From NCBI GenBank assembly GCA_030638325.1, contig DAOWEV010000210.1:1-41441 (forward strand): a stretch of 41,441 nt of DNA, written 5' to 3'. The notes under the pieces are model-generated. The model had not been told where the DNA came from, did no database searches, and saw nothing but the letters and a program-made list of their open reading frames with translations. The translations under genes and the position numbers were made by a program. Positions within the stretch are counted from its first letter, which is position 1. Each line of letters starts with the position of its first letter. This document shows, piece by piece, positions 1-41,441 of this stretch. This DNA comes from Bacteroidales bacterium (lineage in GTDB: Bacteria; Bacteroidota; Bacteroidia; Bacteroidales; JAGOPY01).

Positions 1-75
1 AAGGGGAATAAGGGTATAAAGGTATAAGGGTATAAGGGGTATAAAGGTATAAGGGTATAAGGGGTATAAAGGTAT
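1..75 (+). repeat. Purine-rich 8/9-nt tandem array (AAGGGTAT/AAGGGGTAT/AAAGGTAT), truncated by the window edge
   Basis: Read directly; the 25-mer AAGGGTATAAGGGGTATAAAGGTAT is exactly duplicated at 26-50 and 51-75. Confidence 0.9.
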
Positions 76-85
76 AGGAGTGCCG

Positions 86-154
86 TTCCCCTATTTCCCC
101 TATTTCCCCTATTTCCCCTATTTCCCTTATTCCCCCTATTCCCCCTATTCCCCC
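86..154 (+). repeat. 9-nt tandem array (TTCCCCTAT/TCCCCCTAT) x~7.5
   Basis: Units at 86, 95, 104, 113, 122, 131 and 140; roughly complementary to the array at 1-75. Confidence 0.92.
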
Positions 155-155
155 A

Positions 156-225
156 TTGCAGCTTGCGGGTTGCAAAATGAAACTCGTAACCCGTAACTCG
201 TATCCCATAACCCGTAAATAAAATC
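156..225 (+). repeat. Heptamer array AAC(C/T)CGT x5 with an inverted GGGTTGC-type arm and an AATAAAATC trailer
   Basis: Units at 181-215; the same layout recurs at 30781-30851. Confidence 0.8.
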
Positions 226-259
226 CTGACAATAATTCAACCAATTTGCAAATTCTTTG

Positions 260-267
260 TACTTTTG
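260..267 (+). promoter_or_regulatory. Bacteroidota sigma-A -7 box (TACTTTTG) for SRP RNA
   Basis: Matches TAnnTTTG, 4 nt before the RNA 5' stem; TTTG at 245-248 upstream. Confidence 0.75.
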
Positions 268-271
268 CAGC

Positions 272-368
272 GGGTAAGTCTTATGCGACCAGCTCCCGCT
301 GAATCCCCCCAGGTCCGGAAGGAAGCAAGGGTAGGCGGTTGTAGCGGTGCGACATAAGTAGCTTACCC
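272..368 (+). ncRNA. ffs: Signal recognition particle RNA (small bacterial, 4.5S type)
   Basis: Contains the conserved domain IV motif CAGGTCCGGAAGGAAGCA; terminal stem GGGTAAG..CTTACCC followed by a T-run. Confidence 0.92.
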
Positions 369-404
369 TTTTTTACTGAATATTCTTTGTAATTATACAT
401 ACTC

Positions 405-1013
405 ATGCTTTTAAAGATCTACCCCGACAATCCCAGCCAGAGGCTCATTCGGACAGTTATGGAATGTCTGAGCAATAATGGTATTGTGATCTTTCCAACA
501 GACACCATCTATGCCCTGGGATGTAATATTTTCAGTCCGAAAGCAATCGACAGGATTGCAAAGATCAAGGGAACCAAAAAAGAGAAAGCCAATTTCTCCT
601 TTTTGTTCTATGATCTGAGTCAACTCTCAGACTTCACCAAACCTCTCAGCAATGAAGTATTTAAGTTAATGAGACAGACGCTGCCCGGACCGTTTACATA
701 CATTCTTGAGGCCAGCAACAAAGTTCCCAAGATCTTCCACAACCGTAAAAAAACCCTCGGTGTCAGGATACCTGAAAACAACATCATCAGCGAGATCATC
801 CAGGAACTGGGCAATCCTTTGATGTCTACATCCATACGTGATGAAGATGAGATACTGGAATACACGACCGATCCTGAACTCATTTATGAAAAATACCGGC
901 ACCTGGTCGATATTGTCATCGACGGTGGTTATGGCGACAACCAGCCATCCACAGTGATCGACTGTACCGGTGGTGAGATCGAGATGATCAGGGAAGGGAA
1001 AGGGAGACTGTAG
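405..1013 (+). CDS. Sua5/YciO/YrdC family (threonylcarbamoyl-AMP synthase-like) protein
   Basis: Motifs PTDTIYALGC, LPGPFTYIL, GVRIP, LMSTS, IDGG and PSTVID. Confidence 0.92.
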   Translation: MLLKIYPDNPSQRLIRTVMECLSNNGIVIFPTDTIYALGCNIFSPKAIDRIAKIKGTKKEKANFSFLFYDLSQLSDFTKPLSNEVFKLMRQTLPGPFTYILEASNKVPKIFHNRKKTLGVRIPENNIISEIIQELGNPLMSTSIRDEDEILEYTTDPELIYEKYRHLVDIVIDGGYGDNQPSTVIDCTGGEIEMIREGKGRL

Positions 1014-1019
1014 GCAGTT

Positions 1020-1061
1020 GATTAACGATTAACGATTAACGATTAACGATTTTAGATTTTT
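1020..1061 (+). repeat. Heptamer array (GATTAAC)x4 plus 2 degenerate units
   Basis: Read directly; starts 6 nt after the upstream stop codon. Confidence 0.9.
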
Positions 1062-1158
1062 AAATTACCAGGTAAATCATTCACACTCTGAAATAAATCG
1101 AAGGGATGGGAAAGATAAAAATTTCTGATTTGCTTATTGCCAACTCAAAAAATCATCT

Positions 1159-1166
1159 TATCTTTG
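1159..1166 (+). promoter_or_regulatory. -7 box TATCTTTG for tRNA-Lys
   Basis: TAnnTTTG 18 nt upstream of the tRNA. Confidence 0.7.
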
Positions 1167-1184
1167 CACCCGCTTTTCAGGAAA

Positions 1185-1257
1185 GATTCCGTAGCTCAGC
1201 TGGTAGAGCAACGGCCTTTTAAGCCGTGGGCCCTGGGTTCGAATCCCAGCGGGATCA
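1185..1257 (+). tRNA. tRNA-Lys (anticodon TTT); CCA not encoded
   Basis: Acceptor stem GATTCCG/CGGGATC, D-arm TAGCTCAGCTGGTAGAGC, anticodon arm ACGGC-CTTTTAA-GCCGT, T-loop GGTTCGAATCC. Confidence 0.97.
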
Positions 1258-1284
1258 CTTTTCAGATGACATTTCCGAAAAATC

Positions 1285-1311
1285 AGAGACGAGGCGGCGC
1301 CTCGTCTCTAC
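1285..1311 (-). repeat. GTAG-type REP-like palindrome
   Basis: Perfect 11-bp stem AGAGACGAGGC/GCCTCGTCTCT; the minus strand reads GTAGAGACGAGGC... Confidence 0.6.
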
Positions 1312-1374
1312 ATAATTTTCAAACAAAATCTTCAGATGGGGGCATTGCCCCCATACCTCCAAATAACTAAAATG

Positions 1375-2301
1375 TCAATTGTCTTTAAGGCACCGGACAG
1401 GAAAACCGGATTCCTTATCAAGGTGGTTGTACCGGCCAATTCCTGATATATGGTAAGCCAAATGCCGGGTCCACGCGCTGCTACTATTGAACTCAACAGA
1501 AGACCAAAAGTCGGTGCGGCGACCCATGGCGTCGAAATTAGTATTGGCGTTGCGGTAACCGGTAGACAACGCGGAAAAGCCATACAAATCAGTACCATTG
1601 CCGCCTGAAATCCAGCCACTGGTAGATTTCAAATTTAGACCGGCATCAAGGCCGCGCAACCCTAAGCTATCCCATTCAGGATCTCCTACTCCATAATAAC
1701 TGTCAACCGTGCCTTCCAGCACCTTCCACTCCTCGTCTGTAGCGATATGCTATCCTGGTGGGCAAATTCCCTGTATGGCTGTATCAGTTGAATATCCCAT
1801 CATCTCATTCCAGGTATAGAAAGCACCATAAATACTACAATTCGAGGTGTTGTTTGCGTAACAATATTTTTCAATGGTATCATTGTTTGTCGGTGTTGAG
1901 CTTCCCGGAATGAATATCCCGACATTCAGGTTTTCGGCTATCCAGCATTGGGTGCCAATCTGAACTGTTGAATATGATTGTCCTTCATAGTCTACACTAT
2001 CTCCGCATTGCCAGTCGTAAATTGTATCGTTTGGATTGATATCGAAAGACAACCACCTTGAACCATCAAGATACCAGAAATCCAAAGAATCAGTATTGAA
2101 GATCAATAAACCGGTTGAAGGATTGCTGATGTATCTTTGTTCCCAGGTGGTCATCCTGGATAGAAGAAATCCTCTGGAAGAAGACTTTACATCAAGCATG
2201 GCAGAACTGTCAGGCGCACTGCCATTAGTGTTTATGCCCACCTGGGCAATTGCCGATAATGATAGCATGAGGGCCATCCCTATAACAGATACTATTTTCA
2301 T
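1375..2301 (-). pseudogene. Secreted FISUMP (Fibrobacter succinogenes major paralogous) domain protein interrupted by one in-frame amber stop
   Basis: Track ORFs 1750..2301 and 1375..1722 are in one frame, reading ...QGICPPG*HIATDEEWKVLEG...; the stop (1750-1752) falls on the conserved W of CPxGWHIP. Other motifs: AQVGINT..SAMLDV, TVQIGTQCWIAENL, YGAFYTW, GFPVRCLKD. Confidence 0.85.
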
Positions 2302-2675
2302 GTTTGATTTGGTTATGCCTTTGAGATTCAGAAAGCGGTTAATTATTTATTACGAAAGGACTTTCAAAGGCAATCCCGGAACAGGCGTGAATCTCAATTA
2401 CAGATGTTCCGCAAAACACCATTTTCCAGTATTGAAAAAATCCTTCATCACAAATATATAAAATTATATTGAATATGTCAACACTTAAAATATAATTTAT
2501 GGATATAAATAAGGGGTTTGGATATGAAAATCCGGGAAACCCCGGGTTTTAACCCCACATAATTTTCAAACAAAATTTTCATCTTCTTTTTTTTATTCTC
2601 ACTTTTGCAATCAAACAGATGTATGAGACAGTGATAATCCACCCAAAAAGAAGGTGGCTTTGATTTGCACTCTTT

Positions 2676-2760
2676 GGATACTGAATGATGGAAGGATGGA
2701 AAAATGGGATTGTTGAATAATGCCTGCCTGGACAGACGGACAGGGAATAATGGAAAAATA
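2676..2760 (+). repeat. Degenerate 8-nt array (AATGATGG/AAGGATGG/AATAATGG) interrupted by a CCTGCCTG..GGACAGG mini-palindrome (2723-2744)
   Basis: Read directly; the units are degenerate. Confidence 0.5.
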
Positions 2761-2957
2761 ACTAACTCCGTCCTTTAGGGCGGAGAAAAAAATAAGAATA
2801 ATAACCGGGCTTTAGCCCAAAACTTATAATTATGTCCTATGTAAGAATTCGGTTACACTGTGTTTGGGGTACTAAAAGTGTAGTTTCGAAAAGATTAAGG
2901 GCTAAAGCCTGAAATTTTTGATATCCTTATCCCCGGCATGAATGCCGGGGTTAGTCA
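2759..2957 (+). mobile_element. Internally deleted IS200/IS605-superfamily (TnpA/RAYT-like Y1 transposase) element
   Basis: Outer IR TAACTAACTCCG / CGGGGTTAGTCA; hairpins at 2766-2785 and 2931-2950; inner IR GGGCTTTAGCCC (2807-2818) / GGGCTAAAGCC (2899-2909). ATG at 2832 gives MSYVRIRLHCVWGTK, resembling the TnpA N-terminal HxVWxTK motif. Confidence 0.75.
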
Positions 2958-3055
2958 ATTATCTACGCATATTCCGGATGAACCATTTTCATCATGCATA
3001 GCAAAAAAAGAACATAACCACCATCAAAAAAGGTGAATTTCTGATTCAAATTAAT

Positions 3056-3820
3056 ATGACAAAAACCCTCTTAAAAAATTTCCTGAAGAAAATGGGGTAT
3101 GAGATCAGGAAAATCGACAAAACTGTAAATCCGGATGGCATACCCCTGGACATGACAGAACCAGCCTTTATCGACTTCTATAATAAGTGTAAAGATTATT
3201 CTGTTTGCTCGGTCGAACCTATGTATGCACTGTTCAAAGCCGTAGAATATATAGTCAGGAATAAAATAAACGGAGATCTTGTTGAATGTGGCGTTTATAA
3301 AGGCGGAAGTGCGATGATGATGGCCTATTCCCTGATGCATTTCAATGATACCAACAGAAAGATCTACCTCTATGACACCTTCGAAGGAATGTCGGAACCT
3401 ACTGATCATGACATTGATATTGAGGATCATTATGCCGGGGATCTTTTAAAAACCGGCAACCAAGAAGATAATGGCGTTTTATGCTACAGTCCCATCGAAG
3501 AAGTGAGAAGAAATATGGAATCTACCGGATACAATAAAGAAAACCTGGTATTTGTAAAAGGTAAAGTGGAAGATACTATCCCTAATAATATTTCCGAAAA
3601 GATAAGCCTCCTGAGACTGGATACTGACTGGTACGAATCAACTTACCATGAATTGGTCCATCTGTATCCTTTACTCGTGAAAGACGGAGTTCTTATCATA
3701 GATGATTACGGACACTGGAAAGGAGCGAGAAAAGCCGTGGACAAATATTTCAAATCCCGGTCTGTAAATATGTTATTGAACAGGGTGGATTATACCGTTC
3801 GTACCGGCATTAAAAAATAA
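3056..3820 (+). CDS. TylF/MycF/NovP-family sugar O-methyltransferase
   Basis: Motifs GDLVECGVYKGGS, LYDTFEGM, LLRLDTDWYEST and IIDDYGHWKGARKAVD. Confidence 0.93.
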   Translation: MTKTLLKNFLKKMGYEIRKIDKTVNPDGIPLDMTEPAFIDFYNKCKDYSVCSVEPMYALFKAVEYIVRNKINGDLVECGVYKGGSAMMMAYSLMHFNDTNRKIYLYDTFEGMSEPTDHDIDIEDHYAGDLLKTGNQEDNGVLCYSPIEEVRRNMESTGYNKENLVFVKGKVEDTIPNNISEKISLLRLDTDWYESTYHELVHLYPLLVKDGVLIIDDYGHWKGARKAVDKYFKSRSVNMLLNRVDYTVRTGIKK

Positions 3821-3846
3821 GTTGGTGTGGAAACACGGTTTTATCC

Positions 3847-3854
3847 TATTTTTG
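3847..3854 (+). promoter_or_regulatory. -7 box TATTTTTG upstream of ugd
   Basis: TAnnTTTG match; this would place the TTGTAAA array inside the 5' UTR. Confidence 0.55.
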
Positions 3855-3882
3855 CGTTTCTGAATTATTATTATAAGTCAGC

Positions 3883-3938
3883 TTGTATATTGTACATTGT
3901 AAATTGTAAACTGTAAATTGTAAACTGTAAACTGTAAA
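3883..3938 (+). repeat. Heptamer array (T/C)TGTAAA x8
   Basis: Eight contiguous in-phase units, the first two variant. Confidence 0.92.
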
Positions 3939-3963
3939 TTACAGGCAACTAACAATCAACAAA

Positions 3964-5274
3964 ATGAAAATAACAATTGTCGGAACCGGATATGTCGGCC
4001 TTGTAACAGGAGCCTGTTTTGCGGAGGTTGGTATCGATGTTACATGTGTTGATATTGATGAGAGAAAGATAGAGAACCTCAGGAAAGGAGTTATTCCGAT
4101 CTTTGAACCAGGCCTGGAAGAAATTGTCATTCGTAATATTGAGAAAGGCCGGCTGCATTTCACGACTGAACTGAAATCCTCACTGAAAGATACTGAGGTT
4201 ATCTTCAGCGCTGTCGGCACACCCCCCGATGAGGATGGCAGCGCCGACCTGAAATATGTTCTGGATGTTGCAAGGGAAGTCGGCAGGAACATGAATGGAT
4301 ACGTGCTGATAGTCACAAAAAGCACCGTTCCGGTGGGCACTGCAAAACGCGTTAAAGAAGCCATGCAGGAAGAGCTGGATGCGCGTGGCGAAAATCTTTC
4401 TTTCGATGTGGCCTCAAATCCTGAGTTCCTTAAAGAAGGAGCAGCCGTTGACGACTTCCTGAGGCCGGACCGTATAGTGATCGGGATTGAGTCTGAACGT
4501 GCTGAGGAGATCATGAGCAAACTGTATAAGCCGTTTACACTGAATGGGCATCCTGTGATCTTCATGGACATCGCATCCGCTGAGATGACCAAATATGCAG
4601 CCAATGCTATGCTGGCAACCAGGATCAGTTTTATGAACGATATTGCCAACCTGTGTGAAATTATCGGGGCTGATGTTGATAAAGTACGGAAAGGCATTGG
4701 CAGCGATCCCCGGATCGGCCATAAATTCATTTACCCGGGTATCGGTTATGGCGGATCGTGCTTCCCGAAAGATGTAAAAGCGCTCATAAAATCCGCAGAT
4801 GAAAACGGGTACAGCATGCGGATATTGAAATCCGTAGAGGATGTTAACGATGATCAGAAGTCAGTGTTATTCAATAAAGCCGTTCGACATTTCAAGGGAG
4901 ACCTGAAAGGGAAAACAATTGCTCTCTGGGGCCTCTCTTTCAAACCGCAGACTGATGATATGCGGGAAGCGCCTTCACTGGTGCTCATAGATAAATTCCT
5001 GAAAGCCGGTTGCAAAGTGAAAGCCTACGACCCGGTAGCCATGAAAGAAGCCAGGCGGATCATAGGCGACAGCATTACCTATTGCCGGGATCAGTACGAA
5101 GCCCTGGAAGGCGCCGATTGTTTGCTGCTAATCACTGAATGGAAGGAATTCAGGATCCCCAATCTGAAGGTCATGAAAGAAAAGATGCAAAGCCCGGTCA
5201 TTTTCGACGGCCGTAATATTTATGATGTTCAGGAAATGAAGGAAATGGGATTCGCCTATTACCGGATCGGGTAA
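3964..5274 (+). CDS. ugd: UDP-glucose 6-dehydrogenase
   Basis: Motifs GTGYVGL, KSTVPVGT, SNPEFLKEG, catalytic GYGGSCFPKD and FKPQTDDMREAP. Confidence 0.96.
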   Translation: MKITIVGTGYVGLVTGACFAEVGIDVTCVDIDERKIENLRKGVIPIFEPGLEEIVIRNIEKGRLHFTTELKSSLKDTEVIFSAVGTPPDEDGSADLKYVLDVAREVGRNMNGYVLIVTKSTVPVGTAKRVKEAMQEELDARGENLSFDVASNPEFLKEGAAVDDFLRPDRIVIGIESERAEEIMSKLYKPFTLNGHPVIFMDIASAEMTKYAANAMLATRISFMNDIANLCEIIGADVDKVRKGIGSDPRIGHKFIYPGIGYGGSCFPKDVKALIKSADENGYSMRILKSVEDVNDDQKSVLFNKAVRHFKGDLKGKTIALWGLSFKPQTDDMREAPSLVLIDKFLKAGCKVKAYDPVAMKEARRIIGDSITYCRDQYEALEGADCLLLITEWKEFRIPNLKVMKEKMQSPVIFDGRNIYDVQEMKEMGFAYYRIG

Positions 5275-5347
5275 TAGAAGCTCAAAGACTCAAGAAAATT
5301 CTTAAAATTGACTGTTTTTAACGACACTAGTCTTTAATCAAAATCTT

Positions 5348-6286
5348 ATGAAGAAGCGCATTCTGGTAACAGGCGGGGCCGGTTTTCTCGGATCTCACCT
5401 ATGCGAAAAGCTCCTGGACGAAGGCCATGAAGTCATCTCACTCGATAACTATTTCACAGGGAACAAAATGAATATTGTCCACCTGCTTGACAATCCCTTT
5501 TTTGAGGCCGTGCGGCACGACGTAACCATGCCGTTTTTTATCGAAGTTGATGAAATCTACAACCTGGCTTGCCCGGCTTCCCCAGTACACTATCAGTACA
5601 ATCCAATCAAAACCATAAAAACCTCAGTTTCCGGGGCCATCAACATGCTGGGGCTGGCCAAGCGGATCAAAGCCAGGATATTACAAGCATCTACCAGCGA
5701 AGTTTATGGAGACCCGCAGGTGCATCCCCAGACGGAGGATTACTGGGGTCATGTGAACCCAATCGGTACCAGGGCATGTTATGACGAAGGCAAAAGATGT
5801 GCAGAATCATTGTTTATGAATTACCATATCCAGAACAAGGTCAGGATCAAGATCATGCGTATCTTTAATACATATGGCCCGAGGATGCACCCGAACGACG
5901 GCCGGGTAGTCTCTAACTTCATTGTGCAAGCACTCAAGAATGAAGATATTACCATTTACGGGGATGGTTCACAAACCAGGAGCTTTTGCTATGTGGATGA
6001 CCTCATTGCAGGTATGATACGCTTCATGGAATCCGGGGAAGAATTCATTGGCCCCGTTAATATTGGGAACCCCGACGAATTTACCATTCTTGAACTCGCT
6101 CAGAAGGTGATCGGCCTTACCGGCTCCCGGTCCAGGCTTGTCTATGCACCCCTGCCGGAAGATGATCCCATGCAAAGGCAACCCAATATAAGCCTTGCCA
6201 AAAAGGAACTTGACTGGGAACCTGTGATCAAGCTGGAAGAGGGACTTTTAAAGACCATTGAATATTTCACCCGGATTATTTCTTAA
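5348..6286 (+). CDS. uxs: UDP-glucuronate decarboxylase (UDP-xylose synthase), SDR family
   Basis: Motifs [43 protein letters not shown] and DDPMQRQP. Confidence 0.93.
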
Positions 6287-6292
6287 CACAGC

Positions 6293-6352
6293 ACAAGGTT
6301 GCGAACAAATTGATTAACGATTAACGATTGTAGATTAACGATTTAAGATTTA
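6293..6352 (+). repeat. Anchor ACAAGGTTGCGAACAAATT plus GATTAAC array
   Basis: 6293-6326 matches 7322-7355 at 32 of 34 nt. Confidence 0.85.
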
Positions 6353-6412
6353 TGGTATTATTAACTTTCGGATAGAAAATAATAAATAAGAAATAATAAA
6401 TAATAAATCAAA

Positions 6413-7267
6413 ATGAACATTCTTGTTACAGGCGGAAACGGACAGCTCGGGATGTCAATAAAAGACCTGGCTCATAGCTTCGATAACTACAGTTTTATCT
6501 TTACTGATATTGATGAACTGGACATCACGGACCTGAATGCCCTGCATCAATTCTTTTCAGATCACAGCATAGATATAATCCTGAATTGTGCTGCCTACAC
6601 AGCCGTCGACAAAGCTGAAACCGAATATAATCAGGCTTTGATGATCAATAGGGATGCTGTTCAGAACCTGGTTTTTATTGCAAACGATCATGATGTTTCA
6701 CTGATCCACGTTTCTACAGACTATGTTTTTGATGGAAGATCAAAGCGGCCTTACCTGGAATCAGACCCGGTTTCTCCCACTTCAGCATACGGAAGATCCA
6801 AGGTAGCTGGTGAGAAAATAATATTGGAGAGATCGCAGAATGCCGCGATTGTACGTACTGCCTGGCTGTACTCACCTTATGGGCAGAATTTCGTGAAAAC
6901 CATATTGAAAAAAGGTAAAGAACAGGGTGAGTTGAGGGTCGTCGCCGATCAGGTTGGTAGCCCGACCAGCGCTGCTGACCTGGCCAGTGCAATCCTGCAC
7001 CTTGCAAATGATATGCCCGAAGAGGGGGTTCAGATATATCATTACGCTAATGAAGGTGTCTGCAGTTGGTATGAATTTGCCATGGCGATCCTGGATATTG
7101 GAAATATAGCATGCAAGGTACATCCGGTCAAGTCTGAAGACTATCCGGTTCCTGCACCAAGACCCGCATACAGTGTAATGGATAAATCGAAAATCCAAAA
7201 TCATCTAAGACTGACTGTTCCTGCATGGCGTGAAAGCCTGGAAACATGCATTGATAATATGAAATAG
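6413..7267 (+). CDS. rfbD: dTDP-4-dehydrorhamnose reductase
   Basis: Motifs GGNGQLG, NCAAYTAVDKAE, HVSTDYVFDG, YGRSKxxGE, DQVGSPT and RPAYS. Confidence 0.96.
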   Translation: MNILVTGGNGQLGMSIKDLAHSFDNYSFIFTDIDELDITDLNALHQFFSDHSIDIILNCAAYTAVDKAETEYNQALMINRDAVQNLVFIANDHDVSLIHVSTDYVFDGRSKRPYLESDPVSPTSAYGRSKVAGEKIILERSQNAAIVRTAWLYSPYGQNFVKTILKKGKEQGELRVVADQVGSPTSAADLASAILHLANDMPEEGVQIYHYANEGVCSWYEFAMAILDIGNIACKVHPVKSEDYPVPAPRPAYSVMDKSKIQNHLRLTVPAWRESLETCIDNMK

Positions 7268-7278
7268 AGAATAGAACA

Positions 7279-7472
7279 TCCCTGCACCCGTGCACCCAAA
7301 CACATAAACACCTATCGCAGAACAAGGCTGCAAACAAATTGATTAACGATTAACGGTAGGCGGTTGACGGTTGACGGTTGGCGGTGGGATAGTAGGACTG
7401 TAAGACGGTAGGATGGTAGGACTGATGGATTGTAATTCAAATAAGCGAATAAACAAATAAACGAATAAACAC
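7279..7472 (+). repeat. Composite spacer of five consecutive 7/8-nt arrays
   Basis: In order: CCCTGCAC-like 8-mers; anchor plus GATTAAC; GGTTGAC; ACGGTAGG-like 8-mers; RAATAAAC 8-mers. Confidence 0.8.
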
Positions 7473-7478
7473 AATAGT

Positions 7479-9227
7479 ATGTCAAAAACGCTCATTGATA
7501 AAGAAACATTAAGGAAAGCCGAAGCCTGGACCACAGGTGATTTCGATCAGGAAACAAAAGACAAAGTCAGAGAGCTGCTGGAGAATGACCCGCAGGAAAT
7601 CGTTGAATCATTCTACAGAGACCTGGAGTTCGGTACCGGCGGCCTGCGGGGCATCATGGGTGTGGGCACCAACAGGATGAATAAATATACCGTTGGTATG
7701 GCTACACAGGGACTGGCAAACTACCTGAAAAAAATGTTCAATGATGTTGATGAGATCAGGGTTGCCATAGCATATGATTCCAGAAATAACAGTGAGTATT
7801 TTGCCAGGATCACTGCAGAAGTGTTCTCTTCCAATGGCATGAAGGTGTTCCTGTTTGAGAGCCTCCGCCCTACCCCGGAGCTGTCATTTGCGATCAGGCA
7901 GTTACATTGCCAGAGTGGGATAGTAGTCACGGCCTCCCATAACCCGAAAGAGTACAATGGCTATAAAGCATACTGGGATGATGGCGGGCAACTGATCCCC
8001 CCGCACGATAAAAATGTCATAGAAGAGGCACAGAAGATATCCGGCATCAATGAAGTTATGTTTGAAGGCGATCACAGTCATATAACCATCATAGGTGAAG
8101 AAATCGATGAGGCTTACATGGATAAAGTCAGGGCACAGTCGCTATCACCTGAATTGATCCGCAAACATAAGGATCTGAAGATCGTATATACATCTCTTCA
8201 TGGAACTGGCACGGAATTGGTTCCCAGGGCATTGCGTGAATTTGGATTTGAGAATGTGCATATCGTGGAAGAGCAGGCTATACCCGATGGCAATTTCCCT
8301 ACATTGAAATCGCCCAATCCGGAAGAGCCAGTTGCACTTGAGATGGCGCTGGATAAAGCAAAAGAGATCGACGCCGACCTAATCATGGCAACCGATCCCG
8401 ATGCCGACCGTGTTGGGATAGCCGTGAAAGACCTGGAAGGAAAATTTGTATTGCTAAACGGAAACCAGGCTGCCAGCTTGCTGATCTATTACATACTTAA
8501 AAAATGGCAGGAAAACGGCAAGCTGACTGGCCATGAATTCATTGTAAAAACCATTGTCACATCAGAGCTCCTTGCCGACATGGCACGGAAATTCGATGTT
8601 GATTATTATGATGTCCTGACAGGTTTTAAATGGATCGCTGACATCATCAAACAGCAGGAAGGGATCCGGACATTCATCACCGGCGGAGAAGAAAGTTATG
8701 GCTATATGGTGGGTGATTTCGTAAGGGATAAAGACGCTGTCACCTCCTGTGCGTTGATAGCAGAAGCCACGGCCTGGGCCCGTGAACAGGGCAAAGGATT
8801 GTATGAATTACTGATCGATATCTATTCCATCTTTGGATTTTATAAAGAAAAACTCATCTCTATTGTAAGAAAAGGGAAATCAGGCAGTGAAGAGATCCGG
8901 GCCATGATGGATAAATTCAGGAATGATCCGCCGGAGACGATCAACAACAGCACGGTCGTCAGGATCAAAGACTACCTCCTCAGAAAAGACAAGGATCTAA
9001 TTAAGGGTGAAGAAAAAGAGATCACCCTGCCTGCATCAAATGTCCTGCAGTTCTTTCTAAAAGACGGGAGCAAGATCAGCGTCCGCCCCAGCGGAACGGA
9101 ACCAAAGATCAAATTCTACTTCAGCGTAAAAGAAGAGTTAGCGTCGAAAGAGGAGTTTGATAAGGTGAATGCGCTGCTGGACAAAAAAATTGAGAATATT
9201 ATCAACGATCTTGGATTGGAAAGTTGA
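7479..9227 (+). CDS. pgm: Phosphoglucomutase / phospho-sugar mutase
   Basis: Motifs LEFGTGGLRG, TASHNP, DPDADR, GEESYG and RPSGTEPKIK. Confidence 0.93.
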   Translation: MSKTLIDKETLRKAEAWTTGDFDQETKDKVRELLENDPQEIVESFYRDLEFGTGGLRGIMGVGTNRMNKYTVGMATQGLANYLKKMFNDVDEIRVAIAYDSRNNSEYFARITAEVFSSNGMKVFLFESLRPTPELSFAIRQLHCQSGIVVTASHNPKEYNGYKAYWDDGGQLIPPHDKNVIEEAQKISGINEVMFEGDHSHITIIGEEIDEAYMDKVRAQSLSPELIRKHKDLKIVYTSLHGTGTELVPRALREFGFENVHIVEEQAIPDGNFPTLKSPNPEEPVALEMALDKAKEIDADLIMATDPDADRVGIAVKDLEGKFVLLNGNQAASLLIYYILKKWQENGKLTGHEFIVKTIVTSELLADMARKFDVDYYDVLTGFKWIADIIKQQEGIRTFITGGEESYGYMVGDFVRDKDAVTSCALIAEATAWAREQGKGLYELLIDIYSIFGFYKEKLISIVRKGKSGSEEIRAMMDKFRNDPPETINNSTVVRIKDYLLRKDKDLIKGEEKEITLPASNVLQFFLKDGSKISVRPSGTEPKIKFYFSVKEELASKEEFDKVNALLDKKIENIINDLGLES

Positions 9228-9282
9228 TACTTAGAGACTAAATCAATTAGGAATGCGAATTAAGGGTTGGGGTTTTGTTTTA

Positions 9283-9521
9283 ACCACAAAGGCACACAAA
9301 GTATTTCACAAAGTACTTCACAAAGGATTAAAGAAAACATTTGATTATTATAATTATAGAAAATATTTCAAATGGCACAAATACTCACTTATTTGAAACT
9401 TTCAGGATGTTAGTCAGGCTTATTGGCAAACTGTAATGTCAGACAATTGAAAGACGGTATTAAACGGGTTATTCTTTAGTCCTTAGAGTGACTTTGTGAT
9501 ATCCTTTGTGCACTTTGTGGT
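9283..9521 (+). pseudogene. GxxExxY-family (PD-(D/E)XK-like) gene remnant inside CACAAAG/CTTTGTG inverted-repeat arrays
   Basis: 9372-9479 translates as MAQILTYLKLSGC*SGLLANCNVRQLKDGIKRVIL*, matching my recollection of the family C-terminus (AQLLxYLKxxxxxLGLLINF..LKxGIKR). Flanked by ACCACAAAG...CACAAAG (4 copies) and CTTTGTG x3 ending CTTTGTGGT. Confidence 0.78.
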
Positions 9522-9581
9522 AAAAAAAAACCTTATTTCAATCCTTGATTCGCACTATGAATTAGGAATCAGTTCATTATT

Positions 9582-9655
9582 CCCGTCTTCGGTCTTCGGA
9601 CTTCGGACTTCCGTCTCTCAACTCTCAACTCTCAACTCTTATCTCTCACGCTTCA
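9582..9655 (-). repeat. Continuous 7-nt phased array GAGTTGA then AAGTCCG, starting at the stop codon of the GreA-like gene
   Basis: Minus strand: GTTTTGA AGCGTGA GAGATAA GAGTTGA x3 GAGACGG AAGTCCG x2 AAGACCG AAGACGG. Confidence 0.9.
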
Positions 9656-10114
9656 AAACACATCAATTATCTTTCCTTTCTTCCCACGAAACTCAAATGA
9701 ATCGCCTTTTTTCAGGTTTTCTATGGCGGCATAAAACGGTACGAAAGGAGAGATAACAAAGTAATCATCTCCATCAACATTCACTTTGCCTATCCCGGCA
9801 GAAATAAATAGCTTCTGTTCCCCGGTAAAAACAATGGCCCCGAAACAGGCCTTATCGGTAAGTCTCTCGGGTTCCACTTTGTCAAGTATATCCAACTGTT
9901 CCATAGCCTTCTGGACCTGTTTTGCAAACATATCCCGTTTCCTCAACAACTGGGTACGGAAGGAATCATAACGATCCTTGGGAGCGCCGTATTCATTGGC
10001 GCTGTCCTGTGCTTCCTTCATCACTTCTTTGAGTTCTTCCGAAGCATCCACCTGGTATTTCCTGCATGCTTCCAGAACCGTTCTTTTCAAGGCTATTTTG
10101 TCAGCTTCTTTCAT
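9653..10114 (-). CDS. GreA/GreB-like transcription elongation factor family protein (Bacteroidota type)
   Basis: N-terminal coiled coil with KDRYDS.R; C-terminal FGAIV..FISAGIGK..VISPxxP..KKGDSF fold. Confidence 0.7.
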   Translation of the reverse strand: MKEADKIALKRTVLEACRKYQVDASEELKEVMKEAQDSANEYGAPKDRYDSFRTQLLRKRDMFAKQVQKAMEQLDILDKVEPERLTDKACFGAIVFTGEQKLFISAGIGKVNVDGDDYFVISPFVPFYAAIENLKKGDSFEFRGKKGKIIDVF

Positions 10115-10119
10115 AACTC

Positions 10120-10174
10120 CCTAACCCGGACAAACCGGAATTTTAAATTTTAAATTATTAATTTTAAATGTTTT
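10120..10174 (+). repeat. Anchor CCTAACCCGGACAAACCGG plus AATTTTA heptamer array (copy 1)
   Basis: 52 of 55 nt identical to 40535-40589. Confidence 0.9.
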
Positions 10175-10306
10175 ATAAGAGATTCAGTGGATGTTTATTT
10201 AAAAGGAACTAAAGATAGTAATTTTTTACGGCTTATGCAAGTGTTTATTAATTTTTCCCATTAATTTTGTGACCTGGCAGAATAATGTATCTGAAAAACC
10301 GGCATT

Positions 10307-10849
10307 ATGGAAGAGATCTACAACGAACCCATATATTCAAAAAATGTTCTGGAATTTATCCGTGTGGCACATGAATATTGCCTTTTCATTGAGAAAGGAA
10401 ATGAGCATTCCGGCCATGAGTTCTTTGAATTTATGCAAAGGGTCGGGCCCTTATTGTACCTGAAAGGCTCCCTGCTACCGGAGGTCACGGTTGAATATCC
10501 GGAAGCCAATGAGAGATTTGTTACCGAAGAGGAATATGAAAACGTTTTTAATGAGCTAAGGGGTATTTTCGACATACAGGATATACACTGGCAGGTGGAT
10601 CATGAATATGACCCTGCAGAAGCGCTTGTAAAAGTCAGCCTGGGTGAGAACTTAGCAGATATCTACCAGGACCTTAAGGACTTCCTGCTGCTCTACCAGA
10701 AGAATTCCAGGGCCGCTAAGGAAAATGCTGTTCATGATTGTAAAGATCTCTTCATCAGCAGGTGGGGGCCTAAGCTTCTAAGCTCAATCAAGTATATCCA
10801 CTTTCTTCTTTACCGGGACCGGCCGCTGGAGAGTGACAGTTGGATATGA
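10307..10849 (+). CDS. DUF5063-family protein
   Basis: Bacteroidota-conserved motifs NVLEF..VAxEYC, PLLYLKGSLLP, ENLADIYQDLKDF and F...WG; -7 box TAATTTTG at 10262-10269. Confidence 0.8.
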   Translation: MEEIYNEPIYSKNVLEFIRVAHEYCLFIEKGNEHSGHEFFEFMQRVGPLLYLKGSLLPEVTVEYPEANERFVTEEEYENVFNELRGIFDIQDIHWQVDHEYDPAEALVKVSLGENLADIYQDLKDFLLLYQKNSRAAKENAVHDCKDLFISRWGPKLLSSIKYIHFLLYRDRPLESDSWI

Positions 10850-10850
10850 T

Positions 10851-10882
10851 AATTTTAAATTTTAAATTTTAAATTATAAATT
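10851..10882 (+). repeat. AATTTTA heptamer array directly after the stop codon
   Basis: Read directly. Confidence 0.75.
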
Positions 10883-11066
10883 TTGAGCCCACTACGAAAA
10901 GTAGTGAAAACTAAATATAGCCACAGATTATTCACAATATTACTTATTTTCAAAGGTGTTCATGAAATCACTTCGTTAAGTTCACAGATTATTAAAAATT
11001 AAATCTGTGAATCTGTGGCATGTTCTTCAATTTTTTTAGATAAACATCTTTTCGGTCTGGACTCAA
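10883..11066 (+). mobile_element. MITE-like element with nested inverted repeats and no ORF
   Basis: Outer IR TTGAGCCCACTACGAAAAG / CTTTTCGGTCTGGACTCAA (15 of 19); inner GCCACAGATT..TTCACAGATT / AATCTGTGAATCTGTGGC. Confidence 0.55.
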
Positions 11067-11217
11067 GTTTTTAATCCAAAACCTTAACCCGTTCACCGCA
11101 TATTGCGCATATGGAGTGGAGCGGGCAACCAACAACCTGCAACTAACTACCAGCATCCATTCGCTTATTTAGGTAGCATTTTTATCCCCCCTGGTGTTTT
11201 TCTCCATGAATAATAAA

Positions 11218-11256
11218 TATCTTTGCATTCTACTTATTTAGAATTAGTCTAATTAA
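11218..11256 (+). promoter_or_regulatory. -7 box TATCTTTG followed by a palindromic operator TTATTTAGA-N5-TCTAATTAA (probable iron/Fur-type site)
   Basis: 9-bp arms with one mismatch (11234-11256), between the promoter and the feoB start codon. Confidence 0.65.
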
Positions 11257-11258
11257 AC

Positions 11259-13778
11259 ATGCTTACACTGCGAGATCTCAAAGAGGGTGAGAAAGGGATC
11301 ATCACGAAGGTCAAAGGTCGTGGTGCATTCCGTAAGCGTATCACCGAGATGGGTTTCATCAGAGGAAAATTGGTGACTGTCATCAGAAGCGCCCCTTTTC
11401 AAGACCCTGTGGAGTACCAGATATTAAAATCGTTTGTTTCAATACGACGTAGTGAAGCCAACCTCATTGAAGTCATTAGTGAAGCAGAAGCCAGGAAACA
11501 ACTGGGTGACGCTCAATACGAAGGAGTCATTACAGATGAGCAATTGAAGATCAGCGCCCATGAGAAAGGCCGTCAGATCGAAGTGGCCCTGGTTGGAAAT
11601 CCCAATTCCGGGAAGACTACACTCTTTAACTTTGCCTCCCACTCAAGAGGACATGTAGCCAACTATGGTGGGGTTACGATCGACTCCAAGCTTGCAACAT
11701 TCAAACAGGATGGATACGTTTTTAATATTACAGACCTTCCCGGTACCTATTCCATCACTGACTATTCACCTGAAGAACTGTTTGTCAGAAAACATATCCT
11801 GGGCACTTTCCCGGATGTTGTCATCAACGTGATTGACGCCTCCAACCTGGAGCGAAACCTGTATCTGACCACTCAACTGATCGACATGGACATAAAAGTG
11901 ATCGTGGCGTTGAATATGTATGATGAGCTTATTCTGAAGGGCGACCATTTTGATTATAAAAGCCTGGGAAACATGCTCGGAATACCTTTTGTCAGGACAG
12001 TAGCCACCAGGGGCAAAGGCATTAAAGAGCTGTTCCGGAAAGTCATTGATGTTTACGAGGACAAAGACCCGACGGTGCGGCATATCCACATCAATTACGG
12101 TGATGAAATAGAACAGTCGGTCAGGAGCGTACAGGAACCCCTCAGGGAAAACAAGATACTGATTGACAAGACATCTTCACGATATTATGCCATTAAACTT
12201 CTGGAGAAAGACAAGTCCACTGATTTTTCACTTTCCAGTCTTGATAATTACGAGGCGATCCGGAAAAGGTGTGATGAAGAGATAGGGAGACTTGAAAATA
12301 TCCTGGGGGAAGATAGCGAGACACTCATAACAGATGCCAAGTATGGGTTTATTGAAGGAGCGCTTAAGGAAACCTATACACCGGCCAGGATAGAAAAAAA
12401 ATCAATCAGCCAGAAGCTGGATTCCTTCTTCACCGGGAAATACCTGAGTTATCCCATTTTTGTTGCATTTATGTGGGTGATGTTCCAGACAACTTTCATT
12501 GTTGGCAAATACCCTGTTCTATGGATTGAAAGCCTGGTTGCCGTTACAGGCAATGCCGTTGACATAATACTACCTGAAAGCATGTTTAAAGACCTGCTGA
12601 TCGAAGGTATCATCGGGGGAGTAGGAGGTGTCATAGTGTTCCTTCCGAATATCCTGATCCTGTTTTTTTTCATATCGATCATGGAAGACTCCGGTTATAT
12701 GGCGAGGGTGGCATTCATTTTAGACAAGCTGATGCACAAAATAGGTTTGCACGGCAGGTCTTTCATCCCGCTGCTCATGGGCTTCGGCTGTAATGTACCA
12801 GCCATTATGGCTACCCGTACCATCGAAAACAAGACCGACCGGCTGGTGACCATGCTGGTTACGCCGTTCATGTCATGCAGTGCCCGTTATCCTATTTATA
12901 TCCTGCTCATCAGCGCCTTTTTCACAAGCCACCATGGAACGATATTGTTCGGCATCTATGCGTTTGGCATCATGCTGGCAGGAGCTGTTGCATGGTTATT
13001 AAAAAACACGCTCCTCAAATCACAGGAAATGCCCTTCGTGATGGAGTTACCTCCTTACCGGTTCCCTACCGTAAAAAGTATCATGAAGCATACCTGGTTC
13101 AAAGGTTCGCAGTATCTCCGCAAGATCGGTGGTGTGATCCTGATCGCCTCGGTGATTATCTGGGCATTGGGTTATTTTCCTAGAAACACCGGGGTAAATG
13201 ATCATTATGAAGTGATGATATTGCAGCTAACAGAAAAATATAACGATAAGATCTCTGTGGCAGCTCAGTGGGATCCGGAAAGTGTAGAAGGATTAAAAAA
13301 TGAGATGACTGACAGCATCTCAGGCCTGGAATCTGAGAAACAACGGTTACAGCAGGAATATTCATTTATCGGCCGCCTTGGTAAATTCATTGAGCCTGTA
13401 ATAGCACCACTGGGATTCGACTGGCGCACGGGAGTCAGCCTCATTGCAGGCGCCGCTGCCAAAGAGGTGGTGGTAAGCACCATGGGTGTTCTTTATCAAT
13501 CCCATACAGAAAAAGACACCAATGGACTGATCTCAACATTACGCAACCTGACTTACAACAGTGGTAAACTGAAAGGTCAGAAGGTATTCTCCCCCCTCAT
13601 CGCCCTTACCATCATGCTCTTCGTCCTTATCTATTTCCCGTGCATCGCTGTCATTGCCACTATCAAAAAGGAGTCCGGGGCATGGAAATGGTCATTGTTC
13701 CTAATGGTTTACACTACGGCAATGGCCTGGACAATATCCTTTCTCTTTTATCAGGGAGGAACGCTGTTGGGGTTTTAG
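11259..13778 (+). CDS. feoB: Ferrous iron transporter FeoB with N-terminal FeoA fusion
   Basis: FeoA SH3-like N-terminus (R.xEMGF..G..V.VIR.APFxDP); GTPase motifs GNPNSGKT, DLPGTYS and NMYD; membrane motifs GFGCNVPA, PFMSCSAR and YFPC. Confidence 0.96.
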   Translation: MLTLRDLKEGEKGIITKVKGRGAFRKRITEMGFIRGKLVTVIRSAPFQDPVEYQILKSFVSIRRSEANLIEVISEAEARKQLGDAQYEGVITDEQLKISAHEKGRQIEVALVGNPNSGKTTLFNFASHSRGHVANYGGVTIDSKLATFKQDGYVFNITDLPGTYSITDYSPEELFVRKHILGTFPDVVINVIDASNLERNLYLTTQLIDMDIKVIVALNMYDELILKGDHFDYKSLGNMLGIPFVRTVATRGKGIKELFRKVIDVYEDKDPTVRHIHINYGDEIEQSVRSVQEPLRENKILIDKTSSRYYAIKLLEKDKSTDFSLSSLDNYEAIRKRCDEEIGRLENILGEDSETLITDAKYGFIEGALKETYTPARIEKKSISQKLDSFFTGKYLSYPIFVAFMWVMFQTTFIVGKYPVLWIESLVAVTGNAVDIILPESMFKDLLIEGIIGGVGGVIVFLPNILILFFFISIMEDSGYMARVAFILDKLMHKIGLHGRSFIPLLMGFGCNVPAIMATRTIENKTDRLVTMLVTPFMSCSARYPIYILLISAFFTSHHGTILFGIYAFGIMLAGAVAWLLKNTLLKSQEMPFVMELPPYRFPTVKSIMKHTWFKGSQYLRKIGGVILIASVIIWALGYFPRNTGVNDHYEVMILQLTEKYNDKISVAAQWDPESVEGLKNEMTDSISGLESEKQRLQQEYSFIGRLGKFIEPVIAPLGFDWRTGVSLIAGAAAKEVVVSTMGVLYQSHTEKDTNGLISTLRNLTYNSGKLKGQKVFSPLIALTIMLFVLIYFPCIAVIATIKKESGAWKWSLFLMVYTTAMAWTISFLFYQGGTLLGF

Positions 13779-13804
13779 AGTTGAGAGTTGAGGGATGAGA
13801 GTTG
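13779..13804 (+). repeat. AGTTGAG heptamer array in phase with the feoB stop codon
   Basis: GTTTTAG AGTTGAG AGTTGAG GGATGAG AGTTG. Confidence 0.75.
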
Positions 13805-13937
13805 TTAATATTTCTTAAATCTATTGGTTTGCCTGCAATATATCTTTTCGCATTTTAGTTTATTCAAAAAGATTGCCTCTGCTGATTTCTACAAAAGTCC
13901 ATTTTTTTAGTACTTTATTTATCCAAAATTAGCCGTT

Positions 13938-16900
13938 ATGTTATCATTAAAACGACCTCTAAAAATTGCTTCTGTTTTCCTCATTTTATTGTTTATTATT
14001 TCATCCTGTGAGCATCAGGAAAAAAAACAATGTACTGAACAAGAACTGAGTGAATATGTGCTTGCTTATACCTCGGGCGTTATTTCATCCGGATCTGGTA
14101 TCAAGGTGAGGTTGGCTAATATTCCTGAAAATTGGTATGTTGGGGAAATGATTCCCTATGGGTATTTCCGGTTTGATCCGCCTGTTCACGGTACAGCATA
14201 CCTGAGAGAGTTCAATGTAATTGAATTTGTGCCTGAAAATAATTTTAAATCAGGAAAAGAGTATAAGCTTGATTTCCATCTTGGTAAGATTTTTACTAAT
14301 ACTCCAGGATATTTAAAAACTATTCCATTTAGTTTCACGATCATCAGCCAGGATTTTGAAATAGATGCAATTGGCTTGTCATTGTCAGGGGATGACAATC
14401 TTTATATCTATAAAGGAATCATCAGGACAGCAGACATCATCACTGATTTTGAATTGGAAAAAATATTAAATGCCTGGATTAATAATAAAAAGATGGATAT
14501 CCAATGGGAACATAATGCATCCGGAAGATCGCACACTTTTAAGATTTCCGGGATCCCCCGCCTGGATAATGAGCAGGAATTAATAATTAAATGGGATGGA
14601 AAAGAAATTGATGTCGATAAAACCGGATCGGAAACCGTCAAAATCCCTTCAAAAGAAGTATTTAATATAAGTTCGGTGCAAGTCGTGCAGGAGCCTGAAC
14701 AATATGTTGTTATCAGGTTTTCAGATCCTATTGATAATGAAATGAACCTGGATGGATTAATTACAATGACTTCTGCTGATAAATTAAAATTCACCATAAG
14801 CGGTAATACAATAAAGGTTTATCCGGGCCAGACACTTAATGGAGCACAGAAACTTGAGATATTTTCGGGTATTAAAAACTCCGTGGGGCGACGCCTTCCA
14901 AAAAATTATGAATACATTTTAAGTTTTGAAGACCTGAAACCTGCCGTAAAATTGCTAAGCAATGGTGTGATCCTTCCATCCTCCGAGGGGTTAGTTCTTA
15001 ATTTTGAAGCTGTAAACCTGAAAGCGGTTGACCTTACAATTTTCAGGATATATGAAAATAATATTCCACAATTTTTACAAGTAAACAGAATGGGGGAATC
15101 TAATGAAATGACACGTATTGGAAAGCCAATCCTTAAAAAACAGGTTAAGCTGGCAACGGCCAGCAATACAAACTTTAGCAACTGGAGTGTATATTCGTTA
15201 GAGCTGTCGGAAATAATAAATCAGGAACCCGGGGCGCTTTACAGGGTTCTGATAAGTTTTAAGAAAGAATATTCTACATATGATTGTTATGAAAGTGGTG
15301 AAAATGAAAAGGATGAATTACTGCTTGAAACAACGTATGACCTGGATGAAGAATTCAGTGGTTGGGATGCTCCGTATTATTACAATTCTTACTATCCACA
15401 AGGCTACAGGTGGTCGCAGCGGGATAATCCCTGCCATGTTTCATATTATTATAGAGACAGGTTTAAAAGCACAAACCTGCTGGTTTCTGATCTCGGCATA
15501 ATTGCAAAAGGTGCAACAGACCACTCCATGTTTTTTGCAGTCACCGATCTTAAATCAACAAATACTATTGGTGGAGTAATTTTAGAAGTATATGATTATC
15601 AAAACCAATTACTGGAAACGATAAAGACAGGCCAGGATGGTTTTGCAGAATTAACATTTAATAAAAAGCCCTATTTACTTGTTGCCAGTCATAACAGGCA
15701 AAAAGGATATTTACGATTGGATGATGGGACATCCCTGTCGATGAGCAAATTTGATGTAAATGGCATGCGTGTCCAAAAAGGGCTTAAGGGATTTATATAT
15801 GGTGATCGCGGCGTCTGGAGGCCCGGTGATACATTGTTTCTGAATTTTATTTTGTACGATGAAGATAATGTGCTTCCGGAAGGCCATCCGGTGAAAATGG
15901 AGCTTTATAACCCCCAAGGACAACTCGTGAAAAGCAAGGTGGGCATAGATAATGCATTTGGGATTTATAATTTCACCATGACCACTTATTCATCGGCCCC
16001 AACAGGGAACTGGCGTGCAAAGGTGAGAGTTGGCAACATTGAATTCAGCAGGAGAATAAGGGTTGAAACAATAAAACCAAATCGCCTGAAAATAAAACTT
16101 GATTTGGGCAATGATAAAATCCTTGCCTCTACGGGCTTTGTGAAGGGTAGTATTCAATCAAACTGGCTGCATGGTGCCCCGGCTAAAGACCTTAGGGCAT
16201 CCATTGAAATGACATTAAATAGGAGTTATACAGCTTTTGAGAATTATCCGGATTTTACTTTTACCGACCCCACCAAATATTTTGAATCAACTACATCAAT
16301 AATTTTTGATGATACTCTTAATGATTCAGGGTTTGCCCGCTTTAATTCGCAGTTAGGAAACTCGAGCCGTGCTCCGGGGATGTTAAAAGCCATTTTCTAT
16401 ACACGTATTTTTGAGAAAGGCGGTGATTTTAGTTTTGACTATTATTCTTTACCATATTCTCCTTATAATAAATATATTGGAATAAAACCGCCGGAAGGCG
16501 ATGACAGAAATCAATTGCTTACTGATTCGATTCATAAAATCGAAATTATTACCGTTGATTATCACGGGAACCCTGTACAAACAAAGGGTCTTGTTGTGAG
16601 GGTTCTTAAGGTAAATTGGAATTGGTGGTGGAATGCTACCGATAATGATCTTGCATCTTATTATGGTGATGAATATCTGAACCCAGTGGAAGAGACCAAA
16701 GTATCAACAGATCAGAATGGGAAGGCAAGTTTTAAATTTTCTATCCCTTATCCTTCCTGGGGCAGATACCTTATACATGTTTCCGACCCTGTCGGAGGGC
16801 ATGCCTGTGGTAAAAGTGTGTTTGTCGACTGGCCCGGATATGCCGGCAGAGACCGGGCTGGACATCCTGAAGCAGCTTCAATGCTTAATTTTACTTCAGA

Positions 16901-19511
16901 TAAAGAAAAATACCAGGTTGGAGAAACTGCAACAATCACTTTTCCATCGAGTGATAATAGTCGTGCTCTCGTGAGCCTTGAAAACGGGACCGGAATTTTA
17001 GATACCTACTGGGTGGAAACAACAGATCCTGAGACAAAATTTTCATTGAAGATTACGGAAGATATGTGTCCGAATATTTACGTGAATCTTAGCTTGATCC
17101 AGCCTCATGCACAATCTGCTAATGACCTGCCGATTCGTTTATATGGCATAAAATCATTGCTGGTCGAGGATCTGAACACAAAATTGATTCCAGTTATTGA
17201 GATGCCTGATGAAATCCGTCCTGAAGAAATAGTATCAATTAAAGTTTATGAAGAGTATGGAAAAGCTATGGGATTCACTTTGGCAGTGGTTGATGAAGGT
17301 TTATTGGACCTTACCCGGTTTAAAACCCCGGATCCATGGGGCACTTTCTATGCGAAAGAAGCACTTGGTATAAAAACCTGGGATATCTATGATTATGTGA
17401 TAGGCGCTTATGGGGCGGAACTTGAAAAACTTTTTGCAATAGGCGGTGGAATGGAGGAAGAAGAAAAAGGTAAATCGAAGATTAACAGGTTTAAGCCTGT
17501 AGTGAAATTTTTTGGTCCGTTTGATCTGCCTCAGGGTGAAGAAAAGGAAATCACTTTCATTATGCCAAATTACGTAGGATCAGTGCGGACAATGTTAATT
17601 GCAGCCGGTGATGGTGCCTATGGATCTGCTGAAATTACTTCAGTTGTTAAAAAGCCGTTAATGGTATTGGCAAGTTTGCCGAGGGTTCTTGGGCCGGGCG
17701 AGGAAGTCACCCTTCCGGTTAATGTATTTGCAATGGATAAGGATGTTAAAAATGTTAATATCTCTGTCGAAACAAATAAAAACCTGACAATTCAGGGGCC
17801 TTCTTCAAAGAAAATGGAATTTACCGGTATCGGAACAGAATTGGTTGACTTTAAGCTGGAAGTTGAAGACATTTTGGGTATTGGCAAGGTCAAAATAATT
17901 GCAAAAAGTGGAAATGAAACGGCATCGCAGGAGATAGAGATCGAAATACGAAATCCAAACCCTCCCGTATCAAAATCAGTATTCAAAATACTTGAAGCAG
18001 GAGAAGAAAGCGAATTTCTTGTGGATCTTCCTGGAATTGTGGGGACTAATGAAGCAAGCCTGGAAATTTCATCACTCCCTCCAGTTGATTTTAGCAGGCG
18101 TTTGAAATACCTTTTACGTTACCCACATGGTTGTGCCGAGCAAATTATATCTGCTGCATTTCCACAGCTTTTCCTGGAGAATGTTATGGAACTGAGTAAT
18201 TCTGAAAAAGAAGCATCCGAAAAGAATGTTAAACTTGCCATTAACAAGATACATCGCATCCAGATGAGCAACGGTGGTTTACGGTACTGGCCTGGTTATA
18301 CACATGCAAATGATTGGGTGACATCCTACGGCGGCCATTTCATGCTGGAGGCTGAAAAGAAAGGTTTTACTTTACCTGCGGGTTTCAGGGAAAGCTGGAT
18401 TAAATACCAGAAAACTGCTGCAAATAACTGGAAACGAAAGGTGCAAGACTTCCGGGGTTATTATTACCAGCCCTACCTGAGTCAGGCCTATCGCCTTTAT
18501 ACACTCGCACTGGCCGGGCAAGCACAACTGGGAGCCATGAATCGACTTAAAGAGGAAACCGGGTTAACAGTTGCAGCAAAATGGAGGCTCGCAGGAGCTT
18601 ATGCACTGGCAGGCCAACCCGAAGCTGCTCTCGAATTAATCACCAGCCTTGGCTATGTGGTGGAAGAATATAAGCATATGTCAGCATCATTTGGTTCATC
18701 ATTAAGGGACAGGGCCATGATACTGGAAACCATGAGTTTGCTGGACCTTAATGAAGAAGCTATTCCACTGATGTTGCAGATCTCCGGGCAAATGGGTGAC
18801 CAACACTGGTATAGTACACAAACAACTGCCTTTTGTCTGGTTTCAATCGCAAGCTTTACAGGAAACCAAAAACAACAGGGGGAGCCATTGAAATTTGAAC
18901 TTGGCATTGGTGATGAAGATGGAAAAGAAATTATTAGTGTTAAACCTTATTATCAACTCTCGCTGGATGTTAATGAAAAACAGCAGGAAAAACTTTTTGT
19001 GAACAACACTTCTTCATCCAGCTTATATATAGTAATTAATTCTTCAGGAACCCCGCTTGTGGATGAACAACCGGCAATTGCTCAAAATCTTTCTTTAGAC
19101 CTTACGTTTTTTGATTTGTCAGGAAAGGAAATCGATATAACAAAGATTGAACAGGGAACCGATTTCATTGCTGAAGTTACAATAGTTAACCCTGGAATTA
19201 TGGGGCGTTTAAATGACATGGCATTAACCCAGATCTTTCCCTCCGGATGGGAAATAATCAACACACGACTGGGAGATTATGACCGGGACAATGCAGGCGA
19301 TTCCCCGGATTACCAGGATTTCAGGGATGACCGGGTGTATACTTATTTTGATATCTCTCCAGGCCATAAATTGAAATTCAGAGTATTGCTTAATGCCTCT
19401 TATCTTGGGAAATTTTATTTGCCGGCGGTTTCCTGTGAGGCTATGTACGATAATCATATACAAGCGAGGGAACCCGGGAAATGGGTAAAAGTTGTGAGGG
19501 CTGGAGAGTGA
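13938..19511 (+). CDS. Bacterial alpha-2-macroglobulin lipoprotein (YfhM family)
   Basis: Lipobox IISSC; motifs DRGVWRPGD, LAVVDEG, thioester YPHGCAEQ and DFRDDRV; 1857 aa; adjacent to pbpC. Confidence 0.95.
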   Translation: MLSLKRPLKIASVFLILLFIISSCEHQEKKQCTEQELSEYVLAYTSGVISSGSGIKVRLANIPENWYVGEMIPYGYFRFDPPVHGTAYLREFNVIEFVPENNFKSGKEYKLDFHLGKIFTNTPGYLKTIPFSFTIISQDFEIDAIGLSLSGDDNLYIYKGIIRTADIITDFELEKILNAWINNKKMDIQWEHNASGRSHTFKISGIPRLDNEQELIIKWDGKEIDVDKTGSETVKIPSKEVFNISSVQVVQEPEQYVVIRFSDPIDNEMNLDGLITMTSADKLKFTISGNTIKVYPGQTLNGAQKLEIFSGIKNSVGRRLPKNYEYILSFEDLKPAVKLLSNGVILPSSEGLVLNFEAVNLKAVDLTIFRIYENNIPQFLQVNRMGESNEMTRIGKPILKKQVKLATASNTNFSNWSVYSLELSEIINQEPGALYRVLISFKKEYSTYDCYESGENEKDELLLETTYDLDEEFSGWDAPYYYNSYYPQGYRWSQRDNPCHVSYYYRDRFKSTNLLVSDLGIIAKGATDHSMFFAVTDLKSTNTIGGVILEVYDYQNQLLETIKTGQDGFAELTFNKKPYLLVASHNRQKGYLRLDDGTSLSMSKFDVNGMRVQKGLKGFIYGDRGVWRPGDTLFLNFILYDEDNVLPEGHPVKMELYNPQGQLVKSKVGIDNAFGIYNFTMTTYSSAPTGNWRAKVRVGNIEFSRRIRVETIKPNRLKIKLDLGNDKILASTGFVKGSIQSNWLHGAPAKDLRASIEMTLNRSYTAFENYPDFTFTDPTKYFESTTSIIFDDTLNDSGFARFNSQLGNSSRAPGMLKAIFYTRIFEKGGDFSFDYYSLPYSPYNKYIGIKPPEGDDRNQLLTDSIHKIEIITVDYHGNPVQTKGLVVRVLKVNWNWWWNATDNDLASYYGDEYLNPVEETKVSTDQNGKASFKFSIPYPSWGRYLIHVSDPVGGHACGKSVFVDWPGYAGRDRAGHPEAASMLNFTSDKEKYQVGETATITFPSSDNSRALVSLENGTGILDTYWVETTDPETKFSLKITEDMCPNIYVNLSLIQPHAQSANDLPIRLYGIKSLLVEDLNTKLIPVIEMPDEIRPEEIVSIKVYEEYGKAMGFTLAVVDEGLLDLTRFKTPDPWGTFYAKEALGIKTWDIYDYVIGAYGAELEKLFAIGGGMEEEEKGKSKINRFKPVVKFFGPFDLPQGEEKEITFIMPNYVGSVRTMLIAAGDGAYGSAEITSVVKKPLMVLASLPRVLGPGEEVTLPVNVFAMDKDVKNVNISVETNKNLTIQGPSSKKMEFTGIGTELVDFKLEVEDILGIGKVKIIAKSGNETASQEIEIEIRNPNPPVSKSVFKILEAGEESEFLVDLPGIVGTNEASLEISSLPPVDFSRRLKYLLRYPHGCAEQIISAAFPQLFLENVMELSNSEKEASEKNVKLAINKIHRIQMSNGGLRYWPGYTHANDWVTSYGGHFMLEAEKKGFTLPAGFRESWIKYQKTAANNWKRKVQDFRGYYYQPYLSQAYRLYTLALAGQAQLGAMNRLKEETGLTVAAKWRLAGAYALAGQPEAALELITSLGYVVEEYKHMSASFGSSLRDRAMILETMSLLDLNEEAIPLMLQISGQMGDQHWYSTQTTAFCLVSIASFTGNQKQQGEPLKFELGIGDEDGKEIISVKPYYQLSLDVNEKQQEKLFVNNTSSSSLYIVINSSGTPLVDEQPAIAQNLSLDLTFFDLSGKEIDITKIEQGTDFIAEVTIVNPGIMGRLNDMALTQIFPSGWEIINTRLGDYDRDNAGDSPDYQDFRDDRVYTYFDISPGHKLKFRVLLNASYLGKFYLPAVSCEAMYDNHIQAREPGKWVKVVRAGE

Positions 19512-19513
19512 AA

Positions 19514-19548
19514 ATTGTCGATTGTCAATTGTCAGTTGTCGATTGTCA
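19514..19548 (+). repeat. ATTGTC(A/G) heptamer x5
   Basis: Starts 2 nt after the stop codon; the same family occurs at 32612-32639. Confidence 0.9.
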
Positions 19549-19607
19549 ATTTTTAATGATCATTATTTATTAATACCGGATAGATAATAATGCTTAGATA
19601 GCGAAAT

Positions 19608-21971
19608 ATGAGAAGCTTAATACTTGGGATTAAGATGCTTGCGGGTAGTTTAATAATTACCGGAGGGGTGGTTTTTTGGTTTTGCCTGCCAATCAATTTA
19701 TTCAATGACCCATATTCGACGGTCCTCGAAGATAAATATGGAGGGCTACTCGGGGCCAGGATTGCTGATGATGGCCAATGGAGGTTCCCTGAGAATGATG
19801 ATGTTCCAGAGAAATTTGAAAAATCTATCCTTTTATTCGAAGATGAACACTTTTATCTTCACCCGGGAGTTAATCCATTCTCTTTGATCAGGGCAGCTTA
19901 CCAGAATATGAAAGAGGGCGAAATTGTAAGTGGTGGGAGTACCATCACAATGCAGGTGATCCGCATGTCGCGCAAGGGTAAAGCCCGGACACTGCAGCAA
20001 AAGCTGATCGAAATTTTTATGGCTTTGAGGTTGGAAATGAGGATGAGCAAAAAGGAGATTCTTGGCCTTTATGTTTCTCATGCGCCTTTCGGGGGAAATG
20101 TAGTTGGACTGGGAGCTGCTTCCTGGCGATATTTTAACAGGCCACCTCAGGCTCTGTCCTGGGCAGAAGCGGCAACATTAGCAGTTTTACCCAACGCCCC
20201 TGCATTGATTCATCCGGGGAGAAACCGCGATGCTTTAATTACTAAAAGGAATAAACTCTTAAAAAAGCTTTTTGAAAATGGTAATATTGATTCCCTTAGC
20301 TGTTACCTTGCAATGTTGGAAGTACTCCCACAAAAGCCTGTACCCCTGCCACAAAAAGCCCGTCATTTATTAAGCAGGGTCTTCCGGGATAAAAAAGGGG
20401 AAATTGTAAAAACTACGATTGATCCCTATCTACAGGACCAGATTGAAGAAATTGTCCTTAATCATAACAAATTCTGGTCGGATAATCACGTATATAATGC
20501 AGCCATCCTTGTTGCTGAAGTTGAAACAGGTGATATTGTGGCATATATTGGTAATATTCCAAAATACGGGCAAAGAGAACATGGAAACGAGGTAGATATT
20601 ATTCAGTCACGCAGGAGTTCCGGCAGTATCCTAAAGCCGATCCTTTTTGCTGCCAAAAACGATGCAGGTGAAATATTGCCCAATACCCTTGTGCCGGATA
20701 TCCCATTACAGATAGGAGGGTTCACACCCAAAAATTTCAGTCTTTCATACGAAGGCATGGTCCCTGCGCAACAAGCCCTGAGCAGGTCACTAAACATTCC
20801 TTCAGTATTTATGCTTAAGGATTTTGGATTACAGCGTTTTCATCATCTTTTGCGCGATATCGGTATGAGTACCATCATTTACCCGGCCGATCATTATGGT
20901 TTGTCTTTGATTTTGGGAGGGGCTGAAGTTACCTTGTGGGACCTGGTTGGGGTATATGCAAGTTTTTCAAGAACACTAAATCATTTTTATGATTACAGTG
21001 GAAGGTATGATCCCGGAGATTTCAGAAGTTTGAATTTCATTTTTAATAAGCGGAATTATACATCTAAAAACTTTGGGGATTTAGAAAAAACGTCTTTAAT
21101 AAGTGCCTCGGCCATATGGCAAACATATGAAGCCTTGTCGAGGGTCAATCGTCCTGTTGCTTTAAAAAGCTGGCAAAATTTTTCATCCATGGGAAAAGTT
21201 GCATGGAAAACGGGAACCAGCTTTGGTTTTCGTGATGCATGGGCGGTAGGCACGACTCCTGCTTACGTGGTTGGCGTATGGATGGGAAATGCTGATGGTG
21301 AGGGCAGGCCCGGGCTTACAGGCCTTAATGCTGCTGCCCCGGCACTTTTTGATGTATTTTCATTGCTGCCCGGTTCAGGCTGGTTTGATATACCTTACGA
21401 TGAAATGAGCCGGATAGCAGTGTGCAAACAAAGCGGGCACAGACCAGGCATGTATTGCACTGACACTGTTTTCCAATGGGTATGTAATACCGGATTGAAA
21501 ACTGAACCATGTCCATATCATATTCTGACCCATGTAGATCAAAATAAAGAATTTCGCGTGAATATTGATTGTGAAGATCAATCGAATATAATTGCTTCAT
21601 CATGGTTTGTATTACCTGCTGTCCCCGAATGGTATTATGCCAAAAAGCATGCATGCTATAAAAGCTTACCACCTGTACGAAGAGATTGCTATTCCGGTGA
21701 TGAGCCGGCAATGGGGTTTATTTTTCCCGCACCCTCATCTAAAATTTTTGTCCCTACCGACCTGGGTGGAAAAGAAGGTAAAACTGTTTTCAAGCTTGCG
21801 CATAGAATCCCCGAAACCGTGGTATACTGGCACCTTGATGATACATATATCGGCCATACTTCAGGCCAGCATCAAATGGGATTAAATCCCTTACCTGGTA
21901 ACCATGTTATTACGGCCGTTGATGAATCGGGTAATTCAATTTCCAGGGAATTTGAAATTGTTAATGATTAA
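19608..21971 (+). CDS. pbpC: Penicillin-binding protein 1C
   Basis: Transglycosylase motifs EDxHFYxHPGVN and GGSTITMQ; transpeptidase motifs SILK, SLN and KTG; C-terminal BiPBP domain; paired with alpha-2-macroglobulin. Confidence 0.95.
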   Translation: MRSLILGIKMLAGSLIITGGVVFWFCLPINLFNDPYSTVLEDKYGGLLGARIADDGQWRFPENDDVPEKFEKSILLFEDEHFYLHPGVNPFSLIRAAYQNMKEGEIVSGGSTITMQVIRMSRKGKARTLQQKLIEIFMALRLEMRMSKKEILGLYVSHAPFGGNVVGLGAASWRYFNRPPQALSWAEAATLAVLPNAPALIHPGRNRDALITKRNKLLKKLFENGNIDSLSCYLAMLEVLPQKPVPLPQKARHLLSRVFRDKKGEIVKTTIDPYLQDQIEEIVLNHNKFWSDNHVYNAAILVAEVETGDIVAYIGNIPKYGQREHGNEVDIIQSRRSSGSILKPILFAAKNDAGEILPNTLVPDIPLQIGGFTPKNFSLSYEGMVPAQQALSRSLNIPSVFMLKDFGLQRFHHLLRDIGMSTIIYPADHYGLSLILGGAEVTLWDLVGVYASFSRTLNHFYDYSGRYDPGDFRSLNFIFNKRNYTSKNFGDLEKTSLISASAIWQTYEALSRVNRPVALKSWQNFSSMGKVAWKTGTSFGFRDAWAVGTTPAYVVGVWMGNADGEGRPGLTGLNAAAPALFDVFSLLPGSGWFDIPYDEMSRIAVCKQSGHRPGMYCTDTVFQWVCNTGLKTEPCPYHILTHVDQNKEFRVNIDCEDQSNIIASSWFVLPAVPEWYYAKKHACYKSLPPVRRDCYSGDEPAMGFIFPAPSSKIFVPTDLGGKEGKTVFKLAHRIPETVVYWHLDDTYIGHTSGQHQMGLNPLPGNHVITAVDESGNSISREFEIVND

Positions 21972-22013
21972 TGATGTATTATTTCTATTTTCGGTTCAAC
22001 CGCAAATTTAATG

Positions 22014-22202
<189 letters not shown>

Positions 22203-22216
22203 CCAATTTCTATTTT

Positions 22217-23242
22217 CTAATTTCTAACAACCCGGTCAAGCCTGTTAAGTCCCTCAATAGCACGATCATAGGCTGGGTCAAGTTGCAGGCATTTCTTATA
22301 ATCCTTCCTGGATTCAGTATAATTATTAGACAGCTCGTAACTGTACCCACGGTTAAACCAGGCGTCAACATATTTTGTGTTACGGTCGATGGCATCTGAG
22401 AAATACCTTATTGCCAGTTGGAAATCTCTCAGGTAAACGAGGTTGATGTATCCCAGGTTATAATAAGCCTCTGTATAATCGGGGTCAATGGTCAGCAGGT
22501 TCTCATAGTTCCGTATGGCATTATCAAACTCTTCATTTTGCTGGTAAAACATCCCCAGCATATAATAGCCCTCAGGGTCATTGGGCTGACTATTGATAGC
22601 ATTTTCAAAATATCCGATAGCCAGCCGGTCATTTTTTAATGAATAAAGATAACCCAACTGCATAAAGACTTCGTAATAGGTTTGGTCCTGCCCGGTGGCG
22701 ATCATAAAATTACGTACGGCAGAGGCAGTATCTCCTGTCTCCATCAGCGCATAACCCCTGATAAAATATGCAACAGGATTGATGTCATCCAGAGCCAGGG
22801 CTTTTTTTACATATTGAAATGTTTTGTCGTAATCCCTCAACACAAGATATATCTCTGCCTGTTTCAGCAGTCCTTCATTGTTTTCAGGATCCAGTTCTTC
22901 GACTTTCTGCAAGGCTTCCAGGCTGTTAGCAATTTTGTCCATGGCCAGATAGATATCCGAAAGGGTAATAAAATAAACCGCATTCCGGTTATCCAGTTGA
23001 ATTGCCTGATTGATATCGCCAAGAGCGCCATTTAACTCCTGGTCGACAAGAAGAAGCCGGGCCCGTTCATTGTATAGCTTTGCATTTCCGGGATCTTCTT
23101 TCAGTTTTTTGCCAATCTGCTCTATGCGTGTCACCTGACTTGCACCTGAATCATGGCTGTCACCACGATCAGGCGAAGGCACACAAGCCTGCAACAGGCT
23201 AAATAAAATAAACCAAAATAATATGCAGCGCATTTGCTTCAT
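22217..23242 (-). CDS. Tetratricopeptide-repeat lipoprotein
   Basis: Lipobox LLQAC; about 8 TPR-like 34-aa repeats (AYYNLG, AWFNRG, A..ldP). Confidence 0.88.
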   Translation of the reverse strand: MKQMRCILFWFILFSLLQACVPSPDRGDSHDSGASQVTRIEQIGKKLKEDPGNAKLYNERARLLLVDQELNGALGDINQAIQLDNRNAVYFITLSDIYLAMDKIANSLEALQKVEELDPENNEGLLKQAEIYLVLRDYDKTFQYVKKALALDDINPVAYFIRGYALMETGDTASAVRNFMIATGQDQTYYEVFMQLGYLYSLKNDRLAIGYFENAINSQPNDPEGYYMLGMFYQQNEEFDNAIRNYENLLTIDPDYTEAYYNLGYINLVYLRDFQLAIRYFSDAIDRNTKYVDAWFNRGYSYELSNNYTESRKDYKKCLQLDPAYDRAIEGLNRLDRVVRN

Positions 23243-23383
23243 TATGCAGTCAGATTAAAACTAAGGTATTCGGAAATTTCGGACATCAGCAACCAATAAC
23301 ATTCGACTTGCAACCCATAACCAGGCTCTTAAAAAGCCAAACATACCATCCACCTGGACGGATCAAATTGGATGTTTTCGAAA

Positions 23384-23478
23384 TTCAATTCCCGCATAGC
23401 GGTTTCAATTCCTAATTCGTAATTCCTAATTCGTAATTCCTAATTCTTAATTCCTAATTCCTAATTGATTTAGTATCT
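23384..23478 (-). repeat. Anchor AGATACTAAATCAATT plus (AGGAATT/ACGAATT) array and GAAACCGCTATGCGGGAATTGAA trailer
   Basis: Same anchor at 9233 and 30722; same trailer at 30752-30774. Confidence 0.88.
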
Positions 23479-23512
23479 GTTTAATAGATAAACTTTAACT
23501 AGAAACCACTGT

Positions 23513-24532
23513 TCACTTGCTTTCCCTAAGTTTCTCCCGGATCTTGGTTTCCAACTCCTCAGCAAGCTCGGGATTATCGTTCAGGAGGCTTTTAACGGCT
23601 TCCCGGCCCTGTCCGAGTTTCGTTTCACCGTAACTGAACCACGATCCGCTCTTTTTAATAATTTCAAAGTCAACCCCCAGGTCGATGATTTCTCCGGCTC
23701 TGGAAATACCGGTACCGAAAATAATATCAAATTCCGCTTTGGTAAACGGAGGTGATACTTTATTCTTGACCACTTTGACACGGGTCCTGTTTCCAATATA
23801 CTTCTCCCCTTCCTTGATACTGGTGATCCTGCGAATATCCAGCCTGACAGAAGAATAGAATTTCAATGCATGGCCCCCTGTCGTAGTTTCCGGGTTTCCA
23901 AACATCACCCCGATCTTTTCCCTGAGTTGGTTGATAAAGATGCAACAAGTGCCCGTTTTGGCAATGTTTGCAGTTAATTTCCTCAATGCCTGTGACATCA
24001 GTCTGGCATGCAGGCCCATCTTGGACTCTCCCATTTCGCCTTCGATCTCACTCCTCGGTGTGAGGGCTGCAACAGAGTCAATCACGACAATATCAATGGC
24101 TCCGGAACGGATCAGGTTATCCACGATCTCTAAAGCCTGTTCTCCGTTATCAGGCTGTGAAACCAGCAGGTTATCAATATCCAGGCCCAGTTTTTCGGCA
24201 TAAAAGCGATCGAATGCATGCTCTGCATCAATAAAGGCGGCTATTCCACCTTTTTTCTGGGCTTCGGCAATAACATGCAGGGCCAGGGTTGTTTTTCCGC
24301 TCGACTCGGGACCGAAGATCTCACTGACACGGCCACGGGGAAGCCCTCCGATACCCAAAGCCGCATCCAGCGCTATAGACCCGGTTGAAATAGCCGGTAT
24401 ATCTTCCACAGCCACGTCACCAAGTTTCATGATGGTTCCTTTGCCATAATGCTTTTCAATATTCCCCAATGTCAGTTCCAATGCTTTCAGTTTCTCTTTG
24501 TTGATCTGTTCGTTGCCTTTTTCCTTGCTCAT
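23513..24532 (-). CDS. recA: Recombinase RecA
   Basis: Motifs [22 protein letters not shown] and [22 protein letters not shown]. Confidence 0.99.
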
Positions 24533-24552
24533 TGTAAAAGTTTTATAAAATT

Positions 24553-24639
24553 TCAGATTCCCAATTCATTCAATATTTGTGCTGTATGGTCTTTCGTTTT
24601 CACTTTCGTGATGATCTTTTGTATGATCCCATTTTCATC
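24553..24639 (-). pseudogene. bcp: C-terminal remnant of a Bcp/PrxQ thiol peroxidase
   Basis: Minus strand reads [28 protein letters not shown], resembling the Bacteroidota Bcp C-terminus (IDExGxIxxIIxKVKTKxHxxQIL); no in-frame start between it and the promoter. Confidence 0.7.
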
Positions 24640-24664
24640 ATTTTTCCCGTTTATAAGGGATGAA

Positions 24665-24672
24665 CAAAGATA
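24665..24672 (-). promoter_or_regulatory. -7 box TATCTTTG driving the bcp remnant and recA
   Basis: Reverse complement of CAAAGATA. Confidence 0.65.
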
Positions 24673-24715
24673 TTTATTTTTAAGCTCCATCAATTTGAAA
24701 GATATTAACATTCAG

Positions 24716-24820
24716 CTCTCAACCCACTTCTCACCTCTTCGGACTTCCGACTTCGGACTTCCGACTTCGGACTTCCGACTTCTCTCAACTCTCATCTCTC
24801 AACTCTCATCTCTCATTTCA
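24716..24820 (-). repeat. GAG(T/A)TGA and AAGTC(G/C)G arrays overlapping the nth 3' end
   Basis: The last nth codons (EMRDES*) are encoded by repeat units; CGG/CCG alternation gives a 14-nt super-period. Confidence 0.9.
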
Positions 24821-25443
24821 TAGTATTCGCAAAATCCCGTCAGTCCGCACTCATCGCATTTGGGCTTGCGTGCCAGGCAGATGTATCTGCCATGCAAGAT
24901 AAGCCAGTGATGCGCCAGCGGTATTTTTTCCTCCGGGATGAATTTAATGAGTTGCCTCTCCGCCTGCAACGGTGTCCTGGCATTTGTAGTCAGGCCTATT
25001 CTGGCCGCTACCCTGAACACATGCGTATCCACAGCCATAGCGGGCAGGTTATAAACAACCGAAGCAATTACATTGGCAGTCTTGCGGCCTACTCCCGGCA
25101 ATTCCTGCAAGGTTTTTACATCTGCCGGAACCACACCCCTAAATTTTTCTGTCAGCATTTTCGCCATTCCGGTCAGGTGTTTTGTTTTATTGTTCGGATA
25201 AGAACAGCTTTTAACCAGTTCAAATACTTCCTCAAGGGAAGCTTTAGCAAGCTTTTCGGCAGTTGGAAACCTCAAAAAGAAACCTGGTGTTATAATGTTC
25301 ACCCGTTTATCAGTACACTGGGCCGATAAAATAACAGCCACCAGGAGTTGATATGGATCTGCATATTCCAGCTCAGTCTCTGCCTCAGGCTGATGCGTTG
25401 AGAAATATACTATGAAACGATTGTATCTTTCCTTTTTTGTCAA
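24799..25443 (-). CDS. nth: Endonuclease III (TTG start)
   Basis: Motifs LSAQCTD, HhH LPGVGRKTA, VDTHVFRV and 4Fe-4S C-X6-C-X2-C-X5-C. Confidence 0.96.
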   Translation of the reverse strand: MTKKERYNRFIVYFSTHQPEAETELEYADPYQLLVAVILSAQCTDKRVNIITPGFFLRFPTAEKLAKASLEEVFELVKSCSYPNNKTKHLTGMAKMLTEKFRGVVPADVKTLQELPGVGRKTANVIASVVYNLPAMAVDTHVFRVAARIGLTTNARTPLQAERQLIKFIPEEKIPLAHHWLILHGRYICLARKPKCDECGLTGFCEYYEMRDES

Positions 25444-25586
25444 TTTTTTTTGTTATTGTGTTGTATTGTTTCTATAATCATGTCATCCCTTCGGGATTTG
25501 TTTTTCGTTCTTTTTGTTTTTTTTAGGCTATAGTCTAAAAATGATATGATATAACATATAAAAAAAATACTTTTTATACAGAGGTT

Positions 25587-25611
25587 AACTTCCAACTTTC
25601 AACTTTCAACT
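25587..25611 (-). repeat. AAGTTGA heptamer x3
   Basis: Plus strand AACTTCC AACTTTC AACTTTC AACT. Confidence 0.6.
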
Positions 25612-25674
25612 CCTCATTAATAATGAGGGTATATCTATTAATCGGCGAAACCCAAAAATATACCCGAAAATAAT

Positions 25675-25720
25675 AAAAAAAATCCCCGGCTAACTTGCCT
25701 GATGACAAATTTACCGGGGA
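25675..25720 (-). terminator. Probable intrinsic terminator downstream of the ECF sigma operon
   Basis: Minus strand TCCCCGG-TAAATTTGTC-ATCA-GGCAAGTTAG-CCGGGGA followed by T8. Confidence 0.6.
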
Positions 25721-25757
25721 CCAATTGATTGATAAATATGGTTCAGCCACATATTTA

Positions 25758-25850
25758 ACGGAAGTCGGAAGTCCGAAGTCAGAAGTCGGAAAGGGTTTAA
25801 CAACTTCTGTCTTCCGTCTCCGGACTTCCGACTACAATAATGGCAATGCC
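25758..25850. repeat. Inverted GGAAGTC/GACTTCC heptamer arrays plus AATAATGGCAATGCC anchor
   Basis: Read directly; can form a long hairpin; the anchor is 5 nt from the stop codon of the small ORF. Confidence 0.85.
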
Positions 25851-25855
25851 ATAAG

Positions 25856-26041
25856 TTAATTCAGGATCATATTAACCTGACCGGTAAGGCTGGTTTTCAG
25901 TACTGTTAGAGCACTGGAGTATCCCAGCAGGTTTCTGATCACTTTTTTGCTCGGGCGGACATTCACAACCCTATCTGTGAAATACCTGTCGAGTTCGTTT
26001 GTGTACCGGTTTAAATCATTGAGGGTAAAGCTTCTCTCCAT
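25856..26041 (-). CDS. Small hypothetical protein (61 aa) downstream of the ECF sigma factor
   Basis: ATG start with A-rich leader, co-directional with the sigma gene; its C-terminal PSxxxIxxxLxYSxAL...LN pattern resembles small Bacteroidota proteins I recall at this position. Confidence 0.65.
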   Translation of the reverse strand: MERSFTLNDLNRYTNELDRYFTDRVVNVRPSKKVIRNLLGYSSALTVLKTSLTGQVNMILN

Positions 26042-26143
26042 ACAAAATTGTTTATTAATAATTAATTTACAATCTTGGAACGGAGAAAACCAATGGTTTA
26101 TTATAGATGTGGAAAACTTTTATCGTAACGCAAGCGATGCGAC

Positions 26144-26731
26144 TTAGACAGTCAGAACAACCTCTTTCTCCTTAATAAGCTTACGGATGTTGATCAGGGC
26201 ATAACGCATACGTCCGAGGGCAGTGTTGATACTTACGCCAGTCTGTTCGGCAATGTCTTTGAAACTCATGTCATAGTAATGCCGCATATACAGCACTTCT
26301 TTCTGTTCTGCCGGAAGGTGTTCGATCAGGACCCGAACATCCTGATGTATTTGATCCGTAACGATCCTCTCTTCAATGGATGGGTCGGTAAATTTGATCG
26401 TCTCGAAAATATCAAAATCCTCATGACTGTTATCAAACAGCGGTAATCTCCTGGACTTCCTGAAATGGTCGATTATCAGGTTATGGGCGATACGCATCAC
26501 CCATTGGATGAACTTGCCTTCTTCCTTATAGGATCCGGCACGGATGGTGTTGATAACCTTGATGAAAGTATCCTGGAATATATCGTCAGCCAATTGCTTA
26601 TCCCGTACGATCATAAGAATATAGGCGAATACTTTGTCCTGGTGCCGGTGGATCAATCGCTCCAGGCTGGTTTGACTACCGTCTAAATATTCGCAAATCA
26701 GCTGCTTATCGCTAATTTTGATAGCATTCAT
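26144..26731 (-). CDS. ECF-type RNA polymerase sigma-70 factor
   Basis: Region 2 ADDIFQDTFIK..F..WVMRIAHN..IDHFRK; region 4 LP.EQKEV..MSFKDIAE..GVSINTALGRMRYA. Confidence 0.95.
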   Translation of the reverse strand: MNAIKISDKQLICEYLDGSQTSLERLIHRHQDKVFAYILMIVRDKQLADDIFQDTFIKVINTIRAGSYKEEGKFIQWVMRIAHNLIIDHFRKSRRLPLFDNSHEDFDIFETIKFTDPSIEERIVTDQIHQDVRVLIEHLPAEQKEVLYMRHYYDMSFKDIAEQTGVSINTALGRMRYALINIRKLIKEKEVVLTV

Positions 26732-26869
26732 AATGCCTCCCTTTTTAATATTTTATGTTATAAAAAAGGTAAATATTTATTCGATAGCCGTCCTCCTGTT
26801 TTTTAGGTAAGTTGTAAATATTCTTTATAAAACCTGAAAAAAAAATTAAAAATTTCCTTTTCCTGATTG

Positions 26870-26877
26870 CAAAGATA
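26870..26877 (-). promoter_or_regulatory. -7 box TATCTTTG for the ECF sigma gene
   Basis: Reverse complement of CAAAGATA; TTG upstream at appropriate spacing. Confidence 0.6.
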
Positions 26878-27011
26878 ACACCATAATTTAAAAATGCAAC
26901 TGATTATTAATATTTTTGCAAATTTATTCTCCATCTTATACGCAAATATTAAAAAATAGTTTTATTTAATGTTAGAGACTGTTTTAAGAATAGCGTAAAA
27001 ATTCAGAAGTA

Positions 27012-29852
27012 ATGCAGAAGAAACCGTTTCAGCAGTTAGATCCGAAGCATTTCATCCTCATTAAAGGAGCCGATATGCATAACCTAAAGCATGTGGATGT
27101 GGCGCTTCCAAGAAACAGTTTCATTCTGATAACCGGCCTTTCCGGGTCAGGAAAATCCAGTCTTGCATTTGACACCCTCTATGCCGAGGGCCAGCGCAGG
27201 TACGTGGAAAGTCTCAGTTCCTATGCACGCCAGTTCCTGGGCCGCATGAGTAAGCCCAGGGTAGAGTATATCAAAGGGATATCTCCGGCAATTGCCATCG
27301 AACAAAAGGTGAATACACGGAACCCCAGGTCTACCGTAGCCACATCAACCGAGATTTTCGAGTACCTTAAGTTATTGTATGCGCGTATCGGAAAAACCTA
27401 TTCTCCCGTCTCCGGAAAACCGGTAAAACGCCATACAGTAAGTGATGTCACCGATCATATCATGAGCCTGCCTGAACAAACCAGGGTTTATATTTACAGT
27501 CCTTTTTACCTCGCTGAAAAACGCAGCAGCAGGGATCAGCTTACTATCTACCTGCAACAAGGCTATAACCGGATTTATTATGGTAAAGAGTTTCTCCGGA
27601 TTGAGGATGTTCTTGAAGATAACTTGAAAATTGAACCTCAGAAAACCCGGATCGTGATCGACAGGCTAATCATAAACAATCATGATAAAGACCAGCAATC
27701 AAGGGTTGCCGACTCAGTCCAGACAGCCTTTTATGAAGGCCATGGATACTGTATTGTAGAAAATGAGAAGGCTGGAAAGAAAAAAAGAAACACATTTTCC
27801 AATAAGTATGAACTGGACGGCATTGAATTTGAAAAGCCTTCCGTGAATCTGTTCAGCTTTAACAATCCTTACGGGGCCTGCAAGCGTTGTGAAGGTTTCG
27901 GAAGCATCATCGGCATCGATGAGGACCTGGTCATCCCCAATAAAACCCTTACTATCTTTGAGAATGCCATTGCCTGCTGGAGAGGAGAAAAGATGGGTAA
28001 ATGGAAAGATGAACTCGTGATGCATGCCTATAAGTTCGATTTCCCTATTCACAGGCCTGTTTATGATCTGACAGAAGCACAAAAACAACTGCTCTGGACC
28101 GGCAACAAATATTTCCATGGCCTGAATGAATTTTTCAAGTATGTTGAAGAAAAGGCCTATAAAATACAATACCGGGTGATGCTTTCCAGGTACAGAGGCA
28201 AGACCCTTTGTCCGGAATGTCGTGGCACCAGGTTAAGGAAGGATGCAAACTATGTCAAGGTCGGGGGGAAATCCATCAGCGATATCCTGCTGATGCCGGT
28301 ATATGATGCCCTGCCTTGGTTTCAGAAAATAAAGCTGAATGACCATGAGCAGCAGATCGCCAGCCGGCTGCTGACGGAGATCACCAACAGGCTGCGTTTC
28401 CTGGATGAAGTCGGGCTGGGATACCTGAGCCTGAACCGGCAATCCTCCACACTGTCAGGAGGAGAATCCCAGAGGATCAACCTGGCTACCTCGCTGGGCA
28501 GCAACCTGGCAGGCTCCATGTACATTTTGGATGAGCCTAGCATCGGATTGCACCCGCGCGACACATACCGGTTGATCGATGTACTGCAGCAGCTCCGCAA
28601 TCTCGGGAATACTGTCATCGTCGTGGAGCATGATGAAGATATGATACGGGCGGCTGATCATATTGTGGACATTGGCCCCCTGGCCGGATCAAAAGGAGGT
28701 GAGATAGTATTTGAAGGATCTTTTCAAGAGCTGGTAAACAGCAACAAAGGCCTTACCGCCAGATACATCAACAAAGAGCTCAGTATTGAATTACCTGAAA
28801 AGCGTCGCCCCTGGAAAGAATATATCGAGGTGCACGGGGCCCGGGAAAACAACCTGAAGGGTATTGACATAAAGTTTCCTTTAAACATATTGACAGTCGT
28901 AACAGGTGTCAGCGGTTCGGGCAAAACATCTCTTGTAAAATCCATCCTGTTTCCTTCCATTAAAAAGATATACGGGGGTTATGGCGAAAAGACAGGCAAA
29001 CTCTCAAGGCTTAGCGGTGATATCGACCGCATTGCTTCCATTGAATTCGTGGACCAGCATCCCATCGGGAGATCATCGAGATCCAATCCTGCCACTTATC
29101 TGAAAGCCTATGACGATATCAGGGCGTTATTCGCTACTCAGCAGCTGGCAAGGGTCAGGGGATACAAGCCCGGATTCTTTTCATTCAACATACCCGGCGG
29201 CCGGTGTCAGGAATGTGAAGGAGAAGGGGTTGTAAAGATAGAGATGCAGTTCATGGCCGACCTGTACCTCACTTGCGAATCCTGTGGCGGCACGAGGTTC
29301 AGAGATGAGGTTCTGGACATTAAATACAAAGGAAAAACCATTGACGATATACTGCACCTGACTGTCAACCAGGCAGTGGATTTTTTTCATGACCCGGAAG
29401 GGAAAAGCTCGCTTAACAGGCGCATCACCGACAAATTAAAGCCACTACAGGATGTCGGACTGGGTTATCTGGAACTGGGGCAGTCCTCCAGCACCCTGAG
29501 CGGCGGTGAAGCACAGCGCATCAAGCTCGCATTTTTCCTGTCAAAAGGAAGCAATCAACAACCAACCCTGTTCATTTTCGATGAACCCACTACCGGCTTA
29601 CATTTTCATGACATCAATAAACTGCTTAACTCCCTTTACGCTTTGATTGAAAAAGGTCACACCATCATTGTCATTGAACACAACCAGGAGGTCATTAAAT
29701 GCGCCGACTGGATCATAGACCTGGGGCCCGATGGCGGGGATGAAGGAGGCCACCTGGTTTTTGAAGGCGTTCCGGAAGAGCTGGTAAATTGCAAGAAATC
29801 CTTTACCGGGAAATTTCTTCGCGAAAAATTGAGAAGCATGAAACGTGAATAG
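27012..29852 (+). CDS. uvrA: Excinuclease ABC subunit A
   Basis: Two ABC ATPase modules (GLSGSGKSS/LSGGESQR and GVSGSGKT/LSGGEAQR); zinc-finger CxxC pairs. Confidence 0.97.
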   Translation: MQKKPFQQLDPKHFILIKGADMHNLKHVDVALPRNSFILITGLSGSGKSSLAFDTLYAEGQRRYVESLSSYARQFLGRMSKPRVEYIKGISPAIAIEQKVNTRNPRSTVATSTEIFEYLKLLYARIGKTYSPVSGKPVKRHTVSDVTDHIMSLPEQTRVYIYSPFYLAEKRSSRDQLTIYLQQGYNRIYYGKEFLRIEDVLEDNLKIEPQKTRIVIDRLIINNHDKDQQSRVADSVQTAFYEGHGYCIVENEKAGKKKRNTFSNKYELDGIEFEKPSVNLFSFNNPYGACKRCEGFGSIIGIDEDLVIPNKTLTIFENAIACWRGEKMGKWKDELVMHAYKFDFPIHRPVYDLTEAQKQLLWTGNKYFHGLNEFFKYVEEKAYKIQYRVMLSRYRGKTLCPECRGTRLRKDANYVKVGGKSISDILLMPVYDALPWFQKIKLNDHEQQIASRLLTEITNRLRFLDEVGLGYLSLNRQSSTLSGGESQRINLATSLGSNLAGSMYILDEPSIGLHPRDTYRLIDVLQQLRNLGNTVIVVEHDEDMIRAADHIVDIGPLAGSKGGEIVFEGSFQELVNSNKGLTARYINKELSIELPEKRRPWKEYIEVHGARENNLKGIDIKFPLNILTVVTGVSGSGKTSLVKSILFPSIKKIYGGYGEKTGKLSRLSGDIDRIASIEFVDQHPIGRSSRSNPATYLKAYDDIRALFATQQLARVRGYKPGFFSFNIPGGRCQECEGEGVVKIEMQFMADLYLTCESCGGTRFRDEVLDIKYKGKTIDDILHLTVNQAVDFFHDPEGKSSLNRRITDKLKPLQDVGLGYLELGQSSSTLSGGEAQRIKLAFFLSKGSNQQPTLFIFDEPTTGLHFHDINKLLNSLYALIEKGHTIIVIEHNQEVIKCADWIIDLGPDGGDEGGHLVFEGVPEELVNCKKSFTGKFLREKLRSMKRE

Positions 29853-29927
29853 TGAAGCGTGAAATGTGAGATGTGAAGAGATGATAATTGCTCGCTGCCC
29901 ATCTCAACTCTCAACTCTCAACTCTCA
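29834..29927. repeat. Opposed heptamer arrays filling the convergent uvrA/rlmB gap
   Basis: Plus strand AGCATGA AACGTGA ATAGTGA AGCGTGA AATGTGA GATGTGA (overlaps the uvrA end); minus strand GATTTGA (rlmB stop) GAGTTGA x3. Confidence 0.88.
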
Positions 29928-30671
29928 AATCTCCACCTGCCGCTGCCTCACCACCTCGTACAATATCATCCCGGCAGAAACAGAGACATTAAATGATGCA
30001 ATGCTACCCTTCATGGGGATGCTTACCGCCTCGTCGGCCAGCTCCAGGATGGTTCGTGAGATACCTTTTTCTTCAGAGCCAATGATGATGGATAGAGGTA
30101 CTTTAAGATCAGCCTGGTACGGCATCAGGTCTGATTTTTCAGTTGCTGCCAGGATATAAAGCCCGCTCTCTTTCAGGTATTTAATAGCGTTGGCCAGGTT
30201 GGAAGAGCGGCACACCGGCACCTTGTGCAGGGCGCCGGCAGATGTCTTCACAGCATCCTCGTTGATCATGGCGCTGCCCTTTTCCGGAACAATCACTGCA
30301 TGTACGCCGGTCCCTTCTGCCGTACGTACTATGGCTCCCAGGTTCCTGACATCCGTGATCCCTTCCAGCACCATCACCAGCGGGGTCTCCCCTTGCTCGA
30401 ACACAAATGGCAAAATATCTTCAATATGCTGATAGGTGATGGCTGAGATAAAGGCTATCACCCCCTGATGGTTCTTCCTGGTAACCCTGTTCAGCTTTTC
30501 GATGGGCACATACTGGTATGGGATGCCGGTATTTTTGACCAGTCCCATCATCTCGGAAGACAACGGGCCGCCTTTCAGGCCCTTTTTCACCAGCACCTTA
30601 TCAATCTCCTTCCCTGCCATGATTGCTTCGATAACCGGCCTCAGTCCATAAATAAAATTTTCTTTGCTCAA
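29925..30671 (-). CDS. rlmB: 23S rRNA (G2251-2'-O)-methyltransferase, TrmH/SpoU family (TTG start)
   Basis: Motifs NHQGV, DVRNLGAIVRTA, GSEEKGIS and IPMKGSIASFNVSVSAG; -7 box TATTTTTG at 30697-30704. Confidence 0.94.
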   Translation of the reverse strand: MSKENFIYGLRPVIEAIMAGKEIDKVLVKKGLKGGPLSSEMMGLVKNTGIPYQYVPIEKLNRVTRKNHQGVIAFISAITYQHIEDILPFVFEQGETPLVMVLEGITDVRNLGAIVRTAEGTGVHAVIVPEKGSAMINEDAVKTSAGALHKVPVCRSSNLANAIKYLKESGLYILAATEKSDLMPYQADLKVPLSIIIGSEEKGISRTILELADEAVSIPMKGSIASFNVSVSAGMILYEVVRQRQVEI

Positions 30672-30721
30672 ATCTTCACTATTTAATTGGTTTCAGCAAA
30701 AATACAGGAAAATTTGCGGAT

Positions 30722-30871
30722 AGAAACTAAATCAATTACGAATTAGGAATTGAAACCGATATGCGAGAATTGAAACCACTTGCAGGTTGCAGGTTTCGAC
30801 TCGCAACCTGCAACCCGTAACCCGTAACTCGTAACCCGTAATAATAAAATCTCAACCCTTGATTCGCATTA
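30722..30871 (+). repeat. Anchored element: AGAAACTAAATCAATT, GAATTAG units, AGGTTGC/AACCCGT hairpin and TCAACCCTTGATTCGCATTA end
   Basis: Left end shared with 9233 and 23478; right end 18 of 20 identical to 9538-9557. Confidence 0.82.
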
Positions 30872-30876
30872 ATAAC

Positions 30877-30884
30877 TATCTTTG
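30877..30884 (+). promoter_or_regulatory. -7 box TATCTTTG for the C1A peptidase gene
   Basis: TAnnTTTG 23 nt upstream of the ATG. Confidence 0.65.
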
Positions 30885-30907
30885 TGAAAAACTAAATTTA
30901 TCAGAAA

Positions 30908-32542
30908 ATGAAGAAAATTGTACTACTTTCGACTATAATGACCGCATCTGTCTGGCTTTTCGGTCAAATTCCTGCTTCTTTTGACCTGAGGGATTACAAC
31001 GGAGAGAACTACGTGACCAGTGTTAAAAGTCAGCAGGGAGGTACTTGCTGGACCCATGGGGCAATGGCTGCCATGGAAGGGAACCTGTTGATGACAGGAG
31101 CCTGGTTTGCAGCCGGTGAGCTTGGCGAACCGGCCCTGGCAGAATATCACCTGGATTGGTGGAACGGATTCAATGAGCATAACAACGATGACCTGGTTCC
31201 CCCGACAGGCGCGGGACTGGAAGTGCACTATGGAGGTGATTATATGGTTACTTCGGCTTATCTTGCAAGAAACGAAGGTGCCGTCAGGGACATAGACGGC
31301 CAATCATATACCAATCCCCCCCTGCGGTTTGATTCGAGTTATCACTATTATTATGCGCGTCAAATCGAATGGTATACCCTTGGCGATGACCTGGAAAATA
31401 TCGAAGTGATCAAACAGGCCGTCATGGATTATGGTGTCATGGGTACCTGTTTGTGTTCCAGTGGCGCGTTCATGAACAACCAATATGTACATTACCAGCC
31501 ACCCAGCAATTCGCAGGATCCCAATCATGCCGTGGCCATCATCGGATGGGACGATGATAAAGTTACGCAGGCCCCCGAGCCCGGCGCCTGGTTAATAAAA
31601 AACAGCTGGGGCTCAGGTTGGGGATTGGGTGGTTATTTCTGGATCTCTTATTATGACAAACACTGCTGCAGGGAACCCCAAATGGGCGCCATCTCATTTC
31701 AGGATGTAGAACTGCTTCAATATAAAAATACCTATTATCATGATTACCATGGATGGCGGGATACCAAAGAAGACCAGGAGGAAGCCTTCAATGCCTTTGT
31801 GGCCGGAGGTAATGAGATACTGAAGGCCGTCAGCTTCTTCACTGCCACAGATAGTGTTATTTACAGTGTGGTCATATATGATGATTTCAATGGCGGGGAA
31901 TTGGAAAATCAACTGGGTGAAGTTTCCGGCACATTGTATCATACAGGTTTTCATACCATTGACATGCCTGAATACATCGGCCTGACCGAAGGGGATGATT
32001 TTTATGTTTACCTCTCCCTGGATGATGGCGGACAGCCTTATGACAGAACTTCAGAGGTACCCGTTCTTTTAGGTTCGAGGTACAGAACACTGGTGGAATC
32101 TGCTGCCAGTCTGGAAGAAAGCTATTATAAAATAGGCGGCGATTGGCTGGACTTTTATAATTACAACGATCCTTCCGGATATCAAAATACCGGGAACTTT
32201 TGCATCAAAGGCCTGACGGTAACCGATACACTCACAGGTATAGGCGATAACCCCGGATCACTAAATGAAGAATTGTTGGGACAAAACTCTCCGAACCCCT
32301 TCGTTTCACAGACAAAGATAAGTTTCTCCCTGCCTGAGTCTGCACATATCTCGCTTCACATATATAACCTTGCCGGTCAGAAAGTTTGTACCCTGATTGA
32401 TGGTCAGGCGCTTGCCGGGAGCCATACCATTACCTGGGATGGCACGGATAATACGGGAAAAAGGCTGGAACCCGGAATCTATGTTTACAGGCTGATAACA
32501 CCACAGGGATCAGCTGTCAGGAAGATGGTTCTTGCTAAATAG
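30908..32542 (+). CDS. Secreted papain-like (C1A) cysteine protease with a lectin-like domain and a FlgD-Ig/T9SS-type C-terminal domain
   Basis: Signal peptide; PASFDLR..VTSVKSQ..GTCW (Cys), NHAVAIIGW (His), WLIKNSWG (Asn); C-terminal [19 protein letters not shown]...GIYVYRL. Confidence 0.9.
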
Positions 32543-32611
32543 TAAAGAATCCCCGCACATAGGACTTAGCTTGGAGGAAGCACTGCGTAAGGGTGCATAG
32601 AGCGTTTATTA

Positions 32612-32720
32612 ATTGTCGATTGTCAATTGTCAATTGTCGATTTTTTTCTCACGATTCGCTTCTCACGTCTTCGGTCTTCGGTCTTCCGACTTCGGACTTT
32701 CTCTCAACTCTCAACTCTCA
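32612..32720. repeat. Composite ATTGTCR x4, CTTCGGT/CTTCCGA and CTCTCAA arrays ending at the GWxTD stop codon
   Basis: Read directly; the minus strand reads GCGGTGA (stop) GAGTTGA GAGTTGA. Confidence 0.88.
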
Positions 32721-33977
32721 CCGCCGCCAGCTCTGTACCGTTATATACCACGGATCTTTGAAGGTAGGCGATCGCAATAACATATAATCATTAGAAGTGA
32801 ATGGATTGTTTACTTTCACGAAAGTGAAACGGAGAGAGTTGCGATGGTCCGGGTCACCATAAACCCATTCTTCCTGGCCATACCCCCGGTAAACTATGCC
32901 CGGACGACCAAAAACAATGTAGATCAGCCCCCTGTCCGACTTCCATCCTTCAAGATAAGAAGTGAAATAGAAGTTTGCATCCTGTACATTATTATAATAT
33001 TTCTGAATGAGTGATTTTGCCCGCACGGCACTTCCTGCGGTCTTCAGCCAGAATTTATCCAACGCTTCTTTTTTTCCTACCGCTTCAGAGAGCTCTTCAA
33101 ATTCCTTTTTGGTGGTTATGTATCTTAACGGGGCCGCCAATTCTCCAGCCGTGACAAGATCCGGATAATCATCGTAAAACCGGAAAACGGTCATGCCTTT
33201 TCTCTGGGTTGTATCTCTCTGAAAATGATAAAACCCTTCCTTCTCCACTTGCACCCAATCCGATTCACCATTGTAAACCGGAACCTGGAATATACTGTCT
33301 GCCTTGTAATTGAACGACTTCATCTTTTCCTGGACAAAGGGTGGCCGGGCGAAAGGAAAGTCACGGAAATAAGCCCTCACATAAAGCATGCTAATGTCAT
33401 TGTCATTTACTTTGATCCTGAATTTTTCCCTGTTTCCGACATAAGTGGTAAATGCAGGCCGGTTGCTGCGGTTTAAAAGCAGAAAATTCTGAGGGGAATT
33501 CATGTCTTCTTTATTTACCCAGATAAAATCCTTGATGCTTTCTTCCCTGTTAACGTCAACCAATTCAAGCTCCAACACGTATTTATCGGGATATCTGGCA
33601 GGGATCTCAATGACATGGATCATCAGGACATCTCTTCCAAAATTCAATGAGTCAATATAGGTGAGGGTAGCGCTGTCAATGGTCACCTTACTCTCATATG
33701 ACTCCATCAACCTGTATGAAATATGATATTCAACCTGGTAGTTATCACTATAATCAGGTCGCACATAATGCAGGTCCGGCAATTTCACTTCAACATAAAC
33801 ATAGGATACTGAGTCTGAAGCATGATAGACATCGCTCACAAGTTCGGTAAACTTACCGTCGGTCACATATAGGTACGACAGATCATAAACGCTTATCTTT
33901 TTAGGTGGTGAACATGCGATCATCAACAGCATAAGCATCAAAGAAAGCAACAGTGTATTTTTCAGTTTGAACCTCAT
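32718..33977 (-). CDS. GWxTD-domain lipoprotein
   Basis: Lipobox MIAC; motifs LRYI...E, FW, ANxYF and GWKSDRGLIYIVFGRP..EEWVY. Confidence 0.85.
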   Translation of the reverse strand: MRFKLKNTLLLSLMLMLLMIACSPPKKISVYDLSYLYVTDGKFTELVSDVYHASDSVSYVYVEVKLPDLHYVRPDYSDNYQVEYHISYRLMESYESKVTIDSATLTYIDSLNFGRDVLMIHVIEIPARYPDKYVLELELVDVNREESIKDFIWVNKEDMNSPQNFLLLNRSNRPAFTTYVGNREKFRIKVNDNDISMLYVRAYFRDFPFARPPFVQEKMKSFNYKADSIFQVPVYNGESDWVQVEKEGFYHFQRDTTQRKGMTVFRFYDDYPDLVTAGELAAPLRYITTKKEFEELSEAVGKKEALDKFWLKTAGSAVRAKSLIQKYYNNVQDANFYFTSYLEGWKSDRGLIYIVFGRPGIVYRGYGQEEWVYGDPDHRNSLRFTFVKVNNPFTSNDYMLLRSPTFKDPWYITVQSWRR

Positions 33978-34097
33978 CAGTTAGATATTTATCAGTAAGT
34001 AATTTTTCCGTAGAATTATTTATTGCATAAAATTAAGCATTTGATCAGGAAAAATAGTAATTCTGTTGCCTGAAATAAAAAAAAGTAATATTTTTAC

Positions 34098-34931
34098 ATG
34101 AACAGGATAGTTGCAAAATTCAAACCTATGATCACTAAATACACTATTTTCCTTTTCTTCCTGGCTTTTGGTAATCAGGCCGTGACTCAAAGCTACATAC
34201 CTGCAAAAACCGTCAGTGACCGGAACCTTGTAAAAAAATTCTTTTGTGAAGAGACCATTTACCCGGAATCATCTTTGGATGCCGGACATGAAGGAACTGT
34301 CAAAATTAAATTCATTGTTGACGCAAATAGTGCAGTCCGGAATATTCGGGTTACAGAGTCGGTGGATGCAAACATTGATGATGAAATGATAAGGGTATTC
34401 AAAATGCTGTTATGGGTTCCGGCTACGAAGTTTGGGGAACCCATCGCATCTGAAAATGAATACACAATTAAATTCAACATCAGGAAATATGAAAAACATT
34501 GCAAACAACGTGGATATGATGAGCTTATGTACCCTCACTTACCGGTTGATACAACTTACAATATATATGGTCTTAAAGAAGTTGACAAAGGCCCCTACCC
34601 TGTTTTCACAGAACCCGGAATGAACCTGCAAAGCTTCTGGAGCCAGCATATAGAATATCCTGAAGAAGCCTTCAAGAACGGTATCACCGGCACAGTGACT
34701 TTAGGCTTCGTTGTGGAGACCCATGGCAGGATATCCAATATTACCATTGTCCAGAGTGTCGGAGGCGGGTGCAATGAAGAAACCATCAAGCTGGTTAAAA
34801 TGCTGAGCTGGATGCCGGCCATCAAAGATGATATGGCTGTTCGCTCTAAGATGCAATTTGGATTAACGTTCAATTTGAATAATGATCCGTCGCACCAGAT
34901 CACTCCCTCCAGTCAAACCAATGGTTTTTAA
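34098..34931 (+). CDS. Energy transducer TonB-family protein with two TonB C-terminal domains
   Basis: YPE..GxEGTVKIKFIVD and YPEEA..NGITGTV.LGFVVE..G....GGGCNEE..W.PA. The start may instead be the second Met (34128). Confidence 0.82.
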   Translation: MNRIVAKFKPMITKYTIFLFFLAFGNQAVTQSYIPAKTVSDRNLVKKFFCEETIYPESSLDAGHEGTVKIKFIVDANSAVRNIRVTESVDANIDDEMIRVFKMLLWVPATKFGEPIASENEYTIKFNIRKYEKHCKQRGYDELMYPHLPVDTTYNIYGLKEVDKGPYPVFTEPGMNLQSFWSQHIEYPEEAFKNGITGTVTLGFVVETHGRISNITIVQSVGGGCNEETIKLVKMLSWMPAIKDDMAVRSKMQFGLTFNLNNDPSHQITPSSQTNGF

Positions 34932-34934
34932 ATT

Positions 34935-35435
34935 ATGCGACAGATAGGCCTTCTTTCAGACACCCACGGTTTTATTCATCCTAAAATATATGAGTTTTTT
35001 AAGCCGTGCAATGAGATCTGGCATGCCGGGGATGCAGGGAATCTTGAACTCCTGGATCAATTGAAGGCTTTCAGGCCGTTGCGGGCGGTCTATGGAAATA
35101 TTGACGGCCAGGATATCAGGATCACTTATCCTGAAAAACAAATATTTTTTTGTGAAGATGTAAAGGTATTTATGGTCCATATTGGCGGGTATCCCGGCAG
35201 ATATAATCCCCTTATCAGGAAAATCATAGAACGGGAAAGGCCTAAGCTGTTTATTTCAGGACATTCTCATATCCTGAAAGTCATACCTGACAAAAAATAT
35301 AATTTATTGCATATAAATCCGGGTGCGGCAGGAAAATTCGGATTACACAACAAGATCACCTTTGTACGGTTTGTTATTGATAAGGATAACATTCAAGACC
35401 TTGAGGTGATGGAAATTAAGAGATCACAGGGGTGA
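34935..35435 (+). CDS. YfcE/MJ0936-family metallophosphoesterase
   Basis: Motifs SDTHG, HAGD, GNID, GHSH and NPGA. Confidence 0.92.
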   Translation: MRQIGLLSDTHGFIHPKIYEFFKPCNEIWHAGDAGNLELLDQLKAFRPLRAVYGNIDGQDIRITYPEKQIFFCEDVKVFMVHIGGYPGRYNPLIRKIIERERPKLFISGHSHILKVIPDKKYNLLHINPGAAGKFGLHNKITFVRFVIDKDNIQDLEVMEIKRSQG

Positions 35436-35445
35436 ATCTGGGGAT

Positions 35446-35530
35446 CGGAAGTCCGAAGTCGGAAGCAGGTCAACCGTCGACCGTCAACCGTCAACTGTTC
35501 CCATCTTCGGACTTCCGACTTCGGTCTTCC
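35446..35530. repeat. Nested array: CGGAAGT arm, CAACCGT loop and inverted ACTTCCG arm
   Basis: Read directly; lies between convergent genes. Confidence 0.85.
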
Positions 35531-35557
35531 ATTAAATTCTGGGTTGAATATAGCAGA

Positions 35558-36034
35558 TTACCTCAACCGGTCGGCAGACCTAATGAGCTTTTCATCTTTT
35601 CTGATAAACTTATCAGCCAGGATCATGAATATCAGGGCAATGAATGGGAAATAGATACCGTAATCGCTCTTATAATCGGGTATTGCATTGATCTTTTGCT
35701 CTATCGTTGGAGCATAGTAGAAAAATATCAAAGCAACAAAAACAAGCAACAGGAAAATTGCGAGACGCAGCAACCGCATTTGCATGACCCTTTTTTTATA
35801 CAGGAATATGGTGATCAGCGACATCAGCCCGGCGACCGCATTCAACAATACCAATGGCAGGGTAAACAAGGAAGAGAATGCCGGGGCGGTATCGGGGGTC
35901 ATGCTCCTGAATTCATAAATATATAGCTTATAATAGGCAAACTCTGATAAAAAACTTGCCAGCGGAAAGAAAAACGCACAAATAGTTGCAGCCGCCGCCA
36001 GCAGTAAAAAAACGGTCTGTATCCTCTGTAACAT
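35558..36034 (-). CDS. DUF4293-family membrane protein
   Basis: N-terminus MLQRIQTVFL, IFLYKKRxxQ, C-terminus IRKDEKLIRSADRLR; -7 box TACTTTTG at 36058-36065. Confidence 0.9.
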   Translation of the reverse strand: MLQRIQTVFLLLAAAATICAFFFPLASFLSEFAYYKLYIYEFRSMTPDTAPAFSSLFTLPLVLLNAVAGLMSLITIFLYKKRVMQMRLLRLAIFLLLVFVALIFFYYAPTIEQKINAIPDYKSDYGIYFPFIALIFMILADKFIRKDEKLIRSADRLR

Positions 36035-36072
36035 GATGTAGATTGTTTTGTGTATTGCAAAAGTATTAAATC

Positions 36073-36095
36073 ATTCAACTATTCAACTATTCAAC
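36073..36095 (-). repeat. 8-nt array TAGTTGAA x~3 directly after the YoaP stop codon
   Basis: Plus strand ATTCAACT ATTCAACT ATTCAAC. Confidence 0.65.
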
Positions 36096-36096
36096 C

Positions 36097-36870
36097 TCAA
36101 ATAATCTTATTCATAATATTCTTGAACCTCGTATTACTTATGGGGTGGTTTGCAATCACTTTTCCATTAAATATGATGCAGAAAGTTCCGAATGCACATG
36201 GACTATCCTGGGCTTCTTTGTAGTTCCGGAGTTCGATGATGTTGGGTTTCAGACTGTATACCTTCTCAGCTGTCTCAGATATTTCTTTAACATTCTTTAC
36301 CGTGTAAGGACATTGATCTGCCCTGATTATGGTCAAGCCCTTAGCATACTTTTTTAGTCTTTGTTCCCAATTTCCCTTGAATTTTGGGACAACTGCGTTT
36401 GTATTAAATCTTTTCACAAGTAACTCAAAATCCGGTGGTGCTTTATCTGCCTGTTGAAAGCCGTATTTTATAAATATTTCCTTACCCGCCATAAATGCCC
36501 CTTTCCGTGTGACAACTGCCACGCCCTGCATATTTTCCTTGTTTGCATCTTTTACACATTCATCCAATAAAAGCGATGCATAACCTCGCCCCTTGTATGC
36601 ACTTTTATAACCAACAAAAAGACAATGAATGAACATATACCCTATGGCTTCAACAGGTCTCCAGCAATATTCACCCGGAATGTATTCAATCATGCCCTGG
36701 GCCCCACCCTCTTCCGAGTACAATGTTTTGATCTTCAGGCCTTCCGAAAATCGGTCTTTTAACCAACCTAACTTTTCCGGATATCCTGCTGTCTTAATAT
36801 TCTTATATCCGCAGACTCCGTATTTATGAATATTGTCTGCATCTGTATCAATTATCTTTATCGTATCCAT
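36097..36870 (-). CDS. YoaP-like GNAT N-acetyltransferase
   Basis: K..WLKDRF.EGL, IEYIPGEYCWRP, IHCLFV..KGRGYAS.LL, QCPY and the C-terminal EAQxxPxxFxxF..NGK YoaP domain. Confidence 0.85.
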   Translation of the reverse strand: MDTIKIIDTDADNIHKYGVCGYKNIKTAGYPEKLGWLKDRFSEGLKIKTLYSEEGGAQGMIEYIPGEYCWRPVEAIGYMFIHCLFVGYKSAYKGRGYASLLLDECVKDANKENMQGVAVVTRKGAFMAGKEIFIKYGFQQADKAPPDFELLVKRFNTNAVVPKFKGNWEQRLKKYAKGLTIIRADQCPYTVKNVKEISETAEKVYSLKPNIIELRNYKEAQDSPCAFGTFCIIFNGKVIANHPISNTRFKNIMNKII

Positions 36871-36982
36871 TGGTCATCACTCTTTAAATATTGTTTTCTG
36901 AACTTACGGATTTGTTTTAATATTCCACCGCTAATATCCGTAAAATATTCCAAATATGCAAGCAGTTAACAGTAAAGGGAAT

Positions 36983-37020
36983 CAATTTAAAATTTATAAT
37001 TTATAATTTAACATTTAACA
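36983..37020 (+). repeat. AATTTA(A/T)-type heptamer array upstream of the lgt promoter
   Basis: AATTTAA AATTTAT AATTTAT AATTTAA CATTTAA; -7 box TATCTTTG at 37030-37037. Confidence 0.65.
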
Positions 37021-37054
37021 GGAATCCCATATCTTTGCAACAAAAGAATCTTGA

Positions 37055-38236
37055 ATGTATCCGAAGATAAGTGACTTCATAAATGACGTTTTCGGCACGG
37101 ATATCCATCTGCCTGTGCAGACTTACGGGTTTTTCCTGGCATGGGCCTTTATAATTGCCGGTTCGCTGGCTTATCTTGAGCTTAAAAGAAAAGAGAAAGA
37201 TGGGTTGATCTCAGCCAGGGAAAGAACTGTTATCAAAGGCAGGCCGGCCTCATGGCAAGAACTTCTAATCACCGGGATTATCAGCTTTATCGTAGGGTAT
37301 AAAATGGCAGGTATCGTTTTGGAATACGATATTTTCAGTACCGATCCACAGGCCTATATATTTTCAAGCCAGGGAAGCTGGATTGCAGGAGTGATCCTGG
37401 CAGCCATATTCGTTTATCTCAAATACAGAAACAAGCAGAAACAAAAGCTGGCAAAGCCCATAACTGTCCGGGAAACTGTGCATCCTTACCAGCTTACAGG
37501 CAATATCATACTGGTGGCTGCCGTGGCAGGGATCATTGGCTCTAAGATCTTTGAAGTGGCTGAGCACCCGGATGACCTGATCAGGGATCCCATGGGTACC
37601 TTGTTTTCTTTCAGTGGCCTGACTTTTTACGGGGGCTTGATCGTGGCGGCTTTTGCCGTGTGCTTTTATGCAGAAAAGAACGGCATTCGCTGGCCGGTCA
37701 TAGCTGACATAGTGGCTCCTTCACTGATGATCGCTTACGGTACCGGCCGTATTGGCTGCCAGGTATCCGGAGATGGCTGCTGGGGTATTGTAAACACCCA
37801 CCCGAAACCGGAATGGATGGGTTTCCTGCCCGACTGGATGTGGGCCTACAATTACCCGCATAATGTCATCAACGAAGGAATCCCGATAGCAGATTGCCAT
37901 GGAGCCCATTGTTTTATCCTGGATCAGCCCGTATTCCCCACACCCTTCTATGAAACAGTAATTGCGATTATCTTCTTCACTGTCCTCTGGAGCATCCGTA
38001 AACGAATCATGATACCCGGGATGTTATTCGCTATTTACCTTATCCTGAATGGAATAGCGAGGTTCTTCATAGAAAAGATCAGGGTCAATATACGTTATGA
38101 TGTCGCCGGTATCAAAGCAACCCAGGCAGGGTTCATCGCAATTATGCTTGTGCTTGCCGGGATCGCCGGTATATTCTATTTCAGATACCGGTATAGAAAA
38201 GCATACACAAATAAGAACCCCGGCCATGGATCTTGA
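37055..38236 (+). CDS. lgt: Prolipoprotein diacylglyceryl transferase (long Bacteroidota form)
   Basis: Motifs TYGFF, GLTFYGGL, GRIGCQVSGDG, PTPFYE and RFFIEKIR. Confidence 0.9.
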   Translation: MYPKISDFINDVFGTDIHLPVQTYGFFLAWAFIIAGSLAYLELKRKEKDGLISARERTVIKGRPASWQELLITGIISFIVGYKMAGIVLEYDIFSTDPQAYIFSSQGSWIAGVILAAIFVYLKYRNKQKQKLAKPITVRETVHPYQLTGNIILVAAVAGIIGSKIFEVAEHPDDLIRDPMGTLFSFSGLTFYGGLIVAAFAVCFYAEKNGIRWPVIADIVAPSLMIAYGTGRIGCQVSGDGCWGIVNTHPKPEWMGFLPDWMWAYNYPHNVINEGIPIADCHGAHCFILDQPVFPTPFYETVIAIIFFTVLWSIRKRIMIPGMLFAIYLILNGIARFFIEKIRVNIRYDVAGIKATQAGFIAIMLVLAGIAGIFYFRYRYRKAYTNKNPGHGS

Positions 38237-39014
38237 ACTACTTACCAACCAGGTTTGCACCCTTTGCAGAGGCACCGGCCAGTTTATTCAGGAGGAAGCC
38301 AGGAAGATCTCTCCCCAGGATATTGAAGAAAAAAGCAGGCACAATTTTGTCACTTATGTTGATAAGGTAGCAGAGGAGAGATTGATAGCCAAACTTTCGA
38401 AAGCCATTCCCGAGGCCGGTTTCATAGCTGAAGAGGGCACCAGTACAATGACAAGCCGGGATGTCAACTGGATCATTGACCCGCTTGACGGCACCACCAA
38501 TTTTATTCATGCCGTGCCCATATATTCCATCAGTATTGCACTCAGATACCATGATGAGATCATACTGGGGGTTGTTTACGAAATTAACCTGAAAGAGTGC
38601 TTTTATAGCTGGAAAAACAGTCCGGCCTTTCTGAACGGGCAAAAGATACATGTATCGAAGGCGAATGGTTTGAACGATTCCCTTTTGGCCACGGGATTTC
38701 CATACGATGACCGGGGAAAAACAGGTAAATACCTGGAGCTGTTCAGGCAGCTATTACTTAACAGCCGGGGCATTCGCAGGCTGGGCTCGGCTGCTGTTGA
38801 CCTGGCTTATGTGGCCTGTGGCCGCTTCGACGGATTCTATGAATACGGACTGAACCCCTGGGATGTGGCTGCCGGTGCCTTTATCGTTCAACAAGCCGGT
38901 GGACAGGTAACAGATTTCAGCGGAGGAGATAATTTTTTGCATGGTAAGCAGTTAATATCCAGTAACGGACTTATCCATCAGGAGATGCTGGATATCCTGT
39001 CGAATTACTTTTAG
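38226..39014 (+). CDS. suhB: Inositol monophosphatase family protein (start corrected to ATG 38226; overlaps the lgt end by 11 nt)
   Basis: Motifs FVTYVD, AEEG, WIIDPLDGTTNF, RRLGSAAVDL and WDVAAG. Confidence 0.92.
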   Translation: MDLELLTNQVCTLCRGTGQFIQEEARKISPQDIEEKSRHNFVTYVDKVAEERLIAKLSKAIPEAGFIAEEGTSTMTSRDVNWIIDPLDGTTNFIHAVPIYSISIALRYHDEIILGVVYEINLKECFYSWKNSPAFLNGQKIHVSKANGLNDSLLATGFPYDDRGKTGKYLELFRQLLLNSRGIRRLGSAAVDLAYVACGRFDGFYEYGLNPWDVAAGAFIVQQAGGQVTDFSGGDNFLHGKQLISSNGLIHQEMLDILSNYF

Positions 39015-39035
39015 GAGTCGTGAAAATTGCTTTAT

Positions 39036-39112
39036 CAGGATACAGAATACAGGTTGCAGGTTACAGGTTGCAGGTTACAGGTTGCAGGTTACAGGTTGCA
39101 GGTTGCAGGTTG
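39036..39112 (+). repeat. CAGGTT(G/A) heptamer x11 with 14-nt alternation
   Basis: Eleven contiguous in-phase units, the first two variant. Confidence 0.93.
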
Positions 39113-39177
39113 AGTGAAGTTAAACCCCGTAGGGACACTAATCATATAAATTAACCATTGAAAGTAAAAAACTAAAG

Positions 39178-40539
39178 ATGATGAAAGGCCTTTTAATTAT
39201 ATTGTTTATCATAGCTTCCTTCTGGAATTATTCGGGCGGGCAGGATACAGATGATTCCATGAAGAAAGTCAGGATCTATAAATTCGATATCAAGAAGGAG
39301 ATCGCTCCGCCGGTATGGCATTCCACCAAACTGGCCTTTGCAGAAGCCGAAGCTATGGATGCCGACATCGTGCTCCTCCACCTCAACACCTATGGCGGGA
39401 TGCTCGAGTCGGCCGATTCCATCCGGAACCGGATATTGGAATCGGAAATACCGGTATATGTTTTCATCGATCACAATGCTGCTTCTGCGGGTGCCCTGAT
39501 ATCGATCGCCTGCGACAGCATTTACATGGTTCCCGGGGCAACCATCGGGGCGGCGACAGTCGTGGATCAAAAGGGGGAAGTGGTACCTGACAAATACCAA
39601 TCATACATGCGTGCCATGATGCGTTCCACCGCCGAGGCTACCGGCCGTGATCCTGACATAGCCCAGGCTATGGTAGACCCCAGGATAAAGATCGAAGGCA
39701 TCGTCGATTCCGTGAGTGTGTTGACTTTTACTTCCAGCGAGGCGCATCAGCATGGTTACTGCGAAGCTATTTTAAATAATATTCCGGAACTCCTGGAACA
39801 TGCGGGTATTGAAGATTATGAGATCACCGAACAGGAACTGAGCCCACTTGATAAGATCATCAGCTTTCTCATTCATCCCATGGTGAGTGGCTTGCTGATC
39901 ATGGTCATTGTGGGCGGAATATATTTTGAGCTTCAGTCGCCTGGTGTAGGGTTTCCGTTGGGCGCTGCCATCGTGGCTGCGATCATCTATTTTGCACCAT
40001 TGTACCTGGAAGGAATGGCAGATCACTGGGAGATAGTCATGTTTGTTGTGGGTGTGATCCTGATAGCTGTTGAGATCTTCGCCATACCCGGCTTCGGGAT
40101 TGCCGGGGTCAGCGGTATTCTCCTGATCGTTCTCGGACTAACGCTCAGTTTGATCGGGAATGTCGGGTTTGATTTCACAGGCATCAACGCGACTGCAATC
40201 TTTTCTTCATTTTTTCTCGTGATAACGTCAATTTTCCTGGCCATGATACTGTCATACTTTATCACCAGAACCATGTTCACCGAAAACTTTCTTTTCAAGT
40301 CGCTGGCACTGAATACCGTACAAAATTCCGAAGAAGGATACTCGGCCTCATTCCAGGCGTATAAAAATATGATCGGCAAGCAGGGCGAGGCCTTCACTAT
40401 GCTAAGGCCTGCCGGCAAGGTCATCATAGAAGGAAACGTTTACGATGCAACAGTCCTGTCGGGCTTTGTCGAAAAAGGGGACCGGATCGAGGTCGTAAAA
40501 TATGAAACCTCACAATTGTTTGTCCGGAAAATAACCTAA
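39178..40539 (+). CDS. NfeD-family membrane-bound serine protease (ClpP-like domain, TM segments and OB-fold)
   Basis: Motifs LNTYGG, AASAGALIS, GATIGAA, EIFAIPGFG and the C-terminal G.A.T.LRPAGKV..YDA. Confidence 0.9.
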   Translation: MMKGLLIILFIIASFWNYSGGQDTDDSMKKVRIYKFDIKKEIAPPVWHSTKLAFAEAEAMDADIVLLHLNTYGGMLESADSIRNRILESEIPVYVFIDHNAASAGALISIACDSIYMVPGATIGAATVVDQKGEVVPDKYQSYMRAMMRSTAEATGRDPDIAQAMVDPRIKIEGIVDSVSVLTFTSSEAHQHGYCEAILNNIPELLEHAGIEDYEITEQELSPLDKIISFLIHPMVSGLLIMVIVGGIYFELQSPGVGFPLGAAIVAAIIYFAPLYLEGMADHWEIVMFVVGVILIAVEIFAIPGFGIAGVSGILLIVLGLTLSLIGNVGFDFTGINATAIFSSFFLVITSIFLAMILSYFITRTMFTENFLFKSLALNTVQNSEEGYSASFQAYKNMIGKQGEAFTMLRPAGKVIIEGNVYDATVLSGFVEKGDRIEVVKYETSQLFVRKIT

Positions 40540-40589
40540 CCCGGATAAACCGGAATTTTGAATTTTAAATTATAAATTTTAAATGTTTT
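40535..40589 (+). repeat. Anchor CCTAACCCGGATAAACCGG plus AATTTTA array (copy 2), containing the nfeD stop codon
   Basis: 52 of 55 nt identical to 10120-10174. Confidence 0.9.
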
Positions 40590-40749
40590 GCCAAAAAATG
40601 ACAAGATATTTTTTTTAAGTCGCTAAAATGTTAAATTCACAAATTGATCTATTGCGAAGCCAAAAGTAAAATTGCTCTGGCCCTCCGGTCTTCGGACTTC
40701 CGACTTGCTCTTTAGGACGATAGGAATTAATCAGGATAAAACCATCAAC

Positions 40750-41259
40750 ATGAACAACCGTATTGAATTAATCCGGGGCGACATTACAAAACTGCAGGTA
40801 GATGCCATTGTGAATGCTGCCAACTCCAGCCTGCTGGGGGGCGGTGGTGTGGATGGGGCCATTCACAGGGCCGCCGGACCGGAGCTCGTGGCAGAATGCC
40901 GGGCGCTCCACGGATGTGCTACCGGAGAAGCAAAGATCACCAAAGGATATAAGTTACCGGCCAAATATGTAATACATACCGTTGGCCCGGTTTTCGGCAG
41001 AAATCCTTCCCGCCAGGAAGAGCAGTTGAAGGGGTGCTATTACAACAGCCTGAAGCTGGCTGTCGAAAACAATTGCAAGACCATAGCATTCCCAAATATC
41101 AGCACCGGGGCCTACGGTTATCCGAAATCAGAAGCTGCCATGATTGCAGTCAATGCTGCCAAGGCTTTTCCGGACAATAACAACTCTATTGAAAAGGTCA
41201 TTTTTGTTTGTTTTGATGATGAAAACTATGCAATCTATAAGAAGCTGTTAAACAGCTAA
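40750..41259 (+). CDS. ymdB: Macrodomain O-acetyl-ADP-ribose deacetylase (start corrected to ATG 40750)
   Basis: Motifs GDIT, AIVNAANSSLLGGGGVDGAIHRAAG, VIHTVGP and AFPNISTGAYGYP. Confidence 0.93.
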   Translation: MNNRIELIRGDITKLQVDAIVNAANSSLLGGGGVDGAIHRAAGPELVAECRALHGCATGEAKITKGYKLPAKYVIHTVGPVFGRNPSRQEEQLKGCYYNSLKLAVENNCKTIAFPNISTGAYGYPKSEAAMIAVNAAKAFPDNNNSIEKVIFVCFDDENYAIYKKLLNS

Positions 41260-41360
41260 GCCACAAACTGACATTGTGTCTTATTAATGATGCAGAATGG
41301 CAGGGACAGCTGCAACCAACAATCCCAACCTCCTCCGACATTACGGAATTTCACTTCCTT

Positions 41361-41441
41361 CAACCTGCAACCTGATAACTGTTTCCTGATAACTGTTTCC
41401 TGATAACTGTTTCCTGATAACTGTTTCCTGATAACTGTTTC
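41361..41441 (+). repeat. CAACCTG x2 running into five perfect copies of the 14-mer CCTGATAACTGTTT (truncated by the window end)
   Basis: Units at 41371, 41385, 41399, 41413 and 41427. Confidence 0.95.

Follow-up and report, generated by a model that had tools for sequence, protein, structure and literature searches.

Intergenic 7-nt tandem repeats of a sediment Bacteroidales bacterium as proposed arms of selfish hairpin elements

Tandem arrays of 7-nt units recur in the spacers of a 41,441-nt contig from a Bacteroidales bacterium (the whole stretch analysed, hereafter the window) and throughout its genome, where they fill almost all intergenic gaps and behave as the left-hand and right-hand arms of selfish hairpin elements would. 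The reading that we favour, with a probability of roughly 55%, is that the arrays represent arms, either paired or orphaned, of palindromic intergenic elements that occur genome-wide and are composed of 7-nt, or more rarely 8-nt, units in tandem. When complete, such an element would be a cassette resembling an intervening sequence (IVS), with a small four-helix-bundle gene lying between a G-rich array 5′ of it and a C-rich array, the reverse complement of the first, 3′ of it. Derivatives lacking the gene, i.e. hairpins, single arms by gene ends and arrays in MITE-like modules, would far outnumber these cassettes.

The genome (2.75 Mb in 258 contigs, 79% complete) was searched with TRF, using a Markov-3 simulated genome as the control. 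Period 7 gave 1,240 rows, which collapsed to 1,138 arrays (about 414 per Mb), versus 62 rows in the control; the corresponding figures were 540 rows (463 arrays) versus 61 for period 8 and 66 rows (64 arrays) versus 13 for period 6. Period-7 rows with at least 3.5 copies numbered 937 in the genome and 1 in the control. A total of 886 of the 1,138 period-7 arrays (78%) lay outside ORF proxies, i.e. within 12.5% of the genome, and arrays of period 6, 9 and 12 were for the most part coding. The nearest gene end was a 3′ end for 470 arrays and a 5′ end for 198. Autocorrelation of intergenic DNA peaked at lags 7 (0.352), 14 (0.328), 21 (0.318) and 28 (0.304) over a baseline near 0.28, with a shoulder at lag 8 (0.313), whereas coding DNA had only 3-periodicity and simulated DNA was flat.

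For the window, TRF returned 70 rows, 37 of them at period 7 and another 12 at period 14 or 21; merging of overlapping rows left 35 period-7 arrays, which occupied 21 internal spacers and the two ends of the contig (Table 1). The initial annotation had described more than 20 such loci with eleven unit types, sitting in spacers and only occasionally entering last codons, and this description held. All eleven types were found, seven arrays overlapped the last codons of genes (FeoAB, PBP1C, TPR, Nth, UvrA, SpoU and GWxTD) by 2–20 nt, and the lone array deep within a gene (RmlD, 7184-7202, 2.7 copies) is probably due to chance.

Table 1. Array-bearing features of the window (xN, copy number; z, folding z score)
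Feature	Position	Strand	Remarks
Contig-end array block: GGGTATAA x8.9 (4-76), TTCCCCTAT x7.7 (86-154), AACCCGT x5.3 (181-217)	1..226	.	matches up to 14 other loci; GGGTATAA and TTCCCCTAT arrays roughly complementary; fold of 1-150, z -2.2
GATTAAC x4.6	1020..1051	.	6 nt past Sua5/YrdC stop; left side of spacer, left-arm form; 1011-1061 matched by up to 54 other loci
TTGTAAA x8.3 (class AAATTGT)	3883..3940	.	right side of spacer, before UDP-glucose dehydrogenase gene; on contig C33, arrays of this class lie beside a four-helix-bundle gene
GATTAAC block with single GATTGTA variant (6312-6343), AAATAAT x4.6 (6377-6408)	6312..6408	.	block including variant unit reappears at other loci
Compound run: GATTAAC x2.1, ACGGTTG/ACGGTAGG ~x9, CAAATAAA x4.8	7341..7476	.	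ACGGTTG/CGGTAGG units as in the 5′ arm of contig C178's four-helix-bundle cassette
MITE-like dispersed element, ~310 nt	9252..9564	+	matches up to 19 other loci; 17 genomic matches of at least 120 nt by alignment; terminal inverted repeats and subterminal inverted 12-nt repeats; decayed GxxExxY (TIGR04256) ORF remnant, 9369-9473, with internal stop
GTCTTCG x4.6, then CTCTCAA x4.9	9585..9648	.	abuts stop of 153-aa gene; both right-arm forms on right side of spacer; folding nothing beyond chance
AATTTTA x4.4	10139..10169	.	left side of spacer
AATTTTA x4.9	10851..10884	.	1 nt past DUF5063 stop; opens 220-nt dispersed segment (10851-11070)
AGAGTTG x4.0, left-arm form	13777..13804	.	overlaps FeoAB stop codon
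AATTGTC x5.6	19513..19551	.	1 nt past alpha-2-macroglobulin stop
Spacer nearly all arrays: AGACAGA x5.3, GAGAGTT x4.7, GAAGTCG-type units, ACTTCGG x4.7, AATTTCT x3.3	22016..22227	.	ACTTCGG array pairs with units before it; fold of 22090-22190, -33.7 kcal/mol, z -2.3
Dispersed element ending in AATTCCT/AATTCGT x8.6 (23407-23466)	23323..23488	.	matched by up to 70 other loci
Alternating CTTCGGA/CTTCCGA x6.6 (14-nt higher-order unit), then TCTCTCA/ACTCTCA x5.1	24737..24816	.	enters last nth codons; z -4.3
AACTTTC x3.6	25587..25611	.	breaks polarity rule
Gene-less hairpin: CGGAAGT x4.7 opposite its own imperfect reverse complement	25759..25835	.	-37 kcal/mol, z -5.4
Convergent uvrA/spoU spacer: GAAGCGT/GAAACGT ~x6, TCTCAAC x4.6	29833..29933	.	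arrays run into last codons of uvrA and spoU, respectively
Copy of ~170-nt dispersed hairpin element: conserved flank, TTGCAGG x2.3, loop, AACCTGC/AACCCGT x4-5	30722..30873	.	-22.4 kcal/mol, z -4.4
AATTGTC x4.6, GTCTTCG x4.7, CTCTCAA x2.9	32611..32720	.	extends to GWxTD stop
Gene-less hairpin: GGAAGTC-type units, loop with GTCAACC x3.9, CTTCCGA x3.7	35444..35530	.	-40.4 kcal/mol, z -4.1
ATTCAACT x2.9 (period 8)	36073..36095	.	
AATTTAA x5.0, right-arm form	36984..37018	.	right side of spacer
Alternating CAGGTTG/CAGGTTA x9 (14-nt higher-order unit)	39050..39112	.	98% match
AATTTTA x4.4	40554..40584	.	dispersed non-array segments follow (40529-40739)
CCTGATAACTGTTT x5.1 (period 14)	41371..41441	.	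runs off contig end

The polarity of the arrays, G-rich 5′ and C-rich 3′, was fixed independently of the direction of the neighbouring genes: whichever form left-hand arrays took in a spacer, right-hand arrays took the reverse complement of that form. With family polarity learnt from the other spacer types, 411 arrays were concordant and 122 discordant genome-wide, across all four gene arrangements, and the counts for the window were 24 and 4, respectively. The orientation counts for AACTCTC were 6:28 on the left and 28:1 on the right (p 8e-11). In a family-free test, with G>C expected for left-hand arrays and C>G for right-hand ones, we obtained 153:90 versus 64:172 for this genome (p 3e-15) and 30:14 versus 13:29 for 17 relatives pooled, which have other units (p 0.001). 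Of 344 spacers, 66 had outermost left and right arrays that were inverted copies of each other, compared with 14.4 +/- 3.8 upon shuffled pairing. An inverted same-unit partner within the spacer was found for only 171 of 1,149 arrays, and 310 of the 654 array-bearing spacers held a single array. Four loci of the window folded with z scores of -4.1 to -5.4.

Inverted arrays enclosed three of the five four-helix-bundle genes (PF05635/TIGR02436, S23p/Avd-like) of this genome. In relatives (27 loci, 24 genomes), arrays were present on both sides at 20 loci and were inverted copies of one unit at 15, whereas none of 46 control windows shifted by 1 kb had an inverted-array enclosure; 8-nt arrays lay on both sides at 6 of the 27 loci, close to the genome-wide period 8:7 ratio of 463:1138. 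At one site in five genomes, the cassette units differed, with the arms matched. The exact arm unit classes of its own five cassettes accounted for 16% of the arrays of this genome, compared with 0–2% for the arms of other genomes, and the own-arm share was 24–25% in G001 and G004. Because G001 arm units also matched arrays of G002 (54%) and G003 (27%), the own-genome specificity is not clean. Same-unit arrays enclosed 21 of the 194 genes that had arrays on either side, so that genes in general showed no such enclosure beyond rough expectation, and in this genome none of the MITE-borne families AACCTGC, AAATCCT, AATTAGG and AACGATT adjoined a four-helix-bundle gene. The initial annotation had named four-helix-bundle and GxxExxY genes as ones to be sought between such arrays, and this search was positive. 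Heptamer repeats per se are already known; we found no paper describing their link to four-helix-bundle cassettes.

Across genomes, array abundance follows four-helix-bundle gene abundance. In 21 relatives, which are non-independent and were sampled at 26–200 kb per genome, the two densities had a Spearman coefficient of 0.74 (0.69 per family, n = 16; 0.61 outside family f1, n = 15), and four genomes without four-helix-bundle matches (98–100% complete) had no array in 374 kb. An exception was G023, with six four-helix-bundle genes yet no array in 100 kb. Elements were gained and lost in spacers among related genomes; comparison of the orthologous uvrA-spoU spacer, one of the checks proposed at the outset, revealed arrays in four of eight genomes, with a different unit in each. 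Array length changed by whole units: one Logan contig from another sample (run X5) bridged the 24737-24816 array and was 14 nt shorter at 24737. At the hairpin 25759..25835, the comparison with run X5 gave 78 versus 38 nt between the flanks.

An alternative, which we consider unlikely, is that the arrays are plain long SSRs, born in place by replication slippage with intrinsic polymerase steps of about 7 nt wherever selection allows, i.e. in spacers. Heptamers are reported to be in excess in many prokaryotes as the commonest long SSR class, for which a polymerase footprint has been considered (Mrazek 2007, as cited in PMC4679880 and PMC4692102), and slippage would suit the 14-nt deletion, the imperfect arrays with 14-nt higher-order repeats and the families in which recurring flanks are rare (9 of 76 AACTCTC, 3 of 44 AACCGTC and 1 of 38 AAATTGT arrays). 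However, it would not predict the side-of-spacer polarity, nor is it favoured by the lack of arrays in the four same-order genomes versus up to 25 per 100 kb in relatives. Moreover, 11 of the 193 unit classes comprise 583 of the 1,138 arrays (51%), and blocks with an identical internal variant lie at many loci; the GATTAAC block layout with one variant unit was common to 8 of 10 loci among those listed. Some arrays have been copied between loci as ready-made blocks. The recurrent classes, copied blocks, polarity and cassette link bear out the earlier view that these are not independent slippage microsatellites.

Also against independent births, arrays form the hairpin arms or the ends of defined dispersed elements, some of them MITE-like, and the array-masked flank matched at least two other loci for 353 of 1,083 arrays. 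It is nevertheless quite unlikely that the arrays belong to non-autonomous transposable elements (MITE/REPIN-like) moved by transposases encoded elsewhere, e.g. of the IS200/IS605-type Y1, with four-helix-bundle genes as passengers. This genome has eight Y1_Tnp genes with scores above the cut-off, arrays lie within or next to clear MITE-like elements that have terminal inverted repeats, the hairpin element has a small stem-loop resembling one beside two Y1 genes, and copies of this element adjoin two Y1 genes. On the other hand, two thirds of the arrays have unique flanks, the sequences on either side of Y1 genes are GC-rich palindromes and not heptamer arrays, the one Y1 gene tested scores as IS200 family (REP-associated model score 30.5, cut-off 80), Y1 and array densities are weakly correlated (rho 0.36, p 0.11; 0.30 outside family f1), and G017 has four Y1 matches but no array. 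A RAYT link, raised in the initial annotation, is unsupported, as is one to reverse transcriptases, the sole one found being a group II intron maturase.

It had also been suggested that one degenerate skeleton, NRRTTRN, pointed to a common generating mechanism or binding protein. This skeleton, which was derived from those very classes and onto which 10–13% of all heptamers phase, fitted 7 of the 11 top classes (2.6 after within-unit shuffling) and 13 of the top 25 (5.1), and an unsupervised phase search gave 4.5 bits versus 3.8–4.0 bits for shuffled units. It is weak, amounting to ~0.5–0.75 bit over free choice of phase, and mostly reflects the writing of units in the G-rich (5′-arm) form; arrays of relatives are equally dense with quite different units. 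A shared origin or architecture is supported, but a single skeleton implying one binding protein is not. It is very unlikely that the arrays are sites at which a single host protein (e.g. an OB-fold protein of the cold-shock or S1 type, or a nucleoid protein) recognises a common skeleton in DNA or RNA, and that they are kept for regulating neighbouring genes. The weak pattern above shuffled units, the ~2.5-fold enrichment of NRRTTRN, the location near gene ends and the reported binding of one heptamer per CspB protein (PMC4679880) would agree with it, but units differ widely within and between genomes, orientation is set by spacer side and not by transcription direction, the skeleton was fitted post hoc, and the orthologous spacer lacks arrays in four of eight relatives and has unrelated units in the rest.

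An assembly or binning artefact of this metagenome-assembled genome is unlikely to the point of being negligible: the contig starts and ends in arrays, Logan contigs break at arrays and word depth is hundreds to thousands in array bins versus ~10 for unique sequence, but the same array-bearing spacers were recovered in Logan contigs from four runs, each belonging to a different study, and an array was bridged by one of these contigs, arrays lie inside the 41-kb contig between intact genes, and independently assembled relatives show like arrays. Because Logan contigs, the level at which this was checked, break at most arrays, the full array lengths rest on this assembly.

If the arrays are hairpin arms, their 7–8-nt period would be set by the element, perhaps by a protein footprint per unit, and not by the host replicase, and new units may arise by point mutation and re-amplification, with which the 14-nt higher-order repeats fit. 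Transcribed arm pairs would form long predicted stems (about -22 to -40 kcal/mol). By analogy with 23S rRNA intervening sequences, it is possible that these stems are cut or terminate transcription, which would make insertions tolerable directly at gene ends. The window holds no four-helix-bundle gene and this 79%-complete genome only five, versus 1,138 arrays, so that the proposed descent of orphan arrays from cassettes is an inference; the reverse could also apply, genes having been captured by, or inserted into, hairpins already present.

In Coxiella burnetii, RNase III excision of a 23S rRNA IVS with an S23p ORF has been reported (PMC4990558). The cassettes resemble such small selfish elements in the PF05635-family ORF and the complementary ends with a predicted stem; unlike them, they lie between protein genes, have arms of tandem 7/8-nt arrays and are ORF-less in most copies. 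PF05635 has been described as Avd-like (PMC10053308), and the four-helix-bundle proteins match the Avd model of diversity-generating retroelements weakly (22 bits, cut-off 80), but no reverse transcriptase adjoins their genes here. Similar to REP/REPIN sequences with RAYT and to MITEs, the elements are short, palindromic, intergenic and highly repeated in a genome with Y1 transposase genes, and some have terminal inverted repeats; unlike in those systems, the arrays are tandem, variable in copy number and mostly in unique flanks, and the palindromes beside Y1 genes are of another, GC-rich kind.

STRR-type heptamer repeats occur in cyanobacteria, Xanthomonas, Burkholderia and others (PMC4692102, PMC4679880). 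As with these and long SSRs, tandem 7-nt units form several, mainly intergenic families at many loci per genome, differ in length and sequence among close relatives and include some inverted pairs; this likeness is one of layout. The host here is a Bacteroidales bacterium from cold-seep or marine sediment and the array density is very high, and the polarity, four-helix-bundle enclosure and cross-genome co-occurrence go beyond the consulted parts of those papers. The TAACTGA intergenic direct repeats of marine Beggiatoaceae, cyanobacteria and five Bacteroidetes (PMC4679880) are likewise accompanied by other heptamers in the same spacers, missing from orthologous spacers of close relatives and sites of contig breakage. 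They are, however, of a single unit, mostly just 5′ of start codons, with translational control proposed, whereas the arrays here have many units, lie nearer stops than starts and are oriented by spacer side. The hairpin-arm reading would give bacterial 7-nt repeats, long without an explanation, an origin that can be tested.

Screening of the window with Tandem Repeats Finder (TRF) gave 70 rows, among them 37 with period 7 and 12 with period 14 or 21, and after collapsing, 35 period-7 arrays remained, distributed over 21 internal spacers and the two contig ends, which confirmed the more than 20 intergenic 7-nt arrays of the initial annotation; seven arrays entered the last codons of a gene, to a depth of 2-20 nt. 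In the host genome (2.75 Mb in 258 contigs, 78.7% complete, 42.3% G+C), of which the window is a complete contig (C150), the TRF rows (collapsed arrays) numbered 1240 (1138) for period 7, 540 (463) for period 8 and 66 (64) for period 6, compared with 62, 61 and 13 rows, respectively, in a Markov-3 simulated genome; among rows with at least 3.5 copies, 937 were of period 7 versus 1 in the control. With our own ORF proxy as the gene model, which makes intergenic and coding fractions approximate, 886 of the 1138 period-7 arrays lay outside ORF proxies (12.5% of the genome), and periods 6, 9 and 12 were mainly coding. Autocorrelation of spacer DNA peaked at lag 7 and its multiples 14, 21 and 28, and lag 8 formed a shoulder, whereas coding DNA gave the codon period only and simulated DNA nothing; the lag-7 peak was thus confined to spacers. 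About a tenth of the spacer DNA consisted of arrays. Their 7-8 nt units were contiguous, so that a CRISPR array, which requires direct repeats separated by unique spacers, was rejected.

The window carries ordinary housekeeping genes and Bacteroidota hallmarks, including a type-IX secretion tail, GWxTD, DUF5063, DUF4293 and an alpha-2-macroglobulin/PBP1C pair. An Rfam search of the window identified an SRP RNA and a tRNA gene but no rRNA, and no Rfam family matched the arrays. RecA shared no more than 80% identity with named records, its best matches being Bacteroidales MAGs, and the runs holding the sequence were labeled as cold seep or marine sediment metagenomes. The G and C tracts at the left contig end could form G-quadruplexes.

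Features located in the window and, where a contig or locus is named, elsewhere
Feature	Position	Description
G-tract arrays (GGGTATAA-type) opposite C-tract arrays (TTCCCCTAT-type)	1-154	contig end; units of 7 to 9 nt, length set by the G or C run
Bacteroidales small SRP RNA	265-372	Rfam, 106.7 bits; preceded by three arrays
tRNA-Lys(ttt)	1185-1258	Rfam
Dispersed non-array segment, ~370 nt	2683-3054	upstream of a TylF-like methyltransferase gene; up to 11 other loci
GATTAAC block	6312-6343	identical layout with one variant unit in 8 of the 10 listed loci
MITE-like element, ~310 nt	9252-9564	terminal inverted repeats, decayed GxxExxY (TIGR04256) ORF; 17 other matches of at least 120 nt
Dispersed spacer segments	10851-11070, 40529-40739	10-19 other loci; starting at or beside AATTTTA arrays
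Alpha-2-macroglobulin (1857 aa), then PBP1C-type penicillin-binding protein	13938-21971	usual pair; AATTGTC array between
Hairpin element, ~170 nt	30722-30873	TTGCAGG-type units facing AACCTGC-type units
Variant of the hairpin element	23323-23488	
AAATCCT-ended element		AAATCCT-type repeats at both ends, in inverted orientation
Perfect 14-nt higher-order repeats	24737-24782, 39050-39112	strictly alternating unit variants
Regions folding far better than shuffles	24730-24820, 25755-25840, 30775-30850, 35440-35535	z -4.1 to -5.4
CAGGTTA x10, distant Bacteroidales MAG contig	L003 (recA locus, RecA 80% identical): 5137-5206	contig end; unit class of window 39050-39112
Shared cassette site, host genome	C104:2011-2328	conserved leader upstream and same gene downstream, as at L143, L145, L147 and L150
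Group II intron RT/maturase, host genome	C160:38-1336	355 bits

That the arrays are not independent microsatellites, as the initial annotation held, was borne out by the recurrence of unit classes, flanks and whole blocks. Eleven of the 193 unit classes accounted for 583 of the 1138 arrays, and the array-masked 60-nt flank matched at least two other loci for 353 of 1083 arrays, a count that may be inflated somewhat by leftover unmasked units. The share of recurring flanks was high for AACCTGC (40/57), AAATCCT (38/42), AATTAGG (26/43) and AACGATT (22/54), and low for AACTCTC (9/76), AACCGTC (3/44) and AAATTGT (1/38). Much of the window spacer DNA matched at least three other loci, and the GATTAAC block was copied as a whole, as its layout and variant unit indicate. 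The AAATCCT-ended element and the ~310-nt element with the GxxExxY remnant have the characteristics of MITEs, being short and non-autonomous with terminal inverted repeats and many copies, whereas most arrays do not, 730 of 1083 having no recurring flank. The 13 TIGR04256 matches in the host genome nearly all covered just ~35 residues of the C terminus and lay in short open reading frames.

The common system proposed at first therefore stood, but the common skeleton, N-R-R-T-T-R-N, and the single binding protein deduced from it did not. Of the 11 commonest classes, 7 fitted the skeleton; the numbers were 13 for 25 classes and 51 for all 193, compared with 2.6, 5.1 and 30.8, respectively, after shuffling of letters within units. 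The enrichment is real, but the pattern was derived from the very classes tested, the 14 possible phases let 10-13% of all heptamers fit, and many classes differ by one mutation only. In an unsupervised search, the best common phase reached 4.52 bits versus 4.04 ± 0.19 for shuffled units with 25 classes, and 4.51 versus 3.77 ± 0.13 with 43 classes, the observed sets having a slight advantage from more restarts. Both excesses over shuffled units were too small to imply one binding protein. Relatives also had dense arrays, built of unrelated units. The G/C imbalance of units per se was not significant in the top classes (1.45 versus 1.13 ± 0.32), its side-dependent form being the only one to hold, and a purine-majority rule held in the host genome but failed in relatives (32:32 and 28:28). 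We read the skeleton as a by-product of each unit being written in its G-rich form.

Each unit class was strongly oriented relative to the nearest gene end, the sign flipping between 3′ and 5′ ends. Stop codons in the units were rejected as the cause since classes free of stops in both senses were equally biased, and the bias is therefore not explained by ORF calling. Read on the top strand, left-hand arrays of a spacer had one form and right-hand arrays its reverse complement, whichever way the flanking genes pointed; AACTCTC was oriented 6:28 on the left and 28:1 on the right (Fisher p 8e-11), and the side bias of AATTAGG, AAATCCT, AACGATT and AACCGTC had p values of 1e-7 to 1e-4. Taking the polarity of each class from the other three spacer types left 411 arrays concordant and 122 discordant in the host genome. 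In the window, 24 were concordant and 4 discordant with a polarity table to which the window, 1.5% of the genome, itself contributed. Scored regardless of class, as G>C on the left and C>G on the right, the polarity was 153:90 versus 64:172 in the host genome (p 3e-15) and 30:14 versus 13:29 in 17 pooled relatives with other units (p 0.001). A hairpin whose 5′ arm is G-rich and whose 3′ arm is C-rich has just this geometry, and it reads identically on either strand. In 66 of 344 multi-array spacers, the outermost left and right arrays carried the same unit in inverted orientation, compared with 14.4 ± 3.8 for shuffled pairings; they were direct copies in 6, compared with 4.9. Besides the four regions of the window that folded well, two loci folded weakly and five single arrays not beyond chance. 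The alternating GAAGTCG/GAAGTCC array at 24737-24782, inside one of the four regions, was partly self-complementary and folded alone (z -4.3). Only 171 of 1149 arrays had an inverted partner within their own spacer, so that most are orphan arms.

A search for genes enclosed by arrays, with four-helix-bundle (4HB)/Avd-like families among those named beforehand, was positive for PF05635 (23S rRNA intervening-sequence protein; TIGR02436 four-helix-bundle protein), which had five matches in the host genome and none in the window. Three of the five were enclosed by inverted arrays sharing a 7- or 8-nt unit, forming a cassette, and the other two had a one-sided array; the units were AAATTGT, GAGAGTT, GACGGTT/CGGTAGG, an ACGGGTT type and an 8-mer, largely of the "free" classes with unique flanks. 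PF05635 was matched in 26 of 30 relatives, with 8-22 matches in each member of the same family. At 27 loci from 24 relatives' genomes, arrays were two-sided in 20, one-sided in 6 and lacking in 1, and inverted copies of one unit surrounded the gene at 15 of the 27 loci versus 0 of 46 windows shifted by 1 kb. On the coding strand of the 4HB gene, the 5′ arm was the G-rich form, and 8-nt arrays occurred on both sides in 6 of the 27 loci, a share close to that of period 8 relative to period 7 in the whole genome. In-frame stops in several of the relatives' matches indicate that cassette copies decay. One cassette site, upstream of the same conserved gene, was found in the host genome and in four genomes of another genus, with differing units but matched arms; it is possible that this site, shared by five genomes of two genera, is an insertion hot spot or an old cassette with co-evolving arms. 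For genes in general, 21 of the 194 flanked on two sides lay between same-unit arrays (13 direct, 8 inverted), roughly as expected by chance for abundant families, and the 4HB-linked unit classes were not significantly more abundant than others (~0.1, own estimate).

Co-occurrence was assessed in samples of 26-200 kb from each of 21 relatives, which represent 16 families of the order, counting period-7 arrays of at least 3.5 copies. In these small samples, from relatives that are not independent of one another, array density was correlated with PF05635 density (Spearman 0.74, p 1e-4), also for family averages (0.69, n=16) and outside the window's own family (0.61, n=15), whereas the correlation with Y1 (IS200/IS605-type) transposase density was much weaker (0.36, p 0.11). 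Four genomes (98-100% complete) with zero PF05635 matches had 0 arrays in 374 kb and those with at least two matches 136 arrays in 1387 kb, with the exception of one relative (G023) that had six matches and 0 arrays in 100 kb. Arrays having the exact unit class of the arms of the genome's own five cassettes made up 180 of 1110 in the host genome (16%), versus 0-2% for the arm sets of other genomes; the own-arm value was 24% and 25% in relatives G001 and G004, respectively. The G001 arm set also matched 54% and 27% of the small G002 and G003 samples, indicating that units are shared within the family. Matching with up to one mismatch was too permissive, since 61-78% of arrays matched any large arm set, and exact classes were used instead. 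The co-occurrence is supporting evidence for the link to cassettes, not proof of it.

Similar to the ORF-bearing intervening sequences (IVS) of 23S rRNA, the cassettes contain a PF05635/TIGR02436 ORF inside the element (5 loci in the host genome and 27 in relatives) and complementary ends around it (3 of 5 and 15 of 27, respectively), but they are situated between protein-coding genes instead of in a 23S rRNA helix. We consider it somewhat more probable than not (roughly 0.55) that the arrays are the arms of IVS-like hairpin cassettes and of their far more numerous gene-less derivatives. Orphan arrays would be derived from cassettes, the 4HB protein would bind the array units, and the period would be a property of the element rather than of the host replicase, with slippage on arrays as a secondary process. 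By analogy with the Coxiella IVS (PMC4990558), transcribed stems may be processed as rRNA intervening sequences.

The reverse direction, in which hairpins captured the genes, may apply instead. Polymerase slippage as the origin of the 7-nt excess among long simple repeats is a speculative alternative, and it predicts neither the left/right polarity within spacers, nor the shared architecture around 4HB genes, nor the absence of arrays in relatives without 4HB genes. Links to RAYT and reverse transcriptase genes, also raised by the initial annotation, gained no support. The host genome has eight Y1 transposase genes of IS200/IS605 type (~150 aa; contigs C168, C239 (two), C43, C132, C202, C19 and C176), most of them flanked by GC-rich palindromes in REP style and not by heptamer arrays, and only two of the eight are near a copy of the hairpin element; a RAYT with its dispersed flanking repeat (REP/REPIN) was rejected on these flanks, and the one of the eight genes tested scored 30.5 bits with the REP-associated tyrosine transposase model (cut-off 80) and 78.7 with the IS200/IS605 model (cut-off 55). 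A diversity-generating retroelement was rejected because the Avd model gave 22 bits (cut-off 80), the likeness of the 4HB proteins to Avd being weak, and the sole reverse transcriptase found was a group II intron maturase.

Three copies of GAGAGTT occurred 112 times in the host genome, against 0-2 times per genome in 30 relatives, the reversed-pattern control being uninformative as a rotation of the same unit. Comparison of orthologous spacers revealed that the convergent uvrA-spoU spacer differs among relatives in the presence and unit of arrays: the host genome and relatives G012, G004 and G010 had four different units, two as inverted pairs, and relatives G006, G009, G001 and G013 had no arrays. 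Relative to the window, contigs of another study lacked 14 nt (two units) of the 24737 array and had a hairpin ~40 nt longer at 25792-25831; this comparison used Logan contigs, in which array parts without a bridging contig are uninformative either way. Word depth was hundreds to thousands in array bins versus ~10 elsewhere, and contigs end at arrays, which also explains why the window contig starts and ends in them. Such breakage of short-read assemblies by arrays is relevant to how good metagenome-assembled genomes are.

Observations of heptanucleotide repeats in bacteria go back decades, and STRRs in the strict sense are named units of heterocystous cyanobacteria. The arrays described here resemble heptanucleotide LSSRs and STRRs in their head-to-tail 7-nt excess, mostly intergenic location and few families at many loci, but the host is a member of Bacteroidales, and the likeness was assessed on these general features. 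PMC4679880 and PMC4692102, which cite Mrazek 2007, describe the excess of heptamers among long simple repeats and the abundance of heptamers in cyanobacteria, Xanthomonas and others. The former also reports heptamer repeats in five Bacteroidetes and notes that the orthologous spacers in close relatives lack them; the arrays per se are therefore of a known kind in a new host. In the literature searched, which consisted of main texts mostly outside subscription journals, we found no paper tying heptamer repeats to PF05635/TIGR02436 genes and no description of the side-of-spacer polarity.

The host genome is an extreme case of heptamer arrays. A broader proposal, which we regard as rather unlikely, is that 4HB (S23p/Avd-like) proteins each specifically bind their own 7- or 8-nt unit and drive or protect its spread and expansion throughout the spacers of the genome, and that the bacterial heptanucleotide excess, including STRRs, mostly reflects the footprint of a single widespread family of selfish hairpin cassettes and not a property of DNA polymerase. 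If the link between arrays and cassettes is true, the very large orphan family PF05635/TIGR02436 would gain a role, and much of the "junk" spacer DNA in many phyla could then be read as remnants of a single kind of element.

Follow-up and report, generated by a model that had tools for sequence, protein, structure and literature searches.

Heptamer arrays and anchors in the window

The stretch of DNA analysed here (41,441 nt, called the window in the following) is one contig of a 79%-complete Bacteroidales MAG of 2.75 Mb from cold-seep or marine sediment. The genes flanking the repeat elements described below are housekeeping genes (rmlB-like, rmlD, pgm, recA, nfeD) and are spread over 258 contigs; the window also encodes a small SRP RNA (265–372). 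Heptamer tandem repeats of cyanobacteria have been known for decades, and a few other lineages have been noted to carry them as well. In the genome harbouring the window we counted 1240 period-7 tandem arrays with 202 canonical units. Such arrays occur in 530 of the 1533 intergenic spacers, and 113 arrays lie inside ORF calls, the gene calls used here being crude ORF calls.

A preliminary description of the window had paired five heptamers with a conserved anchor each (a–e), and all five pairs could be located. The two copies of pair a (anchors at 6293–6311 and 7322–7340, plus strand) are identical at 32 of 34 positions, those of pair b (10120–10138 and 40535–40553, plus strand) at 52 of 55 positions and those of pair d (22202 and 25850, both minus strand) at 15 of 15. 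The three loci of family c, 9233 and 30722 on the plus strand and 23478 on the minus strand, had been placed correctly as well, with two degenerate, two and eight units, respectively, instead of about two, two and seven. In family e the tail AATAAAATC stands behind the AACYCGT arrays at 217 and 30843. Arrays of cognate units without an anchor exist too, also in the window. The elements and arrays are as follows.

160–226, plus strand: family e copy 1, inverted heptamer arrays GCGGGTTGC / AACYCGT, then the tail AAATAAAATCC; just upstream of the SRP RNA
1020–1051, plus strand: GATTAAC array of 4.6 units without the family a anchor, a counter-example to strict coupling
6268–6362, plus strand: family a copy 1; stop codon TAA (6284–6286) of the upstream gene in the left module, then a small stem–loop anchor (6293–6311) and a GATTAAC array in the variant-unit order usual for the family
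7322–7422, plus strand: family a copy 2, a mosaic; anchor 7322–7340, two GATTAAC units, then ACGGTTG/ACGGTAGG arrays instead
9233–9262, plus strand: family c copy 1, truncated; anchor at 9233, 5 nt past the TGA (9225–9227) of a phosphoglucomutase-like gene, two degenerate units, no c tail, then another dispersed repeat
10120–10180, plus strand: family b copy 1, C-anchor subfamily; anchor 10120–10138, frozen AATTTTA array; the spacer is divergent, and the minus-strand gene 9653–10114 starts 5 nt away
10851–10884, plus strand: AATTTTA array of 4.9 units that lacks the b anchor and is likewise a counter-example
22096–22202, minus strand: d copy 1; anchor 22188–22202, 15 nt after the TAG of a TPR gene; inverted GAAGTCG/CGACTTC arrays, long hairpin (z −2.6)
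23322–23478, minus strand: full-length copy 3 of family c; anchor 23463–23478, eight ASGAATT units, middle module 23384–23406, a small hairpin of the GGATGG...CCATCC type, tail end at 23322; about 35 nt downstream of recA and co-oriented with it
25745–25850, minus strand: d copy 2; anchor 25836–25850 beside an inverted heptamer-array hairpin (z −5.4)
30722–30774, plus strand: family c copy 2; anchor, two units and middle module, no c tail, joined immediately to a family e element
30780–30851, plus strand: family e copy 2; TTGCAGG / CAACCTG hairpin, AACCCGT array, tail AATAATAAAATC
40534–40626, plus strand: full-length copy 2 of family b; the anchor 40535–40553 contains the TAA (40537–40539) of an NfeD-like gene, then a frozen AATTTTR array and a tail ending T8-AAG..CTAA (40608–40626)

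The hairpin at the fused copies of families c and e has a z of −4.5 (30722–30860).

Copy number, coupling and anatomy of the elements

On both strands of the 258 contigs we found, at 0, 1 and 2 mismatches, 4, 12 and 21 copies of anchor a, 4, 10 and 18 of anchor b, 7, 22 and 42 of anchor c, and 2, 3 and 19 of anchor d; the 9-mer of e gave 120, 2462 and 21434 matches. An anchor was regarded as coupled if at least two cognate units are directly adjacent. This is the case for 8 of 12 copies of anchor a at ≤1 mismatch (15 of 21 at ≤2), for 8 of 10 copies of b (9 of 18) and for 20 of 22 copies of c (31 of 42). As two such units start at only 103–510 of 5,502,292 positions (about 1 in 10,000–50,000), the coupling of a, b and c far exceeds chance. 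Anchor d is coupled at one of its two exact matches (1 of 3 at ≤1 mismatch, 1 of 19 at ≤2) and is represented by its two window copies only, the third match at ≤1 mismatch being unrelated. The e 9-mer, coupled in 5 of 120 cases, is unspecific alone but belongs to a longer conserved tail, AACAATAAAATC and then in many copies CTGTTTGG, which by reading follows about 14 of the 41 listed AACYCGT arrays. Within families defined by TRF the anchor k-mer is present at 18 of 61 AACGATT arrays and at 23 of 43 AATTAGG arrays. Thus, the dispersed families postulated earlier can be upheld for a, b, c and e, given the genome-wide coupling and the longer e tail, but not for d with its two window copies. The earlier argument that local slippage is not sufficient holds for these four families, which are dispersed genome-wide with anchor and heptamer tightly coupled; a, b and c are not confined to the window loci.

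That such recurrences arose by chance or by slippage at every locus separately, or that they were produced by the assembly, might be supposed from the frequency of the e 9-mer alone, from the two copies of d and from the fact that assemblies break at arrays, 213 of the 1240 arrays being located at contig edges. However, anchors of 16–19 nt recur 12–22 times with the coupling given above, and period-7 arrays are also present in contigs of other, independent studies (X2, X6) and are therefore not an assembly artefact. This explanation is extremely improbable, and for a, b and c it is refuted by the copy counts, the coupling and the independent contigs. As Logan contigs, too, end at arrays, the arrays are a main cause of the fragmented assemblies of these sediment bacteria.

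The elements are about 95–200 nt long and non-coding, as they contain no ORFs. Their left end has many stop codons and often a stem of 4–5 bp with a 5-nt loop; the heptamer array and a family-specific tail of 40–110 nt follow. The fixed end of the preliminary description is thus correct, but it is one of two conserved ends. By inspection, the anchors contain small stem–loops; a likeness among the a, b and c ends (TAG/TAA..CT..TTAA) was noted by eye only. The genome contains 21 elements of family a, 14 of family b and 37–42 of family c. From 63 matches to the c anchor 12-mer we aligned 21 full-length copies; c elements have a conserved middle and tail after the units, are 91–94% identical over about 116 nt and vary from 1 to 8 units at ≤1 mismatch and up to 11 at ≤2. 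Families a and b are built likewise, but their unit number hardly differs, and the order of the variant units is constant between copies. Most a copies have GATTGTA as third unit and the full-length ones end in inverted GATTAAC arrays, and the b copies (90–99% identical over 75–85 nt) split into two subfamilies, T or C in the anchor going along with particular array variants. The proposed variability in unit number is hence true for c and e, whereas the arrays of a and b are largely frozen.

Since both flanks and the order of the variant units are common to the copies, we suggest that whole elements have been copied and then altered by slippage. Heterogeneity of the unit number, as had been suspected, is indeed seen in population contigs, where one contig of run X1 has an additional AGAGTTG (+7) at 13776 and 14 nt are lost at 24737 in run X6. 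The anchors are the left modules of dispersed composite elements that are probably copied whole, preferentially at stop codons, and later undergo slippage and module exchange. Many unlinked intergenic sites would have received whole elements, preferentially exactly where a co-oriented gene ends, at its stop codon or across it. Once in place, the internal array would change in length by replication slippage, and modules would be swapped between families, giving rise to mosaic copies. Among the genomes compared for presence or absence of the elements, which comprise no other member of the host genus, the c tail has 39 matches in the host genome versus none in 13 genomes of the same family. A genome of another family (G067) has one copy, 83% identical over 114 nt and also abutting a TAA, and the 2-kb locus around it contains nothing else matching the host genome. 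A metagenome scan found no close relative, and with Logan contigs breaking at the arrays an empty site was not observed.

Position at gene ends and proposed mode of copying

In family a the upstream gene is co-oriented in 16 of 21 copies, and its stop codon lies exactly 22 nt before the anchor in eight copies and 6 nt before it in three. Of the five b copies with a co-oriented upstream gene, four are −5 to +6 nt from its stop codon; for c the distance is −4 to +7 nt in 13 of 19 copies. Within the 323 co-directional spacers, period-7 arrays come to ≤10 nt from the stop codon in 118 cases and from the start codon in 29 cases, where 52.6 would be expected for a uniform distribution. Their orientation relative to the genes is 22:4 for GATTAAC, 29:6 for GAGAGTT, 20:7 for AATTTTA and 13:5 for AGGAATT. 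The left boundary of family a can hold any of the three stop codons, which fits selection on position equally well as a sequence-specific target.

The location hard against stop codons, the depletion beside start codons and the orientation bias relative to transcription are also in line with modules that are kept by selection as 3′-UTR or intergenic signals and whose spread is secondary. Possible roles are transcript-end or stability elements, platforms for a protein reading 7-nt units and fail-safe stops; several units contain, by inspection, stop codons in the co-oriented strand. Of five b copies that lie between co-directional genes, three by reading span the distance from the stop codon to about 2–10 nt before the next start codon. 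In addition, the inverted array pairs fold far better than shuffled sequences (the z values of −2.6, −4.5 and −5.4 given above), arrays of ASGAATT are found in 56 out of 120 further families within the order, and for TAACTGA arrays regulator binding has been proposed (MacGregor 2015, PMC4679880). Nevertheless, a, b and c themselves are unstructured as RNA (z −0.3, −1.0 and −0.6) and match no Rfam family, modules and unit numbers vary freely among copies, and the c tail is absent from the 13 same-family genomes. None of the 20 runs holding host DNA is an RNA run. Selection as the main explanation therefore appears rather unlikely, and it would be compatible with the copying of composite elements.

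Single-strand transposition by HUH/Y1 enzymes results in one insertion orientation and proceeds without target duplication. When boundary offsets were scanned with k = 2–9, a target-site duplication turned up at best in one c copy out of 20 and in one of six b copies, so that this proposed sign of mobility was not borne out. From the missing target duplication and the one-orientation insertion, and with eight such genes in the genome, we infer a single-strand transposase: most plausibly, the elements are transposed in trans by a HUH/Y1 transposase of the IS200/IS605 type. The eight Y1_Tnp genes are above the Pfam cut-off with IS200/IS605 as best NCBIfam match, and their proteins are below the NCBIfam RAYT cut-off. 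At the flanks of these genes no ends of a, b or c were found, and no autonomous element with such ends came to light; MAGs usually lose IS copies. What stands at the flanks are different repeats, GC-rich hairpins as well as an inverted end of 26 nt with 37 occurrences, and only one heptamer-hairpin element is located directly upstream of a Y1 gene. Terminal inverted repeats were not clearly recognized, the one hint being a weak by-eye resemblance of the c left end to the reverse complement of its right end, and a semi-conserved AG.. pentamer precedes c in 13 of 20 copies. Non-autonomous derivatives of IS200/IS605 (PATE-like) have neither terminal inverted repeats nor target-site duplications, but subterminal hairpins and an oriented insertion beside a short target, with a Y1 TnpA in the genome. 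The present elements may be of this kind, although no TnpA was linked directly to their ends. The mobile cassettes considered in the preliminary description are thus conceivable only as non-coding MITE- or BOX-like elements and not as carriers of cassette genes, the neighbours being housekeeping genes.

As a further possibility, units could be added in place, with a cap or anchor serving as the recognition site of an enzyme that seeds or extends the array by templated or slippage-assisted synthesis; arrays at unrelated loci would then have the cap in common without being mutual copies. The motif ATCAATT followed by two ASGAATT units occurs 30 times in the host genome, and 16 further cases come from 5 of 120 other Bacteroidales families; the mirrored order has 0 occurrences in the former and 1 in the latter. 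This polarity, the unique sequence at both sides of the capped arrays in two other genomes (G070 and G107) and the span of 1 to 11 units in family c point to such an addition. Growth in place does not predict, however, that tails and variant-unit order are copied along with the anchor in the host genome, and a candidate enzyme was not identified. Furthermore, the cap is perhaps merely two to three conserved bases (ATC) ahead of an AATT-phased unit, and a very short mobile unit would look identical. Addition in place is in our opinion quite improbable; for the enzymatic addition of units at the anchor, as envisaged before, we found no evidence, and the polar 5′ cap alone keeps the idea alive. 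It is also unlikely that the capped polar arrays of ATCAATT and ASGAATT units at gene 3′ ends are the smallest mobile or enzymatically seeded unit, with anchors and tails as passengers. Across six or more families of the order, such arrays may recur at unrelated loci and share no further flank, and they may be placed by a single-strand (Y1/HUH) or a novel enzyme.

Thus, we favour the copying of composite elements, by which the arrays of the host genome would travel inside two-ended elements that land on stop codons in one orientation and leave the target unduplicated. Distant Bacteroidales families have one capped array type in common. The origin of heptamer arrays thereby becomes testable.

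Relation to known repeat systems

The BOX elements of Streptococcus pneumoniae, a Firmicute, are organized as boxA-(boxB)n-boxC with a unit of about 45 nt. Like the present elements, they are modular non-coding dispersed repeats with fixed end modules and a variable number of internal tandem modules; BOX elements are not known to be linked to stop codons. The STRR heptamer repeats and the ‘small dispersed repeats’ of heterocyst-forming cyanobacteria comprise, as does the host genome, many intergenic families of 7-nt tandem arrays with tiny dispersed repeats nested among them. In contrast to the cyanobacterial hosts, the host here belongs to the Bacteroidales (T9SS sorting domain, small SRP RNA, RecA neighbours), and to our knowledge STRR arrays have never been described as two-ended composite elements at stop codons.

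Direct repeats of the heptamer TAACTGA are found in Beggiatoaceae, Cyanobacteria and five Bacteroidetes, and other heptamer repeats are noted in the same spacers (MacGregor 2015, PMC4679880). Like the arrays described here they are intergenic, oriented relative to genes and common to distant lineages including Bacteroidetes. On the contrary, TAACTGA arrays are located a few nucleotides upstream of start codons, whereas the present arrays are enriched at stop and depleted at start codons and have anchors, which the sections of that paper considered here do not report. With the REP, BIME and REPIN sequences and their RAYT transposases, as portrayed in parts of Bertels & Rainey (2011, PMC3116915) and Di Nocera (2013, PMC3733652), the host genome has in common several intergenic families per genome, mosaic clusters and Y1 genes flanked by inverted hairpin repeats. 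An identity of a, b and c with REPIN/RAYT systems was rejected, as they have no palindromic doublets, fold no better than shuffled sequences and are not found at Y1 genes; unlike REP elements as described there, they lack GTAG/CGTC heads. The other repeats of the host genome, the hairpins and the 26-nt inverted end at Y1 genes, may be REPIN/RAYT candidates.

The preliminary description knew of no matching named system, but the architecture has already been reported for the BrickBuilt MITE of Porphyromonas gingivalis, which consists of leader, tandem units and tail and is present in 19 copies, always intergenic (Klein et al. 2015, PMC4596501). Both systems share the order Bacteroidales, the architecture, the multi-copy and intergenic nature and the variable unit number. 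BrickBuilt, however, is one family with a 23-nt unit, is 49–591 nt away from coding sequences and ends in small inverted repeats, whereas the present elements have a 7-nt unit, comprise at least four module-exchanging families and abut or overlap stop codons; clear inverted-repeat ends were not seen in them. As in MITEs the elements are small (<600 nt), non-coding and multi-copy, and unlike MITEs they lack target-site duplications. By analogy, the likeness to BrickBuilt and BOX is architectural only, with a leader, variable tandem units and a fixed tail in common and no sequence relationship. The elements thus belong with the known BOX, BrickBuilt, BIME and STRR-like repeats.

Genome-wide coupling of anchors and heptamers

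All anchors and heptamers of the preliminary description are present in the window where it had placed them, and its pair identities are borne out (32/34 for family a and 52/55 for family b); the d pair is identical at 15/15 positions. It had further given family c copies of about 2, 2, and 7 units; two copies of 2 units are indeed found, one of them degenerate, but the third has 8. The proposal that these are several dispersed families, each with one fixed end and a variable number of units, is largely right, although the single fixed end and the inclusion of d as a family have to be given up. The genome-wide counts of the anchors and their cognate arrays are as follows.

Table. Anchor matches in the genome and adjoining cognate units
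Family (heptamer); matches at 0/1/2 mismatches; two or more cognate units directly after the anchor (anchors with at most one mismatch); background, positions starting two cognate units per 5.5 million
a (GATTAAC); 4/12/21; 8 of 12; 120
b (AATTTTA); 4/10/18; 8 of 10; 360
c (ASGAATT); 7/22/42; 20 of 22; 269
d (GAAGTCG/CGACTTC); 2/3/19; –; –
e (AACYCGT), anchor 9-mer; 120/2462/21434; –; –

The e 9-mer alone is unspecific and comes after the array in only 5 of its 120 copies. A longer e tail, AACAATAAAATC, often followed by CTGTTTGG, is seen by eye at about 14 of the 41 AACYCGT arrays in a listing of all arrays; a frequent left partner of e arrays is a GCAGGTT array with GCGAAAATGA, and the whole forms a hairpin. 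The d similarity comprises two copies, both in the window, and when aligned locally they match across anchor and adjoining array alike. Given these copy numbers, the coupling counts, and the e tail, we conclude that a, b, c, and e are neither restricted to the window loci nor uncoupled from their heptamers, whereas d has no true copies beyond the window pair and is not a dispersed family. The reverse coupling is incomplete: the anchor k-mer accompanies AACGATT arrays in 18 of 61 cases and AATTAGG arrays in 23 of 43, and the window itself contains arrays without anchor (GATTAAC at 1020 and AATTTTA at 10851).

Heptamer arrays are abundant in this genome. By our own count about 45 of the 70 tandem repeat (TRF) rows of the window have period 7, and genome-wide the figure is 1240 of 3312 rows with 202 canonical units. 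Of these 1240 arrays, 113 lie inside open reading frames, 213 at contig edges, and the remainder between genes; 530 of 1533 spacers carry at least one. Because so many arrays sit at contig edges, and because Logan contigs from four public sequencing runs (window 12000–31900) also stop at arrays, for example, at 22064, 23407, 23454, 24766, 25498, and 30850, it is evident that the arrays fragment assemblies. Joints between two arrays in Logan contigs are repeat-induced and were left out of the evidence. Further features of the window are:

1–154: tandem array of period 8/9 (GGGTATAA, TTCCCCTAT) at the window start
160–226: family e copy with the small SRP RNA gene immediately downstream
265–372: Bacteroidales small SRP RNA (Rfam, 106.7 bits)
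1185–1257: tRNA; at the gathering threshold Rfam finds nothing in the window besides this tRNA and the SRP RNA
9263–9400: separate dispersed element, AACCACAAAGG..CACAAAG repeats and then ATTTCAAATGGCACAAATAC, located here 3′ of the truncated c copy and on contig C52 (near 8900) 3′ of a copy of family a
22188–22202 and 25836–25850, minus strand: the sole two d copies, direct repeats 3.6 kb apart that bracket a TPR gene, recA, and one further ORF, with a long heptamer hairpin beside each
41371–41441: tandem array at the window end, with 5.1 perfect copies of a 14-mer

Modular anatomy of the elements

Contrary to the idea of a lone fixed end, the elements of families c, b, and a continue past the array into a conserved tail. 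From left to right, family c elements have AG.., CTAAATCAATT, (ASGAATT)n, then GAAACCGCTATGCGGGAATTGAATTT as the middle module and optionally CGACAACATCCAATTTGA, after which come either of two small palindromes and a tail with the end TTTTTAAGAGCCTA; a query of the last array units, the middle module, and the tail is matched 39 times genome-wide. Family b elements measure 95 nt, end in T8-AAGGTACTAA, and fall into two subfamilies, in which an anchor base, T or C, tracks particular array variants. Family a reaches 22 nt further left than the anchor originally proposed, and its full copies extend about 90 nt further up to an inverted GATTAAC array; in most family a copies the third unit is GATTGTA. 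The shared tails together with the shared order of variant units imply that whole elements were copied rather than grown independently at each site.

Copies are mosaic: left halves of c are fused to e (window 30722–30851) and in other cases to a module of the heptamer-hairpin type or a repeat associated with Y1 genes. The hairpin module within c on contigs C49, C219, and C235 was considered as proof of insertion, but recombination explains it equally well, and the reading as a nested insertion was dropped since the c middle module and the neighboring family share a homologous module.

We also considered whether anchor and array of families a, b, and c form a structured RNA. Their predicted stability is no greater than that of shuffled sequences (z −0.3, −1.0, and −0.6, respectively). 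Inverted array pairs are much more stable, with z values of −2.6 and −5.4 beside d and −4.5 in e.

Placement at stop codons and a candidate mover

Gene positions come from a rough ORF prediction of ours, with 1958 ORFs that take up 86% of the genome. A co-oriented gene lies upstream of family a in 16 of 21 cases, and the distance from its stop codon to the anchor is exactly 22 nt in eight of them and 6 nt in three; all three stop codons are represented at this boundary. For family b the distance to the stop is between −5 and +6 nt in four of the five copies with a co-oriented upstream gene, and for family c it is between −4 and +7 nt in 13 of 19. At a1, the first window copy of family a, the final codons of an epimerase gene extend into the left module of the element, and the TAA of an NfeD-like gene is inside anchor b2. 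The NfeD-like protein is not truncated, as 2 residues separate the end of its Pfam C-terminal domain from the stop. Across 323 co-directional spacers an array is found within 10 nt of the stop in 118 and within 10 nt of the start in 29, both against an expectation of 52.6, and several unit families are co-oriented with the genes (e.g., 22:4 and 29:6).

A scan of the element boundaries found no target-site duplication, and terminal inverted repeats could not be demonstrated for the elements. The genome has eight stand-alone Y1_Tnp genes above the Pfam cut-off (contigs C43, C202, C239, C19, C132, C176, and C168; L087–L094), whose best NCBIfam match is IS200/IS605, with the cut-off passed by four of seven fragments. 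An assignment as RAYTs was rejected, as the NCBIfam RAYT model stays below cut-off with weak matches in two of seven fragments. Most Y1 genes are bracketed by inverted GC-rich hairpins and an inverted 26-nt end (GGCTAAAT...GTGCTGG), which occurs 37 times in the genome around at least four different internal sequences; this layout of Y1 gene and flanking repeats resembles REPIN/RAYT or PATE systems. The ends of a, b, and c were not found flanking the Y1 genes. Single-strand transposition by a Y1 enzyme would leave no duplications and would be expected to go along with small stem–loops and one-way orientation, and we infer that such a transposition could have moved the a, b, and c elements. In a comparison of 120 families of the order, genomes with ASGAATT arrays number 53 of 92 where a Y1 gene is present versus 3 of 28 where there is none, a hint at most, since genome size, habitat, and the genome-size dependence of the E-value confound this association.

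Unit numbers shift in population contigs, by +7 nt at 13776 (run X1) and −14 nt at 24737 (run X6). Searching metagenomes with the TPR protein encoded between d1 and c3, the minus-strand c copy near recA, gave only three loci of 24–28% identity and no close strain. The feature is real, and the mechanism of its spread is what we infer.

Occurrence in the order and relation to known repeats

The genome (2,751,146 bases, 258 contigs, 78.7% complete, 42% G+C; the window is contig C150) belongs to Bacteroidales, as indicated by a window protein that carries a sorting domain for type IX secretion and supported by the SRP RNA and by RecA neighbors named Bacteroidales or other Bacteroidota. Public runs with window DNA are labeled cold-seep or marine-sediment metagenome, a habitat call that leaves out runs X9–X20 with their small word shares; one of the two runs that contain at least half of the sampled words may be the source of the genome. 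No second member of the genus is among the genomes compared, and RecA is 81–84% identical to that of the 12 matching same-family genomes. The recA loci of such relatives from other genera (L002–L006) carry different arrays, for example, GTTCCTG x10, CTCAAAT x5, and GTTAGTG x3. Heptamer arrays are a family-wide trait, and their units turn over.

At BLAST sensitivity the c tail has no match in any of the 13 same-family genomes. A single copy, 83% identical over 114 nt, occurs in G067 from another family, and nothing else in the 2-kb locus around it matches our genome; this copy could be due to horizontal spread or to a mis-binned contig. An exact 25-nt c-middle pattern gave 0 matches in the collection of genome contigs, an outcome of little weight, since the G067 copy is too diverged for an exact search. 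Outside the family the b anchor (CCTAACCCGGAYAARCCGGAAT) was found in G085 only, in two copies (L130 and L140) without AATTTTA array; therefore, the b anchor can exist alone. Other BLAST matches to b were discarded as AT-rich arrays or chance CCGG-AATTTT junctions.

The ASGAATT array is matched in 56 of 120 other families. The cap ATCAATT followed by two units occurs 30 times in our genome and 16 times in 5 of the 120 (G070 8, G107 5, and one each in G067, G086, and G088), and the mirrored order occurs 0 times and once, respectively. The capped arrays of G070 and G107 are flanked by unique sequence on either side and often touch a stop or start codon. G070, which has no same-genus genome among those compared, also carries an array-plus-tail family of its own, matched 65 times. 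At G070:C5:398720–399315 (L164–L169) the tail after a capped ACGAATT array forms a tandem repeat itself, with some five copies and a period near 150 nt, and further copies are dispersed elsewhere.

None of the literature searched describes anchored heptamer elements in Bacteroidales. The elements represent a variant within a known kind of modular dispersed repeats. Pneumococcal BOX elements likewise consist of leader, tandem units, and tail, and the cyanobacterial STRR are 7-nt arrays resembling those described here. The three-part plan is also found in BrickBuilt of P. gingivalis (PMC4596501). The position at stop codons and the polarity of the cap are the most interesting features. The TAACTGA repeats (MacGregor 2015, PMC4679880) are likewise 7-nt arrays, but they are located before starts and not at stops; its supplements list repeat positions in Bacteroidetes, which might bear on this comparison of stops and starts.
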